64,000 bases of DNA, from contig CAWCPV010000002.1 in the NCBI GenBank assembly GCA_963797555.1, positions 205,561-269,560 on the forward strand, written 5' to 3'. Source of the stretch: an uncultured Gammaproteobacteria bacterium (lineage in GTDB: Bacteria > Pseudomonadota > Gammaproteobacteria > CAWCPV01). The notes under the pieces are model-generated. The model was not told the DNA's origin. It searched no databases and was given only the letters and a program-made list of their open reading frames with translations. The position numbers were made by a program, and so were the translations under genes. This document shows, one piece after another, positions 1 to 64,000 of the stretch. How positions within the stretch are numbered: the stretch's first letter is position 1; every line of letters starts with the position of its first letter.

Positions 1-149
1 ACCAGATGCACGACCTGCTGAGCGGCGCGCGCTATATCTGGCACGGGGCGCGGAATTACGTGGAGCTGGATCCCCAGAGCTATCCCGCGCACATCTTCCG
101 TCTGCGCCGCCGGGTGCGCACCGAGCGCGATTTCGAGTACTACCTCTGA
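1..149 (+). CDS. glgE: 3' end of alpha-1,4-glucan:maltose-1-phosphate maltosyltransferase (partial)
   Basis: Frame from nt 3 reads QMHDLLSGARYIWHGARNYVELDPQSYPAHIFRLRRRVRTERDFEYYL*, a typical GlgE C-terminus; lies directly upstream of treS. Confidence 0.8.
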   Translation, partial: QMHDLLSGARYIWHGARNYVELDPQSYPAHIFRLRRRVRTERDFEYYL

Positions 150-162
150 GGAGCTTGCCGAT

Positions 163-3100
163 ATGGGCCACCACACGACGGGCACCGCACTCGCGGACGA
201 CCCGCTCTGGTACAAGGACGCCATCATCTACGAGGTCCACGTCAAGGCGTTTTACGACAGCAACAACGACGGTATCGGCGACTTCCCGGGGCTGATCGAG
301 AGACTGGACTACCTCCAGGATCTCGGGGTCAATACCATCTGGCTGCTTCCCTTCTACCCGTCGCCGATGAAGGACGACGGCTACGATATCTCCGACTACC
401 GCAACATCCACCCCGACTACGGCACCCGCAAGGATTTCCGAACTTTCGTGCGGGAGGCGCACCGCAGGGGCCTGCGGGTGATCACCGAGCTGGTGGTGAA
501 CCACACCTCCGATCAGCACCCCTGGTTCCAGGCGGCGCGGCGGGCGCCCGCCGGCTCGGCGAAGCGCGACTACTATGTCTGGAGCGACACCGACAAGAGG
601 TTCCCCGAGACGCGTGTCATCTTCACCGACAGCGAGACCTCGAACTGGGCCTGGGACCCGATCGCGCGGGCTTACTACTGGCACCGTTTCTTCTCGCACC
701 AGCCGGACCTGAATTACGACAACCCGCAGGTGGTGAAGGCGGTGATCAGGCTCATGCGCTTTTGGCTGGACATTGGGGTGGACGGGGTGCGCCTGGACGC
801 CATCCCTTACTTGTGTGTGCAGGAGGGTACCACCAACGAGAACCTGCCCGCGACCCACGCAGTGATCAGGCAGATGCGCGCCGTCGTGGATGCCCACTAC
901 AAGAACCGCATGTTCCTCGCGGAGGCCAACCAGTGGCCCGAGGACGTGGCGGAGTATTTCGGCGACGGGGATGAGTGTCACATGGCCTACCACTTCCCGC
1001 TGATGCCGCGCATGTACATGGCGGTGGCCCAGGAGGACCGGCACCCCATGACCGAGATCATGCGCCAGACGCCGGATATTCCCAGCACCTGCCAGTGGGC
1101 CATCTTCCTGCGCAACCACGACGAGCTGACCCTGGAGATGGTGACCTCCCGGGAGCGGGACTACATGTACCAGCACTTCGCCAGCGACCCGCGGATGCGC
1201 CTGAACCTGGGGATAAGGCGGCGTCTGGCCCCCCTCATGGACAACGAACCAGACAAGATCAAGCTGGTGAACAGCCTGCTCATGTCCATGCCGGGATCAC
1301 CCATCATCTACTACGGCGACGAAGTTGGCATGGGGGACAACTTTTACCTGGGCGACCGCAACGGCGTGCGTACCCCGATGCAGTGGAGCCCGGACCGCAA
1401 TGCCGGCTTCTCCAAGACCGATCCGCAGCGCCTCTACCTGCCCCCTATCATGGATCCCGTCTACGGCTACCAGGCCGTCAATGTCGAGGCTCAGAGCCGG
1501 GACCGCGCCTCGCTGCTCAACTGGACCAAGAGGCTGGTGGCGGTGCGCAAGGCTCACAAGGCCTTCGGCCGAGGCACCCTGGAGTTCCTGCGCCCCGGCA
1601 ACCGTAGGGTGCTCGCCTATGTGCGGGAGTACGAAAACGAATCCATTCTGTGCGTCGCCAACCTGTCCCGCTCGGCTCAGCCGGTGGAGCTGGGGCTGTC
1701 GAAGTTCAGGGGACGGGTGCCGGTGGAGCTGATGGGGCGCACGACCTTCCCGCCGGTCGGTGACCTGCCCTATCTGCTGACACTTCCCGGCTACAGCTTC
1801 TACTGGTTCCACCTAGCCACCGACGCCGACGTGCCCTCCTGGCACGAGGAGCGCCTCGCTCCACTGGAGCTGCCGGTACTGGTACTGTTCAGCGGCTGGC
1901 GCAGCTTCTTCCCGGCGGACTTCGAGCACGCGCGGCGCGCGATGGCGGAGCGCCTGCGCGCCCAACTGGAGCTGGAAGTTCTGCCGGCCTTTCTCAAGGC
2001 GCAGCGCTGGTTCGCCGCCAAGGGCCAGACCATTGAAGAGATCGGTCTTGGCGCCCAGGCCGAGCTGGACGGCAAACGCGCAAACTGGCTGCTCGCTGAG
2101 ATACGGGTCCAGGCCACAGGGATCGCTCCGCAAACCTATTTCGTGCCCATGTCGCTGACCTGGGAGGGCGACGAGGATCGTATCCGTTCCCTGCTCTACT
2201 GCACTCTGGCCCGGGTACGCCAGCGGGCAGGTGTCGGTGTGCTGTGCGACGCATTCAGCGATGCGTCGTTCTGCCACGTGCTTGTCAAGGCCATGGGAGA
2301 GAGCCGGGAGATCCCCTTTGGGGATGGGCGGCTGAGGTTCTCCTCCACCGCCGCCTTCGCCGAGCTGGCCGGCGATCTGTCGGCGGAGCTGAGCGTGCGC
2401 CGGCCGGATGCCGAGGGCAGCAATACCACGCTGATCCTGGGCGAGCGGCTGTTCCTCAAGGGCTACCGGCGGCTGCAGGAAGGCGTCAACCCGGAGCTGG
2501 AGCTGGGACGCTTCCTGACCGAGGCCTCTCCATACCACCACATCGTCCCCGTCGCCGGCGCCCTGGAGCATCAAGGTGCCGACGGCAAGTCCGTCACGCT
2601 GGCATTGCTGCAGGGTTACTTGGAAAGCCAGGGCGACGGCTGGTCCTACACGCTCCACTATCTGGAGCGGTTCCTGGAGGCCAGCCTGGTGCGCCATCCG
2701 GAGCAAAGCAGCGAGGAGACGCAGTCCGAGCACGCGCCCTACCTGGTCATGATGCGCACCCTGGGCGTGCGCACCGGCGAGCTGCATCGCGCGCTCGCGG
2801 CCGCCACAGGCGACCCGGCCTTCGATCCGGAGCCGGTGCGCCCGGAAGACCTGGCCGCATGGACGGAGCGGGTGCGCAGTGATACTGTCCTCTCCCTGGG
2901 TGGCCTGGAGCGCCGGCTGCCCGACTTGCCGGCGCGCGTGCACTCGGTTGCCCACCGTCTGCTCGCGCTGCGCGATGACATCTTGCAGCGCATCGACGGT
3001 CTGCTGCCGGATGAGGTCGACGCCGTGAAGACGCGCCACCATGGCGACTATCACCTCGGGCAGGTGCTGGTGGTCCAGAACGACTTCGTGATCATCGACT

Positions 3101-3549
3101 TCGAAGGCGAGCCGGCACGGCCGCTGGAGGAGCGCCGCCGCAAGCACTCGCCGTTGCGCGATGTGGCCGGTATGCTGCGGTCCTTCGACTACGCAGCGTT
3201 TGCCGCCCTGCAGCGCCTGACTGCGGAACGGGAGGATTATCTGCCGGTGCTGGAGCCTCTGGCGCGCGGGTGGCGGCGCGCGGTCACCGGTGCCTTCCTG
3301 GCCGGCTACGTGGAGGGCGTGCAAGACTGTCTGTGCCGCCCGGCCGACGAGGCGCATACGCGTGCCCTCATCGACCTGTTCGTGCTGGAGAAGGCTCTGT
3401 ACGAGCTGCGCTACGAGCTGGATAACCGGCCCGATTGGATAGGTATCCCGGTCCACGGCGTCATGGGTGTGCTGGAGGAGCCGACGCCTCTGTTGGATGG
3501 GGCCACCCCGCTCTCGGCAACGCCCGCGCCCGAGTCTGGCGCGGCCTGA
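163..3549 (+). CDS. treS: Trehalose synthase fused to maltokinase (TreS-Pep2/Mak)
   Basis: 1128 aa. N-terminal GH13 TreS (WYKDAIIYE, RLDAIPYL, FLRNHDELTLEMV) plus C-terminal kinase-like domain (RHHGDYHLGQVL, IIDFEGEP, DVAGMLRSFDY). Confidence 0.95.
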   Translation: MGHHTTGTALADDPLWYKDAIIYEVHVKAFYDSNNDGIGDFPGLIERLDYLQDLGVNTIWLLPFYPSPMKDDGYDISDYRNIHPDYGTRKDFRTFVREAHRRGLRVITELVVNHTSDQHPWFQAARRAPAGSAKRDYYVWSDTDKRFPETRVIFTDSETSNWAWDPIARAYYWHRFFSHQPDLNYDNPQVVKAVIRLMRFWLDIGVDGVRLDAIPYLCVQEGTTNENLPATHAVIRQMRAVVDAHYKNRMFLAEANQWPEDVAEYFGDGDECHMAYHFPLMPRMYMAVAQEDRHPMTEIMRQTPDIPSTCQWAIFLRNHDELTLEMVTSRERDYMYQHFASDPRMRLNLGIRRRLAPLMDNEPDKIKLVNSLLMSMPGSPIIYYGDEVGMGDNFYLGDRNGVRTPMQWSPDRNAGFSKTDPQRLYLPPIMDPVYGYQAVNVEAQSRDRASLLNWTKRLVAVRKAHKAFGRGTLEFLRPGNRRVLAYVREYENESILCVANLSRSAQPVELGLSKFRGRVPVELMGRTTFPPVGDLPYLLTLPGYSFYWFHLATDADVPSWHEERLAPLELPVLVLFSGWRSFFPADFEHARRAMAERLRAQLELEVLPAFLKAQRWFAAKGQTIEEIGLGAQAELDGKRANWLLAEIRVQATGIAPQTYFVPMSLTWEGDEDRIRSLLYCTLARVRQRAGVGVLCDAFSDASFCHVLVKAMGESREIPFGDGRLRFSSTAAFAELAGDLSAELSVRRPDAEGSNTTLILGERLFLKGYRRLQEGVNPELELGRFLTEASPYHHIVPVAGALEHQGADGKSVTLALLQGYLESQGDGWSYTLHYLERFLEASLVRHPEQSSEETQSEHAPYLVMMRTLGVRTGELHRALAAATGDPAFDPEPVRPEDLAAWTERVRSDTVLSLGGLERRLPDLPARVHSVAHRLLALRDDILQRIDGLLPDEVDAVKTRHHGDYHLGQVLVVQNDFVIIDFEGEPARPLEERRRKHSPLRDVAGMLRSFDYAAFAALQRLTAEREDYLPVLEPLARGWRRAVTGAFLAGYVEGVQDCLCRPADEAHTRALIDLFVLEKALYELRYELDNRPDWIGIPVHGVMGVLEEPTPLLDGATPLSATPAPESGAA

Positions 3550-3674
3550 TGTCCCATGCACCAGCACCACGCATGCCGCCGGCCGCTCCTGCAGCGAGCC
3601 GCTGACCTGGACCAGCGGGCGTCAGCCTACCTCGCCACGGTGCGCGGCATCGACTTCGAGGTCATCCCGCGGCC

Positions 3675-5837
3675 ATGAGCCGACAGTGCGTACCGGTCTG
3701 GCCCGGTCACCCCTACCCCTTGGGTGCAACGTGGGACGGCGAAGGCGTGAACTTCGCCCTGTTCTCGGAGCATGCCGAGAAAGTCGAGTTGTGCCTGCTC
3801 GACCCCAAGAGCCGCCGCGAGGTGGAGCGCATCCCGGTGACGGAACGGACCGACCAGGTCTGGCACTGCTATCTGCCGGAGGCCCGGCCAGGTCTCCTCT
3901 ATGGATACCGCGTCTACGGACCTTACAAGCCCGAGGAGGGTCACCGCTACAACCCCCACAAGCTATTGCTCGATCCCTATGCCAAGGCCATCCATGGGAC
4001 TCTGCGCTGGAGTGATGCCCACTTCGGTTACCGGGTGGGGGGCCGGCGGGAGGACCTCTCCTTCGACCCTCGCGACAATGCCGCCGGAATGCCGAAATGC
4101 ATGGTGATCGACCCGGCCTTCACCTGGGGAGACGATCGTCCGCCGCGCCACTCCTGGCACGACACCATCATCTACGAGCTGCACGTCAAGGGCTTTACGA
4201 CGCTGCACCCGCAGGTCCCCCCGCACCTGCGCGGCACCTTTGCCGGCATCGCCTCGGCACCGGTCATCGAGCACCTGCAGCGGCTCGGGGTGACGGCGGT
4301 GGAGCTGATGCCGGTCCACGCCTTCATCGACGACCGCCACTTGGTGGCCCGCGGGCTGCGCAACTACTGGGGATACAATTCCATCGGCTACTTCGCGCCG
4401 GAGAACCGCTATTCGGCCACGGGGTTGGTGAGCGAGTTCAAGACCATGGTCAAGCGCCTCCACTCGGCAGGGGTGGAGGTCATCTTGGACGTGGTGTACA
4501 ACCACACGGCCGAGGGCAACCACCTGGGACCTACGCTGTCGTTTCGCGGCATCGACAACAGCGCTTACTATCGACCGAACGCCGATAGCCCCCGTTACTA
4601 CCAGGATTACACCGGCTGCGGCAACACCTTGAACATGATGCACCCGCGGGTGCTGCAGCTCATCATGGACAGCCTGCGCTACTGGGTGTTGGAGATGCAC
4701 GTGGACGGCTTTCGTTTCGACCTGGCCTCCGCGCTGGCGCGGGAGCTGCATGCGGTCGACCGCCTCGGCGCGTTTTTCGACATCATTCACCAGGACCCGG
4801 TCATCTCTCAGGTGAAGCTCATTGCCGAGCCCTGGGACTTGGGAGAGGGCGGCTATCAGGTCGGGAACTTCCCGGTAGGTTGGACGGAGTGGAACGCCAA
4901 GTATCGGGATACCGTGCGCGCCTACTGGCGCGGCGACGAAGGGCAGCTCGGGGAGCTGGCGTCTCGCTTGACCGGGTCGAGCGACCTTTACGGGAGCAAC
5001 GGGCGCAGTCCACATGCCAGCATCAACTTCGTCACCTCCCATGACGGATTTACGCTCCAGGACTTGGTGAGCTACAACGACAAGCACAACGAGGCGAACG
5101 CAGAGGACAACCGGGACGGCGAGCGCCACAACCTGAGCTGGAATTGCGGTGTGGAGGGGCCTTCGCCTGACGCCGCTATCCGTGCGCTGCGCGCCCGGCA
5201 GAAGCGCAATTTCATCGCTACGCTGCTGCTGTCCCAGGGCGTCCCGATGCTGGTCGGCGGCGACGAGTTTGGCAGAACCCAACATGGCAACAACAATGCG
5301 TACTGCCAGGATAACGAGATGAGTTGGGTCCGCTGGGACCTGAGTCCGGAGGACCAGGATTTCTTGGCCTTTGTCCAGTATCTGGCGGGTGTGCGTAAGG
5401 CCCACCCGATGTTCCGCCGGCGACGCTTCTTTCAGGGGCGGCCGATGGAAGGCACGGGGTACAAGGACGTCACCTGGTTCAGCCCCGAGGGCCGGGAGAT
5501 GACCGAGCAAGACTGGCATCAACCGTTCGCGCGCTGCCTGGGCCTGGCTCTGGCCGGCAAGGCGGCGGACGAGGTTGACGCGCACGGCCGGCCCATGGTG
5601 GACGACAACTTCCTGGTCCTGCTCAACGCCCACCATGAAGCCATGGCGTTCGTGCTGCCGCCGTGCTCCGTGGACGCGCGCTGGGAGGTGCTGGTGGACA
5701 CCAGCCGCAGCGCGGACCTCGACGTCCACGGCCACTTCGGCGCCAAGGAATCATACTCGTTGAAGCCGCGCAGCATGGCGCTGCTCATCGAGCGGCATAC
5801 TGCGCAGGCGGCGGGGCCACCGCCGGAGGAGCCGTGA
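3675..5837 (+). CDS. glgX: Glycogen debranching enzyme (isoamylase)
   Basis: 720 aa; PYPLGATWDGEGVNFALFSE, NYWGYN, DGFRFDLA, IAEPWD, HDGFTL motifs. Confidence 0.95.
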   Translation: MSRQCVPVWPGHPYPLGATWDGEGVNFALFSEHAEKVELCLLDPKSRREVERIPVTERTDQVWHCYLPEARPGLLYGYRVYGPYKPEEGHRYNPHKLLLDPYAKAIHGTLRWSDAHFGYRVGGRREDLSFDPRDNAAGMPKCMVIDPAFTWGDDRPPRHSWHDTIIYELHVKGFTTLHPQVPPHLRGTFAGIASAPVIEHLQRLGVTAVELMPVHAFIDDRHLVARGLRNYWGYNSIGYFAPENRYSATGLVSEFKTMVKRLHSAGVEVILDVVYNHTAEGNHLGPTLSFRGIDNSAYYRPNADSPRYYQDYTGCGNTLNMMHPRVLQLIMDSLRYWVLEMHVDGFRFDLASALARELHAVDRLGAFFDIIHQDPVISQVKLIAEPWDLGEGGYQVGNFPVGWTEWNAKYRDTVRAYWRGDEGQLGELASRLTGSSDLYGSNGRSPHASINFVTSHDGFTLQDLVSYNDKHNEANAEDNRDGERHNLSWNCGVEGPSPDAAIRALRARQKRNFIATLLLSQGVPMLVGGDEFGRTQHGNNNAYCQDNEMSWVRWDLSPEDQDFLAFVQYLAGVRKAHPMFRRRRFFQGRPMEGTGYKDVTWFSPEGREMTEQDWHQPFARCLGLALAGKAADEVDAHGRPMVDDNFLVLLNAHHEAMAFVLPPCSVDARWEVLVDTSRSADLDVHGHFGAKESYSLKPRSMALLIERHTAQAAGPPPEEP

Positions 5838-7717
5838 AGCGCAGCCACGCCATGCCCTTCGGGGCGGCCCCGTTAGCCGGAGGGGGTGTGCGCTTCCGGC
5901 TGTGGGCACCCGCCCAGAGAGCAGTACAGCTCTGCCTGGAGGGACCGGGGGGCGACGTCATCCTTCCCATGCAGACGGGGCCCGGTGGCTGGTTCGAGCT
6001 CGTCAGCGACAGCGCGCATGCGGGCAGCCGCTATCGTTTCCTGCTGGACGGTGGCATGCGCGTCCCCGACCCCGCCTCGCGCTTCCAGCCCGAGGACGTG
6101 CACGGTCCCAGCGAGGTGATCGACCCGCGAGCCTGGGAATGGAGCGACGGCGGTTGGCACGGACGCCCTTGGGAGGAGTCGGTCATCTATGAGCTGCACG
6201 TAGGCGCCTTCACGCCGCTAGGCACCTTCGCCGCTGTCGAGGGTCACTTGGACTATCTGAAGGATCTCGGCATCACCGCGGTCGAGCTGATGCCGGTGGC
6301 GGACTTCCCTGGGCGGCGGAACTGGGGGTACGACGGCGTCCTGCCGTTCGCCCCGGACAGTTGTTACGGGCGTCCCGAGAGCCTCAAGGCCCTGGTCCAG
6401 GCGGCCCACGCCCGGGGGCTCATGGTCCTTCTGGACGTCGTCTACAATCACTTCGGGCCCGAGGGCAATTACCTGCACCTTTACGCCCCCCCGTTCTTCA
6501 CCGAGCGCCACCACACCCCGTGGGGGGCAGCCGTCAACTTCGATGGCGAGGGCAGCCGCCAAGTCCGCGACTTCTTCATACACAATGCCTTGTACTGGCT
6601 GGAAGAGTACCACTTCGATGGCCTGCGCCTCGACGCAGTCCACGCCATCGTCGATGACTCCGTGCCAGACATCCTGGAGGAGTTGGCGGACGCGGTTCAC
6701 ACCGGACCGGGGGCGCAGCGGCACGTGCACCTCGTGCTGGAAAACGATCACAATGCCGCCCATTACCTACGGCGGGAGAGCGACGGCCGGCCGCGCTGGT
6801 ACTCCGCCCAGTGGAACGACGACATCCACCATGCCGCCCACGTGCTCGCGACCGGCGAGACCGGCGGGTACTACCGGGATTATGGCGACGATCCAGTCCG
6901 GCACCTCGGTCGTTGCCTGACCGAGGGCTTCGCGTATCAGGGCGAGCCGTCTTCCTATCGGCGCGGCGCGCCCCGCGGGGAGCCCAGCCGCTATCTGCCG
7001 CCGACGGCATTCGTGGCATTTCTGCAGAATCACGACCAGGTCGGCAACCGGGCATTTGGGGAGCGCATCACCCGGCTAACGTCCCCGGAGGCCCTGCGGG
7101 CACTGTCCGCCATCATGCTCCTCGCCCCCTCGCCCCCGTTGCTGTTCATGGGCCAGGAGTTCGGTGCGGTTCAACCGTTTCCGTTCTTCTGCAATCTCGG
7201 TCCGGATCTGGCAACTGCGGTGAGCGAAGGGCGGCGCAATGAGTTTGCCCGATTTCCTGAGTTCAGCGACCCCGAGGTCCGCGCACGCATCCCGGATGCG
7301 GGCGCCGAGAGTACATTCGCCGCGGCCGTCCTGGACTGGAGCAGTCTGCATCGCCCACCCCACAGCGACTGGGTTGCCCTGCACCGCGAACTGCTGGCGC
7401 TTCGGCGCGCCCAAATCGTGCCCCGGGTAGCCCGGACCGGACGAGCACCCGAGACCGGCTACCGTACGTTCGGCGGGCGCGGCTTGGTGGCGCACTGGGT
7501 GCTGTCCGAGGGAGAGCGCCTGGTGCTCGTCGCCAACCTCGGAGACTCAGCCATCACTGCCACCGGCGCGTCGGTGGGGGTGCTTCTATACGGTACCCAC
7601 CCCGATCTCTTTGATTGGCTGGGGCAAGGCCGGCTGCCCGCCTGGTGCGCGGCTTGGCACCTCGAGAGGAGCGGCTCCGCGCCTGAGGGGACCCTCCCGG
7701 CAGCCAAATTCCGGTGA
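5834..7717 (+). CDS. treZ: Malto-oligosyltrehalose trehalohydrolase
   Basis: GTG at 5834 after a GGAGGA RBS, overlapping the glgX stop; FRLWAP, PDPASRFQP, RNWGYDGV, LRLDAVHAI, QNHDQVGNR motifs. Confidence 0.92.
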   Translation: MKRSHAMPFGAAPLAGGGVRFRLWAPAQRAVQLCLEGPGGDVILPMQTGPGGWFELVSDSAHAGSRYRFLLDGGMRVPDPASRFQPEDVHGPSEVIDPRAWEWSDGGWHGRPWEESVIYELHVGAFTPLGTFAAVEGHLDYLKDLGITAVELMPVADFPGRRNWGYDGVLPFAPDSCYGRPESLKALVQAAHARGLMVLLDVVYNHFGPEGNYLHLYAPPFFTERHHTPWGAAVNFDGEGSRQVRDFFIHNALYWLEEYHFDGLRLDAVHAIVDDSVPDILEELADAVHTGPGAQRHVHLVLENDHNAAHYLRRESDGRPRWYSAQWNDDIHHAAHVLATGETGGYYRDYGDDPVRHLGRCLTEGFAYQGEPSSYRRGAPRGEPSRYLPPTAFVAFLQNHDQVGNRAFGERITRLTSPEALRALSAIMLLAPSPPLLFMGQEFGAVQPFPFFCNLGPDLATAVSEGRRNEFARFPEFSDPEVRARIPDAGAESTFAAAVLDWSSLHRPPHSDWVALHRELLALRRAQIVPRVARTGRAPETGYRTFGGRGLVAHWVLSEGERLVLVANLGDSAITATGASVGVLLYGTHPDLFDWLGQGRLPAWCAAWHLERSGSAPEGTLPAAKFR

Positions 7718-10700
7718 GCGCCCACGAGCGGCTGCTCCGGCTCGCTGGGCTCTGCGGCATCGAGGCGGAGTATCAGGATGTCTGGGGTGAAACACGGCGC
7801 GTCCCCAAAGCCACCCTGCGCGCCTTGCTCAAGGCGATGGGCATCGCTGTCGCCACCGATGCCGCGGTCGGAGCCGCGCTGGCCGAGAGGGAGGGCCGGG
7901 CACGCTGCCGCCTCACGCCCGCGGTCGTCGTGGCTCGGGAGCGGCAGCCCGAGCTGTGGGTGCCGGTGTGCCTGCCCAAGGCCGCTGCCGGCCAGGCGTT
8001 CCGGTGCACGCTGCGGGAGGAGGGGGGACGGGAGCATGCGTTCAGCTTCTGCGGCGCCGGCCTCCCCGCGGAAGAGGAGTACGAGGTGGGCGGCAATCCC
8101 TATGTACGCTACCGCCTGTCGCTTCCCATACGCCCCCCGCTCGGGTATCACCGCCTGGAGGTGCGCGCCGAAGGCGGCGACCGCAGCGCCATCACGCAGT
8201 TCGTCTTGACTCCTGAGACATGCTACTTGCCCGAAGCGGTGCGGGCGGACAAGCGGGTCTGGGGCCCTGCTATCCAGCTCTATGCCCTGCGCTCTCGCCG
8301 CAACTGGGGCGTGGGGGATTTCGGAGACGTTCATAGCCTGGTGGACTGCTGTGTCGGGATGGGGGCGGATATCGTGGGCTTGAGCCCGCTGCACGCGCTA
8401 TTTCCACACAACCCGTCCCATGCCAGCCCTTACGGCCCCTCCAGCCGCCTGTTTTTGAACGTCCTGTACCTGGATGTGGAAGCCGTCCCCGAATTCGCCG
8501 AATGCGATGCCGCTGCCCAGCTAGTGCGCTCGCGGGAGTTCCAACAGCACCTGCAAGTCTTGCGCAACCAAGAGCTGGTGGATTGGCCCGGCGTCGCGGC
8601 GGCCAAGCTGCGCGTCCTGGAGATCCTGTACCGCTGTTTCCGGGACCGGCAACTGTCGGCAGATTTGCCCCGCGGACGCACCTTCCGCGCCTACCAGGCT
8701 GAGGGTGGCACGCCCCTCCACCAGCACGCTGTTTTCGATGCGCTGCAGGAGCATCTGCACCGGGACGACCCCCGCATCTGGGGCTGGCCGGCATGGCCCG
8801 AGGAATTTCGGGACCCGGGAGCCCCAGCCGTGAGCCAGTTCGCCGCCATCCATTGCGAGCGGGTCGAATTCTACCAGTATCTGCAATGGCTCGTGGACGG
8901 CCAATTGGCGGCCGTGGGCGGCCGCTCGATGGAGCACGGCCTGGGCGTCGGCCTTTACTTCGATCTCGCTCTCAGCGTGGACCCCGGCGGGTCCGAAGCC
9001 TGGTCGCACCAGGGGCTGTATGCGCCGGACGTGACCATCGGGGCGCCCCCCGACGGGTTCAACCTCAACGGTCAGAATTGGGGCTTGCTGGCACCGACCC
9101 CCGAACGCCTCGTCGAGTCGGCCTATCAGCCGTTCATCCGCATCCTACGGCGCAACATGCGACAAGCGGGGGCGATACGGCTCGACCACGTCATGAGCCT
9201 GATGCGGCTCTTTTGGATTCCGGCAGGCGCGAGTCCGGCCGATGGTGCCTACGTGCGCTATCCGTTGCGGGACCTGCTCGGGATCCTGGCCTTGGAGAGC
9301 CAGCGTAGTCGCTGTCTGGTGGTAGGCGAAGACCTGGGCACGGTGCCCGACACGCTCCGCGAGACCCTCGCCGCGGCAGGAGTGCTCTCTTGCCGCGTTC
9401 TTTACTTCGAGAAAAACCCTTCAGGCCGGTACAAGCCGCCCGGAGACTATCCTCCCGAGGCGCTGGTCGCCGTCACGACCCACGACCTTCCCACGTTGGC
9501 GGGGTTCTGGCAGGGACGTGACTTGGCGATACGGCGCGAGCTGGGTCTATTCCCCACCGAGGAGGTGCGTGAGCAGCAGATCCTGTCCAGGGCGACGGAT
9601 CGTGCGGCGTTGTTGCTGGCCCTGGAGCGGGAGGGGCTGCTGCCGGATGGGATGAGTGCCGACCCGGCGTCGCTGCCGGAGATGACGCCGGCCCTTGTGC
9701 GCGCGGTACATCTCTTCATCGCGCGCAGCCCCGCGAAAATCCTCACGGTCCAGTTGGAAAACGTCCTCGGACAGGCGCGTCAGGCGAACCTGCCGGGCAC
9801 CAGCGATGAGTACCCAAACTGGCGCGGCAAGCTCGACATCTATCTCGAGGACCTGTTGACCGACCTCCGGGTGCGTAAGCTCAGCGACGACCTCAGGAGT
9901 GTCCGTGGAACAGTTCGTGCGGCTGCGGTGGCTCCCGCTGGACCGACGGCGCCGCTCCCCGCCCGCATCCCGCGCGCCACCTACCGGCTACAGTTCAATT
10001 GGGCGTTCACCTTCGGGCACGCGGCGGACCTCGTGCCGTACCTGGAGGCGCTCGGAATCAGTCACTGCTATGCGTCCCCTTATCTGCGTGCCCGCCCGGG
10101 CAGCCCCCACGGTTACGATATCATCGACCACACCTCTCTGAACCCCGAGATCGGCAGCACCGAGGACTACACGCTTTTCGTGAGCACCCTGCACCGGTGT
10201 GGCATGGGGCAGATTCTGGATGTGGTGCCGAACCATATGGGCGTCGGAGGCAGTGACAACGCCTGGTGGCTGGGAGTCCTGGAGAACGGTCCCGCGTCCG
10301 TTTACGCACAGTTCTTCGACATCGACTGGGAGGCAGCCAAGCCGGAGTTGCGGGGCAAGGTCCTGCTGCCGACGCTCGGTGATCACTACGGAGCAGTTAT
10401 CGAAAAGGGCGAACTGCAGCTACGCTTCGACGCCACGCGCGGCGAGCTCAGCGTGTTCTACTACGAGCATCGTTTTCCCATCGACCCCGTGACCTATCCC
10501 CAGGTCCTGGGTCACCGCATCGAGCGATTGGTTCTGGCCCTCGGGCCAGAAAGCCCCCCGCTATTGGAGTTCCAGAGCCTGGTGACGGCCTTCGAGCAGT
10601 TGCCGCCACGACGCGACACCCGTCCGCAGAGGGTCATGGAGCGGGACCGCGATAAAGAGATCCGTAAACAACATCTGGTCAGACTTTGCGACGCCAGTTC

Positions 10701-12888
10701 CGATATTCGGCGTTTCATTGAAGGCAGCGTCAGGGAGTTCAACGGTCAGGCCGGCGAACCGGCTAGCTTCGACCTGCTGCACCATCTGCTGGAAGCGCAG
10801 GCCTATCGGCTGGCCTACTGGCGTGTCGCTTCGGACGAGATCAACTACCGACGCTTTTTCAACGTCAACGACCTAGCCGGACTCAGGATCGAGAACGAGC
10901 AGGTGTTCGAGGCCACCCACAGCCTGCTGCGGGATCTCGTCGCGCATGGTGACCTCGACGGCCTGCGCATCGACCACCCGGACGGGCTGCAAAACCCCTT
11001 GCAATACTACCAGCGCCTGGCGCGCTATGCGGTTCAGCCGCTGGTCACGCCCCTCGGGGCGGACGCTGGAGGTGATTCGAAGGGCTCCAGGCCCGGCGCC
11101 CTCTACGTGGTGGTCGAGAAGATCCTGGCCAGTTACGAGCACCTTCCGGAGGAGTGGCCGGTCCACGGAACTACCGGGTACGAATTCGCCAATCAGGTCA
11201 ACGGGGTGCTGATCTACGCCGGATCGGAGCAGCAGATGGACCAAACGTACGCCCAGTTCACTGGGCAACGGTTGGACTTCGACGATCTGCTGTACGAACG
11301 CAAAAAGCTGATCATGAAGGTGGCACTTGCGAGCGAGCTGAACGTGCTGGCGAACCAGTTGGAGCGTATCTCGGAGGAGGATCGCCACACCCGCGACTAT
11401 ACCCTCATCGGGTTGCGCGATGCGTTAATAGAAGTCGTCGCTTGCTTTCCCGTTTACCGAACCTATGTGAGTGCAGACCAGATCAGCGCAGACGACCGGC
11501 GTTATGTGGAGTGGGCGGTGGCCCGAGCCAAGAACCGCAATCCTGCGGTGGACGTCACGATTTTCGACTTCATCCGCAGCGCCTTGCTCCCTGAGCCGGC
11601 GACGGTGCAAAGCGAGGCCGCACGAGGGGAACTGGCAGCGTTCGCCATGAAATTCCAACAGTACACGTCGCCGGTAATGGCCAAAGGGCTCGAGGACACG
11701 TCCTTCTACATTTACAACCGCCTCGTGTCCCTGAACGAGGTCGGGGGCGATCCGCGGCGTTACGGGATATCGACGGCGGCATTTCACCGGGGCAACCAGG
11801 ACCGGCTGCGCCGCTGGCCTCACACCATGCTGGGGACCTCGACTCATGACAGCAAGCGCAGCGAGGACGTGCGTGCCCGCATAGATGTGCTGAGCGAGAT
11901 TCCCGCCGAGTGGCGGAGACAGCTCTCCCGATGGGCGCGCCTCAATCGTCGCAGGAAACGCATCGCCGAGGGCCGGCCCGCGCCGTCGCGCAATGACGAG
12001 TATCTGCTTTACCAGACGCTGGTCGGTGCTTGGCCGGTCGAGCCACTCGATACGCCCGCGCTGGAAGACTTTCGCGAACGCATCGCCGCTTATATGCTGA
12101 AGGCGGTGCGCGAGGCCAAAATCCATACCAGTTGGGTGAATCCTCATCAGGAATACGAGGAGGCGCTGTTGCATTTCGTGCGCAGCCTCCTGTCCGGTCC
12201 GGACAAGAATCCGTTTCTTGCGGCATTCGAACCGTTCCAGCGACGCGTATCGCGTTTCGGCATGTTCAACAGCCTCAGCCAGGTGCTGCTCAAGTTGACC
12301 TCCCCCGGCGTGCCGGATATCTACCAGGGCAACGAGCTGTGGGACTTCAGTCTGGTGGACCCGGACAACCGCCGTCCCGTGGACTACGTGCGCCGCAGGG
12401 AGATGCTGGAAGGGCTGCGCCAGCTCGCCTCCGGCCCTCGAGAAGAGCGAACGGCTGCCGCGCGTGATCTCTCTCAGACCCTGGAGGACGGTCGTTCCAA
12501 GCTATACCTGACGTGGCAGGTTCTCAGCCTGCGCAGGGAATGGGCAGAGCTGTTCGAGCAGGGTGATTATGTGCCCCTGTCCAGCGATGGTGTCCACGCC
12601 GACCACTTGTGTGCGTTCGCGCGCACGCACGGGGGTCGGGGCGTAGTCACCGTGGTCCCACGCTGGTGCGCCAGGCTGAGCGAACAATCCAAGAGCGCGA
12701 TGCCCTTGGGGTCCATATGGGGCGATACGTACATCGAGGCCCCCGCGTTCGCGGGCGCTGCACACTACGAGAACGTGTTTACGGGCGAGACCGTTGCAGT
12801 GCAGACCCACAACGAGCGCTCGCTGTTATCGGCAGGAGACGTCCTCGCAAACTTCCCCGTGGCGCTGCTGCGCATTAGCGCAGGCTAA
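7714..12888 (+). CDS. malQ-treY: 4-alpha-glucanotransferase (MalQ, GH77) fused to malto-oligosyltrehalose synthase (TreY)
   Basis: 1724 aa. First ~730 aa MalQ (IRLDHVM, GEDLGTVP, TTHDLPT, NLPGT..YPNW); remainder TreY (PRATYRLQF, INYRRFF, GLRIDHPDGL, STHDSKRSEDVRAR, SLVDPDNRRPVDY). Confidence 0.92.
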   Translation: MSAHERLLRLAGLCGIEAEYQDVWGETRRVPKATLRALLKAMGIAVATDAAVGAALAEREGRARCRLTPAVVVARERQPELWVPVCLPKAAAGQAFRCTLREEGGREHAFSFCGAGLPAEEEYEVGGNPYVRYRLSLPIRPPLGYHRLEVRAEGGDRSAITQFVLTPETCYLPEAVRADKRVWGPAIQLYALRSRRNWGVGDFGDVHSLVDCCVGMGADIVGLSPLHALFPHNPSHASPYGPSSRLFLNVLYLDVEAVPEFAECDAAAQLVRSREFQQHLQVLRNQELVDWPGVAAAKLRVLEILYRCFRDRQLSADLPRGRTFRAYQAEGGTPLHQHAVFDALQEHLHRDDPRIWGWPAWPEEFRDPGAPAVSQFAAIHCERVEFYQYLQWLVDGQLAAVGGRSMEHGLGVGLYFDLALSVDPGGSEAWSHQGLYAPDVTIGAPPDGFNLNGQNWGLLAPTPERLVESAYQPFIRILRRNMRQAGAIRLDHVMSLMRLFWIPAGASPADGAYVRYPLRDLLGILALESQRSRCLVVGEDLGTVPDTLRETLAAAGVLSCRVLYFEKNPSGRYKPPGDYPPEALVAVTTHDLPTLAGFWQGRDLAIRRELGLFPTEEVREQQILSRATDRAALLLALEREGLLPDGMSADPASLPEMTPALVRAVHLFIARSPAKILTVQLENVLGQARQANLPGTSDEYPNWRGKLDIYLEDLLTDLRVRKLSDDLRSVRGTVRAAAVAPAGPTAPLPARIPRATYRLQFNWAFTFGHAADLVPYLEALGISHCYASPYLRARPGSPHGYDIIDHTSLNPEIGSTEDYTLFVSTLHRCGMGQILDVVPNHMGVGGSDNAWWLGVLENGPASVYAQFFDIDWEAAKPELRGKVLLPTLGDHYGAVIEKGELQLRFDATRGELSVFYYEHRFPIDPVTYPQVLGHRIERLVLALGPESPPLLEFQSLVTAFEQLPPRRDTRPQRVMERDRDKEIRKQHLVRLCDASSDIRRFIEGSVREFNGQAGEPASFDLLHHLLEAQAYRLAYWRVASDEINYRRFFNVNDLAGLRIENEQVFEATHSLLRDLVAHGDLDGLRIDHPDGLQNPLQYYQRLARYAVQPLVTPLGADAGGDSKGSRPGALYVVVEKILASYEHLPEEWPVHGTTGYEFANQVNGVLIYAGSEQQMDQTYAQFTGQRLDFDDLLYERKKLIMKVALASELNVLANQLERISEEDRHTRDYTLIGLRDALIEVVACFPVYRTYVSADQISADDRRYVEWAVARAKNRNPAVDVTIFDFIRSALLPEPATVQSEAARGELAAFAMKFQQYTSPVMAKGLEDTSFYIYNRLVSLNEVGGDPRRYGISTAAFHRGNQDRLRRWPHTMLGTSTHDSKRSEDVRARIDVLSEIPAEWRRQLSRWARLNRRRKRIAEGRPAPSRNDEYLLYQTLVGAWPVEPLDTPALEDFRERIAAYMLKAVREAKIHTSWVNPHQEYEEALLHFVRSLLSGPDKNPFLAAFEPFQRRVSRFGMFNSLSQVLLKLTSPGVPDIYQGNELWDFSLVDPDNRRPVDYVRRREMLEGLRQLASGPREERTAAARDLSQTLEDGRSKLYLTWQVLSLRREWAELFEQGDYVPLSSDGVHADHLCAFARTHGGRGVVTVVPRWCARLSEQSKSAMPLGSIWGDTYIEAPAFAGAAHYENVFTGETVAVQTHNERSLLSAGDVLANFPVALLRISAG

Positions 12889-13036
12889 GGAAATTGCACC
12901 GAGGGCAGGAGAGAGGCGCACCCCTAGCGCGAGGTGCGCCGTGCGCTTCGCGTCAACTTGATTGGCAGCATCTCGAACAAGACCGGGCGCGTCTGTTCTC
13001 GCTCATCAGTCACAATTCCTCTCGTCAGCCACGAGA

Positions 13037-13790
13037 TCATCGAAGCTCGATCTTGTTCCACTTGCTAGTTCCCGGGGGAAAGTGGCAGACCGAAATGGCA
13101 AGCTGCATCTCGTTGGCCAGACGCTGCAGCTCGCGCTTCCAAAGCCGCAGCCGATAACCGTTGCTGCCGCCCCCGTCAGCGGTGATCAATAATTGAGCGT
13201 GGGGATACCTCGCGTAGCCCATCGAGTGCCACCAAGACCGGCAGTATCATGATCGACGCCCAGGCTCATTGCTCGCGAGTCAAAGCGCCTGGTAGGTTTT
13301 CACCCGCTGACTGAGGTGCTCAAACTGGGCGTCGCGATCCGCCTGGCTCGCGCCTTCCAACATCTTCTAATTGATTTGCAAGGCTGTGACCCAACTCGTG
13401 CAGCAATTCGGCCACCAGCGTCGGATTACTTCGGTGCCCCATGCGCCTGAGCTCATCGGAGAGCTTGCGAACGCTCTTGCTGGTCCAACGCAAGGGCGAT
13501 TCGAAATGCCGGTCCCGCCAAGCCTCTGAGGGTTGGGTGCTTGTCCACGGCTCGCTTGCGCCCGCCGCCCGGCTTGCGGATGCGTCTTGGCGGCCTCCTG
13601 GCTGTTTTAGCCCTTCACATCTTGGCGCAACGGCACTGCGCGAAATACCTGTCTGTCGAGCAACGAGCGATATCCCGCCGTAACCGCTCACCTCTGCCGC
13701 GGCAACGAGTCGCCGCAAGCGTTCGTACAGAAAAGGCGCCAACGCCAAGAAGTGTCTCCCCACCAGCGCAGCATCCATGCCCCGCAGCGC
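13037..13790 (-). pseudogene. Degraded ISAzo13-family transposase
   Basis: Fragments LLITADGGGSNGYRLRLWKRELQ..CHFPPGTSKWNKIE and ERLRRLVAAAE..GYGGIS..SPLRWTSKSVRKL lie in different frames with deletions. Boundaries approximate. Confidence 0.8.
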
Positions 13791-13802
13791 AGCATCCAGG
13801 CG

Positions 13803-14888
13803 CTAGTGTAGTGCTTCATTCTGTTTAGAACTTAAACGTGCGTTGGCGCGGATGACCTTCTGCAGGATGTCCTTAGCCTTGGCGGTCCAGATGAAGGGTT
13901 TGGGATTGGCGTTGTGGGCATCGACATAGCGGTTGATGGCATGGATCAACTCGGGGACGCTTCGAAACACGCCACGGCGCAACCGATCCACAGTCAGGTC
14001 GCGGAAGAATCGCTCGACCATGTTCGACCAGGATGCTGAGGTGGGCGTGAAATGGATGTGGAAACGCGGGTGTTTTCCCAGCCATTTCTGAACGTTGGGA
14101 TGTTTGTGGGTGGCGTAGTTGTCGCAGACCAAGTGCAGTTCCTTGTCCTTGGGCGTCTCGCGGTCGATTTGGCGCAGGAAGGTGAGCCACTCCGTGTGGC
14201 GATGGTGCGGCTCGCAGCGGGCAATCACGGAACCCTCCAAGGTGTTCAGGGCAGCAAACAGTGTCGTGGTGCCATGGCGCTTGTAGTCATGGGTCATGGT
14301 CGCAGCCCGCCCCTTCTTCAGCGGCAGGCCAGGTTGGGTACGATCCAGCGCCTGAACCTGACTCTTCTCGTCGCAGCACAACACCAAAGCATGCTCCGGG
14401 GGGGACAGATACAGCCCGACGATGTCCTCCAACTTCTCGGTGAATTTCGGGTCGCGCGATACCTTGAAGGATTCGACACGATGCGGCTTCAGCCCATGGG
14501 CATGCCACACGCGCAGCACCGTGGTGTCGCTCACTCCCATTTCCTTAGCCAGGGTCCGCGTACTCCACTGTGTCGCTGCTAAGGGCTGGGTCTGAGTCGT
14601 GCGTCGCACGATCTCGGCGGCATCCACCTTGGGCTGACGACCTCCGCGCGGCAGGTCACACTCGATGGCCGCCAGCCCGCCTTGCGCATAGCGCTCCCGC
14701 CAACGCCCAACCTGCACACGCCCAATCTTGAGTTCCGCCGCGATGGCCTTGTTCTCCATGCCCACCGCCGCCAACAGCACAATGCGCGCTCGGCGGGCCA
14801 GCCTCACACTCGTGGTGTTCGAACGCGACACACGCCTCAGGCTCCGCTGTTCTTCCGCGCTCAGTCGGACCATCGGGGCTACTCGCAT
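13803..14888 (-). CDS. IS630-family transposase
   Basis: 361 aa; HTH region, CDEKSQVQAL, THDYKRHGTTTLFAAL, VCDNYATHK, HFTPTSASW..NMVERFF. The stop codon lies in the right IR. Confidence 0.93.
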   Translation of the reverse strand: MRVAPMVRLSAEEQRSLRRVSRSNTTSVRLARRARIVLLAAVGMENKAIAAELKIGRVQVGRWRERYAQGGLAAIECDLPRGGRQPKVDAAEIVRRTTQTQPLAATQWSTRTLAKEMGVSDTTVLRVWHAHGLKPHRVESFKVSRDPKFTEKLEDIVGLYLSPPEHALVLCCDEKSQVQALDRTQPGLPLKKGRAATMTHDYKRHGTTTLFAALNTLEGSVIARCEPHHRHTEWLTFLRQIDRETPKDKELHLVCDNYATHKHPNVQKWLGKHPRFHIHFTPTSASWSNMVERFFRDLTVDRLRRGVFRSVPELIHAINRYVDAHNANPKPFIWTAKAKDILQKVIRANARLSSKQNEALH

Positions 14889-14969
14889 CAGTGCTCTCCT
14901 GTCTTGGCTTCATAGCCCTGGACAGCGATAGATCATATATGTTCCGTTAATTACCAAGCACTACACTAG
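13803..14969 (-). mobile_element. IS630-family insertion sequence, apparently intact
   Basis: Terminal inverted repeat CTAGTGTAGTGCTT (13803) / AAGCACTACACTAG (ends 14969), with TA inside CTAG at both ends. Confidence 0.9.
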
Positions 14970-14997
14970 GTTGATACAGTTATTTCACGACAGTCTC

Positions 14998-15312
14998 TCA
15001 GCTCAGGTCGCTCAGCGATCTCCCGCTGGCCAGCCATTCCTTCACCCAGTTGGGCTGACGGCCCTGGCCGGCCCAGGTCTTGCTCGCATCGTGGGGATGG
15101 CGGTATTTCACGGGCTTTTGGTCAGTCCCCTTTCCCTTCGACGACCTGGGTGCGCGGAGTAGCTCGCTCAGGGTAAACCCGCGCTCCTCCGCATACTTCT
15201 TGATCTGGTCCAGCGTCTTTTTCTTGTTGGCCTTGCGGCGCCTCTCGATCTCCGTGTTGGCATCCTTCACCAGTCCACGCAGCTCCTCGATGTTCAGCTT
15301 GGACAAATCCAT
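14998..15312 (-). CDS. hns: H-NS family nucleoid-associated protein
   Basis: 104 aa; N-terminal coiled coil and C-terminal KYRHP..TWAGQGRQPNWV DNA-binding motif; GAGGAG RBS. Confidence 0.9.
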   Translation of the reverse strand: MDLSKLNIEELRGLVKDANTEIERRRKANKKKTLDQIKKYAEERGFTLSELLRAPRSSKGKGTDQKPVKYRHPHDASKTWAGQGRQPNWVKEWLASGRSLSDLS

Positions 15313-15523
15313 GGCAGCTCCTCGTTTGTGGCTTATCGCTCAAGAAAGAATAGCGCAACAACGGACATCATTGTAAGTGTCGACAAACAATTTTCAAATA
15401 GGCGGCAGAGGTTGGGGTCAAGTCGGGAATTGCCCGCCTGATCTAGGGGTCCGGCGGCTACGGGACAATGCAGTGTTGTACAGTGAGAGCCTGTGAATTT
15501 ATCGATCTCGGCGTTTCTGGTGA

Positions 15524-15664
15524 GAGCTTGTGAATAAATCTGCTGCGCGTCCCGATAGCCGCGTTGCGCGGTGCTCGCTCCTCGCCTATCTACTTGATAT
15601 GTCTCGTCGCTGCGCTCCGTGCGCCATGCTCTCGGGCCGCTCGCGACGATTTCTTCACAAGCTC
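15524..15664. mobile_element. 141-bp palindromic MITE-like element, copy 1
   Basis: Terminal IR GAGCTTGTGAA...TTCACAAGCTC, flanked by TGA on both sides (15521-23, 15665-67). By eye it differs from copy 2 (51419-51559) at one base. Confidence 0.9.
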
Positions 15665-15769
15665 TGAGGCAAGATCGCCGCCCATAGCCGAGGTGGGCTG
15701 GGGGCACGTGGCTTGAGGTAACACCGAGCACCGCCTGGATTGTCAGCCGAACAGGTCCCCTGACGACAG

Positions 15770-16410
15770 CGTCTCATCGCGGGGCTTGGGTGGCCGGCCA
15801 GCCTTGCCGCGGCTCGCCTTGCGTCCGAGTGCCGCTTCTACTTGCAGCCGGAAGCGCTCGCCGCCGAGCGCGAGTTTTCGTTGGTGGCCAACCGGATCTC
15901 ATCGACTGTCTCCGGATCGAGCTCGCTGCGGACTAGCAGCCGATACGCTTCACGGCGTGCGGTCTCCGAACGGCCAAGCGCGAGGTACTGGGCGTGCGGT
16001 ACCACACACTCGGACGTTTTGCCTTCGGCGTTCGCTCGGTAGCTCGACAGCGGTAATGGCGCGGATCACTGACCCTCTGCGCCCGCACGGGATTCAGTTC
16101 GATGTAGCGGTAACAGGCCAGCACATAGTTCTCTTACTGCGCTACGCAGGATCGAAAGCGGCCCTCCCACAGCGTCCCGCTGCGCCCTTAGGTGCGATTA
16201 ACGTACTGCACATAGCGCTGGCCCAGATGCTTCATCAACAGCGAAGCGCTGTCGGCTTTCTGCGGCGTGAGCAACAAGTGGACATGGTTGGTCATCAGTA
16301 CGTAAGCGTGGACCGCGCAGGCGAACTTCGTTGCATTCTCGGCCAAGTGCTCCAAGTAGAGCATGTAGTCCTCGTCGCCGAGGCCGAGAACCTCTGAACG
16401 GCAGCGCATG
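15770..16410 (-). pseudogene. REP-associated tyrosine transposase (RAYT, Y1 HUH) remnant
   Basis: VHAYVLMTNHVHLLLTP (HUH), MKHLGQRYVQYVNRT*, TLWEGRFRS and LACYRYIELNPVRA, with internal stops and frameshifts. Boundaries approximate. Confidence 0.85.
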
Positions 16411-16527
16411 CCCCGCCGGTGCGGTCCAAGTGGGTCATTCAAGGATTGGGGGCCACTTCAAACGTCCTGCCCTGTGGATGCGGAGGCGTTGGACTCGGTA
16501 AAGTGCATGACCATGCATGAAAGTCCG

Positions 16528-17586
16528 CTAACGCGTCGGGCCCCATTCGAGAGTGAAATGGCGGGGGAAGGGGGTTTCCAGTCCGTCGAGGCGCGTGTCG
16601 ATCTGACCTGCACTGCCGGCCGCACGGCGCAGGCCAGGGAGCGCTAGCAGCGGCATCAGCATGGCGGGCAGCAGCGCGTGGTTGATGCGGTCGCCAAAAC
16701 AAAGATGCACGCCGCGTCCCCAAAGCAGATATTGGCCCCACGGCCGGTCGGTGCGCCATTTGTGCGGGTGCTGCACCGCTGCCTCGTCGTGCATCGATGA
16801 CAGATTGGCGGCCAGCACCATGGTGTTCTTGGCGATGGCCGTGCCGCCCAGCGTACAATCGGCGACTGCGCGGCGGTAGATCACCGGGTTGACAGGGTTG
16901 AAGCGCAGCGCCTCCCAGATATGTCCGGCGACGAGTGTTTCGTTGCCCGCTTGCGCCGCAGCGGTGGCGCTGGCGAGGGCTCTCGGGCGGCGGAACAGTT
17001 CGTCGAGCGCGAAGCACGCGGCCTTTGACAGGGTGGGAATGGCGCCGATCACGATACCGATCATGTTGCTGCGGATGCCGTCGCCCTGAAAGGCGACTTC
17101 GCCCGCGTCGCGCGCCGCGACCGCGCGAGCGATCAGCGTGTCTGGGGTAGGGGCGAGAACGGCCGCGTCGAGCGCTTCGCGGGTTTCGGCTGCGGCGGTC
17201 AATGCGGCGGCCTCGGCGGCGGCCTCCGCTGTCAGGTCGCTGAACAGATAGTGGAACATCGCCGTGGCCCAGGGGATCAGGTCGTCGACGGACGCCGTGT
17301 GCAGCCCGAAGTAGCGCTGCACCATCAGCGCGGGGATGCGGGCGGTCAGTCGCGACGGCAGGTCGATGCGGGCGCCGGCAACGGTGCCGGCATCAATGCC
17401 GGTTGGCGCGCCGGTGATCGCACTGACAGCTTCGGCCCGGACCATCGGCAACACGATGCGCGCCAGGGCGACCGTGGTTGGCCGAGCCTGCCAGAAATCT
17501 CGGAACGGTCCCTCGGCGTCGGCCGCAAGCTTGCGAGATTCGCTTGTGCTTCCGGGGCGTGGTCCTATAGGTTCTCTTGAAGACAA
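16528..17586 (-). CDS. Cytochrome P450, probably 5'-truncated
   Basis: EALR (ExxR) and WGRGVHLCFG heme-Cys motif. No convincing start; the N-terminal part appears lost at the CRISPR-island boundary. Confidence 0.75.
   Translation of the reverse strand: MSSREPIGPRPGSTSESRKLAADAEGPFRDFWQARPTTVALARIVLPMVRAEAVSAITGAPTGIDAGTVAGARIDLPSRLTARIPALMVQRYFGLHTASVDDLIPWATAMFHYLFSDLTAEAAAEAAALTAAAETREALDAAVLAPTPDTLIARAVAARDAGEVAFQGDGIRSNMIGIVIGAIPTLSKAACFALDELFRRPRALASATAAAQAGNETLVAGHIWEALRFNPVNPVIYRRAVADCTLGGTAIAKNTMVLAANLSSMHDEAAVQHPHKWRTDRPWGQYLLWGRGVHLCFGDRINHALLPAMLMPLLALPGLRRAAGSAGQIDTRLDGLETPFPRHFTLEWGPTR
17525..17534 (+). promoter_or_regulatory. Palindrome GCAAGCTTGC upstream of cas6 (candidate operator)
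   Basis: ggcc-GCAAGCTTGC about 70 bp before the cas6 ATG; recurs before other island genes. Confidence 0.55.
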
Positions 17587-17603
17587 AAGGCAGAGGCGGC
17601 GTG

Positions 17604-18662
17604 ATGACCGTGGACCTGGCTGTGGGGCAAGGGATCAAGGATCGCCGGGACACCCCCGAGCGGGTGCTCCCCGAGCTTGGGGTCGGGCGGTATCGCCTGG
17701 CATTTCGAGCCGCCGAAGAGGTGATGCTGCCGGCCTATGCCGGCTCCGCCTGGCGCGGGGCCTTCGGGCACGCCCTGAAGCGCACAGTGTGTGTGACGCG
17801 CGAGCGGCGGTGCGAGGACTGCCTGCTCTACGGCTCCTGCATTTACCCCTATGTGTTCGAGACCCCGCCTTCGCCGGGCGTCGCGAAGATGCGCCGATAC
17901 ACTGCGGCCCCTCATCCTTTTGTGCTGGCGCCCATGGATGGCGATGCGACGGGGCGGACCCTCGGTGTCGGCACTCCGCTCGCGCTCGGGCTCACCCTGT
18001 TCGGCCGGGCCAACGCCTACCTTCCGTACTTCGTGCACGCTTTACAGCGCGCGGGCGAAGAGGGGTTGGGCAAGGGGCGAGGCCGTCTCGCCCTGGCCGC
18101 GGTGGAGCAGGAGGCGGCGTGCGGCTCGGCAGACTGGCGCACGGTCTATGAACCGGAGGAGCGCCTGCGGCCGTTCGGCGCACAGACACCCCCCGTCCCT
18201 CTGCCCCCTCGGGGCGTGTTGACCCTTACCTTCGCCACGCCTTTGCGCCTCAGGCGAGAGGGGCACAACGTCCCTTCCCAAGACTTGCGATTTTCTGACC
18301 TCTTCGGCAGCCTGCTGCGCCGCATCTCGATGCTGACCTACTTTCACACCGATACACCGCTGGAGACGGACTTCGCGGGGTTGGTTCGGGAAGCGACGCG
18401 GGTGCCGCTGACGGAGGCCGATGTGCGGTGGCGCGAGTGGAGCCGCTACTCGTCTCGGCAGCAGACGAGGATACAGATGGGGGGCATCACCGGGACGGTC
18501 CAGGTAGACCTCACGGGCCACGACGACCTCTGGCCCTACCTGTGGCTCGGCCAATGGACCCACGTGGGCAAGGGCACCAGCATGGGTCTCGGGCGATACG
18601 CCATCGATATGCCCGCAAGCTTGCCGGCTCGGACGCCGGAGGCAGCGGCGTGCGAGACTTGA
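17604..18662 (+). CDS. cas6: CRISPR pre-crRNA endoribonuclease Cas6 (RAMP)
   Basis: GSAWRGAFGHAL, Cys cluster CVTRERRCEDCLLYGSC, PHPFVL, and C-terminal G-loop GQWTHVGKGTSMGLGRY. Confidence 0.9.
   Translation: MTVDLAVGQGIKDRRDTPERVLPELGVGRYRLAFRAAEEVMLPAYAGSAWRGAFGHALKRTVCVTRERRCEDCLLYGSCIYPYVFETPPSPGVAKMRRYTAAPHPFVLAPMDGDATGRTLGVGTPLALGLTLFGRANAYLPYFVHALQRAGEEGLGKGRGRLALAAVEQEAACGSADWRTVYEPEERLRPFGAQTPPVPLPPRGVLTLTFATPLRLRREGHNVPSQDLRFSDLFGSLLRRISMLTYFHTDTPLETDFAGLVREATRVPLTEADVRWREWSRYSSRQQTRIQMGGITGTVQVDLTGHDDLWPYLWLGQWTHVGKGTSMGLGRYAIDMPASLPARTPEAAACET
18615..18624 (+). promoter_or_regulatory. Palindrome GCAAGCTTGC upstream of the NE0113-family gene
   Basis: gccc-GCAAGCTTGC in the low-complexity tail of cas6, about 100 bp before the next gene. 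Confidence 0.5.
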
Positions 18663-18717
18663 CGCAAATGGAACCAAGCCAGCGCCGGCCCCCGGCCAAA
18701 CGAGGCCGTCTCTGACC

Positions 18718-19935
18718 GTGAGCGGAGTGATGCAAAGCGGGCCGAGCCTCTTTCCCCGCCGCGTCCTGCTGGCCGTGACCGGGCTCACGCCCCAGGTGGT
18801 GACCGAGACCCTCTACGCGCTGGCCGTCCGGTCGGAACCGAAGTTCATACCGACCGAGGTCCACCTCGTCACCACGCTGGAAGGGGCAGAGCGCGCCCGC
18901 TTAGGGCTACTGCACGAGCGCACGGGGTGGTTCCACCGGCTGCGCGGGGATTACGGGCTGCCGGAGATCCGCTTCGACATGCAGACCATTCACGTGCTGA
19001 GCGATGCCGCCGGGACGCCGCTCGCCGACATCCGTGTGCCTGCGGACAACGAGCGTGCCGCGGACCTGATCACGGAGCTGGTCCGCCGGATCACCGACGA
19101 CCCGGCGAGCGCCCTGCACGTCTCCATCGCGGGAGGCCGCAAGACGATGGGCTTCTACGCGGGCTATGCGCTTTCGCTGTTCGGGCGTCCGCAGGACCGG
19201 CTGTCCCATGTGCTGGTCAGCCCGCCGTACGAGTCACACCCGGCTTTCTTTTATCCCACCCCGGACAGCAACGTGATCCACACGTTTCCTCCGGACAGCC
19301 GCCCCTACGACACTCGCGATGCGACGGTGACCCTCGCCGAGATCCCCTTCGTGCGGCTGCGCCACGGCCTGGACGAGCGGCTGAAGAGCGGACAGGCCTC
19401 GTTCAGCGAGGTGGTGATGGCTGCCCAGCGGGCGCTGGGAACGCCGGAGCTGGTGGTGGACCTCGGTGCCCGGAGATTGGTCTGCGGCGGGCAGGCCGTC
19501 GAGATGACACCCGTCAATCTCGCGCTGTATGCCGCGCTGGCGCGCCGGCGGCAGGCGGGCGAGGAACCGGTTCAGCGCAGCATCGCCGGGATCTCGGCGG
19601 AGCTCCTGGCGGCGCTCGCCGCGATCGTCCCGCCGATGTCCCTCGAGTACCAGCGCACGGAGGAGGCATTGCACGGGATCGCCCAGGCCGAGCGCACGGA
19701 ACCCGCCCTCTGGAGCAGCATGGACCAGGGCGACTTCGACCAGCGCAAGACGAGGGTGAACAAGGCACTGCGCCGCGCCTTGGGAGTGGGTGCGGAGCCC
19801 TATGTCATCAAGGCGATGGGCGGTCGTCCCCGCACCCAGTTTGGCCTGACGCTGCCCCCGGAGGCCATACGGCTGGTCGCCACTCCGCAGCGTGACGTTC
19901 GAGAGGCAGGGTCACGAGGGGAGATCCAAGGCTGA
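18718..19935 (+). CDS. CRISPR-associated CARF protein of the NE0113 (TIGR02584) family (ring-nuclease-like) with a C-terminal wHTH-like domain
   Basis: RVLLAVTGLTPQVVTETLYAL, HVSIAGGRKTMGFY, GRPQDRLSHVLV. The C-terminal part (LVVDLGARRLVCGGQAVEMTP..LALYAAL) looks like a winged helix. Confidence 0.85.
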   Translation: MSGVMQSGPSLFPRRVLLAVTGLTPQVVTETLYALAVRSEPKFIPTEVHLVTTLEGAERARLGLLHERTGWFHRLRGDYGLPEIRFDMQTIHVLSDAAGTPLADIRVPADNERAADLITELVRRITDDPASALHVSIAGGRKTMGFYAGYALSLFGRPQDRLSHVLVSPPYESHPAFFYPTPDSNVIHTFPPDSRPYDTRDATVTLAEIPFVRLRHGLDERLKSGQASFSEVVMAAQRALGTPELVVDLGARRLVCGGQAVEMTPVNLALYAALARRRQAGEEPVQRSIAGISAELLAALAAIVPPMSLEYQRTEEALHGIAQAERTEPALWSSMDQGDFDQRKTRVNKALRRALGVGAEPYVIKAMGGRPRTQFGLTLPPEAIRLVATPQRDVREAGSRGEIQG

Positions 19936-20017
19936 CGGACTGCCCCATGACCATCGACCTCAGGGCTGCGCGTTTATATACGTGCCTCGGCAGGCCTGTC
20001 AGCCGACACGCAAGGCC

Positions 20018-20027
20018 GCAAGCTTGT
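20018..20027 (+). promoter_or_regulatory. Near-palindrome GCAAGCTTGT upstream of cmr1
   Basis: ggcc-GCAAGCTTGT about 60 bp before the cmr1 GTG. Confidence 0.45.
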
Positions 20028-20085
20028 GGCCCGAGCGTGGGATGGACTGTCGAGGCAACATAAGCCGGTACCAGGGAGAACGACT

Positions 20086-21265
20086 GTGAAGAAGCTGGAA
20101 TACACCGTGGAGTTCACCACCCCCGCCTTCCTCGGCAACGCCGAGCAGGCGGGACAGTGGCGCACGCCGCCGTTCAAGGCGCTGTTGAGGCAGTGGTGGC
20201 GGGTGGCCTACGCCGCCGACCATGGCTTCCAGGTCGACGTGCCGAAGATGCGCCGGGAGGAGGGACTGCTGTTCGGCCATGCCTGGCTGGATGACGACCG
20301 CGACGAGCAAGGACGGCGGGTTGCCGCTCGCAAGAGCCTGGTGCGGATACGGTTGGACAAATGGGATGAAGGCAAGATGCACGGATGGCAACCCCTGGCG
20401 ACGGTGTCCCATCCGGAAGTCAAGTCTCCCGACGTGTACAGCGATCTCTACCTTGGCTACGGCCCGGTCACACTTCCAAGAGGGGGTAAGCCCCCGCAAC
20501 TCAAGGCCAACGCTGCTATCCGGGCAGACGAATCGGCCACGTTGTCAACTGCTGTTCCAACCACGCATCAAGACGCAGAACTCGACCGGCTGCTCGAGGC
20601 CAATGTCCCTCGCATCGCGCAGGCGCTGTGGCTCATGGACCGCTATGGCACTCTGGGCGGCAGAAGCCGCAATGGGTGGGGCTCCTTCTCGCTCACGCCC
20701 ATGAACAGCACGCCGCCGCTGGCTGGCACGCCAGCGCTGCGGCCGTGGCGCGATGCGCTCGGTTTCGACTGGCCGCATGCCCTCGGTCAAGACGACGAAG
20801 GCGCCTTGATCTGGCAGACCCAGCCAGACGACTGGAAGTCGCTCATGCGCAAGCTGGCCATCGTAAAGATTGGGCTGAGGACACAATTCAAGTTTCCAAA
20901 CGTATCGCTGCCCCACGCCCAGCCGCTGGATCGCCATTGGCTTTCATACCCCATCACAAGCCACAACCAAGGCATGGAAGGGGACATTCCGCCTGCCCAA
21001 CAGCCTGCGCTTCAAGGTGCGCAAGCTCCCGGACGGTAAGTTGGTGGGCGTGATCTTTCACGTGCCCTGCCTGCCGCCACCGGAGTTCCATCCCCACCAA
21101 AACGCAAACGCCATTCGGGAGGTCTGGCAGCGCGTCCACGTCTTGCTGGATGAATGCAGGAAGCCATTGAATCAACGAGAGTACGCAAGCATCGCCGATA
21201 CGGTCCGCCGCAGCCAACTCAAGCCGCAACTCGATCAGATCACGCTGCATAGGATTCCGGAGTAA
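20086..21265 (+). CDS. cmr1: Type III-B RAMP protein Cmr1, frameshifted near 20965
   Basis: VEFTTPAFLG, FKALLRQWWR and G-loop GTLGGRSRNGWGS. Continues in another frame as KAWKGTFRLPNSLRFKVRK to the stop at 21265. Confidence 0.8.
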
Positions 21266-21268
21266 GTT

Positions 21269-24200
21269 ATGAACGACGATTTCACCTGGCAAACCAAGCT
21301 CGCCGCCCGCATCCACGACCCGGCGGAAAAGGCTTTGGTGCTGCTGCGCGACCCGGCGGGGCACGAGGGAGGCACCTCCCGCGCGTTGACCCGGCTGCTG
21401 GGCCTGTCGGATATCACTGGCGACGCCCTCGCCCCGGACAATGCCGATGCGCTTTCCACTGTGGTCTTCAAGAGAGGCATCCCACTTGCGATGTACCGCC
21501 ACGTCCAGCGCGCCGACTGGTGGGCGGCCGCCGCCGACCGGCCCCAATGGCCGATGGAGACCATCACCACGCCAGCCGGAAAGACCCTTAGTGTGGCCCC
21601 CTGGGCGCAAGTGCGATGGACGAGGTCGCCGGTGCTGATCCATCCCCTTACCGGTGACACCTTCGATCTGGCCAAGCACGGCGGGCTTTCCGATACCGAT
21701 CTCGCCGACCTCAAGCAGCGCAGCTTTGGTCATTTCTCGCGACTACTCAGCGCGCTGCGCGACTCTGGCCCCGCCGAGGACCCGAGAAAGACCCTGCTCG
21801 CCTACTGGCGCTTCGGCCCGGAACTGGTCGAGGAAGAGGACAATGGCAAGCTCGGGGCGCTATGGCGCTTGCTCCCCGCCGATACGCGCATCCCCGACCA
21901 TTCCATCTGGGACCACCTGGATTTGACCTCCGCCTTCGCCGGGGCCTTCGCCGCCGACCCGGATGGCGAGGCCTCGCTGCTGGCGCTTGCTATCGGCCCG
22001 GTGCAAGGCTTCATCGCCGCCGCCCGCACCACCTCCGACCTTTGGGCGGGTTCCCACCTCCTCGCCCGTCTCGCCTGGGAGGCGATGAAGCCGGTATGCG
22101 AGGCCCTGGGGCCGGACGCTATTCTCTTCCCTCGCCTGCGCGGCATCCCCCAGGTAGACATCTGGCTGCGCGAAGAGATGAACCTGCCCGCCGAACTGTT
22201 CGGGGATTGCGACTGGATGCGGGGCGGCACGGATGCCAACCCGCTGTTCTCCGCCGCACTGCCCAACCGCTTCGTGGCCATAGTGCCGGCGAGGCGGGCC
22301 AAGGAACTGGCCGAGGAGGTCACCCGCCGGGTGCGTGCCTGGTTGCAGGAGAAAGGCCAAACCGCCGTGGACCGCCTGCTTGACGTGACCGGGCTGAAGA
22401 CCGAAGGCGAACAGCACTGCCACCGCCAAGTGCGGGAACAGTTGGAAGGCTTCCCGGAAGTCCACTGGTCGGCGGTGCCGTTCTCGCTGATTCGCCCGCG
22501 CAACGCGGCTAAACAGACCGATCTGGATGTCGCGGCCTTGTCCGACGCAATGGCGCCGTTCTTCGGCGTGGGGGCGGGCCAGGATTGCGGTTTTCTGCAC
22601 ACGCCTGCCTGGCAGGCTCTGCAACAAGAGGCCACGTTGCGCGATGACGAAGGTAAGGAATCGGTGTTCTTCGCGCCCAATCCCGGCGTTCTCTACCCGG
22701 CGGTGTATGACCTGGCCGAGCGGGTGCTGGCGGCGGCCAAGTCCGTGCGCGCCTTCGAACAGACCGAGCAACGGGGCTGGCGCTGTTCGCTCACCGGAGA
22801 GACCGAGTGGCTGACGGACAACTCCGATCACCTAGCCGTACCCGCGGGCAAGCGCAAGAGCCGCAAGGATGAAAGGTTCCGTGAAGCCGAGCACGTGGAA
22901 ACCCTGTGGACCCGCGTGGCCGACAAAAACCCCGCCTGGGCGAAAAAGGGCGAGCACCTGGGTGCGCTGCCCGCCCTCAAGCGGTTGTGGCCCACCCTGT
23001 TCGCCGAGGAGGTCGGCAGGGCCTTGGGCGGCAAGGACATTGGCCGCTTCGTGGTGTCCACCCATACCATGGCGCTCGCCCACCAGCTCGACCAATGGCT
23101 GGAACGCGGCGGCTTGACTGCGGAAGGGCTCGCCATCGCTCTCAAGAAATACCGCAGTGAGTCGGCGGCGCTGCCCCGCCGATTGATGCGCAAACATGCC
23201 GCCAACAGGAAGGGGATTGACGATGCGAAGCTCATTCCCGGCCTGCTCGACGTGGCGAGCGAGGAGGAGATCAGTGACAGTGAGAGCGCCGAGATCAGAA
23301 GGCTAGTGTCCCAGACGCTGGCAACTGGCCGGGACAAGAAGGAGAAGGTCCGTCTTGAAACCTACTACGCGTTATTGATGATGGACGGCGACCACATGGG
23401 TCGCATTCTGTCCGGCGACGAGAAAACCGCCATCCCCTACCGCGGGAGCTTTCATCCCCATGTGAGGAATGGCTTTGAAGAATGTGCCGCCCGGCAGGAG
23501 ATCATCCGCCGTTACGGCGAACAGAGACGCCCGATTTCTCCCAACCGTCACCTGGCGATCTCCGGAGCGCTGAACGATTTTTCGCAGACCGTGGTGCGCC
23601 ATGTGGTGGAAGAGGAGCACCTGGGCCGGGTGATCTATGCCGGTGGGGACGACGTGCTGGCCATGCTGCCGGTGGTCGACCTGCTCCCGGCCATGCAGCG
23701 GCTGCGCCTTGCGTGGTCCGGCCATGACCCGGCGCACGAGGGCGGCACGCATGCCGGGCTCACTTTGCAGGGCGGCTTCGCCGCTTTGAAGACCCGGCGA
23801 GACGGCAAGGAATGCTTGCAGCTCATGCGCATGATGGGCGGCAATGCCTCGGCGTCCTGCGGTGCGGTCATTGCCCACCATCAGGCCCCCTTGGGCGGCG
23901 TTCTGCGCGAGCTGCGGGCGGCGGAACAGCGGGCCAAGCAGGAAGGCGGACGCGATGCCTTCTCCCTCACCGTCATCAAGCGCTCGGGCGGTGCGCTGCG
24001 CCTCACGGCGCAATGGGGCGAGCCGGTGGACGTGCTCGCCGATCTCAGGGTCTACCTCGCTGATGAAGGGGTCTCGCGCCGGGCGGTGTACCACAGCCTG
24101 GAGTGGCTCGCCGATCTGCCCGAGCCCGAAGGGGACGGCGCGATGATCGAGGCGTTGCTGACCTATCAGCTCGAGCGGCAGGCGGAGAAGACGGCCCGCG

Positions 24201-24343
24201 ACCGCCACGATATACCGGGGCTGGCGAAGCGCCTGACCGTGCTCGCCCTGGCCCAGGCAGGAGACCGGCTCGCGTGGCTCGGCAATTTCCTGACCGTGGC
24301 CGAATTCCTCGCCCGCGAGACCCGCGCCGGAGAACCCGCATGA
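21269..24343 (+). CDS. cas10: Cas10/Cmr2, type III-B large subunit
   Basis: 1024 aa; PADTRIPDHSIWDHL, IGPVQGFIAAAR..DLWAGSHLL, LMMDGDHMG and intact palm motif YAGGDD. The N-terminal IHDP is only a partial HD signature. Confidence 0.95.
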   Translation: MNDDFTWQTKLAARIHDPAEKALVLLRDPAGHEGGTSRALTRLLGLSDITGDALAPDNADALSTVVFKRGIPLAMYRHVQRADWWAAAADRPQWPMETITTPAGKTLSVAPWAQVRWTRSPVLIHPLTGDTFDLAKHGGLSDTDLADLKQRSFGHFSRLLSALRDSGPAEDPRKTLLAYWRFGPELVEEEDNGKLGALWRLLPADTRIPDHSIWDHLDLTSAFAGAFAADPDGEASLLALAIGPVQGFIAAARTTSDLWAGSHLLARLAWEAMKPVCEALGPDAILFPRLRGIPQVDIWLREEMNLPAELFGDCDWMRGGTDANPLFSAALPNRFVAIVPARRAKELAEEVTRRVRAWLQEKGQTAVDRLLDVTGLKTEGEQHCHRQVREQLEGFPEVHWSAVPFSLIRPRNAAKQTDLDVAALSDAMAPFFGVGAGQDCGFLHTPAWQALQQEATLRDDEGKESVFFAPNPGVLYPAVYDLAERVLAAAKSVRAFEQTEQRGWRCSLTGETEWLTDNSDHLAVPAGKRKSRKDERFREAEHVETLWTRVADKNPAWAKKGEHLGALPALKRLWPTLFAEEVGRALGGKDIGRFVVSTHTMALAHQLDQWLERGGLTAEGLAIALKKYRSESAALPRRLMRKHAANRKGIDDAKLIPGLLDVASEEEISDSESAEIRRLVSQTLATGRDKKEKVRLETYYALLMMDGDHMGRILSGDEKTAIPYRGSFHPHVRNGFEECAARQEIIRRYGEQRRPISPNRHLAISGALNDFSQTVVRHVVEEEHLGRVIYAGGDDVLAMLPVVDLLPAMQRLRLAWSGHDPAHEGGTHAGLTLQGGFAALKTRRDGKECLQLMRMMGGNASASCGAVIAHHQAPLGGVLRELRAAEQRAKQEGGRDAFSLTVIKRSGGALRLTAQWGEPVDVLADLRVYLADEGVSRRAVYHSLEWLADLPEPEGDGAMIEALLTYQLERQAEKTARDRHDIPGLAKRLTVLALAQAGDRLAWLGNFLTVAEFLARETRAGEPA

Positions 24344-25533
24344 GCGCCGTCGAGTTCCGATTCCTGGAACCCCTGGACGTGCTGTTTCTGCGCGGCAACA
24401 AGCTGTTCGGCGACCCCGGCAGCTTCGGCGAATCGCTGGTGCCGCCGTGGCCCTCGGTGGCGGCGGGGGCGCTGCGCTCCCGGATGCTCGCCGACCAAGG
24501 CGTGGACCTCGCCGCCTTCGCGGCTGGCGAGGTGGAGCACGAGACCCTTGGCACGCCCGACAAGCCCGGTTCCTTCGCCATCACCGGCTTCACGCTTGCG
24601 CGCCGACTCCCGGACCGCACGGTCGAGCCGCTCATCGCGCCGCCTGCCGACCTGGTCGTAGTACGGAAGGATACCTGCGAACCCGAAGCCCGCTCCCTCA
24701 CCCCAACCCCTTTCCCGGGGAGCGAGGGACTGCCGGGGCGAGCCGTTATCCGGTCTTCCGCGCCCCTGCCATTGCTGCCTGTGCTCGCCGAAACCGAGCG
24801 CAGTAAGCCCGCCTCCGGTTACTGGCTCACCGGCGCCGGCTGGCGCAAGTACCTGGCGGGCGAAACCCTGGAACCCGGTGACCTCATTCACACCAACAAG
24901 CTCTGGGCGATCGACCCCCGTGTGGGCGTGGGCCTGGACGCCGCGACCCGCCGCGCCGCCGACGGCCGCTTGTTCTCGGTGCAGGCGGTTGCGATGAAGA
25001 AACGCGAGCACGATCCCAAGGCCGGTTTTGATGTCGGCTTTCTGGTCGGCGTCAGCGGGGCCGTGCCACCGGCCGGCGGCACAGTGCGGCTGGGAGGTGA
25101 CGGCCGGGCCGCCGCCGTGCATGCGGTGGTTCCGGATCTGCCGCAACCGAGCTACGAGACTATCGCCGGCGCCCGAGGCTGCCGGCTGGTCCTGACCACC
25201 CCGGGACTCTTCCGCGATGGCTGGCTGCCCACCGGCTGCGCCCGGTCGTCCGACGGCACGGTGCGTTTCGATCTGCACGGGGTGCGCGGGCGGCTCGTGT
25301 GCGCTGCCGTGCCGCGCCCCGAGGTGGTCTCGGGCTGGGACCTCGCCCGCTGGCTGCCCAAGCCCGCCCGGCGCGCCGCGACCACCGGCAGCGTCTATTG
25401 GCTGGACGAGATCGATGCGACCCCGGAGGCGCTGCGCAAGCTTGCCGACACAGGACTATGGGACGAAGCGTGGCACGATCCGCAGCGCAGGGCCGAAGGC
25501 TTCAACCGGACCGCAGTGGCGAGCTGGTCATGA
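24340..25533 (+). CDS. cmr3: Type III-B protein Cmr3
   Basis: ATG overlaps the cas10 stop; LEPLDVLFLRG, PPWPSVAAGALRS, VRLGGDGR, LTTPGLF, SGWDLA..PKP..GSVYW. Confidence 0.9.
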   Translation: MSAVEFRFLEPLDVLFLRGNKLFGDPGSFGESLVPPWPSVAAGALRSRMLADQGVDLAAFAAGEVEHETLGTPDKPGSFAITGFTLARRLPDRTVEPLIAPPADLVVVRKDTCEPEARSLTPTPFPGSEGLPGRAVIRSSAPLPLLPVLAETERSKPASGYWLTGAGWRKYLAGETLEPGDLIHTNKLWAIDPRVGVGLDAATRRAADGRLFSVQAVAMKKREHDPKAGFDVGFLVGVSGAVPPAGGTVRLGGDGRAAAVHAVVPDLPQPSYETIAGARGCRLVLTTPGLFRDGWLPTGCARSSDGTVRFDLHGVRGRLVCAAVPRPEVVSGWDLARWLPKPARRAATTGSVYWLDEIDATPEALRKLADTGLWDEAWHDPQRRAEGFNRTAVASWS

Positions 25534-25541
25534 AGGCAGCG

Positions 25542-27381
<1,840 letters not shown>

Positions 27382-27637
27382 CGCGCCAACGCCACGGACG
27401 TCCCTTCTTCGCCGCGTGATACGGCGCGGGGTGCGAGCCGCGCGAGGGGGGAGCAAGGGAGCTGCGATCGGGTAAGGCGCGGGTATCTTTTCCTCACCGA
27501 CGATGCGCTGGAGATCCCCAAGCGGGATCCGCTAGCTCGCGGATGCGGTGGGCTGATCACCGGGGATCGCCAGTGACGCGCCACCACAAGGTCTTGGACG
27601 GCATCCTGCGTAGCTTGCGCCCTGCCGCCACTGCCTT

Positions 27638-29011
27638 ACTGTAATCCCTTCTTCATCAGGTCTCCGTTCGAACGATGTGTTCACGCACGATGGGCGGGCG
27701 GTATCGTCTTAATCCCTTCTTCATCAGGTCTCCGTTCGAACCCGGTTTTGTCATGGCAAGTCGATGCGGCCAACGTGTCTTAATCCCTTCTTCATCAGGT
27801 CTCCGTTCGAACCAGTGAAGGCGAAGGGTGCACAGAGTGTGCACCTGTCTTAATCCCTTCTTCATCAGGTCTCCGTTCGAACACGAAGGTAGCGATCCGA
27901 CGTTGGAGCAATATGCGTCTTAATCCCTTCTTCATCAGGTCTCCGTTCGAACGGGTTTATCCCCGGCTCGCTGTTGACCGGCCCACGCGTCTTAATCCCT
28001 TCTTCATCAGGTCTCCGTTCGAACAGCGAGTCTGGCATCGGCATCCACCGATTGTACTCGTCTTAATCCCTTCTTCATCAGGTCTCCGTTCGAACACAGA
28101 ACTGAGTGGAGATGAAGCGCATCCTGCCGTCTTAATCCCTTCTTCATCAGGTCTCCGTTCGAACAATCGACGATGCACGACGTACAGATCTGGTAGCGTG
28201 TGTCTTAATCCCTTCTTCATCAGGTCTCCGTTCGAACTTCAACGATCAGCGTCCGATCTGTGATACACGTCTGCTGTCTTAATCCCTTCTTCATCAGGTC
28301 TCCGTTCGAACCTACTGCATGAGCGGTACGTCAGGTGGCGTGGCAGTGTCTTAATCCCTTCTTCATCAGGTCTCCGTTCGAACTTGCACAGCGCTAACGG
28401 CGAGTCACGACTCTACATGAGGTCTTAATCCCTTCTTCATCAGGTCTCCGTTCGAACCTGTAATCCGCGTGGGATTGACCATCAGTCTCGTCTTAATCCC
28501 TTCTTCATCAGGTCTCCGTTCGAACGCTCATGACGCTGCGGCATGAGACTGCACGCCTATGTCTTAATCCCTTCTTCATCAGGTCTCCGTTCGAACGTAA
28601 TTGTCAATTGCAACGGAGGATAACCGAAGGTCTTAATCCCTTCTTCATCAGGTCTCCGTTCGAACTCCTATGGCGTGCGGCACAGAGGCAAATGGCCGAG
28701 TCTTAATCCCTTCTTCATCAGGTCTCCGTTCGAACAAATACATGGAATGGGTCAATGACGAAGTACTGGTCTTAATCCCTTCTTCATCAGGTCTCCGTTC
28801 GAACTACAATAGGCGACATTGCAAGGAAGGTAAGGGTCTTAATCCCTTCTTCATCAGGTCTCCGTTCGAACATAGCGTATGTGGTACAATCCTGTCCGCA
28901 TCCTAGTCTTAATCCCTTCTTCATCAGGTCTCCGTTCGAACCGCGTTCTGCGAGTGTCTATACGATACCGTTCCAGTCTTAATCCCTTCTTCATCAGGTC
29001 TCCGTTCGAAC
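27638..29011 (-). CRISPR. CRISPR array, 20 repeats and 19 spacers
   Basis: 36-bp repeat GTCTTAATCCCTTCTTCATCAGGTCTCCGTTCGAAC on +, spacers 31-38 nt. The leftmost repeat is degenerate (trailer), so transcription is inferred on -, giving GTTCGAACGGAGACCTGATGAAGAAGGGATTAAGAC with an ATTAAGAC 5' tag and the leader to the right near cas2. Confidence 0.98.
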
Positions 29012-29084
29012 TGCTCGGCCCAAAAACGCCCGCTGGAGCGAGGGCTTATCAGCACCCTTGACACAAAACCGCCGACTCGCAAAG

Positions 29085-29441
29085 TCAACCTCGTCCATCG
29101 GGCTTCGCCTCCTTCCGCTCGACAACCTTAACCCTCTCACCCGCCCGGATCAAGGCGTCGCGAGAGGGTCCGCCCAGCAGGTAAACGTCCTCGGGCAGGG
29201 TGGCCTCGCCGAGCTGCGTCCATTCCGGGTCTTCGGGCAAGGGGTAGATGCGGACATCGTCCTCCCGTTGGTCGATCAGGTCTCGCAGGTCGTCCACCAG
29301 GCGCTCGACGCCGGCGCGCGTCAGATGGGCCACGAATACCGAGTACTGAACGTGCACGGCGCGCCGCCTGAGGTGGGCATGCACCCAGCGCAAGCGCCGG
29401 TCGTCCCGGATGTCGTAAGCGACGATGTAGGCGCGCCTCAA
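29085..29441 (-). CDS. cas2: Cas2 (copy A)
   Basis: YIVAYDIRDDRRL..VQYSVF..DDVRIYPL. Confidence 0.92.
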   Translation of the reverse strand: MRRAYIVAYDIRDDRRLRWVHAHLRRRAVHVQYSVFVAHLTRAGVERLVDDLRDLIDQREDDVRIYPLPEDPEWTQLGEATLPEDVYLLGGPSRDALIRAGERVKVVERKEAKPDGRG

Positions 29442-30193
29442 GGGTCGAGCCTCCAGAGCCCCTGCAGCAGGCGGCGCAGGGTACGGTCCAGAGGCTCCTC
29501 CAGCCTGCGCTGGTAGTGGCCCGCCAGGGACTCCAGGTCATCGCCGCCCGGAGGGGAACGCAGCACGCGGCCGCGGAGCGGCCACGACATCAGCCGAGTC
29601 AGCTCGCGGGCAAGGTTGATCCCGTTGCGCTGACCGAGCGCAAGCTGCGGTACGATACCGGCGCGCTCCAGCACCTCCAGGATCTGGGCGGCAAGCAGTG
29701 AGCGCAAACGCCCCAGGCATTTCCGGCTGGCCTCGCGCCCCACCCGGATGGCGACCGCGCGGTCGAGCCGGGGACCGACTTCCCCCGGCCTGAGGTCGCT
29801 CAAGGGCCAGCGCAGCGCCAGGTGGAGGTTCAGGATCATCCGCCGTTCCTGGGCGCGGAACCAGTCGTTCCAGCGCTCGCGCCAGTTCGGGCCGGACAGG
29901 AAGGCGTCGAGGTGCGCCTGAAGCCCGGCCACGTCGTCCGCCCGGCCGACGCACACCCCGCAGACGGCCCCTTCGGGGTCCAGGAAGATCACCGGGACTC
30001 GGGCGTCCAGGCAGGCGAGCAGGGCGTCGCCGTCCCAGGACACCGAGCGCCGGCTGATGATCCGGGCGAGCCATCCCAGCGGATACCAGCGGGCGGCCCG
30101 CTCCGGCCGGGCGACTCGGAGCGCCGGTCCGTCCCGCGACACCCTCAGCTCGCCATCGGGATCAAGATAGAGGACTTTCCGAATCGGAGTCAT
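29438..30193 (-). CDS. Divergent Cas1-like protein, probably inactive
   Basis: The N-terminus resembles the Cas1 beta domain (VLYLD..LRVSRDGPALRV..YPLGWLARII..ALLACLDARVPVIFLD..G). The helical part is shortened and lacks a recognisable catalytic His motif. Confidence 0.65.
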   Translation of the reverse strand: MTPIRKVLYLDPDGELRVSRDGPALRVARPERAARWYPLGWLARIISRRSVSWDGDALLACLDARVPVIFLDPEGAVCGVCVGRADDVAGLQAHLDAFLSGPNWRERWNDWFRAQERRMILNLHLALRWPLSDLRPGEVGPRLDRAVAIRVGREASRKCLGRLRSLLAAQILEVLERAGIVPQLALGQRNGINLARELTRLMSWPLRGRVLRSPPGGDDLESLAGHYQRRLEEPLDRTLRRLLQGLWRLDP

Positions 30194-31144
30194 CCAGCAC
30201 CTCCACTGGAGCGGCGGCCCGCAGCGCCTTGGCGAGCCGCAGCGACGCGCGGCGCAACGCCCGCCGCCAGGGCCCGGAGAACCGCTCGTAGGCGGGGTAG
30301 AAGCGTCCGCGCCCCTCCTTGTTCAACAGGCACGCGCCCTTGTCGTCGACGAAGTGGTGCTCGCGCAGTGCCCGGTCGCGAAACAGCGTCCACACCCAGC
30401 GATCGGCGTGCGGGCGCAGAGGTTCGAGCAAGTCGGAGGCCATCGACTCGCGCCCGAAGGCCGGGCGGTGGAAAAAGCCGATGTACGGGTCCATGCCGGC
30501 CCCATAGGCCGCCCTACCGCCTCGAAGTGCAGCAGCGTGTAGGTGAGGGACAGGCACGCGTTGACCGGATCGCGGGGCGGACGGCGGTTGCGCCCCCTGA
30601 ACGCGAGGCTGGGTGGAAACACCGACGCCAAGGCCTCGAAGTAGGCAGCGGCCCCAGCCCCTTCCAGGCCGCGCAAGGTGTCCGGGTCGCGTGTCTCCCG
30701 CACCGCTTGCCCCAGGCGCTCCAGCCGCTCGGCGCCGTTCAGCAGCGCGCGCCGCTGGTCGGGTCGGCGCTCCAGCGCGGCGAGCAGCACCCGGCGCTGG
30801 CCGCCCAGCTTGTGCGCAACCAGACGAGCGCTCCAGGCCCCGCACCAGTCCCGGTCGGTGACCCGCTGGAACTGCGCCAGGCGAACCCGCAGATCGTTGT
30901 GGGGCCGGCCCAGCACGATCGCCACGCGCCGGCCTTGGCGCGGACTGAGGACGAGCACGGCGGTGCCGTTCTCGGCGAGCGCCCCCAGCACGCCCGTGTC
31001 CAGGGTCGTCCGGGCATGGATGACGACGCGATCGAGCAGGGCGAGGGGCACGTCCCGCACCGCGACGCCGTCGAGCCTGAGGCGCAGGCGCCCACCCGCC
31101 AGCCCCAGGGTCAGGTCCTTGCGGTCGATGTAGAGCGTGCTCAC
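30162..31144 (-). CDS. cas1: Cas1, frameshifted near 30515
   Basis: TLYIDRK, LRGLEGAGAAAYF, FRGRNRRPPRDPVNACLSLTYTLL, then in another frame GMDPYIGFFH..SMASDLLEPLRP. Confidence 0.9.
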
Positions 31145-31155
31145 GAGAGCGTCCC

Positions 31156-31440
31156 TCAGCCCTCGTAGAAGAACGGCGGATCGACGGGCGCGACCGCTAC
31201 TCCCAGCGTACGGACCGGCATCCTGGGATCGAGGCGCACCACGAAGAAGCGGTCCACGCGCTCGTCCATGATCTGAGCCACGCAGACGAGCAGCTCGGCG
31301 CGTTCCGCCGGGGTCAGAAAGCACTCGTACACCGACTTCTGTCCGCCCGCGGCGTGGGCGCGCACCACCTCCATCACCGCCGTCAGGCGTTGCGGCGAGC
31401 GGATGTCGTAGGCAGCCAGATACAGATTGCGCTCGGTCAC
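31156..31440 (-). CDS. cas2: Cas2 (copy B)
   Basis: GTG start after a CAGGA RBS-like site; LYLAAYDIRSPQRL..GGQKSVYEC. Confidence 0.88.
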   Translation of the reverse strand: MTERNLYLAAYDIRSPQRLTAVMEVVRAHAAGGQKSVYECFLTPAERAELLVCVAQIMDERVDRFFVVRLDPRMPVRTLGVAVAPVDPPFFYEG

Positions 31441-31519
31441 TCCTGGTCTCCGTGCATTGGCGGATCGGTTCAGTGCCACGGAAGAAATGTAGCCGCAGGG
31501 TCGCGAGAACGTGCGTCCG

Positions 31520-31529
31520 GCAAGCTTGC
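31520..31529 (-). promoter_or_regulatory. Palindrome GCAAGCTTGC upstream of the cas2-cas1 module
   Basis: gccc-GCAAGCTTGC on the minus strand, 80 bp before cas2B; a TACATT -10-like hexamer lies about 29 bp downstream. Confidence 0.55.
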
Positions 31530-31581
31530 GGGCAGACCGACGGCCAGACGAATGGGCCAAGCGCCGCGCTGAAGCGCGCGG

Positions 31582-31981
31582 CTAGCGAGCATCGGGCCTG
31601 GCGGCGACCCAAGCCTGCAACCGCATGCGCAGCCGAGTCAGCTCGTCGCCCGACACCAGCCGGATATCGGAGAGCGCCGCCCGCTCGCAGTGCCGCGGGC
31701 CCGCCGTAAACCAGCTCACCAGCATGGGTCGCGCAACCAGGCCGCCGACCTTGCGGATGCTGTCCAGCTTGTAGAGCATTTGGGTCAGCTCGTCGGCATC
31801 CTCTTCGTCCCCGCGCGGGCGAGCGGTCTTGCACTCGACGATGCACAGGTGGTTGCGCGCCAGGAACGCGACATCCAGCTCATTCTGTACGGGCGGAGAT
31901 CCCGAGTCCGCGCGCACCTGGAGGTTCGCTGCCACTTCGTCGATACCCCACGCCGCTGCGTTCAGGGAGAGGGTGGCGGCC
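31582..31981 (-). pseudogene. Duplicated 3' fragment of the Card1/DUF1887 gene
   Basis: NELDVAFLARNHLCIVECKT... nearly identical to the C-terminus of 38529-39698; the 5' two-thirds is missing. Confidence 0.88.
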
Positions 31982-32074
31982 TGGATGGATGAGGCGCGAA
32001 AAACATCCGCGTCAGCGGAGCCCGCAACGTCGAGACGCTTTCAAGCCCGGAACGGGGTGATTGGCCATCGGAGT

Positions 32075-34036
32075 TCACGAAACGCCCGGGTACGCGTTTC
32101 GCAGATCAAAGGCTTTTCTCCAATAAGCCCGCTCTCGGGCCTCGTAATACTCCGGGCCGCGTTTGCGTATTACCCGCTCAGGCAATCTTTCGGCAATAGC
32201 AAGGCGCTTGCTCGTATCCGACGCCGTGTCAGAATGCGTCAGATCACCGAGCGCCTCCGCTTCTTCCATGGTGGGATTGTTGACCAGCCTAAAAAACGGG
32301 TCAGCCCATCGCTGCGAAACGAATGGATCAATACCGTATTCGAGGATGAGGGGCAGAACCGTATCGATGAACTGAAACGCTCCTTTCTGCACCCGTTGTG
32401 CAAGCTCCCGGACTTTCTCGTCGTCTTTGTTGTCTTCGAGGATCGGCGCCACGTTACCGTCCTTCTCCTCGTATCCGAGCGTCGTTCCGTGGGGTGCCAT
32501 GAGCGCAAATTCGAGCAACTCCACGCCTCCGTTGATAAGACTTTCCGTGAGCGACCATGGATCGTTTTCATTGACAAGATAACCCCAAAACACATTGCGC
32601 GGAAGATAGTTCTGCGGAAGCATGCCGAAGGTTCCGAGGTAGTAGCCGTGCACGTGAAAATCCGTCCGCACGAGCTGCAGGAGCCGCGAAAACCCCCCCT
32701 GCATGTTTCCGGTCCAGCCGATGTCCACGATCCCGACCCGTCGGACTCCTTGTGCAAGATCGGCGACGTAACGGGTCGGGAGGGGGCGCTTTCTCTTTGC
32801 CTCGAGCAGAATGTTGCTCCAGAGCGAATTAAGGAGACGAAACATTCGTATGTCGCTGTTCGGAACGATTTCGTCGACGAAGGCATATCCTGCCCGCTTG
32901 ATCTCCTGAAGATAATGGTGGGGATTCATGCCCAGTTTCCGCAAATGAAACCCGACGGTTCGCGTGGCCCGCCCGCTGAAAAGGTGCCAGACCCGGTCGA
33001 TGGGAAAATCGACGAAGCTCGGGAGAAGAATCGCTGCCCGCGAGAAATATGCGTATTTGAGCTCCACGTCCGCACCGAGCAGATCGCCGTACCCTTGGAA
33101 GACCTGGTACGGAAGGTAGGCATCCCGCGCAAAAAAAAGCATGCGTTCAACCCTGTGCTGTCTTGCAAGCCGCGTTGTCCAGAGAATATTCCCGAGAAAA
33201 AGCGGTCCGAAAACCTGCAGGCCAATATCTTCCCAGAATTCAGGTTCCTCCTCCATAATCCGCTTCCGTATCGAACCCATCATCAGCGACCAGATGTGAT
33301 TGTCCGCACCCGGTTTTTCCTGCGGCATACGGAGCTGCGGTTCGGCGTTATGCTTAAGGTAATTGAAGAATTCGGCGTGCAAGCCGGCGGCACGGGGAAC
33401 AATCACATCTGCATGTTCATTGTCGCCAAAGTGCACAACATCGCCCGGTGTCGCCGAAAACCTCCGCAAAACTTCTTCATACATCGAGCCTTGGTGTTTG
33501 CTCTTCCGCAGTTCCCATGACACCAGGAGGGTATGCGGTCCCGCATAGCCGCACACGGATAGAAGCTTTGCGATGAAACGGGAGGGAAGATACATGTCCG
33601 AACACAAGACGACCTCGCAGGCGCCCTGTGCCGCAACCCGATAGACCTCCAGCATGAGCGGGTTCGGATGGCAAAGCCGCTCTTCAAGCTCGAGTTCCAG
33701 GTTCTTCAGGTAACCGCGTTGCTCCTCCGTCAAATGGAGGATGTCGGCCAATACTTCATAGATGTCGTCGATTCCCACTTCCGGCGTGCCGGCCGACGCC
33801 ATCAACCGCACGCGCGCCTCTGCTTCCGCTTCACTCCTCTTTTGTGCGAAATTGCACGCTATTCCAGGGTTGTAAAGGCCGAATTCCCGGTGCTTCAGCA
33901 GCGCCCCGGCCACGTCGAACACATCCGTCGGCCGGTGCACGGTACGATGGATAAGTGTATCGAACACGTCGAAGGAGACGACCTTCGCCGCGATTATTCG
34001 CGTTGTGTAGTCCTCAAGCAGTTGTTCGCTGTTCAT
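32075..34036 (-). CDS. HAD-superfamily hydrolase of the type found in polysaccharide clusters
   Basis: VSFDVFDTLIHR, LCSDMYLP, HFGDNEHADV, FFARDAY, VDIGWTGNMQ. The start may instead be 34090. Confidence 0.85.
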   Translation of the reverse strand: MNSEQLLEDYTTRIIAAKVVSFDVFDTLIHRTVHRPTDVFDVAGALLKHREFGLYNPGIACNFAQKRSEAEAEARVRLMASAGTPEVGIDDIYEVLADILHLTEEQRGYLKNLELELEERLCHPNPLMLEVYRVAAQGACEVVLCSDMYLPSRFIAKLLSVCGYAGPHTLLVSWELRKSKHQGSMYEEVLRRFSATPGDVVHFGDNEHADVIVPRAAGLHAEFFNYLKHNAEPQLRMPQEKPGADNHIWSLMMGSIRKRIMEEEPEFWEDIGLQVFGPLFLGNILWTTRLARQHRVERMLFFARDAYLPYQVFQGYGDLLGADVELKYAYFSRAAILLPSFVDFPIDRVWHLFSGRATRTVGFHLRKLGMNPHHYLQEIKRAGYAFVDEIVPNSDIRMFRLLNSLWSNILLEAKRKRPLPTRYVADLAQGVRRVGIVDIGWTGNMQGGFSRLLQLVRTDFHVHGYYLGTFGMLPQNYLPRNVFWGYLVNENDPWSLTESLINGGVELLEFALMAPHGTTLGYEEKDGNVAPILEDNKDDEKVRELAQRVQKGAFQFIDTVLPLILEYGIDPFVSQRWADPFFRLVNNPTMEEAEALGDLTHSDTASDTSKRLAIAERLPERVIRKRGPEYYEARERAYWRKAFDLRNAYPGVS

Positions 34037-34067
34037 CGCCGGAGTTCTGAAGTCAGCGGAGAGGCGT

Positions 34068-35132
34068 TCACCGGCCGTGCCGTGTGACAAACCACGATTT
34101 CACCTTGCGGACGGCAGCCCCGGGCCCCCGGGAAAACAGAACGCGAAAAAATTGCTTGGCATAATGCCGTTGCTTTCCCGACGCCAGCCACAACCGTGCC
34201 AGTTGCACCGAGCGTTTCCAGCGGCGCGAGAACGTGCCCAACTCCCTCTCCGTCGTCCGCGTAGAACCGAACGAAGATGGTTGTCCCTCGGATTTCCGGA
34301 TGGTCTGCTGGAGATCGTGGATGGCCTGCCGCACGGTGACGTGAGCGCCGACACCGGTTCCGTGGGCGTGGATATCCCGTCTCAGCCACTCGTTCTTCAA
34401 CACTGTGGCATAAAGGTCGTGACGGCTGCGATCAGCAATAATCGTGTTGCCGTATACGGTCTGGTCGGCAACGCGGTGGTGATAGAAGGCCAGAAACTGA
34501 GGGATGATAAAAATATCATAGCGGCACATGAAACGGACATTGAAGTCCCAGTCACCCAGGACGGGAAGCTCCGGCCGAAAGAATCCCACCTCCCGAGCTG
34601 CGTCGTACCGGAAGAGAAACTGTATGGGTGCGAACTGGTTTTCGGTGAGAATCCCGTCGAGGGACACAAGGCCCCTCTTATCGGAGGTGCGATACGGCTC
34701 GGTCCAGTCGATGTGGACTACATTGCCCTCAATGCGCTCAAAGACGGCGTTGGCGAGCGTTACCACTCCTGCGACTGTGGGAAGCGCCTTCCGTATCTCC
34801 TCAAGCTCCGCCACCGCAACCGTGAGAAATTCCGGCGCCCAGGTGTCGTCGTCGTCGTGAATCGCCAAATACTGCGTCTGGACGGTATCTACGCCTTTGT
34901 TGCTCGCGGCCTCCATCCCGAGAGACTCGGGGTTATGGATAACTGAGATCCGGCCCCGTGACAGTGATGCGTAATGCTTAACGAGGCGGTCCACGTCAGC
35001 CGGGTCTCCCCCATCGTTGACGATAACCATGCGCCAGTCGTTATAACTTTGGTTGACGACACTTGCAATGGCCCGCGTGAGGAGAACGGGCCGATCCTTT
35101 GTGCGCGTGATAATGCCGACCGATGCCTCCAT
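34068..35132 (-). CDS. GT2-family glycosyltransferase
   Basis: IITRTKDRP, IVNDGG, AIHDDDDTW, LGDWDFNVR. Confidence 0.88.
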   Translation of the reverse strand: MEASVGIITRTKDRPVLLTRAIASVVNQSYNDWRMVIVNDGGDPADVDRLVKHYASLSRGRISVIHNPESLGMEAASNKGVDTVQTQYLAIHDDDDTWAPEFLTVAVAELEEIRKALPTVAGVVTLANAVFERIEGNVVHIDWTEPYRTSDKRGLVSLDGILTENQFAPIQFLFRYDAAREVGFFRPELPVLGDWDFNVRFMCRYDIFIIPQFLAFYHHRVADQTVYGNTIIADRSRHDLYATVLKNEWLRRDIHAHGTGVGAHVTVRQAIHDLQQTIRKSEGQPSSFGSTRTTERELGTFSRRWKRSVQLARLWLASGKQRHYAKQFFRVLFSRGPGAAVRKVKSWFVTRHGR

Positions 35133-35400
35133 TTCAGATGAATTGGTCTCCGTGGTTTCGATATACTGTGACCCCGAGAAGCCTGCCTGAAATCCGCAAC
35201 GACGGTTCCGGGATAGTGCCCCCATCGCGGCGCGAGGCAGGCTGCTCTTGGGACCGGAAAAGTCTCACGGCGTCGCCGAAGAAACCGCCCACATGGTCAA
35301 GGTGCGGGCTGACCGACATGGGCAGGCCCTTCCGCCCCGCTGCGGGCGAAAAATTGCCACGCGCGAAATATCGTGTCGAGGGAGCGAGAAATCCTTGTTC

Positions 35401-36624
35401 TCACGCGGGTGTCAGGGTATGCGTAAGAGTTTCCTGAGCCTGCGGAACGGCTGGAGAATGCCGTAGCCCAGTCGATAACTCGACGTTCTGGAATGCTTGG
35501 ATGAGTTCGGCATCCTTTGCCATGAGGGCTTGTTGAAGTGCCATGAGGGCTTCTTGAAGCCGTGCCAGAGCGGCGTCCTTTTCCACGTTAAAGCCATGAA
35601 GTTGTCGAATCGAATCTTCCCGCTGCCACAGCATGTCGCGAAAGACGTTTCTTTCCGCGTCCCGTTCGTCGCGCATGCAAGCGATGCGTTCGTCTTTCAC
35701 GGTGAGCTGGCCGAGGAGTTTCTCGATGGCCATATCCTTTTCCCACAAAATATCCCGCACGCGGCGGAGTTCTTCCGCCTCTTTCCGGCCAAGGCGCGCG
35801 CTCTCTTCAGCCGTGTGCGCTTCCACTTTGCGAAGCTGACGCTCCAGAGCCTTGTACCGGGGAAGGTCGGAGGACGCCATAAAGCTGGGATACCACGCCA
35901 GAAGCACATCGAACGTTTCCCGGTTCGGTGCCACGCGGTCTTCACGGATCGTATTGCCACCGTGGAGTCGGTAGCGCAGGAGCCGTTGCTCCCGAAGGAA
36001 CAGAAGTCCGTGAGGCTGGTCGGCGAGAAACCGAAAAATGAACTCGTAGTCGAGGACATAGCGGTAGTCGTTGAAGCGTCCGATGCTGTCAAAGACATCC
36101 CGCCGCACGAGAAAGTTGGAGGTTGTCAGGAGGATGTTTCCCGCAAGAAGAGCCTGGACGATATCGCCGGTCTCGACGTAAATCCGCTTCAGATCGTCAT
36201 ACCAGGAAAGCCACCAGTGAGCTTTGTCGCGAATGATGGTTCCGTCGGCGTCGACGAGTTCCACATCGGAGGCGACGAACGTCGCACCCGTTTCATTGGC
36301 CGCATGCATCAGGCGTTCGAGGCGGTTCGGTGCAAAGACATCGTCGGAGTTGAGGATCGCTATGAAGGCCCCGCGGCTTTGTCCGATGCCTTCATTCAGT
36401 GTTGCGGCTGCGCCCCGGTTCTGTTCGTGATGCATACGCCGCACCCGACGGTCGTCAAACCCGTCCACGATCTCGCGGGTGGCGTCCGTGGACGCGTCAT
36501 CGATCACGATGAGCTCAAGGTCCTCGACGGTCTGGGAAAGCGCGCTCCGGATCGCCGTTTCCACGTACCTTTCGTGGTTATATGCAGGGATAACGATGCT
36601 GACGGCCGGGTTGTTCGTCATCAC
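35401..36624 (-). CDS. GT2-family glycosyltransferase with a C-terminal coiled coil (possible frameshift near 35480)
   Basis: VSIVIPAYNH, IIDDASTD, ILNSDD, DYEF. An alternative-frame tail SSYRLGYGILQPFRRLRK (to 35412) looks like the natural end. Confidence 0.85.
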   Translation of the reverse strand: MMTNNPAVSIVIPAYNHERYVETAIRSALSQTVEDLELIVIDDASTDATREIVDGFDDRRVRRMHHEQNRGAAATLNEGIGQSRGAFIAILNSDDVFAPNRLERLMHAANETGATFVASDVELVDADGTIIRDKAHWWLSWYDDLKRIYVETGDIVQALLAGNILLTTSNFLVRRDVFDSIGRFNDYRYVLDYEFIFRFLADQPHGLLFLREQRLLRYRLHGGNTIREDRVAPNRETFDVLLAWYPSFMASSDLPRYKALERQLRKVEAHTAEESARLGRKEAEELRRVRDILWEKDMAIEKLLGQLTVKDERIACMRDERDAERNVFRDMLWQREDSIRQLHGFNVEKDAALARLQEALMALQQALMAKDAELIQAFQNVELSTGLRHSPAVPQAQETLTHTLTPA

Positions 36625-36701
36625 ATGTGGTCACGCATTGTTTGCGGCATCTCTCACCGCCCGTCAGCGCTTTATACCTGCGCGGGGTACACACAGAGCG
36701 T

Positions 36702-36820
36702 TAGTACTGTCTCGAACTTACCTACACGTTTGGCCAACGCCGCGATCAATAGGGTTCGATGCACAATCAATGCATTGCGAGCTCGATTAAGCGTAAAGCG
36801 ATTTCTGAGACACTACACTA
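36702..36820 (+). mobile_element. Short IS630-derived remnant or MITE
   Basis: The right end encodes ..KAISETLH* and ends CACTACACTAG, like the IS630 end at 14969. The left end TAGTACTGTCTC is an imperfect IR. Confidence 0.5.
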
Positions 36821-36829
36821 GCACGGAGA

Positions 36830-37080
36830 CCATTCTGAACGATAGGCGGCAGCGGCCCAAAGGGAATATAAGTTCTGCATGAGAAGAATCTGGCGCGAAA
36901 ACGGCTTTCCGAATCGCTCGCCGGGTATGGCCGGGTCCGGCTGCCCGTCGGCAGAAAAGAACGGTGTTCCCCGGCCCCGTAGACGACATCGGTGGGGGGT
37001 CGCAAGCTTCTTCGATCGAGGGTGTGAGGGCCTTCTTGTGTATAGACATCGTCGTCGTGGAGGAAGGTGATCCATTCAAA
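36830..37080 (-). pseudogene. Glycosyltransferase (GT2-like) fragment cut at the oriIS junction
   Basis: EWITFLHDDDVY...DVVYG begins right at the oriIS. Confidence 0.5.
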
Positions 37081-37490
37081 GTGTAGGAAATTCAAACGCA
37101 CCTGGCCGCACCTGGCGTAGGGGAAGCTTAGATCCTGTGGCGGGGAGCGGTCAAGGTTCTGGGGCTCGGCGCAGTGGGGCAGATCCGCAGGTGCATTTGA
37201 CTTCCGCAGGCTGGTCGAGCCCGCCGCAGGAGGGTAGCTGGTGGTTGCGTTGGGGGCTTCCCGGCGCGCTGCGCGAACGCTGCCGTTCCCGTTGCGGACA
37301 AGTTCCGTTGCTGGGCATGCTAGCTCAGGGTCTGGTCGAATTCGGCGGCTGTGAAAGGGTGACGCCCATTCGGGCGGGCCTCGCGCGGGGGGCTGCGCGC
37401 GGCGGCTGGGTCGGTTCCCCGAGTTGCCGGAGAATGCGGGTGACCGAGGCCGTATGGGTCATGAAGGCGATGCTCCGAAGCGACCGGGGT
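37081..37490 (-). mobile_element. ISCR/IS91-family remnant: transposase C-terminus plus oriIS
   Basis: IAFMTHTASVTRILRQLGEPTQPPRAAP resembles IS91-like transposase C-termini. GCGTTTGAATTTCCTACAC (37099-37081, minus) is 2 mismatches from the ISCR oriIS consensus as I recall it (GCGTTTGAACTTCCTATAC). Confidence 0.75.
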
Positions 37491-38148
37491 TGATGCGACA
37501 TGCCCGTTGGTCGTGGTGGGCCGCACTCGACGCTGCTGCGTACCGGTAGCCAGTACCATTGGCGGTCCCGCATGGCGGCGGCAATGGCGAGCGTGGCCTC
37601 AAGCACTGTCGCGGCGCAGACCACCGGCGCTCCAGCATGTCGTCGGCGTCGAAGATGCTGATGATGAACGTCACCAACCGGAGCTTGCGGGGGAGCTTGC
37701 CACGGGCGTTGCGGGCTCGTAGGACTTCGGCGTGCCTGTTGTAACACGACGGGCAGAGCCTCCCGCTGATAAGCCGCCGTGCTTGGCGTCCACACCGGGA
37801 GCAGCAGCGCTCGACCAGGCGTCGAAGCTCGTGCGCTCCAGGGGTCTGCGGCATCATGACGACGCCGGCATGCCGCACGCCAATGGCACAGCTACGGCAG
37901 AAGCGGAGGGGATGGCCCACATCCGCTTTTTCGCGTCTCGCGCAGCGCCATCGAGCGGCGCAGGCTTCGGGACTGAGTTTGAGGTGCCCGGGTGTCTTGG
38001 GGCATGTGAAAAGAGCGGATGGCGAGGCGGACGAGGGTACAGCGGAAGACACAGTAGAAGGCACAGCGGCAGGCTGAAGCATCGGCAACCCCCCGTGTTG
38101 GTTATCGGGTGCTGTCGTCATACTCCATCCGAAAGCCAGGGGGCGCAA
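37459..38148 (-). CDS. Cys-rich hypothetical protein, possibly of phage or mobile-element origin
   Basis: FTCP..CAARW..CRSCAIG..CSRCG..LCPSCYNR: multiple CxxC pairs. The start may be the ATG near 38082. Confidence 0.55.
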   Translation of the reverse strand: MRPLAFGWSMTTAPDNQHGGLPMLQPAAVPSTVSSAVPSSASPSALFTCPKTPGHLKLSPEACAARWRCARREKADVGHPLRFCRSCAIGVRHAGVVMMPQTPGAHELRRLVERCCSRCGRQARRLISGRLCPSCYNRHAEVLRARNARGKLPRKLRLVTFIISIFDADDMLERRWSAPRQCLRPRSPLPPPCGTANGTGYRYAAASSAAHHDQRACRINPGRFGASPS

Positions 38149-38405
38149 TGGCAGGGTGAAAACAGCGGTCCTTCACCTCCTGACACCTGTTCAGCGGGTT
38201 TTGGCTGCTTGCCTGCTGGTGGAACCGTTATCGCACCCACCGCCCACGGGGCTATGCTTCGGGACTTCTCTCGCATCCCCGATCCGGTAGCCCATCGCAT
38301 CGTAGCACCGAAGCCGACCGCGAGACTTTGCGCCGGGTCTGAGTATTGGCGGCAGCTTGGTTTTTGGCGAAGGGTTCTGTGTTGGCTCGGGTAAGTCGTG
38401 CGAAC

Positions 38406-38928
38406 TGGCGGATCGGTTCAGTGCGCGGAAGAAATGTAGCCGCAGGGTCTCGAGAACGTGCGTCCGGCAAGCTTGCGGGCAGACCGACGGCCAGAGGAAT
38501 GGGCCAAGCGCCGCGCTGAAGCGTGCGGCTAGCGAGCATCGGGCCTGGCGGCGACCCAAGCCTGCAAACGCATGCGCAGCCGAGTCAGCTCCTCGCCCGA
38601 CACCAGCCGGATATCGGAGAGCGCCGCGCGCTCGCGGTGCCGTGGACCGGCCGTAAACCAGCTCACCAGCATGGGTCGCGCAACCAGGCCCCCGACCTTG
38701 CGGATGCTGTCCAGCTTGTAGAGCATTTGGGTCAGCTCGTCGGCATCGTCGTCGTCCCCGCGCGGGCGGGCGGTCTTGCACTCGACGATGCACAGGTGGT
38801 TGCGCGCCAGGAACGCGACGTCCAGCTCATTCTGTACGGGCGGAGATCCCGAGTCCGCGCGCACCTGGAGGTTCGCTGCCACTTCGTCGATACCCCACGC
38901 CGCTGCGTTCAGGGAGAGGGTGGCGGCC
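38406..38928. repeat. ~520-bp direct repeat, copy 2
   Basis: Partner of 31458-31981; includes GCAAGCTTGC at 38467-38476. Confidence 0.93.
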
Positions 38929-39698
38929 ACATGCTGCTCGAGCCAGCCGCCGTTCGCGAAGCTGCGTCTCTGCTCGTCGGGGAACCGTACGCTGCCGCTG
39001 CGAGCGTCGAAGGCCAGGACACCGGCCTGGTCCAGCCGCCGGAGCAGCGTCAGCACCCGGCGGTCCCGAATCTGTCCGGAGTTGAGGGTCACCGGGCCGC
39101 CGGTGTTGCGGGCCTGCGCGGCCGCCCAGTTGAGCGTCCGCAAGGCCGGGTCCTGAGAGGCCGCGAGCTCGGTGAGCTCCGCCGTCAGCGCCTCGTCCCG
39201 ATACGCGCTCCCCGTCTCCCGCGACACTTCTTGATAGCCATATGCCCTCAGGTAGTCGCGGATGCTCAGGTGGCTCTCCAGCTCGAACCCGGCCCGCTCG
39301 TGCGGGTGCAGCCAGGTCAGCGTGTTGTCGGTCTCCACGTAGAGGGCGGGCAGCCCGCGGCGGCGGAACACCTCGTAGGCGGCGATGGACATGGGCTTCT
39401 GCCCGCCCGTGGCGTTCAGCACCGCCCCCTCGGCGCCGACCTCGGCCAGACACCGCTGCACGTCCTCGCGCACGCGGGCGAGGTTCAAGCGATCGATGAG
39501 CGGCCAGAGCGTCGGCTGCACGCCGTGGCCTTCGAGCACGGCGCAGAGGCGCTCGGCGCGCTGGGACATCTCGGGGCTGGTGAACAGCACCACCTGGCGG
39601 GGCCGCAAGCGGCTGTCCAACACCGCAGCGAGGTTGGGAATGGGCTGCCCGGAGACGATACAGAAATGGGTCGTGAAGGGATGCAGCGTCTCAGCCAA
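38529..39698 (-). CDS. Card1/Can2-like CARF plus restriction-endonuclease-fold effector (DUF1887)
   Basis: CIVSGQPIPNL and NATGGQKPMS (CARF); NGGWLEQHV and NELDVAF..IVECKT (PD-D/ExK). Confidence 0.85.
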   Translation of the reverse strand: MAETLHPFTTHFCIVSGQPIPNLAAVLDSRLRPRQVVLFTSPEMSQRAERLCAVLEGHGVQPTLWPLIDRLNLARVREDVQRCLAEVGAEGAVLNATGGQKPMSIAAYEVFRRRGLPALYVETDNTLTWLHPHERAGFELESHLSIRDYLRAYGYQEVSRETGSAYRDEALTAELTELAASQDPALRTLNWAAAQARNTGGPVTLNSGQIRDRRVLTLLRRLDQAGVLAFDARSGSVRFPDEQRRSFANGGWLEQHVAATLSLNAAAWGIDEVAANLQVRADSGSPPVQNELDVAFLARNHLCIVECKTARPRGDDDDADELTQMLYKLDSIRKVGGLVARPMLVSWFTAGPRHRERAALSDIRLVSGEELTRLRMRLQAWVAARPDAR

Positions 39699-40965
39699 TG
39701 TAGGCGTCCGGAAGCTGCGGGAAGCCTGTGACGTGAGCCGCCTTCATCTCTGCGGCCAGTGCGGGCACGAATATCTCCTCCGCCCAGCTCCGCATCCGTT
39801 CCCACTGGGCAGGGCCGATGGGGCGGAAACCGTGCGCGAGGATGGAGGCGTTACGCACGAGCAACTGATCGAGGAGTGCATCGTGGCGTTCGGCGAAGAA
39901 GCGCGCCGCGGGTCCGCCCGTATGCTGCTGGACGAGCTGCCAGGCGGCGAAGAGCCCCGCCTGGAGTTTTCCCTCCCGGTTCACTGTCGCCAGCCCTTCC
40001 GGGTCCTTGTCCGCCGGCAGGTCCGCCGTGTCCAGCCCGGCACGTGCGCGCAGCACCCACTGGGCAGTCCATTCCAGGACCCGGTACAGGCGCGCCACCG
40101 CGTCGTCGTAGCGCCCCGCGCGAGCGCGCCGCTCCGCGTTGAGCCACAGGTCCCAGATGCGCAGCGGCTCGCGCCGGGGCGATTCGTCGCCGGTCAAGAC
40201 CTCGAGCGCGCCGAAGTAAGCGCCGAGCGGCCCGGCAATGACGGGCGCATACGGACGCAAGCGGCGCAGCGCTTCCGTATGGTCGAAGCGGTCCCACGCG
40301 GCGAGGGCTGCGCTCAGGTCCCGAGCGCGGCTCAGCTCCGCGGCGAGCGGTACGTCGCGAGGGGCGGCGACAGCCTCCAGCGCCTCCGCCGCTTCGTCGT
40401 AAGCGAAGCGTCGCCAAGGGGCCAGGGCTGCGGCCATGGCGCGGCGGACGCGGATGCGCTCCACCGAGGCGAGGACCGCGTGCTCGGTGCCGTCCAGCAC
40501 GCGCACGAGGTCTCCCCGGTTGCCCGTCACGAGCTGCAGATCGACGCCGCCCGCTTCCAGCGCCGCGAGCGCCAGCGCCGCGGTCATCGTTTTGGTGCCG
40601 CCCGTGTAGTCCGCGGCCAACCGGGCCCCCGGAAAGCGTTCGCGGACACGCTCGATGTCTCGTTGGAGGAGGTGGAACGCGTCGTCCAAACCGTCCGCCG
40701 GCACTTCCAGCACCTCGTACGCCCCTTCGGCCAGACCGGCCTGCGCGGGAATGTTGGGCAGGCTGGGCGCGGGGTCGTCGCGGCTCGCCTTGATGACGTT
40801 GCCCTTGCCGAGCACCTGCGTGGCCGACCCCAATCGGCCCGTGCCGGGGTCCCGTCCGGTGCAGACGAAAATCACGTGCGCCGGCCGCAGCGAGCGAATG
40901 GCCGTCACAATGGGCTCGTGGGAGCCGCCGACGGTGCAGAACAGGATGACCTGGCTCTCGCTCAT
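39691..40965 (-). CDS. TIGR02710-like CARF-HEPN (Csm6-like) CRISPR effector
   Basis: FCTVGGSHEPIV and DYTGGTKTMTAAL (CARF); YDDAVARLYR; HEPN-like RNASILAHG. Confidence 0.85.
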   Translation of the reverse strand: MSESQVILFCTVGGSHEPIVTAIRSLRPAHVIFVCTGRDPGTGRLGSATQVLGKGNVIKASRDDPAPSLPNIPAQAGLAEGAYEVLEVPADGLDDAFHLLQRDIERVRERFPGARLAADYTGGTKTMTAALALAALEAGGVDLQLVTGNRGDLVRVLDGTEHAVLASVERIRVRRAMAAALAPWRRFAYDEAAEALEAVAAPRDVPLAAELSRARDLSAALAAWDRFDHTEALRRLRPYAPVIAGPLGAYFGALEVLTGDESPRREPLRIWDLWLNAERRARAGRYDDAVARLYRVLEWTAQWVLRARAGLDTADLPADKDPEGLATVNREGKLQAGLFAAWQLVQQHTGGPAARFFAERHDALLDQLLVRNASILAHGFRPIGPAQWERMRSWAEEIFVPALAAEMKAAHVTGFPQLPDAYIG

Positions 40966-41576
40966 GGTCGAGACAGCGGGACCCAGCCGAGGGAGCCGAG
41001 GTCCACGGCGACCTCCGGGAATGCCTTCGGGCGTGCGGCGCCTGCGCGGTAGTAATCCACGTGCCGGTACTCGCCGGCCTCGGGGCCGTGGTAGACATCG
41101 AGCCGCTTCTCCGGCAGGTCGAACAGCCAGACCTCGGGGATACCGCGGCGGGCGTAGAGCGGAACTTTCACCTCGCGGTCGTACCGCCCAGTGGTGTCGG
41201 CCACTTCGACGAGCAGCAGGACATCTTCGGGGCCGGGATGGGCGGAGCGGTAAAAATCGTCCCTGAACTTGAGCACGGCGAGGTCGGGCTGGGGCTCGGA
41301 GTGATCGTCGAGCCGAACCGGGTCCTGGACACTCACCACGGCCCGGTCGCGCACCCCGACCGCGAGCAGGTGGTTCAGCAGCTTGACGATGCCCGTATGC
41401 TCGCTGCCTAGCGGCGCCATGTCGACCAGCGCCCCCTCGATCAGCTCGACGCGCTCGCCCGGCTTGAAGATACCGGCCTCGCCCATGCGCTGATACACCT
41501 CCACCGTAATCATGCGCCGGGCTGGCAACAGCGCCTCCTCGACCCGGTGCTCGTCAGCCGCAACGCTCATGACCAT
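40962..41576 (-). CDS. Uma2-family (DUF820) endonuclease-fold protein
   Basis: ERVELIEG, SEPQPDLAV, LLVEVADT, KVPLYARRGIPEVW. Confidence 0.88.
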   Translation of the reverse strand: MVMSVAADEHRVEEALLPARRMITVEVYQRMGEAGIFKPGERVELIEGALVDMAPLGSEHTGIVKLLNHLLAVGVRDRAVVSVQDPVRLDDHSEPQPDLAVLKFRDDFYRSAHPGPEDVLLLVEVADTTGRYDREVKVPLYARRGIPEVWLFDLPEKRLDVYHGPEAGEYRHVDYYRAGAARPKAFPEVAVDLGSLGWVPLSRP

Positions 41577-41776
41577 ACCTCACGCCTCATCCCGGCAGCA
41601 GAATCCTATCCGAGCCCCCGATCCTTGCCCGGAATCGGCGCCGAGCGATTGAAACACCCTCAGGGAGCGCTCGTGGCCCTCGTCCTCCGCAGAGCTCCTG
41701 GCGGCGCTCTCCTGCCAGACGTTAGCACGCTTCATCGTTCTGTGCACCGAAGGCCCCCAAGGAACGCCGTCGACAA

Positions 41777-42193
41777 TCAGCGCGGCCTCTGCGCCAGCGC
41801 CCAATCGAAGAACCGCCGGTACAGCGCAAGCGCCGGCTCCACCGCCGCGATCACGCGATCGAGGTCGATCACGTCGTAGAGGTGCGTGAGAACGTTGCGC
41901 ATACCGCAGGCGTCGACCAGCGGGTCGGCTAGGTCCCGCGGCATGGCGTCAAGCTGCGCCAGGGCCAGAAAGACTTCCCGATAGCTCGACGCGAGGCCGA
42001 AACCGCGCGCTTTGAGCACCTGCAAGCCGATGTCCGCGGCCGACTCGCACAAGAGCTGCAGCAACCGCTCGATGGCGTAGTGCTGGCGCCGGCGTTCCTC
42101 AGGAGCCAGCCGCCCGTAGGGCTCCAGATCCATCAGAAACTGGCGCAGGAAGCCGAGCTTGCGCTCGAACACCTCGCGGCTAGGCGGGCTCAT
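41777..42193 (-). CDS. HEPN (DUF86/HepT-like) RNase toxin
   Basis: GMRNVLTHLY matches Rx4HxY; AIERLLQLLCE. Confidence 0.88.
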   Translation of the reverse strand: MSPPSREVFERKLGFLRQFLMDLEPYGRLAPEERRRQHYAIERLLQLLCESAADIGLQVLKARGFGLASSYREVFLALAQLDAMPRDLADPLVDACGMRNVLTHLYDVIDLDRVIAAVEPALALYRRFFDWALAQRPR

Positions 42194-42572
42194 CGAGCAT
42201 CTCGCTGCTGGCGCGCCGGAACTTCTCGGTGTCTGCGTAGAGGAAGAATGCCCGGTCCTGCTCCCGCGAGAAAAGTCCTTCCTCGGCTTCGTGAAGACAC
42301 ACGCCCCGCTGGAAGACCTGGAAGCGCGCGGTGGGCGACAATCCTTCAGTCAGTAGCAGGAGGTCCACCCCGCGTTGCGGGAACAGGGGCTCGAGCGCCG
42401 CCACCCATTTGCCCTGTTCGAAGAGCGTCGGCACAGCGCTGGGCATCACCGCCAGGTCAACGTCCCTGCCGACGGCGCCTGCGGCGCTGGAGCCGAAAAG
42501 CACCACCAGCCGCCAGCCGAACCGTTGGGCGAGGTCCGCGAGCTGCCGCTGCGTTTCAGGGACAATATGCAT
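42180..42572 (-). CDS. Minimal nucleotidyltransferase (MntA-like) antitoxin
   Basis: VLFGSSAAG..DVDLAV..VDLLLL; overlaps the HEPN gene. Confidence 0.85.
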   Translation of the reverse strand: MHIVPETQRQLADLAQRFGWRLVVLFGSSAAGAVGRDVDLAVMPSAVPTLFEQGKWVAALEPLFPQRGVDLLLLTEGLSPTARFQVFQRGVCLHEAEEGLFSREQDRAFFLYADTEKFRRASSEMLDEPA

Positions 42573-42744
42573 CAGCCGACCCTCGCGCGTCCCGACCAAG
42601 ACTTCCGCCGAGCTCCGTTCCAAGTCTACCCGCCAGACCTCGGGGGCCCCGTGGCAGCGGCGTCTTTTCAGCATCAGGGTACTATGTCTGCCGCCGATGC
42701 CCAATGCGGCCCACGGGACTCATCGTCGCGAGCACCTCCCCCGG

Positions 42745-43557
42745 TCAGCTCGGAGCGGTGCTTTCAATACCTCGGCCACCAGGGAGCGCCCGCCCCGCCC
42801 GACGGTACAAGGCCGCGATCACCTCCCGCATGTCCGCCGGCAGGCGCCGCCAGCCTTCGGCAGCAATGTCATCGGGGATCCCGAAGCGGGCCTCGGCGAT
42901 TCCCCCGGCGATGGCGGCCAGGGTATCGCTGTCGCCGCCCAGGGAAATGGCGTTGCGGATGGCGTCCTCGTAGCCGGCCGCCTCCAGGGCGCAGATCACG
43001 GCTTCGGGCACGGTGCCCTGGCAGGTCTCGTCGAACCGGTAGCCTGGGCGGATGCCGGCCACGGTGCGGTCGAGGTCATAGCGGTAGGCGCCGCTCACGG
43101 CCCGGCGGATGGCGGAGGCGGACTCCCCGTGGAGCGCCATGAAGATCGCCGTGGCGGTGGCCGCGGCCCCCTTCAGCCCCTCGGGGTGGTCGTGGGTCAC
43201 CTCCGTGACGCTCCGGGCGAACCCCAGGGTCTCTTCCAGGGTGTGCCCCAGCAGACCGGCGGGCGAGACGCGCATGGCCGCTCCGTTGCCGTAGCTGCCG
43301 TAGGGCGCCGTCTCCGCCGAGAAGAGCCAGCGGGAGAAGCGGCCGCCCCACCCCGAGTTGGGATAGCGCCGGCCCCATTCTTTGAATGCCTGCCCCGGCG
43401 GGCGGTCGTTGATCAGGGCGTCCGCCACCGCCACCGTGAGCACGCTGTCGTCGGTGAAGAATGCGTCGCGGCGCAGGAAGGGCTCGAAGTCCTTGGCCTT
43501 GTACCCACGAAATTCGTAGACCGACCCGGCGATGTCGCCTATAACGGCTCCAAGCAT
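42745..43557 (-). CDS. ADP-ribosylglycohydrolase
   Basis: MLGAVIGDIAGS, FTDDSVLT, SYGNGAAMRVSP, GGDSDTLAAIAG. Confidence 0.92.
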   Translation of the reverse strand: MLGAVIGDIAGSVYEFRGYKAKDFEPFLRRDAFFTDDSVLTVAVADALINDRPPGQAFKEWGRRYPNSGWGGRFSRWLFSAETAPYGSYGNGAAMRVSPAGLLGHTLEETLGFARSVTEVTHDHPEGLKGAAATATAIFMALHGESASAIRRAVSGAYRYDLDRTVAGIRPGYRFDETCQGTVPEAVICALEAAGYEDAIRNAISLGGDSDTLAAIAGGIAEARFGIPDDIAAEGWRRLPADMREVIAALYRRAGRALPGGRGIESTAPS

Positions 43558-43793
43558 AGCGTTCTCCTTCGTGGAATGCCCGACCGGGCGCGGCAGCCGC
43601 CCGCCACCGGCCGTCGTCAGTCGTTGCTGCGGTCCTCCATCAGGCTTCCTCCCACCGGCTCCAGCGCCGGGACGCTCGACGGCGTCGCGGCGAAGTTACC
43701 GCTCACTGCTTGCTCCCGGCTGCTGGCTTCCCCGTCGCCTTCGTGAGATCGCCTTCGCCGTCCAGCGGATGTGGTGAGTGCGCCATACCGGCA

Positions 43794-45179
43794 TCAACCC
43801 TCGCATTCGCTCTGATCCTCCAGCAGTCCGGCCGCATCCAGCTCCAGCGCCGGGATGCTGGGCAGGCTGCTGCCGACGATGCCGCTCATCTCGCCGTACA
43901 TGCCCACGGTGTTGGTGATCACGCGCTCGATCTGCTTCTCGCGCTCCTTCCAGATCTTCTCCATCGCGCGGCGTTCGCGGTTGAGCTGCTCCTGCAGCCC
44001 CCGGAAGGCATCGACGATGCCCTGCACGCGGCTGCGGAACTGGTCGCCGGCGAGGTAGCGGTAGAGCATCTCCATCTTCTCGTTCTTGCCCTCGGAGGCC
44101 GCGTGGGCGAACGCCACCTGGACGAGCTGCTCGCGCAGGGCCACCGCGAGCGCCGGCCAGGCCCGGAGGCTCGCGATCCACACCCCTTCGACGAGTCCGA
44201 ATTCCTGGACCGTGTCGGGGAGCACCGCGGAAACCAACACCGCCAGGTTGCCGCCGACCGCGCGCTGGTCCTCCTTGAGCTTGTCGATCCAGCCCGGGCT
44301 CCAGTTCTTGGTGTTCTTGGTCTCCCATACGATGCTGCCGCAGGGTTGCATGATGTGGTTGCGCACCTCGTGAATGAGGTCGGCGCCGCGCGCGCCCTTG
44401 GGAACCGGGCGGATGGCGTCCTGCGGAAACTGCCGCTCCAGCGCCGCCTGGATGTCCAGCTCCAGCACCTCCCCCTGCAGCTCCTGAGAGCCCTGCTCGC
44501 TCCTGCGCTTGGCGTCGTCCAATGCCTTGCGCAGGTCATCGATCTGCTTCTCCTTCTCCTTGAGCTTGAGCGCCTGCTCCTCGGTGGCGGCCTTGCGGAT
44601 GGCCTCCTCCAGCCGCTGCTTCTCCGCGTCGACCTTGCGTGCCACCTCCAAGTCCAGCTCCCGGCTCCGCTCCTCGAGGACCGCCTTCTCCTTGCGCAGG
44701 GCCAGCTCGGCCTGTTGAGCCGCCTGAGCCTTGCGGCTCTGCTCGGCGAGCTGCTCCTTCAGGAGCTTCATCTCTTCATCGCTGGTCGCACGAGCGCGCG
44801 CCTCCGCCTGGGCCGCTGCGGCCTTGACCCGTTCGTCGGCCTCTTTGCGCAGGGCCTGCTCCACCTCGTCCCGTACCTTCTCGGCGAGCTGCCGGTTCTG
44901 CTCCTCCAGCTCCCGCGCCCTCTTGCGCAGCTCCAACTGATCCGCCAGAGCTGTCTCGGCCTTCTCGTCCTTTTCAGCCAGCCTGACCTTGAGGTCGGCC
45001 AGCTCCAGCGTCAAAGCCTGCTGGGCGCTCGACCGGGCCTGCTCCACAGCGCGCCTGAGCTGGGCCTCGTGTTGGAGGCGGAGGGTGTTTTCCAGGTCGC
45101 GGCGGATCTGGGCCGACAACGCCTCGGAGACGGGGATCTCGGTCCCGCAATTGGGACAGCGGATGCTCGTTTCTGACAT
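43794..45179 (-). CDS. DUF2130-family protein (Zn ribbon, coiled coil, nuclease-like C-terminus)
   Basis: IRCPNCG, long coiled coil, QGSQELQGEVLEL, FPQD..PVPKG..GAD, WETKNTKNWS..WIDKLKEDQR. Confidence 0.85.
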   Translation of the reverse strand: MSETSIRCPNCGTEIPVSEALSAQIRRDLENTLRLQHEAQLRRAVEQARSSAQQALTLELADLKVRLAEKDEKAETALADQLELRKRARELEEQNRQLAEKVRDEVEQALRKEADERVKAAAAQAEARARATSDEEMKLLKEQLAEQSRKAQAAQQAELALRKEKAVLEERSRELDLEVARKVDAEKQRLEEAIRKAATEEQALKLKEKEKQIDDLRKALDDAKRRSEQGSQELQGEVLELDIQAALERQFPQDAIRPVPKGARGADLIHEVRNHIMQPCGSIVWETKNTKNWSPGWIDKLKEDQRAVGGNLAVLVSAVLPDTVQEFGLVEGVWIASLRAWPALAVALREQLVQVAFAHAASEGKNEKMEMLYRYLAGDQFRSRVQGIVDAFRGLQEQLNRERRAMEKIWKEREKQIERVITNTVGMYGEMSGIVGSSLPSIPALELDAAGLLEDQSECEG

Positions 45180-45193
45180 TTGTTCAAGACCTC

Positions 45194-46643
45194 GTAACTA
45201 TTCAGGTATCTCTTGCAGGACAGTTGATTATGCGTGACACTTTAGTGCATGCATGAGAAACAGAGTGCAACCCCATTCGATGCCGCCCTGTTCGGCGAGC
45301 TAGAGCGGCTGCGTGCGGAGAACGCCGCATTGCGCGCCCAGGTGGCGCAACTGCTGCAACGGGTCCAAGACTTGGAGGCCCGACTGGCCAAGGACAGCCA
45401 CAACTCCAGCAAACCACCGTCATCGGATCCCCCGTTCAATCCTGGCGCGACGATGGGGCTGGTGGACGAACCCGACCGCACCGTGTTCCTGCCGCTGACT
45501 GGGCACTGCGATTGCGGGTGCTGCCGTGCGGGGATCCTCGCCTCGGCGCTGCCCGAGCGACGCCAAGTGACCGAACGGGTGATCCGCCGTGAGGTTACCG
45601 AGTACCGTATCCTCGAAGGGGTGTGCATCTGCGGCCAGGTGCACCGTAGCGCGTTTCCGCCGGGGATGGACGCTGCGGTGCAGTATGGACCGGGAGTGTA
45701 TGCTCTTGCGGTGCACTTGACCCAATACCAGCTCCTGCCCTACCGGCGCACCGCTGCGTTGCTCGATGAGCTGGCCGGCATCGCCATCTCTCCTGCTACC
45801 ATCCATGCCGCAGTGAGGTCTGCGGCCATGCGGGTGCAGGCGCAGGTAGCGACCATCGGCCAAGCGCTCGCGCGTGCCGCGGTGGCCCACGCCGACGAGA
45901 CCGGTGTGCGCGTCGACGGCAAGCTCAACTGGCTGCATGTTCTGAGCACCGATACGCTCACCACCTGCTTTGTCCCTGCCAAGCGCGGCCAGGCCGCCCT
46001 GGATGCCTTCGGTCTGCTGGCGCACTACACCGGCATTCTGGTCCATGACCACTGGTGTGCCTACGACTGCTACCCGGGCCTGCACGCCTTCTGCAACGCT
46101 CATCCCCTGCGGGAGTTGATCGGCCTCATCGAGGGCTTCCCCGAGCAGAGCTGGGCGGCACCGATGATCGATCTCCTGTGCCAGGCCAAAGAGGCCGCCG
46201 ATCAAGCCCGCGCTCAGGGACTCGCGGCCCTGCCCACACCCGCCCTGGAGCAGTTTCAGGCGCGCTATGACACGATCCTCACCCAAGGCGCGGCACTCAA
46301 CCCCCGCAACACCCAGCGCACCGGCACCCGCGGGCGAATCAAGCACTCACCCGCCTACAATCTGCTCGGGCGCCTACGCGAGCGCCGCGACGATACCTTG
46401 CGCTTTCTCACGGATCTCCGCGTCCCCTTCGATAACAACCAAGCTGAGCGCGATGTGCGCATGCCCAAGGTCAAACAGAAGGTCTCCGGAGGCTTTCGCT
46501 CCTCCGAGGGCGCTGCAGCATTCGCCACCATCCGCTCTTACCTCTCCACCTTGCGCAAACAATCCGCCGACCTCTTCCATGCCTTGGTCATGACCTTCCA
46601 GGGGGCGCCGCCTATGCCGCGGTTGGGGTAGGTGAATAGTTAC
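45194..46643 (+). mobile_element. IS66-family element, single-ORF type
   Basis: IR GTAACTATTCA / TGAATAGTTAC; 8-bp target duplication AAGACCTC (45186-93 and 46644-51). Confidence 0.93.
45249..46631 (+). CDS. IS66 transposase
   Basis: KDSHNSSKPPSSD, HADETG, VHDHW, FDNNQAERDVRMPKVKQKVSGGFRS. The usual KPGGQ.GH segment appears deleted. Confidence 0.9.
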   Translation: MHEKQSATPFDAALFGELERLRAENAALRAQVAQLLQRVQDLEARLAKDSHNSSKPPSSDPPFNPGATMGLVDEPDRTVFLPLTGHCDCGCCRAGILASALPERRQVTERVIRREVTEYRILEGVCICGQVHRSAFPPGMDAAVQYGPGVYALAVHLTQYQLLPYRRTAALLDELAGIAISPATIHAAVRSAAMRVQAQVATIGQALARAAVAHADETGVRVDGKLNWLHVLSTDTLTTCFVPAKRGQAALDAFGLLAHYTGILVHDHWCAYDCYPGLHAFCNAHPLRELIGLIEGFPEQSWAAPMIDLLCQAKEAADQARAQGLAALPTPALEQFQARYDTILTQGAALNPRNTQRTGTRGRIKHSPAYNLLGRLRERRDDTLRFLTDLRVPFDNNQAERDVRMPKVKQKVSGGFRSSEGAAAFATIRSYLSTLRKQSADLFHALVMTFQGAPPMPRLG

Positions 46644-46837
46644 AAGACCTCCTGAATATCCTCACCTCGGCCTACGCCGCGAGCACGCAAGCCGCCTGTC
46701 CGGCCCTTTATTACCACAGTCGCTGCATCAATCCGTGAGGCAGTGCCGGTGGCCCAGCGTCAGCGATTGTGCTCCGCACGCAGCCGGTGATGCCTGGAAA
46801 TTCCACCTTAGCGGCATTGTTGCGCTCCGGTCGCTGC

Positions 46838-46847
46838 GCAAGCTTGC
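46838..46847 (-). promoter_or_regulatory. Palindrome GCAAGCTTGC upstream of the DUF2130-to-Card1 gene string (as it was before IS66 inserted)
   Basis: gccc-GCAAGCTTGC on the minus strand; a TAAGGT -10-like hexamer lies about 28 bp downstream. Confidence 0.5.
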
Positions 46848-46879
46848 GGGCAAGGCCACCACGGCCTCGCTGCTAATGA

Positions 46880-47140
46880 CGTTGGCTCTCGGGCGTCGGG
46901 TCGTAGAACTCAGGGTTGCCCTCGTGAGGCACCGGGACGATGACGTGCGACAGTCGGTCCTGCGGGCGCCCATACCGCAACAGGGATTAGCCCGCGTAGA
47001 ATCCCATGGATTGACCTCGCAGGCGATGGAAAGCGGGAGCGCGCTGGTTCGGTCCGCCGGGAGGCGCCGAACCCAGTCCACGATGAGGTCAGCGGCGAGC
47101 GTGTCGTCATCCGGCGCCCGGACATCCGAGAGCGCCTCTT
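46880..47140 (-). pseudogene. Eroded second copy of an NE0113-family CARF gene
   Basis: ALSDVRAPDDDTLAADLIVDWVRRL..SALPLSIA, then after a frameshift MGFYAG*SLLRYGRPQDRLSHVIV..PHEGNPEFYDPTPES; colinear with the 18718 protein. Confidence 0.8.
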
Positions 47141-47259
47141 CGGGCGCCTTGACTGCCTGCGGCTTAGAGGAGAGGATCTTGCGCCGGGGCGGAAGGCCAA
47201 CGGGGAATTCCTTCGCCCGGCCAGCACGACCTGCGCACCGAAGGTAGGAGAGGGTAGGA

Positions 47260-47841
47260 ATGAGCACGCCCGAACAACATCTGCCAGCCCCGGCGGGTAA
47301 ACAGCAGAGCCTGGCAACCGACCAGTTCTTCTACTTCTTCCTGCGCCTTCGCAAGCAGGAGATTCGCCGCACGGTGCAGGCGCTGAAGGCCCGTTACCCG
47401 GACGATAGCCCCGAGCGGCTCGCGCGGCGCATCATCGCGTCCCACATGCCCATCTCGTTCCTCGGGGGAGCCCTGACGCATCTGCCGCTGCTCCTCCCCG
47501 GCGTCGGGCAGGCGCTCAAGCTGCTCGGCTTCGTCGGGGGCGCGTCGGCGCTCACGCGGATGCACCTCTACCTGATCCTCGAGATCGCCCTGGTCTACGG
47601 CAAAGACATCGACGAACAGGCCCGCGTCCCGGAGATGGCTGCCGTGGTCGCAGCCACGGGCCTGGCAGCGAGCACCCCAATCGTCCTGCAGATTCTGGAA
47701 CTCAACCCCATCTATGCCATTCCCGCGTCCGGTCTCAGCGCGGTCACGGTGGCCCAGCTCATCGGCAACGCCGCGATCCAGTATTACGGCGGCCCCGCCA
47801 CCGAAGCCGCTGCGGCATTCTCTCCCGCCCCCGCTTCGTGA
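47260..47841 (+). CDS. Hypothetical hydrophobic protein (EcsC-like)
   Basis: 193 aa with an RBS; LKARYPDDSPERLARRII, hydrophobic segments, LILEIALVYGKD. Confidence 0.6.
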   Translation: MSTPEQHLPAPAGKQQSLATDQFFYFFLRLRKQEIRRTVQALKARYPDDSPERLARRIIASHMPISFLGGALTHLPLLLPGVGQALKLLGFVGGASALTRMHLYLILEIALVYGKDIDEQARVPEMAAVVAATGLAASTPIVLQILELNPIYAIPASGLSAVTVAQLIGNAAIQYYGGPATEAAAAFSPAPAS

Positions 47842-47955
47842 TACGCCGGATGGCGGCTCGAAATCGCCTCCCGCCGGAGGCCTTGGGCGCGTCTGGCCCG
47901 AGTCCCTGTCATGTGGCATTATGATTTTGTCACGTGACATGGACCGGAGGCTCCC

Positions 47956-48375
47956 ATGACCGAAGAGGCTCGCATCCTCAAGTTTCTCGGGGCGGGGAAG
48001 CGGCGCCGCAGCGACTTGGTGGAGATGACGCGCCAGGGCATCGCCTCCACGACCGCCAAGCAGGTACTGTCGGACCTCGGTCTGAACCCGGAGCAGACCA
48101 CCGTTATCCTCGGAACCTCGCCCCGGACGCTCGCGCGGCGCGTCCAGAAGAACCAGTCCCTCGACCCGGTCGAGTCCGACCGCTTGGTGCGGTTCCTGCG
48201 GGTCGCCGCCCACGCGGAAGAGGTGTTCGAGGACCGGGACCGGGCGCTCCAGTGGCTGAAGGCACCGAACCGCGCCCTCGCGGGTGCGGTGCCGCTCGAT
48301 CTGCTGGACACGGACGCGGGGACCGAGCTGGTAGATGAGGTCCTGCACCGCCTGGACTATGGCGTCTATAGTTGA
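47956..48375 (+). CDS. Xre/MbcA/ParS-type antitoxin
   Basis: SPRTLARR..ESDRLVR..WLKAPNRALAGAVPLDLLDTDAG..V..L.RLDYGVYS. Confidence 0.9.
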   Translation: MTEEARILKFLGAGKRRRSDLVEMTRQGIASTTAKQVLSDLGLNPEQTTVILGTSPRTLARRVQKNQSLDPVESDRLVRFLRVAAHAEEVFEDRDRALQWLKAPNRALAGAVPLDLLDTDAGTELVDEVLHRLDYGVYS

Positions 48376-48866
48376 TGCGGGTGTGGCGGCTCACCAGCCG
48401 GCGAAGGGCTGCGACCGCCTTCTCGGGCGAAGGTACCCGCATCGCCGGTAGCCGCTGGATGGAGCGCGGCCTCCCGGCCGTCTATACCTCGCAATCCATC
48501 GCCCTCGCGGCGCTGGAGACCCTGGTCCACGCCGATGTGGAGATGCTCGCCCCGCAGCTCGTGATTCCGGCGGACCTGCCGGAAGACCTGCCGATCGAGC
48601 AGGTCGAAGTGTCGGGGCTTCCGAAGACCTGGTTCCATACGCCCGCACCGACCGCCCTGCAGGCGATCGGAGCAAGGTGGATCGAGTCCAAACGGACGTC
48701 AGTGCTGCAGGTCCCATCGGCCATCGTGAACGACGAGTGCAACTACATCCTGAATCCGTTCCACCCGGACTTCGGCCGGATCGCCGTCGGCGATCCCCGA
48801 CCCTTCGCCTTCGACGGGCGCCTGTGGCGTCACCCGGGGAGCCACTCGCCGACGCCGCTGCTGTGA
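48375..48866 (+). CDS. RES-domain toxin
   Basis: VWRL..AFSGEG..GSRW..VYTSQSIALAALETLVH..VPSAIV..NYILNP.HPDF. Confidence 0.9.
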   Translation: MRVWRLTSRRRAATAFSGEGTRIAGSRWMERGLPAVYTSQSIALAALETLVHADVEMLAPQLVIPADLPEDLPIEQVEVSGLPKTWFHTPAPTALQAIGARWIESKRTSVLQVPSAIVNDECNYILNPFHPDFGRIAVGDPRPFAFDGRLWRHPGSHSPTPLL

Positions 48867-48983
48867 CCACACTGGAGCCTGTGCCATGCAGTCCGGCAGG
48901 CATGGCGCTGCGCATTGTCACAAACATGTCGGTGATATCCGCCAGGCGCTGGAGGGTGGTGGTTCCGGGCCCCAATCCAATCG

Positions 48984-49072
48984 ATAGGATGGGCAAAGCG
49001 AAGCGTGCCCATCACCCACCCGTCACTCCCCGTCCATCCGATGTCGGGTTACGCTGCGCTAACCCGACCTAC
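48984..49072. repeat. Inverted pair of GTAG-type REP-like palindromes
   Basis: ATAGGATGGGCAAAGCGAAGCGTGCCCATC on + and GTAGGTCGGGTTAGCGCAGCGTAACCCGACA on -. The recD stop TAG lies in the GTAG tetramer. Confidence 0.7.
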
Positions 49073-50900
49073 ACCTCTCCCCACAGCCGCTCCGCGAGGC
49101 TCGAGGCGCGCTCCACGCGGCGCTGCACCGCTGCGGCCAGCACCGTCGGCGGGCCCCACACGCTGACGTGCTCCCGGGCCCGGGTGACGCCTGTGTAGAT
49201 CAGCTCCCGCGTGAGCACCGGTGAAGGCCGGTCGGGAAGGACGAGCATCACGCGGTCGAACTCGGATCCCTGGCTCTTGTGTACGGTCATGGCGAAGACC
49301 GTCTCGTGCTCTGGCAGCCGGGCCGGCAGCAGACGGCGGAGCTCCCCGCCCGGCCTCTCGAACCAGGCGCGCAGGGCGCCGCCCGCGGCCGGGTCCGGCC
49401 AGAGGACGCCGACGTTGCCGTTGAACAGATCGAGCCGGTAGTCGTTGCGGATGACCATCACCGGGCGGCCGGCGTACCAGCCCGTCTGCGGCGCCGTGAG
49501 CCCCATCCGCCGCAGAGCCGCCTCGATGAGCGCATTGACCTGGCGCACGCCCCAGGGCCCCTCCCGCAGGGCGCAAAGGACCCGGAAACGTCCCAAAGCG
49601 CGCAGCGCCTCGGCCGGGTCGGTCTGCTCCAGGAACGCCCGGTATCCCGCGCTCGCCTCCTCGGCGAGGGCGTCCCGCGTGTGCTCGCCGGCCGGTTGGT
49701 AGGCCACGTCGGGGTGACCGCCCGACTGCAGCATCGCCAGGGCGCCCGCGGCGTCCCCTGCGTTGACGCGGGCGGCGAGTGCCCCGATGCCGCTCTCGGC
49801 GCCGAAGCGGTAGCTCCGCGTGAGCAGTGCGATGCTGTCGGCGATGGGCGGCGCCCCCTGGTCGCCCTCCGGGTCCGGCGGCCCGGCTCCGGCCACTTCA
49901 TTGAGCGCTTCGCGCATCGCGGCGGAGGGCCGCACCGGCCGGCCTCTGCCGCAGAGGTCGCCCAGCACGGCGCCGGCCTCCACCGAGGCGAGCTGGTCCC
50001 GGTCGCCCAGCAGGATCAGCCGGGCGTGCTCCGGCAGGGCGGCCAGCAGGCGGGACAGGGTGGGAAGGTCCACCATCGAGGCCTCGTCCACCACCAGCGC
50101 GTCCAGGTGCAGGGGGTTGTCCGGGCCATGGCGGAAGCCGACCCGTCCGGGTACCGCCCCGAGCAGGCGATGCAGGGTGGCGGCCTCCTCGGGTATGGCG
50201 CTACAGAGGTCCGGCCCCAAGGGCAACTCCTGTTTGACCGCCCGGATGGACTCCCCGAGCCGGGCTGCGGCCTTGCCGGTCGGCGCGGCGAGCCCGACGC
50301 GCGCCGCCGGCACCCCCTGGTCCGCCAGCAGGGCCAGGATGGCGGTGACGGTGCGCGTCTTGCCGGTGCCGGGGCCGCCCGAGATCACCGCGAGGTTCCG
50401 CAGGAGCACGGTGGCGGCGGCGAGCCGCTGACCGTCCGGAGCCTGGGAGGCCGGGAACAGGCGCTCCAGGCCGGCCCGCAGCCGCGCGCGGTCGACCCCC
50501 TCGGCCCAACGCTGCGCCCTCGCCGCCAGAGCTTCTGCCAGGGTCTGTTCGAGCTGCCAGTAGCGCGCCAGGTAGAGGCGGTCGCGCTGGTCCAGCACGA
50601 GCGGCGTGCCTTGGGCGGGACGCCCGACTACCCCGCTCGCGAGCAGCCCCTCGCGCCACGCTTCCAGGGGCGGTGCGACGATGGCGAGCTGCGGCGCCTG
50701 CTCCTCGAACAGGAGGCGGCCCGCGTGGTCGGGGAGGCTCAGGCACACGTCCCCCTCGCCCACGCGCCGGCTGGCCAGGCAGGCGCCGAGCCAGAGCGCC
50801 GGCGTCCCGCTGCCGGCCAGCTCTACCATCCAGCGGGCAAAGTGGACGTCCAAGTCGCGCAGGGCGCCGTGGTCCGCGGCCTGGCGCAGAGCGTCCAACA

Positions 50901-50901
<1 letters not shown>
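49069..50901 (-). CDS. recD: Exodeoxyribonuclease V alpha subunit
   Basis: ISGGPGTGKT, AAPTGKAAARL, VVDEASMVD, GDRDQLASVEAG, AMTVHKSQGSEF, YTGVTRAR. Confidence 0.95.
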
Positions 50902-54597
<3,696 letters not shown>

Positions 54598-54811
54598 CCG
54601 GCGCGCCGTCAGCTCCATGCCATGGTGAACGGTATGCCGGAGCCGGCCGGACCTGGACTCGGAGCTTGTAAGACCAATCGCCATGGCGCCGTGACCACAG
54701 CCCATCGGAGGCTGATCTGTGGGGACGGATTCATCCGGCCTGGGCGGGATAAGTCACGCCCTGCTTGGTCAGAGCGCCTCCACCGGAGGCCTCTGCGCAC
54801 CCCGCCGCGGG

Positions 54812-55224
54812 TCACTGCGGCAGCTTGAGAGAAACAGAAGGAAAGTAGGTATGGAACCGGCCTCGATCCGCGGTGGCGAGTTCCCAGCCCATGATCTTGG
54901 CATGGGCGCCGATGAAGAAGTCAGGGAGCGGCATGGCAGAAACTGGCATGTCGGACTGCGACATTCGCCGCTTCCGGTAGCGGATGAATGCCTTGGCACA
55001 AACGTCGGCCGCCGCCGCAGGCACGTCGAGGATCTCGACTCCCCAACTGCGTATCCGGTCGGCGACAGTCGGTGGATCTGCGTCTCCGACACAAATCTCG
55101 GCCAGGCTCACCGCATCGATGGCGGCGCCGTCACTCGCCACGGCCTCGGCGATAGCGTCTCTTGCCCATTAGGGGAGTCAACGTCAAAGGCGTAGATGAG
55201 CACGTTGGTATCCAGAAGGGTCAT
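54812..55224 (-). pseudogene. PIN-domain toxin, frameshifted near 55170
   Basis: MTLLDTNVLIYA, then after the shift WARDAIAEA..SLAEI..LPDFFIGAHA..LATADRGRF..YFP. Confidence 0.8.
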
Positions 55225-55454
55225 GGCTCACGGGTCAGTTTGCGGAGCTGCTCCCACGTCATCGTCGGTCGTAGAGGGGCGTTGCGCATGGCCTTCATAC
55301 ACGCCTGTTTGCTCAGGCGTTCGGTCGGCTCCGGCTTCTCCAGCCTGACGAGCAGGAAACGTCCTTCCCTCTGTTGCTGGATGTCAAAGACATCCCCCGG
55401 CCGGCCGCCCGGCAGAACGATACGTTTCTTGGAATCGACGGTCGAAGTACTCAT
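55221..55454 (-). CDS. AbrB/MazE-like antitoxin
   Basis: MSTSTVDSKKRIVLP..PGDVFDI; overlaps the PIN gene start. Confidence 0.7.
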   Translation of the reverse strand: MSTSTVDSKKRIVLPGGRPGDVFDIQQQREGRFLLVRLEKPEPTERLSKQACMKAMRNAPLRPTMTWEQLRKLTREP

Positions 55455-55485
55455 GGTGGGACAATCCCACATGGCCTGCCTCCGG

Positions 55486-58400
55486 TCAAGGCCTCCGGTC
55501 CTCGTGCATACCCGACCGCGGCTCCTCTGCGGCAAGCATCGGGCCCAGGATCTGCCGGGCGAGCCGGCGGAACTCCGGTCCGAGGGGCTCCGCGACATCC
55601 CGGAAAGCGAGGCTCACGTACGCGCCTTCCCTCTCCCCCGGCCTATTGAAGCCGCGTTCCCACGCCTTCCAGGCGGCGCCGCGCGCCTGATCGTCGTCCC
55701 TGCCGTCGGCAACGGCCCGAGCGTAGGCATGGGAGGTCTCCGGAAACAGCGCGAGGGGCTGCGAGAGGCCGCGCCAGTATTCCTCGATCAGGGCCGTAAG
55801 GAGCGCCTGCGGGGCCTCCAGAGGGCGGTAGCGAACGTCCGTGTCCTCGGCGAGGTGCACGCTCCGCAGCTCACAGCCCTGGGGTGCGACCGCGTTCAGG
55901 ACCAAGTGCCGGACCCACAGCCGCAGCCTGTCCTTCGCCTTGACCTTGGTCGCCCGGTAGCTTACCAGCCCGTCTGCGGTCAGTCCCGCGAGCCAGCCGC
56001 GCAGCCGGAACTCCCCGAGCGGGAGGTCCACCTCCAGCGGCTCCCGCTCCACGGCGAGGCGCTCCCTCACCCGGCCGGCAAGCTCGGCGACCGGGTCGAT
56101 GGCCGCGGCGAACGAGCGCGTCCCCGTCTCGCCGACCGGCAAGGCCCCCCGCCCCCGGAGCACCGGCAGGAAGGTCTCCTCCAGCGTCTCTCCGGCGAGT
56201 ACCCGCTGCAGGGCCTCCTGTTTGAGGCCGTAAGCAGCGAGACCGTCCAGGGAGAATGCCTCGGCGTCCTCCGGAGCCTCATCCGCCTCTTCCAGGTGCA
56301 CCCCCAGGCGCTGTCGCAGGAAACCCCTGGCCGGATCGTCGAAGAAGCGCACGAGGTCGTTCAGCTCCACCTCCGGCGGTTCCGGCTCCAGGGCCGGGAG
56401 GGGCTCGCCTGCGAAGGGTCGGGGCGCCGCCGCTGCTGCGGCGGGCACTGGAGGCAGCCACTCCGAGGCGTAGCTGAACAGCCGCGGGTGCGCCCCGTCG
56501 AAGTAACGCGGGCTGAACGGCTGCAGCGGGTGTTCGGTAACCACCTGAGCCCGCACACCGCCCGCACAGGTGAACGCCTGCTCCAGGTAGTCCAGCAACT
56601 CGCTCACCAGCACCGAGGGCACCTGCGGGCTATTGTCCCGGACGTTCCTTCCCACGTAGCTGAGGTACAGCGCCTTGCGCGCCGACAGCACGGCCTCCAG
56701 GAACAGATAGCGGTCCTCCTCCCGCCGCGAGCGGTCGCCGGGGCGCGGCTCGGCGGCCATCAGGTCGAAGCTGGGCGGCCGGTGCGGGCGGGGGAACTCC
56801 GCCCCGTTCATGCCGAGCAGACAAACGACTCGGAACGGAATGGCGCGCAGCGACCCGAGCCCGCCGAAGGTGACCGCCCCGGAGAGCACCGGCGCGGCGC
56901 CGCTACGCTCGTCGAGCGCCGCTGCGAGACGGGAGCGCGTCACCTCGCGCCCGAAGCGGCCGTGAAATCCCGCCGCCGCGGCCTCCTCGGCCAGGGAGGC
57001 GGCAGCATCGCGGATCGCCTGCAGAGCCGTCAGGTCGTCCTCCTCCGGTGCCAGGAAGCCGTCCAGCAGCTCGCCGACCAAGGCGCGCCACTCGGCGGCG
57101 GAGTAGCTCCCCGAGAGGCGCCCCTGCCAGCGCGCGAGGGCGTCGACGAAGCGCTGCAGGAGGCCGAGCGGCACCGCGCTGTTTCCTTCCACGTGGGGAT
57201 AGGGCAGCACCCCGCGGTAGAGACGCTCCTCGGGCGGCATGGCGTAGCCCAGGAACAGGCGCCGCAGCCCGAAAGCCCAACTGTTCTCTTCATAGGCGGG
57301 GAGGTTCAGCGCCTCGCGGCTCGACCCGGCCGCGCCCCAGCGGATGCCGCTCTCGCGCACCCAGCGGCGCACCGCAAGCAGGCCCTGCGCGTCGAGCCCG
57401 AGGCGCCGCATCACCGCCGAGAGATCGAGCAGCGAGAGCACCTCGCTCGCCGTAAGGCGGCTGAGCGGCAGGTCGATGAGGGCGAGTGCCGCCCGTACCA
57501 GGGGGTGGCCCGCGGAGACGCCGCGCTCGGCCATGGCGAAGGGAATGGCCCGGTCTGCTGCGGCGCTCCCGAACACCGCCTCCACCAGCGGTGCGTAAGC
57601 GCCGATGTCGGAGGCCATCACCGCCACCTGCCGCGGCTCCAAGTCGGGCCGGCGCTGGAACAGCTCGAGCAGCCGGTCATGGAGGACCTGGACCTCGCGC
57701 AGCGCGCTGTGGCAGCTATGGACCTCGACCGAGACGTCGTCCTCGCGCAGCGGCAGCGCCGGGGCGTCCGGCTCGCGACCGCGGTTCACCAGGGCCAGCA
57801 GGTCGTCCTGGAGGACGCCGAGCAGCGTCCCCTCACCGGCAGGCTCGAAGTCGTCCCGATCCTGGTGCCGGTAGTCCTGAAGCTGGGAGACGAATGCCTG
57901 GGCCATGCGCCCGAGCGAGGCCATGAGCGGATTCCCCAGATCGGCGTAGGCGCTGTCGTCGACCCCTCCAGCGCGGCGGCGCCGGTCCCTGCGCCGGGCG
58001 AGCCGCCGCGGATCGTCCAGGTCGGCGGTGTACTCCTCGGATGCCGTGAGGCAGAACAGGTGCACTTCGGTGCGCTCGGCGATGCGGGCGAGCAGATCCA
58101 GGTAGCTCGGCGACAGCGCCGGCACGGCGAACAGGGACACCCGCGGCGGTAGCCGGTCCGCCATACCTTGCGCGTTCAGGGCTTGCAGGAAGGCATCATG
58201 CACCCGCACCCAGTGGTCCGCGGGACCTTGCTGCACCAGCCGGCGCCACAGCCGCGCCTGCCAGTGCTGCTCTTCTCCCCGCTCCCAGCGCCGGACCCAG
58301 TCGGGGCGGTACACCAGGTACTGGTCCAGGACGGCGGCGATGCGCCCGGCCAGGCGGTAGCGCTTCAGCTCGTCGCCGCCCGCGAGATAACGGCGCACCG

Positions 58401-58746
58401 GCTCGAGGCCCGGCTCGCCCTGCACCTCGCCGAGCAGCTCGAACAGGCGCCAGGCGAGGACTTCGGGCGCATAGGACGAGCGGCGAGACACCGCGGGCAG
58501 GACGGCCCGAAACACCTCCCAGAGGAAGCCGGCGGGGAGCGGGAAGGCCACGTTGGCGCAGACGCCCAGGCGCTCGGCGAGAGCGAGCGACAGCCAGCGG
58601 GCCATGCCCTGGCCCTGGACCACCACCTGCTCCGGGCGCAGGGCATCGCCGAGCGGCTCGGCGAGCACTCGCGCGAGCCCGTCCGCCAGACGCTCGGCAC
58701 GGTTGCTGCGGTAGACGGTCAGCACGGCGATTCGGGGGACGCTCAT
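55486..58746 (-). CDS. recC: Exodeoxyribonuclease V gamma subunit
   Basis: ATG after GGAGG; VYRSNRAERL, GMARWL, DQYLVYRPDW, HSCHSALREVQVLHD, RAIPFRVVCLLGMN, HPLQPFS. Confidence 0.95.
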   Translation of the reverse strand: MSVPRIAVLTVYRSNRAERLADGLARVLAEPLGDALRPEQVVVQGQGMARWLSLALAERLGVCANVAFPLPAGFLWEVFRAVLPAVSRRSSYAPEVLAWRLFELLGEVQGEPGLEPVRRYLAGGDELKRYRLAGRIAAVLDQYLVYRPDWVRRWERGEEQHWQARLWRRLVQQGPADHWVRVHDAFLQALNAQGMADRLPPRVSLFAVPALSPSYLDLLARIAERTEVHLFCLTASEEYTADLDDPRRLARRRDRRRRAGGVDDSAYADLGNPLMASLGRMAQAFVSQLQDYRHQDRDDFEPAGEGTLLGVLQDDLLALVNRGREPDAPALPLREDDVSVEVHSCHSALREVQVLHDRLLELFQRRPDLEPRQVAVMASDIGAYAPLVEAVFGSAAADRAIPFAMAERGVSAGHPLVRAALALIDLPLSRLTASEVLSLLDLSAVMRRLGLDAQGLLAVRRWVRESGIRWGAAGSSREALNLPAYEENSWAFGLRRLFLGYAMPPEERLYRGVLPYPHVEGNSAVPLGLLQRFVDALARWQGRLSGSYSAAEWRALVGELLDGFLAPEEDDLTALQAIRDAAASLAEEAAAAGFHGRFGREVTRSRLAAALDERSGAAPVLSGAVTFGGLGSLRAIPFRVVCLLGMNGAEFPRPHRPPSFDLMAAEPRPGDRSRREEDRYLFLEAVLSARKALYLSYVGRNVRDNSPQVPSVLVSELLDYLEQAFTCAGGVRAQVVTEHPLQPFSPRYFDGAHPRLFSYASEWLPPVPAAAAAAPRPFAGEPLPALEPEPPEVELNDLVRFFDDPARGFLRQRLGVHLEEADEAPEDAEAFSLDGLAAYGLKQEALQRVLAGETLEETFLPVLRGRGALPVGETGTRSFAAAIDPVAELAGRVRERLAVEREPLEVDLPLGEFRLRGWLAGLTADGLVSYRATKVKAKDRLRLWVRHLVLNAVAPQGCELRSVHLAEDTDVRYRPLEAPQALLTALIEEYWRGLSQPLALFPETSHAYARAVADGRDDDQARGAAWKAWERGFNRPGEREGAYVSLAFRDVAEPLGPEFRRLARQILGPMLAAEEPRSGMHEDRRP

Positions 58747-59052
58747 CCTCCTGGTCAGCGAACTATAATGGTCGAAGCCGGCGGTACTCCAGAGGCTTCG
58801 GGGGCGACTGGGAGTCGGGGCGGTTCCGGCGCCATCGGCGTCGGGCAGGCGCACCCGTCGCCGCCGACCTCGTCCGCAAGGGCAATCGCGATCAGGTCGA
58901 CAGCGTCGACGCACCCGCCGAACGCCTGTCGAATTGACTGATTCCGGCACCTCGATTTAGGAGCTATCAAGCAGCGCGCTTGGATGTCGTATCATAGGTC
59001 CTCCGTCCAAGTGATGGTCGACGCCTGTCAACGGCGGGGGAGGGGTCGCACC

Positions 59053-60708
59053 ATGAGAATGCGGGCCGTTGAACAAGCGAAGCACGCCGCGGCATCCCAC
59101 TGCACGCGCGTGCCGAGCGGTTTGTTGCAGCGCAAGTGTGCGTGCGGTGCCACGCCGGGTGCAGACGGCAGGTGTGCCGACTGCCGGAACGAACGCGTGC
59201 CACGCTCGGCAACGCAGCCAGAGGGGCCGGCACAGATTCCTTCCGTCGTTCACGAGGTCTTGCGTGCGCCCGGGGAGCCGCTCGACGCCGAGACGCGCCG
59301 GTCCATGGAGGCGCGTTTTGGCCGCGTGTCGGAGCACGGAGAGGACTTTCACGCGCCGATCGCCGCGGCGCCACTCACCATCAGCCCCGCCGCGGATCCG
59401 CTCGAACGGCGAGCCGACAACGTTGCGGCACAGGCGATGCGGCCGCAATCCGCCGACGGCCATGCGCCGCGCTGGGATTTCAGCCGCGTCCGTGTTCACG
59501 CGGACACGCGAGCCGCACAATCCGCGCAGGTCCTGAATGCTCTCGCCTACACGGTAGGCGAGAGCATCGTCTTCGGGAGCGGACGATTTGCCCCCCGCGG
59601 CCACGAAGGACAGCACCTGCTGGCGCACGAATTGGCGCACACGCTGCAGGCCCAGGGGGCTCGCATCGCGCGTCAACCCGACCCAGCCAAGGTGCTGTCC
59701 AGACCACACCGGCCCACACTGCCTCCATACAAGCCGGCGCCTCCACCTGCACCGCGCCGGGCGGACGTCCCGGCGGGCGTGGCGCCCTGCTTGACCGGCA
59801 AGATATGCGAGCCGCCGGTGCCAGGCTCGGCATGGGACTTTGGCAAGCGAGCAGAGAAGCAGAGCACCGCCCGCCCCAAGACGCCGACACCAGCAAAGGA
59901 GGTCAAGCGGGCCGCGAATGAATCCTCGCCCGGAATCCTCAAGGACATCTTCGAGGTCACGGTCAACCCGGGACTCTCGGAGTCCGTCGCGGCGCAGGTT
60001 GACACCTGCAAGGAATTCAACGTCGCGGCCGCGGGCGCGTCGGCGTCTTGTATTGAGGTCCCCAAGGCATTGGAGGAGGAAGCCGCGCGGTTCAATCAAG
60101 GTCTGATGTGCGTCGACGAGGCCAAGGGCGCAGATCCGCTCGCGTGCCTGGACCGAGACCATTGGCAGTATCGGTTGATTTCGGTCATGACCCACGAGGT
60201 GGCGCACGTCACCTTCCGCCACCCCACACCCGCGGGAATCTCGTCACGCACGCGCAACGAGATCACGTTGCACGAGGTCAGCGAGCTGTATGCTCAACTG
60301 AGCGAGTTCCCGGTCCACTACCGCAGGACTGCATCTATCGTCTCGCTGTATGGAGACAAGCAGAAAGCGCGTGAGGTGTTCCATACGTCGATCGACGCCT
60401 GGATCAAGATCCATGTCGAGTCGTCAGGCGAGGGCATCCGCGGGATGCTGACGAAATTACGCTGCATCAACACGTGTGGAACAGTCACCGTGCTGGTGAC
60501 GAGTCTCGTGCAGTCGGTCACCGCAGCGTGGCCAGAGGAGATGAAGAACCTCCTCCTGCAGGGGCTGCACGATGTCGACAAGCTGGACTGGCCGATGCCT
60601 GCCCCTATCTCGTTCCCGGCGCCGACGCATCCGAAAATGCCTCCGCTGTACCAGCCGCGCGGAACGTTCATCCCCGAGATCGAAAAGTCGATCGAAAACC
60701 TGCCCTGA
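59053..60708 (+). CDS. DUF4157 (eCIS core) domain protein with a novel C-terminal region
   Basis: LLQRKCACG, DFSRVRVHAD, ALAYTVG..IVFG, LLAHELAHTLQ; a second HExxH (THEVAH) downstream. Confidence 0.8.
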   Translation: MRMRAVEQAKHAAASHCTRVPSGLLQRKCACGATPGADGRCADCRNERVPRSATQPEGPAQIPSVVHEVLRAPGEPLDAETRRSMEARFGRVSEHGEDFHAPIAAAPLTISPAADPLERRADNVAAQAMRPQSADGHAPRWDFSRVRVHADTRAAQSAQVLNALAYTVGESIVFGSGRFAPRGHEGQHLLAHELAHTLQAQGARIARQPDPAKVLSRPHRPTLPPYKPAPPPAPRRADVPAGVAPCLTGKICEPPVPGSAWDFGKRAEKQSTARPKTPTPAKEVKRAANESSPGILKDIFEVTVNPGLSESVAAQVDTCKEFNVAAAGASASCIEVPKALEEEAARFNQGLMCVDEAKGADPLACLDRDHWQYRLISVMTHEVAHVTFRHPTPAGISSRTRNEITLHEVSELYAQLSEFPVHYRRTASIVSLYGDKQKAREVFHTSIDAWIKIHVESSGEGIRGMLTKLRCINTCGTVTVLVTSLVQSVTAAWPEEMKNLLLQGLHDVDKLDWPMPAPISFPAPTHPKMPPLYQPRGTFIPEIEKSIENLP

Positions 60709-61073
60709 CGGGACTCCCCGCGCAGGCACCCCGCCGGCCTGCAGAGCCCGCCTGGATTGTTGACCCGGTCCGCGATTCGCCGAGATGCCTCACGGTGCGC
60801 CCCGATTGCTCAGCAGGAACTGGATGCGAAGTGGAATGGAGGGCGGGCACGGACGCGGGCCTACCGGGGCGGCGAGTGCGTTCAGACGAGCGAGATCTGT
60901 CGATTTCCTCCGTGTTTGCGTGCCGGGGGCGAGATCGTCCAAGTCCCGCTTGGCCGGCTGACGTTGCAAGCGTAACCATGCAGTATATTCGGGCTTGTCA
61001 TCGGCACTTGCCCGCCATTTGAGGAAGGGGTGGGGCGGATGCCATCCACTTCTTTACTGTGCTCGGCACGTTT

Positions 61074-62933
61074 TCACCCGTACACCACAAACCCAGCCGC
61101 CGGCACTCGCACAGACAGCGCCTTGCCGTTCCTCGCCTCGACCGTCGACTTTCCCCCGATCTCACTTTCCTCGCTCGAATACAGACACGTCAGTTCGCTG
61201 CCGGTCGCGTGAAGATCGTTGTCGATGGTCACGAAGGCCGTGGACGGATTGTCCGGGTCCGTATTGATCGCGCACAGCAGCTCGACATCGTTGAAAATCC
61301 GCGACCACGCGACAATCGACCGCATCCTGCCGTCCAGCCACCGCGGAAGGCCGAAGTCCGTTCCGTTGCCCGAAATCTGCCGCAGAAACTGGCGGCCGCG
61401 CCGCAGCGGCGAGTGCTGGCGCCGTATTGCATGAACCTTCGCCAACTCCCGGTATACCGGCTGGTCTTCGCGGAAGAAATGCCGTCCCCGCGAGCGGAAC
61501 GCCCCGAATGCGCCCCCGAACATCGATTCGCGAATGTACCGGTCGGATCCGTCTCCGCCGCCCTGGCCGTCGAACTGCTGCTCCGTGCCGTAATAGATGC
61601 ATGGAATCCCGAGCGTCGTCGCATTCATCGCACTCACCGCCAATGCCAAGCTCGCGAATCCAAAGGCGCAAAACCGGTGCTTCTGATCTCCCTGATCGAC
61701 GTGGTCGTGGTCGTCCACCGACGTTACCAACTTGTCGCGGAACCAGGCGTGCGAGTCTTTCCGGACCAGGAGTGAATTGCGGAAGATGTCGAAGTATTCC
61801 GAGGGCTCGATTTCTCCTTTCACCGCACCGGTCAACTTGATGCGCTCATCGGAAATGCCCAGCGCTGCATCGAGACCGGTCACCTCCAAGCGGTCGAACG
61901 CGAATTCCCGCCCGCCGGTAATCTCGCCGACGATGAAAAAGTTCTCCTTCCCGATCGACTCCGTGAACTCGTGAATCACCGAAGCGAAGAATCGCGCCGC
62001 CCCCGGGTCCATGTGCTTCACGGTGTCCAGCCGGAAGCCGTCCAGGTCGGCAAAGGCTATCCAGAACTTGTATGCCTCGCAGAGGTTGCGTAAAGTCGGC
62101 GAGGCCGAGTAATCGTCGATCTGATCGACGCCGTTCACAATCTTTCGCTCGCCGTGGTGCAGGTCCTTGAGGCCGAAAAAGTCCCCGTCCGCGTACTCGG
62201 GAAAGTAGTCGAAGTTCTTGATGTGGCCTTCGCGCGTGAAGTTGTCGGCTGTCTGAAACTCGGAAGGCCAGATTCCGGCATCCGGGAATGCGCCAGCGCC
62301 GGTCGGATCGATCGGGGCGAACGGAATCGTCGGCTCACCCGCGCGGTCGCGAAACCCGCGTACCGGGAACTGCTGGCCATTCCATGCGGGGTCGTCCGCC
62401 TGGTAACGGAAGACGTCGCCGGAATGGTTGAGGATTACATCCAGAATGATGCGAATGCCCATCGAGTGCGCCGTGGCTACCAGCCGCCGCAGATCCTCGC
62501 GTGTGCCGAAGTGGGGATCCACGTCGAGAAAATGCTGGATCCCGTATCCGTGATAGCTGTCGTCGGCCGGCACCTGCTTGAAAATGGGACTGAGCCACAG
62601 CACCGTTACTCCGAGCCGCTTCAGGTACCCCAGCTTGGACTCGATACCGGACAGCTTGCCCCCGACGAACCGCGTGCCCGCTTCGCGCCACGCGGCGGCA
62701 TCCGTTTCGGTGCCGACGGCGTTGCCATTATCGGTCGGTGTGAAGGGCGGGGTCGTGCCGGTGGTGACCAGATTTTTATCCCGATCCCGGAACAGGTTTT
62801 CGCGTCCGTCGGAGAACCGGTCCGTCATCAGGAAATAGATGACTTCGTCTTCCCAATGTGTCGGGGAAGGAAAGAAGGTCCGGCCGGCCACCAACCGGGC
62901 CAGGTTCAGCTCGCTCAAGGATTTCTCGGCCAT
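61074..62933 (-). CDS. GH13 alpha-amylase family protein
   Basis: IYFLMTDRFSDG, SYHGY, DVILNH, DGFRLDTVKH, VGEI, DDHD, GIPCIYYGTEQ. Confidence 0.9.
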   Translation of the reverse strand: MAEKSLSELNLARLVAGRTFFPSPTHWEDEVIYFLMTDRFSDGRENLFRDRDKNLVTTGTTPPFTPTDNGNAVGTETDAAAWREAGTRFVGGKLSGIESKLGYLKRLGVTVLWLSPIFKQVPADDSYHGYGIQHFLDVDPHFGTREDLRRLVATAHSMGIRIILDVILNHSGDVFRYQADDPAWNGQQFPVRGFRDRAGEPTIPFAPIDPTGAGAFPDAGIWPSEFQTADNFTREGHIKNFDYFPEYADGDFFGLKDLHHGERKIVNGVDQIDDYSASPTLRNLCEAYKFWIAFADLDGFRLDTVKHMDPGAARFFASVIHEFTESIGKENFFIVGEITGGREFAFDRLEVTGLDAALGISDERIKLTGAVKGEIEPSEYFDIFRNSLLVRKDSHAWFRDKLVTSVDDHDHVDQGDQKHRFCAFGFASLALAVSAMNATTLGIPCIYYGTEQQFDGQGGGDGSDRYIRESMFGGAFGAFRSRGRHFFREDQPVYRELAKVHAIRRQHSPLRRGRQFLRQISGNGTDFGLPRWLDGRMRSIVAWSRIFNDVELLCAINTDPDNPSTAFVTIDNDLHATGSELTCLYSSEESEIGGKSTVEARNGKALSVRVPAAGFVVYG

Positions 62934-63509
62934 CACACCCTCCGCTATCGTCGCGCTGTGCTTGCGTCTCGGATTTCTAAAGAAGGTCAGGTCGTCCGGC
63001 ACAAGGCGCAGCTCTGCTCCTGTCATCCACATGCTATTGCCAGGAGTGATACTGGTTTGTGGCCGCCCAAAAGCTGCGTAAACGCAGATTGTTCGTGTTC
63101 TTAGATCCGCATTGCCCCCAACCCCTGCACGGACGCGATCGCCGCCTTGCCGTTAGAGGCGCCGCGCCTTCCCTGAAATCAGAATGTAAGTGTGGTTGCT
63201 CGGAACCTCGCCGCCTTCCAAATAGAACCGGGCACTATCGCACTCGATGCCCTTGCCACGGTCTGGCCGGGATGTATTAGTGGTCACCTTTATAGTTTCT
63301 ATGACGGCGTGACGGCAATTGGGGTAAACCCTCAGACTAATTGGGGAATCCACTTAGGAAGATCTCCACGGCGGTAATCGCCTTGTCGATCAAACAGGGT
63401 CTTACGCAGTAGGCGTGGACGCGCTGGGTGGCGCCCGGATTCCGCCGCGCTGCATCCCGCGCACGCATGGTCGAGGAGGAGTGCGCTCAGCGGGACGCGG
63501 ATACGTCGG

Positions 63510-63720
63510 CGTGAGGCGTGTCCTCGATGCGTCGATTGCCGTAGAGCAACTTCCTCGCGCTACGGCGGGTCGACGAGCGGCCGAGATACTGGACGAAGCC
63601 TTGCTGGTCGCGCCCGAGCAACCGGATGTGGAAGTCCTGTCCGTGCTTCGGCGGGCCGTCCTGGGCGGACGGCTGGACGAGCGGCGGGCGGCAGCGGCGC
63701 TGGCGTTTGCGGAGCAACCT
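63510..63720 (+). pseudogene. PIN/VapC toxin remnant
   Basis: VLDASIAVE..LVAPEQPDVEVLSVLRRAV..GRLDERRA..AL, then degenerates. Confidence 0.55.
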
Positions 63721-63846
63721 AAGCGCCAACAACGCAGTCTATGTCGCAGCCGCCCGACAGTGTGGGGCCACGCTGCACGGACTGGGTGGCGGAAGGACGT
63801 TCCGTCGGACGATCTCGGCCGCTGCCCGGCGGGGGAGCCAGGCACT

Positions 63847-64000
63847 TACTAAGTCCATTTTAAGTAAAGCCATATGTTGGTACAATGGGGGCATGAAATG
63901 CAAGCGCGAATCGGACGGGCGCAAGCTCGATCATAGGAGCCTGCAGGTGCTGCGCCAGCAAGCCGTGAAAGCGGTGCGTCACGGACAGACGGTACAGAGC
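63847..64000 (+). mobile_element. Left end of an IS630-family element; transposase starts at 63893 and runs off the window
   Basis: AT-rich end beginning at TA; MKCKRESDGRKLDHRSLQVLRQQAVKAV is an IS630-type N-terminus. Confidence 0.7.

Follow-up and report, generated by a model that had tools for sequence, protein, structure and literature searches.

A palindromic sequence that recurs before genes in a type III CRISPR island is, on the evidence of sequence comparison, a real control site kept across several bacterial phyla. The box is conserved, lies at a fixed distance from promoter-like hexamers and is associated with the gene for an NE0113-family CARF protein. The overall reading that we favour, and think probable, is that this box is the operator of an NE0113 dimer that would activate the type III-B system, with cyclic oligoadenylate as the probable trigger.

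Occurrence of the box in the window and the genome

The window, by which we mean the whole 64,000-nucleotide stretch of DNA analysed, contains six exact copies of GCAAGCTTGC (at 17525, 18615, 25436, 31520, 38467 and 46838) against 0.08 expected, and no more than one copy appeared in any of 100 shuffles of the window. The first-pass annotation had listed five of these, all of which are confirmed, together with a one-mismatch copy before cmr1 at 20018, which is real, reads GCAAGCTTGT and fits the consensus RCAAGCTTGY; it missed the copy at 25436. Its estimate of fewer than 0.1 copies per window agrees with the computed value, and an exact-match count finds GCAAGCTTGC absent from the rest of the window; the annotation had noticed none in the glycogen or rec regions. 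The boxes and the genes around them are as follows.

17521..17534, + strand: box 1 (GGCC + GCAAGCTTGC), flanked by a P450 gene fragment and cas6
17577..18662, + strand: cas6, start codon uncertain (PF10040 E=6e-20; TIGR01877)
18611..18624, + strand: box 2 (GCCC + GCAAGCTTGC), in the cas6 3' end, ~100 nt ahead of the NE0113 gene
18718..19935, + strand: NE0113-family CARF protein, 405 aa, candidate regulator (PF09623 E=1e-49; TIGR02584)
20014..20027, + strand: box 3 (GGCC + GCAAGCTTGT), flanked by the NE0113 gene and cmr1
20026..27265, + strand: cmr operon, comprising cmr1 (20026-21039), cas10 (21269-24343; GGDD at residue 792, HD at 16-17), cmr3 (end at 25533), an ORF without family match (25530-26213) and a cmr4-like gene (26225-27265)
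25436..25445, + strand: box 4, within cmr3, 97 nt ahead of its stop codon; no GSCC flank
27706..29011, + strand: CRISPR array, 19 repeats of ~36 nt
31156..31560, - strand: cas2, true start probably downstream of 31560 (PF09827), followed by cas1 (in ORF 30323-31846, - strand; PF01867)
31520..31533, - strand: box 5 (GCCC + GCAAGCTTGC), flanked by a Card1 gene fragment and cas2-cas1
38467..38480, - strand: box 5 duplicate, directly downstream of full-length Card1, inside the duplication 38406-38928
38529..45179, - strand: DUF2130-to-Card1 string of ancillary genes, comprising Card1 (38529-39698), Csm6-like (39691-40965), Uma2 (40962-41576), HepT (41777-42193), MNT (42180-42704), ADP-ribosylglycohydrolase (42745-43557) and DUF2130 (43794-45179)
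45192..46644, + strand: IS66-family insertion (PF03050), separating box 6 from DUF2130
46838..46851, - strand: box 6 (GCCC + GCAAGCTTGC), with TAAGGT 27 nt downstream
46882..47134, - strand: remnant of a second NE0113 gene, residues ~142-185, with stop codons

Two of the gene assignments in the first-pass annotation need qualification. The site at 18615 does precede the NE0113 gene, but it lies inside the 3' coding end of cas6; that at 46838 is a genuine box, but its link to the DUF2130-to-Card1 string is interrupted by the IS66 copy, an element with further copies at >99.7% identity in the genome (C2, C17 and, in two pieces, C9). The sites at 31520 and 38467 are both present, as annotated, but they lie within one 524-bp duplication (31458-31981 = 38406-38928; 96.8% identical) and are not independent, so that six independent sites are left, 20018 included. 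The GSCC said to precede every site is found at six island sites on the strands given; it is absent at 25436 and from all 47 oriented sites elsewhere.

In the genome of 5,345,739 bases (5.35 Mb) there are 20 exact copies of GCAAGCTTGC, six of them in the island of ~30 kb; the 14 elsewhere, two of which are in a second CRISPR locus, give an expectation for the island of 0.08. RCAAGCTTGY occurs 26 times, nine of these in the two CRISPR loci, and the oriented 14-mer G[GC]CCGCAAGCTTG[CT] six times in the island and nowhere else in the genome. The genome-wide count suggested in the first-pass annotation thus finds the motif to be rare and clustered at two CRISPR loci.

The boxes lie at module boundaries, one is in the 524-bp duplication, one is beside a gene remnant and an IS element, and two are in coding sequence. 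These settings would suit a site of recombination or module shuffling, or a sequence that arose through duplication, coding constraint or composition, with no role in transcription. We consider such an origin highly improbable. AAGCTT occurs 12 times in the island against 3.7 expected, the box itself supplying most of the 12; background use of AAGCTT is ordinary and cannot account for the cluster. At the C20 locus of the genome the box is retained where the flanking DNA has diverged past alignment, and boxes are found in differing reading frames as well as in non-coding DNA. The fixed distances described below argue in the same direction.

Conservation at related loci

Eighty loci from other genomes, each encoding an NE0113 homolog of 40-67% identity, were compared. 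The exact 10-mer is present in 47 of the 80 and at least one RCAAGCTTGY in 68, figures in which co-occurrence is partly built in, because loci were picked by the presence of NE0113, and in which related genomes are not independent; the remaining 12 are without any box in the RCAAGCTTGY scan. The 47 loci come from Acidobacteriota, Nitrospirota, Methylococcaceae, Nitrosomonas, Burkholderiales, a Bacillota MAG and others. Within the loci, exact boxes reach a density of 1.25 per kb upstream of the NE0113 homolog and 0.034 per kb in the remainder; of 79 loci, 52 have RCAAGCTTGY ahead of the NE0113 gene and 27 have none there.

As proposed in the first-pass annotation, the motif was sought at homologous loci, and it is conserved across several phyla at the same gene junctions. 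The junctions of the window that recur are those before cas6 (14 of 56 related loci), before cmr1 or DUF2130 (12 of 22 related genes) and before cas1-cas2, together with the position of box 4 inside the cmr3 3' end (8 of 14 related cmr3 genes). The order Card1, box, cas1 in L003 resembles the setting of box 5, and the order NE0113, box, DUF2130 in L001, L008, L010 and L035 that of box 6. Inside cmr3 the codon pattern is xGC-AAG-CTT-GCx. Different residues (R, G, C, Q) stand ahead of K-L-A, GC-AAG-CTT-GC is retained at the base level in box-bearing loci and the leucine codon is CTT in 18 of 18 K-L loci; this pattern indicates selection on the DNA itself.

Comparison of loci with and without NE0113, also suggested in the first-pass annotation, supports its proposal, as do the other computational tests named there. 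Three of four Cmr3-positive genomes with no detectable NE0113 gene have no box in 20, 20 and 14.4 kb around cmr3, and seven of the eight NE0113-positive genomes examined alongside have 1-5 boxes each; the fourth, G194, carries three boxes in its cmr locus and, in a 99%-complete assembly, has no NE0113 match. Its contig breaks off within a Cad1-like deaminase gene immediately upstream of cmr1, where the NE0113 gene would lie, and the regulator could be located past the contig end or could be truly missing. In G165 there are boxes at the cmr locus and the NE0113 gene is on a different contig; G012 has NE0113 and a cmr operon with no box in 18 kb.

G194 and G165, together with the bias introduced by selecting loci on NE0113, favour the view that the operator is real and is bound by a different protein of the locus or by a shared host regulator. 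This we judge to be quite unlikely. The box next to the NE0113 gene persists whatever the neighbours, be they cas6, cas1, cmr1, DUF2130, Card1 or unknown genes, and a single host factor common to five or more phyla is improbable. Boxes on other contigs fit control by NE0113 in trans, and, an Xre-type antitoxin and transposases aside, no island protein other than NE0113 has a DNA-binding-like domain.

The NE0113 protein

The window protein belongs to the Cas_NE0113 family, scoring 169.1 bits against PF09623 (cut-off 23) and 244.5 bits against TIGR02584 (cut-off 80.65), in both cases above the curated cut-offs. The NCBIfam name for TIGR02584 is ring nuclease, and a ring nuclease role needs no DNA binding. 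A sequence search at E up to 10 found no matching PDB chain. The model of the whole protein has a pLDDT of 87.9, and Foldseek matches its N-terminal part to the CARF domains of Cad1, TtCsm6, Cam1, Can2, Sso2081 and Sis0455; CARF loop residues are conserved in the family, an example being the invariant GGRKTMGFYAGYA. A homodimer is predicted with a score of 0.74, against 0.00 for the best of three controls. Resemblance to solved CARF dimers may account for this pass; the mark is attained by 20 of 30 solved same-chain pairs and by 1 of 23 single chains. The homodimer runs agree in at least 66% of contacts, with a partner pLDDT of at least 82, and the predicted interface is formed via the CARF domain (residues 105-111, 137-154, 164-169, 205-216 and 229-242).

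The C-terminal domain (model pLDDT 81.6) shows strands at domain residues 8-25 and 128-150 as well as helices; a helical insertion of ~50 residues is modelled at low confidence. Nearly all of its top Foldseek matches are OmpR/PhoB winged helices (E 0.049-1; TM-score by target length 0.5-0.64), among them BaeR (the best, E=0.049), PhoB on pho-box DNA (1gxp), CadC, OmpR and ToxR. Profile matches to the DNA-binding domains of KdpE, RstA, MtrA and PhoB fall in one register at E values of 0.009-1.8. The window protein's domain has no Pfam match, and none of 47 family C-terminal domains matches Pfam Trans_reg_C at E up to 1. The domain appears to be winged-helix-like and of the OmpR/PhoB type, an assignment that is weak by every single measure. 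Direct repeats, rather than a 10-bp palindrome, are the usual target of domains of this type.

The structure prediction for the C-terminal domain that the first-pass annotation had called for therefore yields OmpR/PhoB-type winged-helix DNA-binding domains as fold neighbours. Its proposal of an operator for a dimeric regulator, with NE0113 and its wHTH-like C-terminus as the candidate, gains support from these neighbours, from the predicted CARF-mediated dimer and from the dyad described below, and we think it likely that the box is bound by the NE0113 protein.

Dyad symmetry and promoter geometry

The family consensus is a 14-bp dyad, YG-RCAAGCTTGY-CR, of which the window form is GCAAGCTTGC. 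The outer positions of the dyad vary symmetrically (GCAAGCTTGC vs ACAAGCTTGT), and among the 47 oriented sites elsewhere position -1 is G in 32 and position +11 is C in 41. Variant dyads in L053, L060 and L070 keep the usual distance, given next, from a -10 hexamer.

Of 111 sites, 43 have a -10-like hexamer downstream at a gap of 26-30 nt, compared with 5 on the opposite side; of 113 sites, 34 have TAnnnT beginning exactly 28 nt downstream of the box, compared with 3 on the opposite side. An in-frame NE0113 start codon comes 4-9 nt past the hexamer in 34 of 52 loci, and no -35 (TTG-like) consensus is seen at +15 to +20 from the box start. A box-to-hexamer distance fixed at 28 nt, on the gene side only, and a distance from hexamer to start codon fixed at 6-7 nt both speak against a recombination site or a by-product.

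The TAnnnT hexamer that the first-pass annotation placed ~28 bp after the minus-strand sites is present, as TACATT 28 nt downstream of 31520 and its duplicate at 38467 and as the TAAGGT of box 6, and the spacing that it called activator-like is the one conserved at related sites. The -10 hexamers of the plus-strand boxes are poorer: GAGACT at a 29-nt gap for box 2, CAACAT at 28 nt for box 3, CACGAT at 28 nt for box 4 and, less regular, TATAGG at 31 nt (by eye) or TAGGTT at 33 for box 1.

A -10 hexamer at a fixed distance and the absence of a -35 consensus are the features of an activator-dependent sigma-70 promoter. At pho-box promoters the activator site adjoins or replaces the -35 element, a layout typical of activator-dependent promoters and not of steric repression. 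The conserved spacing is activator-like, and by this analogy NE0113 probably acts by activation rather than repression. The same protein and box could follow another logic, with NE0113 as a repressor or a ligand-independent autoregulator whose CARF domain is mainly a ring nuclease, or with cyclic oligoadenylate releasing the protein from DNA. The NCBIfam name, the resemblance of the CARF domain to the ring nucleases Sso2081 and Sis0455 and to the self-degrading TtCsm6, and the box directly upstream of NE0113's own gene in those 52 loci would all suit this logic, as would the fact that defence-island regulators are often autorepressors. We hold it to be rather unlikely, for the box is upstream of the -35 position, where no consensus is found, and does not overlap the -10 hexamer.

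Proposed mechanism

In the activator model that we prefer, the palindrome would be the operator of the protein encoded at 18718-19935, the N-terminal CARF sensor making the putative dimer and the C-terminal OmpR/PhoB-like winged helix contacting the DNA. A symmetric dimer would occupy the box at roughly -50 to -41 of promoters with a -10 but no -35 element, and would activate its own gene, cas6, the cmr operon and cas2-cas1. An internal promoter within cmr3 may be part of the control of the cmr operon, and the DUF2130-to-Card1 string would also have been controlled before the IS66 insertion. Binding of cyclic oligoadenylate to the CARF domain would bring about feed-forward induction of type III-B immunity upon infection. 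Because Cas10 retains its cyclase motif (GGDD), cyclic oligoadenylate is the likeliest trigger; the Card1 and Csm6-like effectors are encoded near this source of the signal. On balance we lean towards control of NE0113 by cyclic oligoadenylate.

Comparison with known systems

Csa3a and Csa3b of the Sulfolobales are transcription factors of type I-A loci that combine CARF with a winged HTH, and published reports credit Csa3 with the regulation of cas and other genes and with cA4 binding (PMC8699464, PMC8844856, PMC9704534). Makarova et al. 2014 placed NE0113 beside Csa3 among the CARF families predicted to be direct transcription regulators (PMC4012209). Like Csa3, NE0113 combines a CARF sensor with a predicted winged-helix-like domain and is encoded within a CRISPR locus; unlike Csa3, it is bacterial, belongs to another CARF family (PF09623/TIGR02584), is found in type III-B loci with its own box RCAAGCTTGY, and has an OmpR/PhoB-looking DNA-binding domain with the ~50-residue helical insertion. 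Csa3 structures are in the PDB, and no Csa3 is among the listed Foldseek matches of either the whole NE0113 model or its C-terminal domain. A literature search found no experimental data on the NE0113 family and no published operator for it.

With the PhoB/OmpR activators NE0113 would share the fold of its C-terminal domain, to judge by weak fold matches that include PhoB on pho-box DNA, and a putative binding site that adjoins or replaces the -35 element of a -10-only promoter. It differs in having CARF as the sensor, with no receiver domain or phosphorylation, and in a site that is a dyad where theirs is a tandem direct repeat.

Crn1-type CARF ring nucleases (Sso2081, Sis0455, Sis0811) include a long form with CARF fused to an HTH, according to PMC9638899. 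The CARF fold of NE0113 resembles that of this type (matches to 7ygh and 7z55). No conserved operator or regulon is known to us for these enzymes. In the CalpL-CalpT-CalpS system, as outlined in PMC11229360, a cA4-activated protease frees a sigma factor. NE0113 would likewise route the type III cyclic oligoadenylate signal to transcription; the Calp route is indirect, through proteolysis of an anti-sigma factor, whereas NE0113 would be sensor and DNA-binding protein in one.

An oriented palindrome is clustered in the CRISPR island

The type III-B CRISPR island, spanning about 30 kb of the window, carries genes on both strands, listed here with the copies of a 10-bp palindrome, GCAAGCTTGC, referred to as the box.

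Plus strand, in order: cas6; the NE0113 CARF gene (18718-19935, 405 aa); cmr1; cas10; cmr3; an ORF without a family match; a cmr4-like gene; a 19-repeat CRISPR array
Minus strand, in order: DUF2130; ADP-ribosylglycohydrolase; an MNT/HepT pair; Uma2; Csm6-like; Card1; a 6.4-kb insertion; a Card1 fragment; cas2; cas1
17525: exact box
18615: exact box, within the 3' coding end of cas6
20018: one-mismatch box, GCAAGCTTGT
25436: exact box, within cmr3, 97 nt ahead of the stop codon
31520 and 38467: exact boxes, in the two copies of a 524-bp duplication (96.8% identity)
46838: exact box, adjoining the remnant of a second NE0113 gene; an IS66 copy (45192-46644) now lies between it and DUF2130

The six exact copies in the 64-kb window compare with an expectation of 0.08, and none of 100 dinucleotide-preserving shuffles contained more than one. 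The first-pass annotation, which had proposed the palindrome as the operator of a regulon responsive to cyclic oligoadenylate, had located five of these copies and the one-mismatch copy, all of which we confirm, but had overlooked that within cmr3. Since a single duplication accounts for both 31520 and 38467, six independent sites remain. Genome-wide counting, suggested there as a check, bears out the clustering: the 5.35-Mb assembly contains 20 exact copies, 6 within the island and 14 outside, and the outside density predicts only 0.08 copies for the island. All six genomic occurrences of the oriented 14-mer G[GC]CCGCAAGCTTG[CT] fall within the island, on the strands originally assigned. No other palindromic 10-mer is as common there as the box, and the most frequent 10-mers there, with the CRISPR array excluded, are the box and words overlapping it. 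Base composition or a bias in HindIII sites was ruled out as the cause, since with the boxes set aside the background use of AAGCTT in the island is ordinary. No Rfam family matched within the window at gathering thresholds.

The box is conserved beside NE0113 genes

Scanning one genome per species gave 80 loci with an NE0113 homolog (40-67% identity), from sources including Acidobacteriota, Nitrospirota, Methylococcaceae, Nitrosomonas, Burkholderiales, a Bacillota MAG, Leptospirillum and Nitrococcus. Of these loci, 47 contain the exact 10-mer. At 32 of 79 loci, exact copies (34 sites) lie between -300 and +45 of the estimated NE0113 start, and the density of boxes near this start is 1.25 per kb, compared with 0.034 per kb across the rest of the same loci. 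Thirty-seven loci lack a close match, and 11 of them have the symmetric variant ACAAGCTTGT in the same place. Expressed as the family consensus RCAAGCTTGY, the box is found upstream of the NE0113 gene in 52 of 79 loci and at least once in 68 of 80, although the loci are interrelated and were partly selected by NE0113, so that these counts overstate independence. Boxes also recur at four other positions.

Boxes at other positions in the related loci
Upstream of cmr1 or DUF2130: 12 of 22 genes
In the last 130 nt of cmr3: 8 of 14
Upstream of cas6: 14 of 56
At most 800 nt upstream of cas1: 4 of 13

With the sites upstream of NE0113 and at its 3' end, these classes take in 93 of 114 boxes. The order NE0113-box-DUF2130 is seen in four other loci (L001, L008, L010 and L035), which accounts for the NE0113 remnant beside the window's box at 46838. 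The flank GSCC, which had been reported ahead of every site, is present at five of the six independent window sites but at none of the 47 oriented sites elsewhere; it is a local feature of the window, and was rejected as part of the family motif.

At several divergent loci that lack the consensus, symmetric variants are found 27-28 nt before a -10-like hexamer: L053 (CAAAAGCTTTTG), L060 (TGACAATATTGTCA) and L070 (ACAATTTTGT), whose NE0113 proteins differ in the putative recognition helix. These loci are those of the most distant relatives and are therefore not independent evidence; co-variation of recognition helix and box, though visible, was dropped as confounded by phylogeny. The Leptospirillum MAG locus L049 is without a box and carries GAGAGCTCTC three times in 10.9 kb (2443, 6171 and 7226), which may be a different operator of a divergent homolog. 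At four loci from Methylococcaceae, Crenothrix and Methyloprofundus the NE0113 frame runs on, giving ORFs of 1258-1261 aa (L040, L041 and L042) and 676 aa (L062), and these lengths suggest a regulator fused to a further module.

The first-pass annotation had also looked to a comparison of loci with and without the NE0113 (TIGR02584) gene. Among 300 genomes sampled from the same class, Cmr3 was found in 27 and NE0113 in 32; of 25 genomes with Cmr3 that were examined, 21 also have NE0113. In three of the remaining four, the 20, 20 and 14.4 kb surrounding cmr3 contain no box; the fourth, G194, carries three boxes, at the positions expected. Among eight NE0113-positive genomes retrieved, seven have one to five boxes and one, G012, has none. 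The G194 contig (C6) ends inside a gene for a Cad1-like CARF-adenosine deaminase, just upstream of cmr1, and G194 represents either an assembly gap or a genuine counter-example. The window's cmr operon has its closest relative in this locus (Cas10 68% identical), where the Cad1-like gene, not NE0113, stands directly upstream of the box before cmr1. In a rival reading, for which G194 counts, another factor binds the box; we consider it likely that the NE0113 protein is what binds.

Selection on the box within cmr3

The cmr3 box is read as xGC-AAG-CTT-GCx. The residue preceding Lys-Leu-Ala may be Arg, Gly, Cys or Gln, while the bases are constant in box-bearing loci, and Leu is encoded by CTT in all 18 loci with Lys-Leu at this point, GC-rich ones included. 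G012, which has no box in 18 kb, has the synonymous codon AAA at the cmr3 position. Taken together, these features argue for selection on the DNA in addition to the protein. Coding constraint as the sole cause of the box was ruled out, because some boxes are non-coding, those within genes do not share one reading frame, and the cmr3 bases are kept while the residue varies.

The box has a fixed position relative to a -10-like hexamer

Of 113 boxes with sufficient flanking sequence, 34 have a TAnnnT starting at a gap of exactly 28 nt on the gene side, and 3 have one at that gap on the opposite side. With the gap widened to 26-30 nt, the corresponding counts are 43 and 5 of 111 distinct contexts. 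Within the window, nAnnnT lies 27-29 nt from the box at six of seven boxes, that at 17525 being the exception. The 47 oriented, non-redundant sites define a 14-bp dyad, YG-RCAAGCTTGY-CR, and show no -35-like consensus between box and hexamer. A search of 301 genomes for RCAAGCTTGY-N27-29-TANNNT gave a match in 155, a count that is descriptive only, the background being too high in AT-rich genomes; NE0113 genes in G000 (the window's genome), G001, G134, G142 and G251 are among the matches listed.

If the hexamer is a -10 element, the box extends from about -50 to -41, a layout generally known from activator-dependent promoters. A rival reading gives the box a non-transcriptional role, and the copies embedded in coding sequence could be cited for it, as could the set distance to the hexamer on the gene side against it. 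In another rival reading, for which the box at its own gene counts, NE0113 is a repressor; with the promoter layout in view, we think activation by NE0113 at the box somewhat likelier. At 34 of the 52 loci with a box ahead of NE0113, nAnnnT stands at the set distance and NE0113 has an open start codon in frame (ATG or GTG) 4-9 nt further on, in most cases 6-7, so that the regulator mRNA is probably leaderless, judging by the spacing of these elements. In the Acidobacteriota loci the hexamer-linked start lengthens the NE0113 N-terminus by 28-36 residues.

NE0113 resembles a CARF protein with a winged helix

An alignment-based model of NE0113 (pLDDT 87.9, pTM 0.80) has an N-terminal domain resembling the CARF domains of Cad1, TtCsm6, Cam1, Can2 and the ring nucleases Sso2081 and Sis0455; a search of PDB sequences with the whole protein gave no match at E values up to 10. 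The C-terminal 168 residues (pLDDT 81.6), which had been described as winged-helix-like, have Foldseek neighbours that are nearly all winged helices of the OmpR/PhoB type, namely BaeR (E=0.049), PhoB on pho-box DNA, PrrA, CadC, ArlR, KdpE, OmpR, ToxR and GlnR, with weak E-values and TM-scores by target length of 0.5-0.64. A profile built from 47 C-terminal domains finds KdpE (E=0.009), RstA, MtrA, PhoB and relatives in one register. None of the 47 matches Pfam Trans_reg_C, nor is anything else relevant found in Pfam, and the domain is therefore termed OmpR/PhoB-like and not filed as a member of that family.

A homodimer formed through the CARF domain is predicted with a score of 0.74, against 0.00 for the best of three controls, contact agreement between runs being at least 66% and partner pLDDT at least 82. 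Of solved same-chain pairs, 20 of 30 pass the mark applied, as does 1 of 23 single chains, and for this modelled dimer a pass may reflect likeness to solved CARF dimers. The NCBIfam label for TIGR02584, 'CRISPR-associated ring nuclease Csm6', may mislead annotation; the window's NE0113 protein gave no match to the Csm6 HEPN domain. Cas10 retains its GGDD and HD motifs, so a cyclic oligoadenylate signal would be available. We lean slightly towards ligand control by this signal; a ligand-independent autoregulator and ring nuclease is the rival, with which both the CARF likeness to ring nucleases and the box at the protein's own gene are compatible.

A second CRISPR-Cas locus in the same genome

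Contig C20 of the same genome carries a second CRISPR-Cas locus (47000-69000; L103 and L104).

C20 genes: cas2-cas1; reverse transcriptase; a CRISPR array with a related repeat; RAMP genes; an NE0113 paralog; cas6

Both exact C20 copies of the box are inside this locus, one of them between cas6 and the NE0113 paralog. Coding DNA here is 67-71% identical to that of the window, and the spacer DNA cannot be aligned. Of 26 occurrences of RCAAGCTTGY in the genome, 9 fall in these two loci. The paralog is frameshifted, being split into two frames near residue 170, and the window's intact regulator may serve both loci.

Proposed mechanism and significance

The analysis establishes that the box exists, that it is conserved and keeps a set promoter geometry, and that it is associated with the NE0113 gene. 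In the mechanism that we propose, an NE0113 dimer would bind the dyad and activate the NE0113 gene itself, along with cas6, the cmr genes, cas2-cas1 and the effector string led by DUF2130, with cyclic oligoadenylate in the CARF domain as the likely switch. In a more ambitious reading, bacterial type III-B immunity has NE0113 proteins as its master activators, gated by cyclic oligoadenylate. The signal made by Cas10 on infection would start a positive feedback loop through a leaderless, autoregulated mRNA, jointly boosting crRNA processing, the Cmr complex, spacer acquisition and ancillary effectors, including those at other genomic loci; the CARF domain's own putative ring nuclease activity would reset the loop, and box and protein would have spread jointly over at least five phyla, co-evolving. 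This combination is tentative, and we doubt that all of it will hold.

Direct regulation of transcription was predicted for the Csa3 and NE0113 families by Makarova et al. (2014; PMC4012209). A 2022 review names Csa3, which is archaeal and linked to type I-A, as the sole characterised non-nuclease CARF effector (PMC9704534), and a 2024 survey of type III systems deferred transcription regulators to a later study (PMC11229360). We take NE0113 to be a candidate CARF-plus-winged-helix regulator. Titles and abstracts naming NE0113, TIGR02584, PF09623 or Cas_NE0113 describe no operator, and GCAAGCTTGC or CAAGCTTG as whole words are mentioned in unrelated papers only. Within the papers searched, operator and regulon appear undescribed; supplementary tables of PMC12669027, PMC11229360 and PMC12409355 may include the NE0113 family.

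The control of type III CRISPR expression in bacteria is largely unknown, and the box provides a concrete, widely conserved cis element with a defined consensus, promoter position, target genes and adjoining regulator gene. The 2014 prediction for NE0113 becomes testable in culturable hosts represented among the loci, for example Methylotuvimicrobium buryatense 5G (L061) or Nitrococcus mobilis (L078). Should the link to cyclic oligoadenylate be true, type III signalling would induce the immune system itself, beyond toxic effectors, and a compact ligand-responsive promoter system would be gained.

Gene content and mobile elements of the island

No recognisable cmr5 or cmr6 was found in the island (25530-27265 and 29438-31846). 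The ORF at 25530-26213 has no family match, though a relative is present in L003, and the cmr4-like ORF covers only profile positions 1-173 of 283. As cas1 covers positions 1-202 of 283 and a separate ORF (29438-30193) is a weak Cas1 match, cas1 may be disrupted. The 524-bp direct duplication (31458-38928) flanks about 6.4 kb encoding a HAD-like hydrolase and two family-2 glycosyltransferases together with a repeated element; this insertion splits Card1 off from cas2-cas1, with a C-terminal piece of Card1 left behind at 31582-31935. The IS66 element is inserted 13 nt upstream of the DUF2130 start, and its copies elsewhere in the genome are more than 99.7% identical. An IS of about 1.17 kb (13800-14970) has more than 20 near-identical genome copies, and a MITE-like 148-nt repeat (15521-15668) has well over 100. 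Just beyond the island, at 47956-48866, lies a pair consisting of an Xre-like antitoxin and a RES-domain toxin.

Follow-up and report, generated by a model that had tools for sequence, protein, structure and literature searches.

A rolling-circle IS stump and foreign sugar-transferase genes between Card1 and cas2, laid out like a complex integron

The window analysed here, a stretch of 64 kb (64,000 nucleotides), contains a chromosomal type III-B CRISPR-Cas locus. At its Card1/cas2 junction lies an insert made of the stump of a rolling-circle insertion sequence (IS) and of foreign sugar-transferase genes, laid out like complex integrons. Read along the minus strand, which carries all the features described below, the full Card1 gene and its spacer are followed by about 0.9 kb of DNA with a zinc-ribbon ORF. 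Then come ~420 bp left over from an IS91-family transposase gene, running to an oriIS-type end at position 37081, a low-GC block of sugar genes, a partial copy of Card1 with its spacer, and finally cas2. The gene order proposed in an earlier note on this DNA thus holds nearly throughout, as judged from the repeat alignment, Pfam matches and the end motif. The insert measures 6.4 kb between the repeats, and the unit including one repeat copy 6.9 kb. Base composition follows the same divisions: the GC content is 0.698-0.708 in the flanking cas genes, 0.657 over the whole window, 0.669 in the IS remnant (37081-37500) and 0.572 in 31982-37080, in agreement with the lower GC noted earlier for the sugar genes. 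The step from 0.669 to 0.572 coincides with the end of the terminal motif, at the same base. A tRNA scan of the window found no tRNA gene, an Rfam scan gave no match, and Pfam found neither an integrase nor a sul1-type domain among the ORFs in 29-46.6 kb, where the flanks of the insert are Card1 and cas2. Elsewhere, the window carries other transposase genes, of the IS66 and DDE_3/HTH types, and an ISAzo13-like fragment.

The full Card1-type gene (38529..39698, 389 aa) is predicted to encode both the CARF sensor (CARF_Card1, E 4.9e-13) and the Card1 endonuclease domain (Card1_endonuc, E 3.3e-27; both Pfam) that Card1-type cA4-activated CARF nucleases require. In the partial copy, the ORF (31582-31935, 117 aa) covers only positions 32-135 of the 136 of the Card1_endonuc profile (E 7.2e-22). 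The first of two cas2 genes (31156-31560, Pfam) adjoins it, and past this gene are cas1 (in two frames, divided near 30515-30520), a cas1-like gene, the second cas2 and a CRISPR array (27640-29035). Relatives of Card1 with 33-41% identity were found at 28 loci, mostly with a TIGR02710 gene as neighbour and with cas2-cas1 downstream. The best relative in genome contigs is 40% identical, and the sole close one (96%) in the protein search sits on a metagenome contig. In eight distant loci, Card1 is followed by cas2-cas1-cas1like-cas2, the gap between Card1 and cas2 being 60-900 bp long in three, a CRISPR array in four and 2.7 kb in the remaining one (L015). This distant synteny supports an ancestral adjacency of Card1 and cas2. 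None of the 28 loci contained a cassette protein, the IS tail or the zinc-ribbon ORF.

The insert is bordered by a direct repeat of 96.8% identity, as measured by gapped alignment. Copy B (38406..38928, 523 bp) consists of the last 400 bp of Card1 and 123 bp of downstream spacer, and runs on into the 5′ part of Card1. Copy A (31458..31981, 524 bp) consists of a 5′-truncated Card1 (31582-31981) and a 123-bp spacer, and runs on into cas2. Where a first-pass search had seen a 300-nt core at 96% identity, the full alignment recovers the second copy of the Card1 3′ end and spacer described in the earlier note, and the outer limits given there, 31458 and 38928, are the exact repeat ends. The copies differ at 17 positions, including one indel; the longest identical block is 108 bp and the remaining blocks are at most 56 bp. 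Over the 132 codons common to both, 8 differences are synonymous and 4 non-synonymous (pN/pS 0.18), a pattern with P=0.04 if one copy evolved neutrally and P=0.004 if both did. Being mainly synonymous, these differences suggest two alleles from different lineages, and the 8:4 pattern fits poorly with in-place decay of a dead copy. On the other hand, the fragment departs at 3 of the 4 non-synonymous sites from both close full-length Card1 proteins as well as from the more distant P0013 and P0014, so that some decay in place is likely too. When the partial Card1 was used to look for longer proteins as candidate donor alleles, only the window's own Card1 (96%) and then matches at 70% came up.

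The IS91/ISCR remnant (37081..37500) comprises the last ~60 transposase codons (37495-37320), which occupy three frames, together with some 240 bp of non-coding 3′ DNA and the end motif. Its recognisable homology amounts to ~36 residues in one frame and short stretches in two others. A phmmer search with an 80-aa query against 1.84 billion representatives gave 11 matches with E<=1e-3. Of the eight examined, all but P0002, P0003 and P0005, one is a 99% near-self match and seven are short pieces of C-termini with 47-61% identity across the tail motif. Two of these pieces match the C-termini of plasmid-borne genes annotated as IS91-family transposases (best E 3e-18 and 2e-5), and the tail aligns at the corresponding position (pairwise E 1e-6 and 2e-7) with two transposases in which both Y2_Tnp and Zn_Tnp_IS91 are present. 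The earlier note had staked its interpretation on IS91/ISCR homology at 37081-37490, and this homology is present by phmmer, by pairwise alignment and by the terminal motif. No Pfam or NCBIfam match of the tail reached threshold, and against plasmids neither direct tblastn with the 156-aa tail ORF nor blastn with 37040-38410 gave a match. The comparison elements carry Y2_Tnp and Zn_Tnp_IS91; in 36787-38148, Pfam finds no Y2_Tnp catalytic domain anywhere. Judged from this content, the IS91-family element is dead, and only a stump of ~420 bp survives.

The oriIS-type terminal motif (37081-37099) matches the conserved end of all four IS91-family loci compared. At these loci the conserved end lies 180-220 bp past the stop codon, and similarity ceases at the motif; in the window, the motif ends 239 bp past the stop codon of the tail. 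Searched with at most 3 mismatches, a 17-nt consensus built from the four loci has a single match in the 64-kb window, where 0.09 would be expected; this match has 3 mismatches. None of 30 other loci compared matches the degenerate end pattern. Together with the GC break at the same base, these comparisons bear out the oriIS-like motif that had been proposed at 37081. The end sequence is nearest to that of L031, a truncated element from a Thiodictyon plasmid, and L031 also shows a 10-bp tandem duplication just ahead of the motif, as the window does at 37116-37097. C-terminal motif and terminal sequence likewise match the plasmid-borne elements L032, L033 and L034. Unlike elements of the latter type, the remnant is without Zn_Tnp_IS91, Y2_Tnp and terIS, in addition to its 3 mismatches to the consensus. 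IS91-family ends are described as having subterminal palindromes, and insertion as leaving oriIS adjacent to the target tetranucleotide (PMC13181058). Folding 120 nt of DNA at each end, on both strands, gave z values from -0.20 to +1.64, none significant for hairpins or subterminal palindromes. A promoter scan found no outward promoter on the minus strand near oriIS.

Between the spacer and the tail lies segment B (37501..38405), ~0.9 kb of unrelated mobile-element DNA. It occupies the place where the body of the transposase should be. Its zinc-ribbon ORF (37459-38148, homologous core 37648-37992) has tblastn matches in six plasmid records, among them an ORF of a Rhodovastum plasmid (E 1e-10), and aligns with the N-terminus of a 412-aa plasmid protein (pairwise E 4e-12). 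Its closest Atlas clusters are phage hypothetical proteins. Pfam, NCBIfam at threshold and PHROGs give no match, and a PDB sequence search returned one chance-level match only. Hence, the Cys-rich ORF of the earlier note is real and has plasmid homologues, but it belongs to no named family. Two other readings of this region were considered. Segment B could have been the 5′ part of the IS, that is terIS and zinc domain followed by an internal deletion, a candidate raised by GTTC, which forms the first four bases of the segment on the minus strand and is the sole hint of a terIS, by the comparison with Zn_Tnp_IS91 (E 0.092, 13.2 bits, below the cut-off of 26.3) and by a pairwise E of 0.31. We rejected it as a main reading, since the ORF has clear homologues among plasmid proteins without IS91 domains, and since the DNA upstream is unlike any terIS: segment B resembles none of the upstream regions of L031-L034. 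A continuation of the zinc-ribbon gene by frameshift into the tail ORF, suspected by eye, had no tblastn support.

The sugar-gene cassette begins, next to the IS end, with a possible 5′-truncated fragment of a family 2 glycosyltransferase (GT2) gene (36787..37080). The earlier note had described it as a glycosyltransferase fragment cut at the oriIS. It does begin right at the IS end, and its best Atlas score (0.89) points to GT2 clusters; Pfam, NCBIfam, PHROGs, tblastn against plasmids and a word-index search for longer proteins yield nothing, and BLASTP against the two intact GT2 genes gives E 10 and 2.0, so that the Atlas score is the one lead for this part of the description. The intact genes, at 35401..36624 (407 aa) and 34068..35225 (385 aa), match Pfam Glycos_transf_2 with E 7.2e-34 and 5.4e-22, scoring 117.6 and 78.9 bits (cut-off 23.3). 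For the first of them, NCBIfam gives partial matches to polysaccharide GT2 enzymes, all under cut-off. The second overlaps the next gene by 23 bp. This gene (32075..34090) is a 671-aa ORF, present as a 653-aa copy in the protein collection (P0021), with an N-terminal HAD phosphatase domain (Pfam Hydrolase), so that Pfam bears out the two GT2 genes and the HAD gene of the earlier annotation. Its product resembles ribofuranosyltransferases: residues 38-619 align with PDB 7shg_A ('Ribofuranosyl transferase') with E 1.7e-12, almost end to end and at low identity, which suggests a likeness to the dual-domain enzymes of this kind (PDB 7SHG). In addition, it aligns at low identity with the central part of the capsule polymerase Bcs3 (E 3.9e-25), to which it may be similar. 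Its closest relatives are 66-75% identical, betaproteobacterial records among them, and PHROGs gives no match.

The order of the parts is that of the complex (ISCR1-linked) class 1 integrons: an anchor, an IS91-like element running to oriIS, foreign non-cassette genes, and a 5′-truncated copy of the anchor. Copy A begins inside Card1 as the partial second 3′-CS of these integrons begins inside the anchor, and the 239 bp from transposase stop to IS end compare with an oriIS-containing region of 232 bp given for ISCR1 (PMC6218425). The differences are equally clear. There is no integron backbone (intI1, attI1, qacEdelta1-sul1 3′-CS); a CRISPR ancillary nuclease gene with its downstream spacer serves as the anchor in place of qacEdelta1-sul1; and the cargo consists of polysaccharide genes instead of resistance genes. 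Whereas complex integrons contain a complete ISCR1, only a ~420-bp stump is found here, and unrelated DNA separates it from the anchor. Finally, the 'common region' of ISCR1-linked integrons is recurrent, while the present structure is a single chromosomal case, known from one instance only. The insert also has the form of a Campbell-type integration of a circle by a single crossover, with direct repeats on both sides and both neighbours intact. This name is generic and silent on the origin of the circle; with no integrase among the Pfam-scanned ORFs and no tRNA gene in the window, no site-specific recombinase appears to be involved.

According to the ISCR1 model, aberrant rolling-circle products containing a captured gene, a truncated 3′-CS and ISCR1 are rescued as circles by homologous recombination (PMC6834847, citing Toleman et al. 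2006). A corresponding origin can be proposed here, and we give it about an even chance: the cassette and the IS91/ISCR element would have entered the Card1-cas2 junction as a circle carrying a 524-bp Card1-3′/spacer segment, by one homologous crossover. The following steps are all inferred from the anatomy, after that model, and start from what is seen directly, namely the repeat, the IS91-type tail and terminal motif, the drop in GC there, the genes present and the Card1-cas2 neighbourhood conserved in distant relatives. An IS91-family element would first have been located downstream of Card1, in the same direction of transcription. Rolling-circle transposition from oriIS would have read past the far end of the element, carrying the spacer and 400 bp from the 3′ end of Card1 along into a lower-GC polysaccharide locus, 93 bp downstream of the ribofuranosyltransferase-like gene, which would have created the junction 31981/31982. 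A second read-through would then have covered the ribofuranosyltransferase-like gene and both GT2 genes before stopping inside the gene that followed, and the circle would have closed at oriIS (junction 37080/37081). Recombination of this circle with an intact Card1-spacer would give full Card1, IS, cassette, partial Card1 and cas2, both neighbouring genes staying whole. Later, or ahead of this recombination, the body of the transposase would have been lost or replaced, the remaining tail decaying.

The junctions lie at the positions set by the ISCR1 model, which makes this interpretation plausible. With regard to the ISCR-like capture put forward in the earlier note, order and junctions fit complex class 1 integrons, but the transposase body and terIS are missing, with unrelated DNA in their place. 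The ISCR1 model predicts no ORF such as the zinc-ribbon ORF, and a 0.9-kb segment of a phage/plasmid family between spacer and tail means that an extra, unexplained deletion or replacement is needed. The mechanism is accordingly a proposal, only ~420 bp of IS being left, with no Y2, a three-frame tail, no terIS and an unpredicted ORF. The possible GT2 fragment, which would mark a stop of read-through within a gene, has its one lead in the Atlas score. The RecA-dependent excision or amplification and the phage-receptor modification raised in the earlier note are speculative. As of 2018, transposition of an ISCR element is described as still awaiting experimental demonstration (PMC6218425). Neither an empty site, nor a donor allele, nor a donor locus was found in the Card1-relative and protein searches.

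It is possible, if clearly less probable, that the IS is a passive relic. Foreign DNA from a plasmid, a phage or another strain, carrying a dead IS91 stump beside polysaccharide genes, would have gained the Card1-3′/spacer segment by illegitimate joining. It would have entered through a single crossover or else, following transformation, through homology-facilitated illegitimate recombination, with no role for rolling-circle transposition. The state of the IS, frameshifted in its tail and devoid of transposase body and terIS, speaks for this, as do the further transposase genes of the window. Segment B, being of a phage/plasmid protein family, makes the insert a mosaic of mobile DNA, and an ordinary IS91-family insertion into a gene is described as also setting oriIS against a truncated target (PMC13181058). 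However, two independent illegitimate joints (31981/31982 and 38405/38406) would be needed, exactly at the places predicted by the ISCR model, and the Card1 segment upstream of the IS, in IS orientation, would have no explanation.

An assembly artefact is improbable. It would combine an uninterrupted Card1-spacer-cas2 chromosome with a free 6.9-kb circle or another strain, by a phase switch inside the 524-bp segment. A circle with repeat, segment B, IS and cassette would indeed yield junctions identical to those of the integrated form, the repeat contains the identical block of 108 bp among others of at most 56 bp, and related strains occur in public metagenomes (P0017, 96% identical; P0001, 99% identical). 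Nevertheless, with the 17 differences spaced by at most 108 bp, ordinary reads should phase the copies. At the junction of cassette and partial Card1, no sequence is shared on the cassette side, so this junction must exist in a real molecule; the source contig, moreover, is long (269,560 bp).

We know of no mechanism for a 524-bp duplication upon insertion. That the insertion itself duplicated these 524 bp, as a very long target-site or repair-associated duplication whose copies diverged later, is most improbable: direct repeats do border the insert, and the truncated copy does depart from close and two more distant Card1 relatives at 3 of 4 non-synonymous sites, but 3.2% divergence with the observed excess of synonymous differences is unlikely under neutral drift of the truncated copy, and IS91-family elements are described as generating no target-site duplications (PMC13181058; PMC3575428).

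Support for the ISCR1 model comes almost wholly from complex class 1 integrons and their recurring architecture. A structure independent of these, obeying the same rules at its junctions but with another anchor and another cargo, in the chromosome of an environmental high-GC bacterium, would suggest a general process and not a peculiarity of resistance plasmids. The practical weight of this dead element, a single case, is limited. A limited literature search found no earlier description of an ISCR element with CRISPR-Cas and Card1. The locus also illustrates how unrelated cargo can come to sit inside a CRISPR-Cas locus with neither neighbouring gene broken, which bears on the mixed content of defence islands. 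A much more far-reaching idea seems very doubtful to us: that IS91/ISCR-type capture, not confined to integrons and resistance genes, used a CRISPR effector gene as anchor to plant an excisable or amplifiable surface-glycan module that would link receptor modification to CRISPR immunity, the CARF-less Card1 fragment perhaps acting alone or interfering with the full enzyme. If this were true, the module, flanked by 524-bp repeats, would be a recombination-switchable unit.

Two minor observations concern the cassette. More distant relatives of the 671-aa protein are fusions to GT2, RgpF or capsule-synthesis domains. Past the last cassette gene, 25 bp ahead of the junction, a consensus scan picked up a terminator-like hairpin with a T run (32006..32019); the count of terminator-like sites in the region is not above that of shuffles.

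The insert between Card1 and cas2 is bracketed by a direct repeat, detected by a repeat search of the window as 300 nt at 96% and delimited by alignment with flanks, then global alignment, to 31458-31981 (copy A, 524 bp) and 38406-38928 (copy B, 523 bp). The two copies are 96.8% identical, with 16 substitutions and one 1-bp indel. Each comprises the 3'-terminal 400 bp of Card1 plus 123 bp of spacer downstream of it. Copy B runs on into the rest of Card1 and copy A into cas2; beyond the repeat limits the sequences are unrelated on both sides, and no extra bases are shared at the junctions. This confirms the observation of an earlier note that the Card1 3' end and spacer are duplicated around an insert, which measures 6,424 bp (31982-38405). 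The partial Card1 within copy A (31582-31935, minus strand) remains open over 117 aa from a GTG start of its own and spans most of the endonuclease domain, without the CARF sensor.

Read on the minus strand, the insert begins with segment B (38405-37501), which carries the predicted Cys-rich ORF, 229 aa long, rich in Cys pairs and without a Pfam family at threshold. A tblastn search of this zinc-ribbon ORF against plasmids returned 6 plasmid records. Small enterobacterial plasmids encode a 412-aa hypothetical protein whose N-terminus is homologous to the core of the ORF (37992-37648; pairwise E 4e-12), and the core has a further homologue in a 231-aa ORF of a Rhodovastum plasmid carrying phage genes. 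In the Atlas, the nearest neighbours of the ORF are hypothetical proteins of phages, at a score of 0.95 with low recognition value. The first bases of segment B are GTTC, the cleavage tetranucleotide given for terIS of IS801 and IS1294 (PMC13181058); apart from this, neither similarity to IS91-family upstream ends nor hairpin folding supported a terIS there.

Segment B is followed by an IS91 remnant (about 37500-37081, minus strand), made up of a transposase tail and an end motif. The 80-aa tail translation gave 11 matches at E<=1e-3 among 1.84 billion representatives: one 99% identical, seven short proteins sharing a C-terminal motif (47-61% identity), and three long proteins (P0002, P0003, P0005) in which the match is broken up into many short segments. 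Used as tblastn queries, two of the seven short proteins retrieved transposases annotated as IS91-family or ISPps1-family in 80 and 18 plasmid records, and three such full-length plasmid genes carry Zn_Tnp_IS91 and Y2_Tnp. The tail aligns to residues 407-442 of 471 and 454-484 of 526 in two full-length transposases (42% identity, pairwise E 1e-6 and 2e-7), in agreement with the IS91/ISCR assignment of the earlier note. By local tblastn it passes through three reading frames before a stop at 37320-37322, and so it is a decayed pseudogene. The metagenomic fragment P0007 reads on through the stop codon and matches translated window DNA beyond the tail stop (37251-37320, minus strand); this IS subgroup, whose 3' non-coding region is conserved, therefore also occurs elsewhere.

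The end motif was judged against real IS91-family elements rather than a printed oriIS consensus. Four loci served for comparison; in them a conserved sequence extends to 180-220 bp past the transposase stop, and there similarity between the elements ceases. The window motif (37099-37081, minus strand) ends 239 bp past the tail stop and has 3 mismatches to the 17-nt consensus of these loci, which occurs once in the window for 0.09 expected; the oriIS-like end proposed at 37081 is thereby upheld. For ISCR1, a 232-bp oriIS-containing region with variable DNA on that side has been described (PMC6218425). The closest version of the motif lies on a Thiodictyon plasmid (L031, about 3500-3530). In both the window (37097-37116, minus strand) and the Thiodictyon IS91 remnant, a 10-bp tandem duplication directly precedes the motif, where subterminal palindromes would be expected; the duplication could serve this IS subgroup as a site for protein binding.

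The remainder of the insert is the glycosylation cassette (37080-31982, minus strand), with a GC content of 0.572. The earlier note had read here a glycosyltransferase fragment, two GT2 genes and a HAD gene, and the two GT2 genes and the HAD gene are confirmed. The 97-aa stretch beginning at the IS end has an Atlas lead to GT2 clusters, with no support from Pfam, BLASTP against both GT2 genes, tblastn against plasmids or a word search; it may be a GT2 fragment. Two intact GT2 genes (Pfam) come next, followed by a 671-aa protein (32075-34090) with an N-terminal HAD domain, which aligns over almost its full length with the solved structure 7shg_A ('Ribofuranosyl transferase') and also matches the Bcs3 capsule polymerase. 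Its closest relatives are 66-75% identical and include records named Betaproteobacteria and Nitrosomonas, while farther ones are fusions to GT2, RgpF or capsule-synthesis domains. A terminator-like hairpin (32019-32006) lies past the stop of this gene, 25 bp short of the junction.

The published model for complex class 1 integrons proposes that aberrant rolling-circle replication generates circles in which a captured gene is joined to a truncated 3'-CS and ISCR1, and that homologous recombination in the 3'-CS then rescues them (PMC6834847; background in PMC3575428 and PMC13181058). The window likewise presents the order anchor, IS, cargo, partial anchor, and all three joints predicted by the model are in place. 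Joint 38405/38406 would lead from the spacer to the IS side, 31981/31982 from the 5'-truncated anchor to DNA beside the far cargo end, and 37080/37081 from oriIS to the near cargo end, which is truncated. A single crossover in the repeat segment would also account for the intact state of both Card1 and the region upstream of cas2. The joint near 37500 is left unexplained by the model, since segment B stands there in place of the transposase body and terIS. The ISCR-type capture put forward in the earlier note is partly supported by this arrangement, which differs from known examples in being decayed, a single instance and in a new setting. A limited literature search returned no relevant earlier report of an ISCR with CRISPR-Cas and Card1. 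Single-crossover insertion with the IS stump as only a passenger is a possible, though doubtful, account of the same joints. It is improbable that the assembly switched phase between a chromosome and either a free circle or another strain, as the 17 differences between the copies are spaced at most 108 bp apart.

These differences also bear on the origin of the copies. Of those in the 132 shared Card1 codons, 8 are synonymous and 4 non-synonymous (pN/pS 0.18), and 5 more lie in the 123-bp spacer. Duplication in place is very improbable, since neutral drift of the truncated copy should make about 60% of coding differences non-synonymous, and 4 or fewer of 12 has P=0.04 (P=0.004 if both copies were neutral). 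The counts fit two alleles that accumulated their differences in separate lineages while both were functional, a modest inference from a small sample. P0017, a metagenomic full-length Card1 that is 96% identical, has the copy-B residues at all four non-synonymous sites, and copy A also differs from the more distant P0013 and P0014 at three of the four, which makes copy A a third allele that has perhaps also decayed to some extent.

Card1 relatives in the genome collection comprise 28 loci at 30-41% identity, none of them close. A cas2-cas1-cas1like-cas2 module like that of the window follows Card1 in eight of these distant loci; the exact empty site was seen in none of the 28. Card1 and cas2 lie 60 bp apart in L016, 0.7-0.9 kb in L020 and L027, and 2.7 kb in L015, while L003, L009, L014 and L018 have a CRISPR array there, one belonging to the same repeat family. 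The cassette proteins, zinc-ribbon ORF and IS tail had no match in any of the 28 loci, and the insert is therefore foreign to this locus type. The window array sits past the second cas2, unlike in the latter four loci, and the L003 array is broken by about 1.5 kb with a 443-aa ORF.

The window is chromosomal, from a high-GC bacterium (window GC 0.657), and its defence region is flanked by glycogen/trehalose genes and recBCD. On the plus strand, cas6, a Cas_NE0113 gene, cas10/cmr2, cmr3 and RAMP genes (17577-27265) precede an array of 20 repeats of 36 nt (about 27640-29035). Then follow, on the minus strand, cas2, cas1-like, cas1, cas2, the insert region, Card1 and a TIGR02710 Csm6-family CARF protein, and after these Uma2, a HepT/nucleotidyltransferase pair, ADP-ribosylglycohydrolase, DUF2130 and an IS66 transposase. 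This run of defence-type and mobile genes (40962-48866) also includes a RES-domain protein. The adaptation module (29085-31560, minus strand) has two cas2 genes, cas1 and a shorter cas1-like gene (251 aa, weak Cas1 N-terminal match). Its cas1 (30162-31136, minus strand) is broken across two reading frames near 30515-30520, with Pfam Cas_Cas1 positions 1-202 in one ORF and 205-282 in the other; the break marks a pseudogene created by a frameshift or else an error in sequencing. A DDE_3/HTH-type transposase (13803-14888) and an ISAzo13-like fragment (13320-13778) lie across the cmr genes, on their opposite side. Finally, a 148-nt element with inverted ends, which looks like a MITE, occurs twice at 99% identity (15521-15668 and 51416-51563), with an additional partial end just upstream of the first copy; between the two lies the entire defence region of ~36 kb, and the recB 3' end is overlapped by the second.
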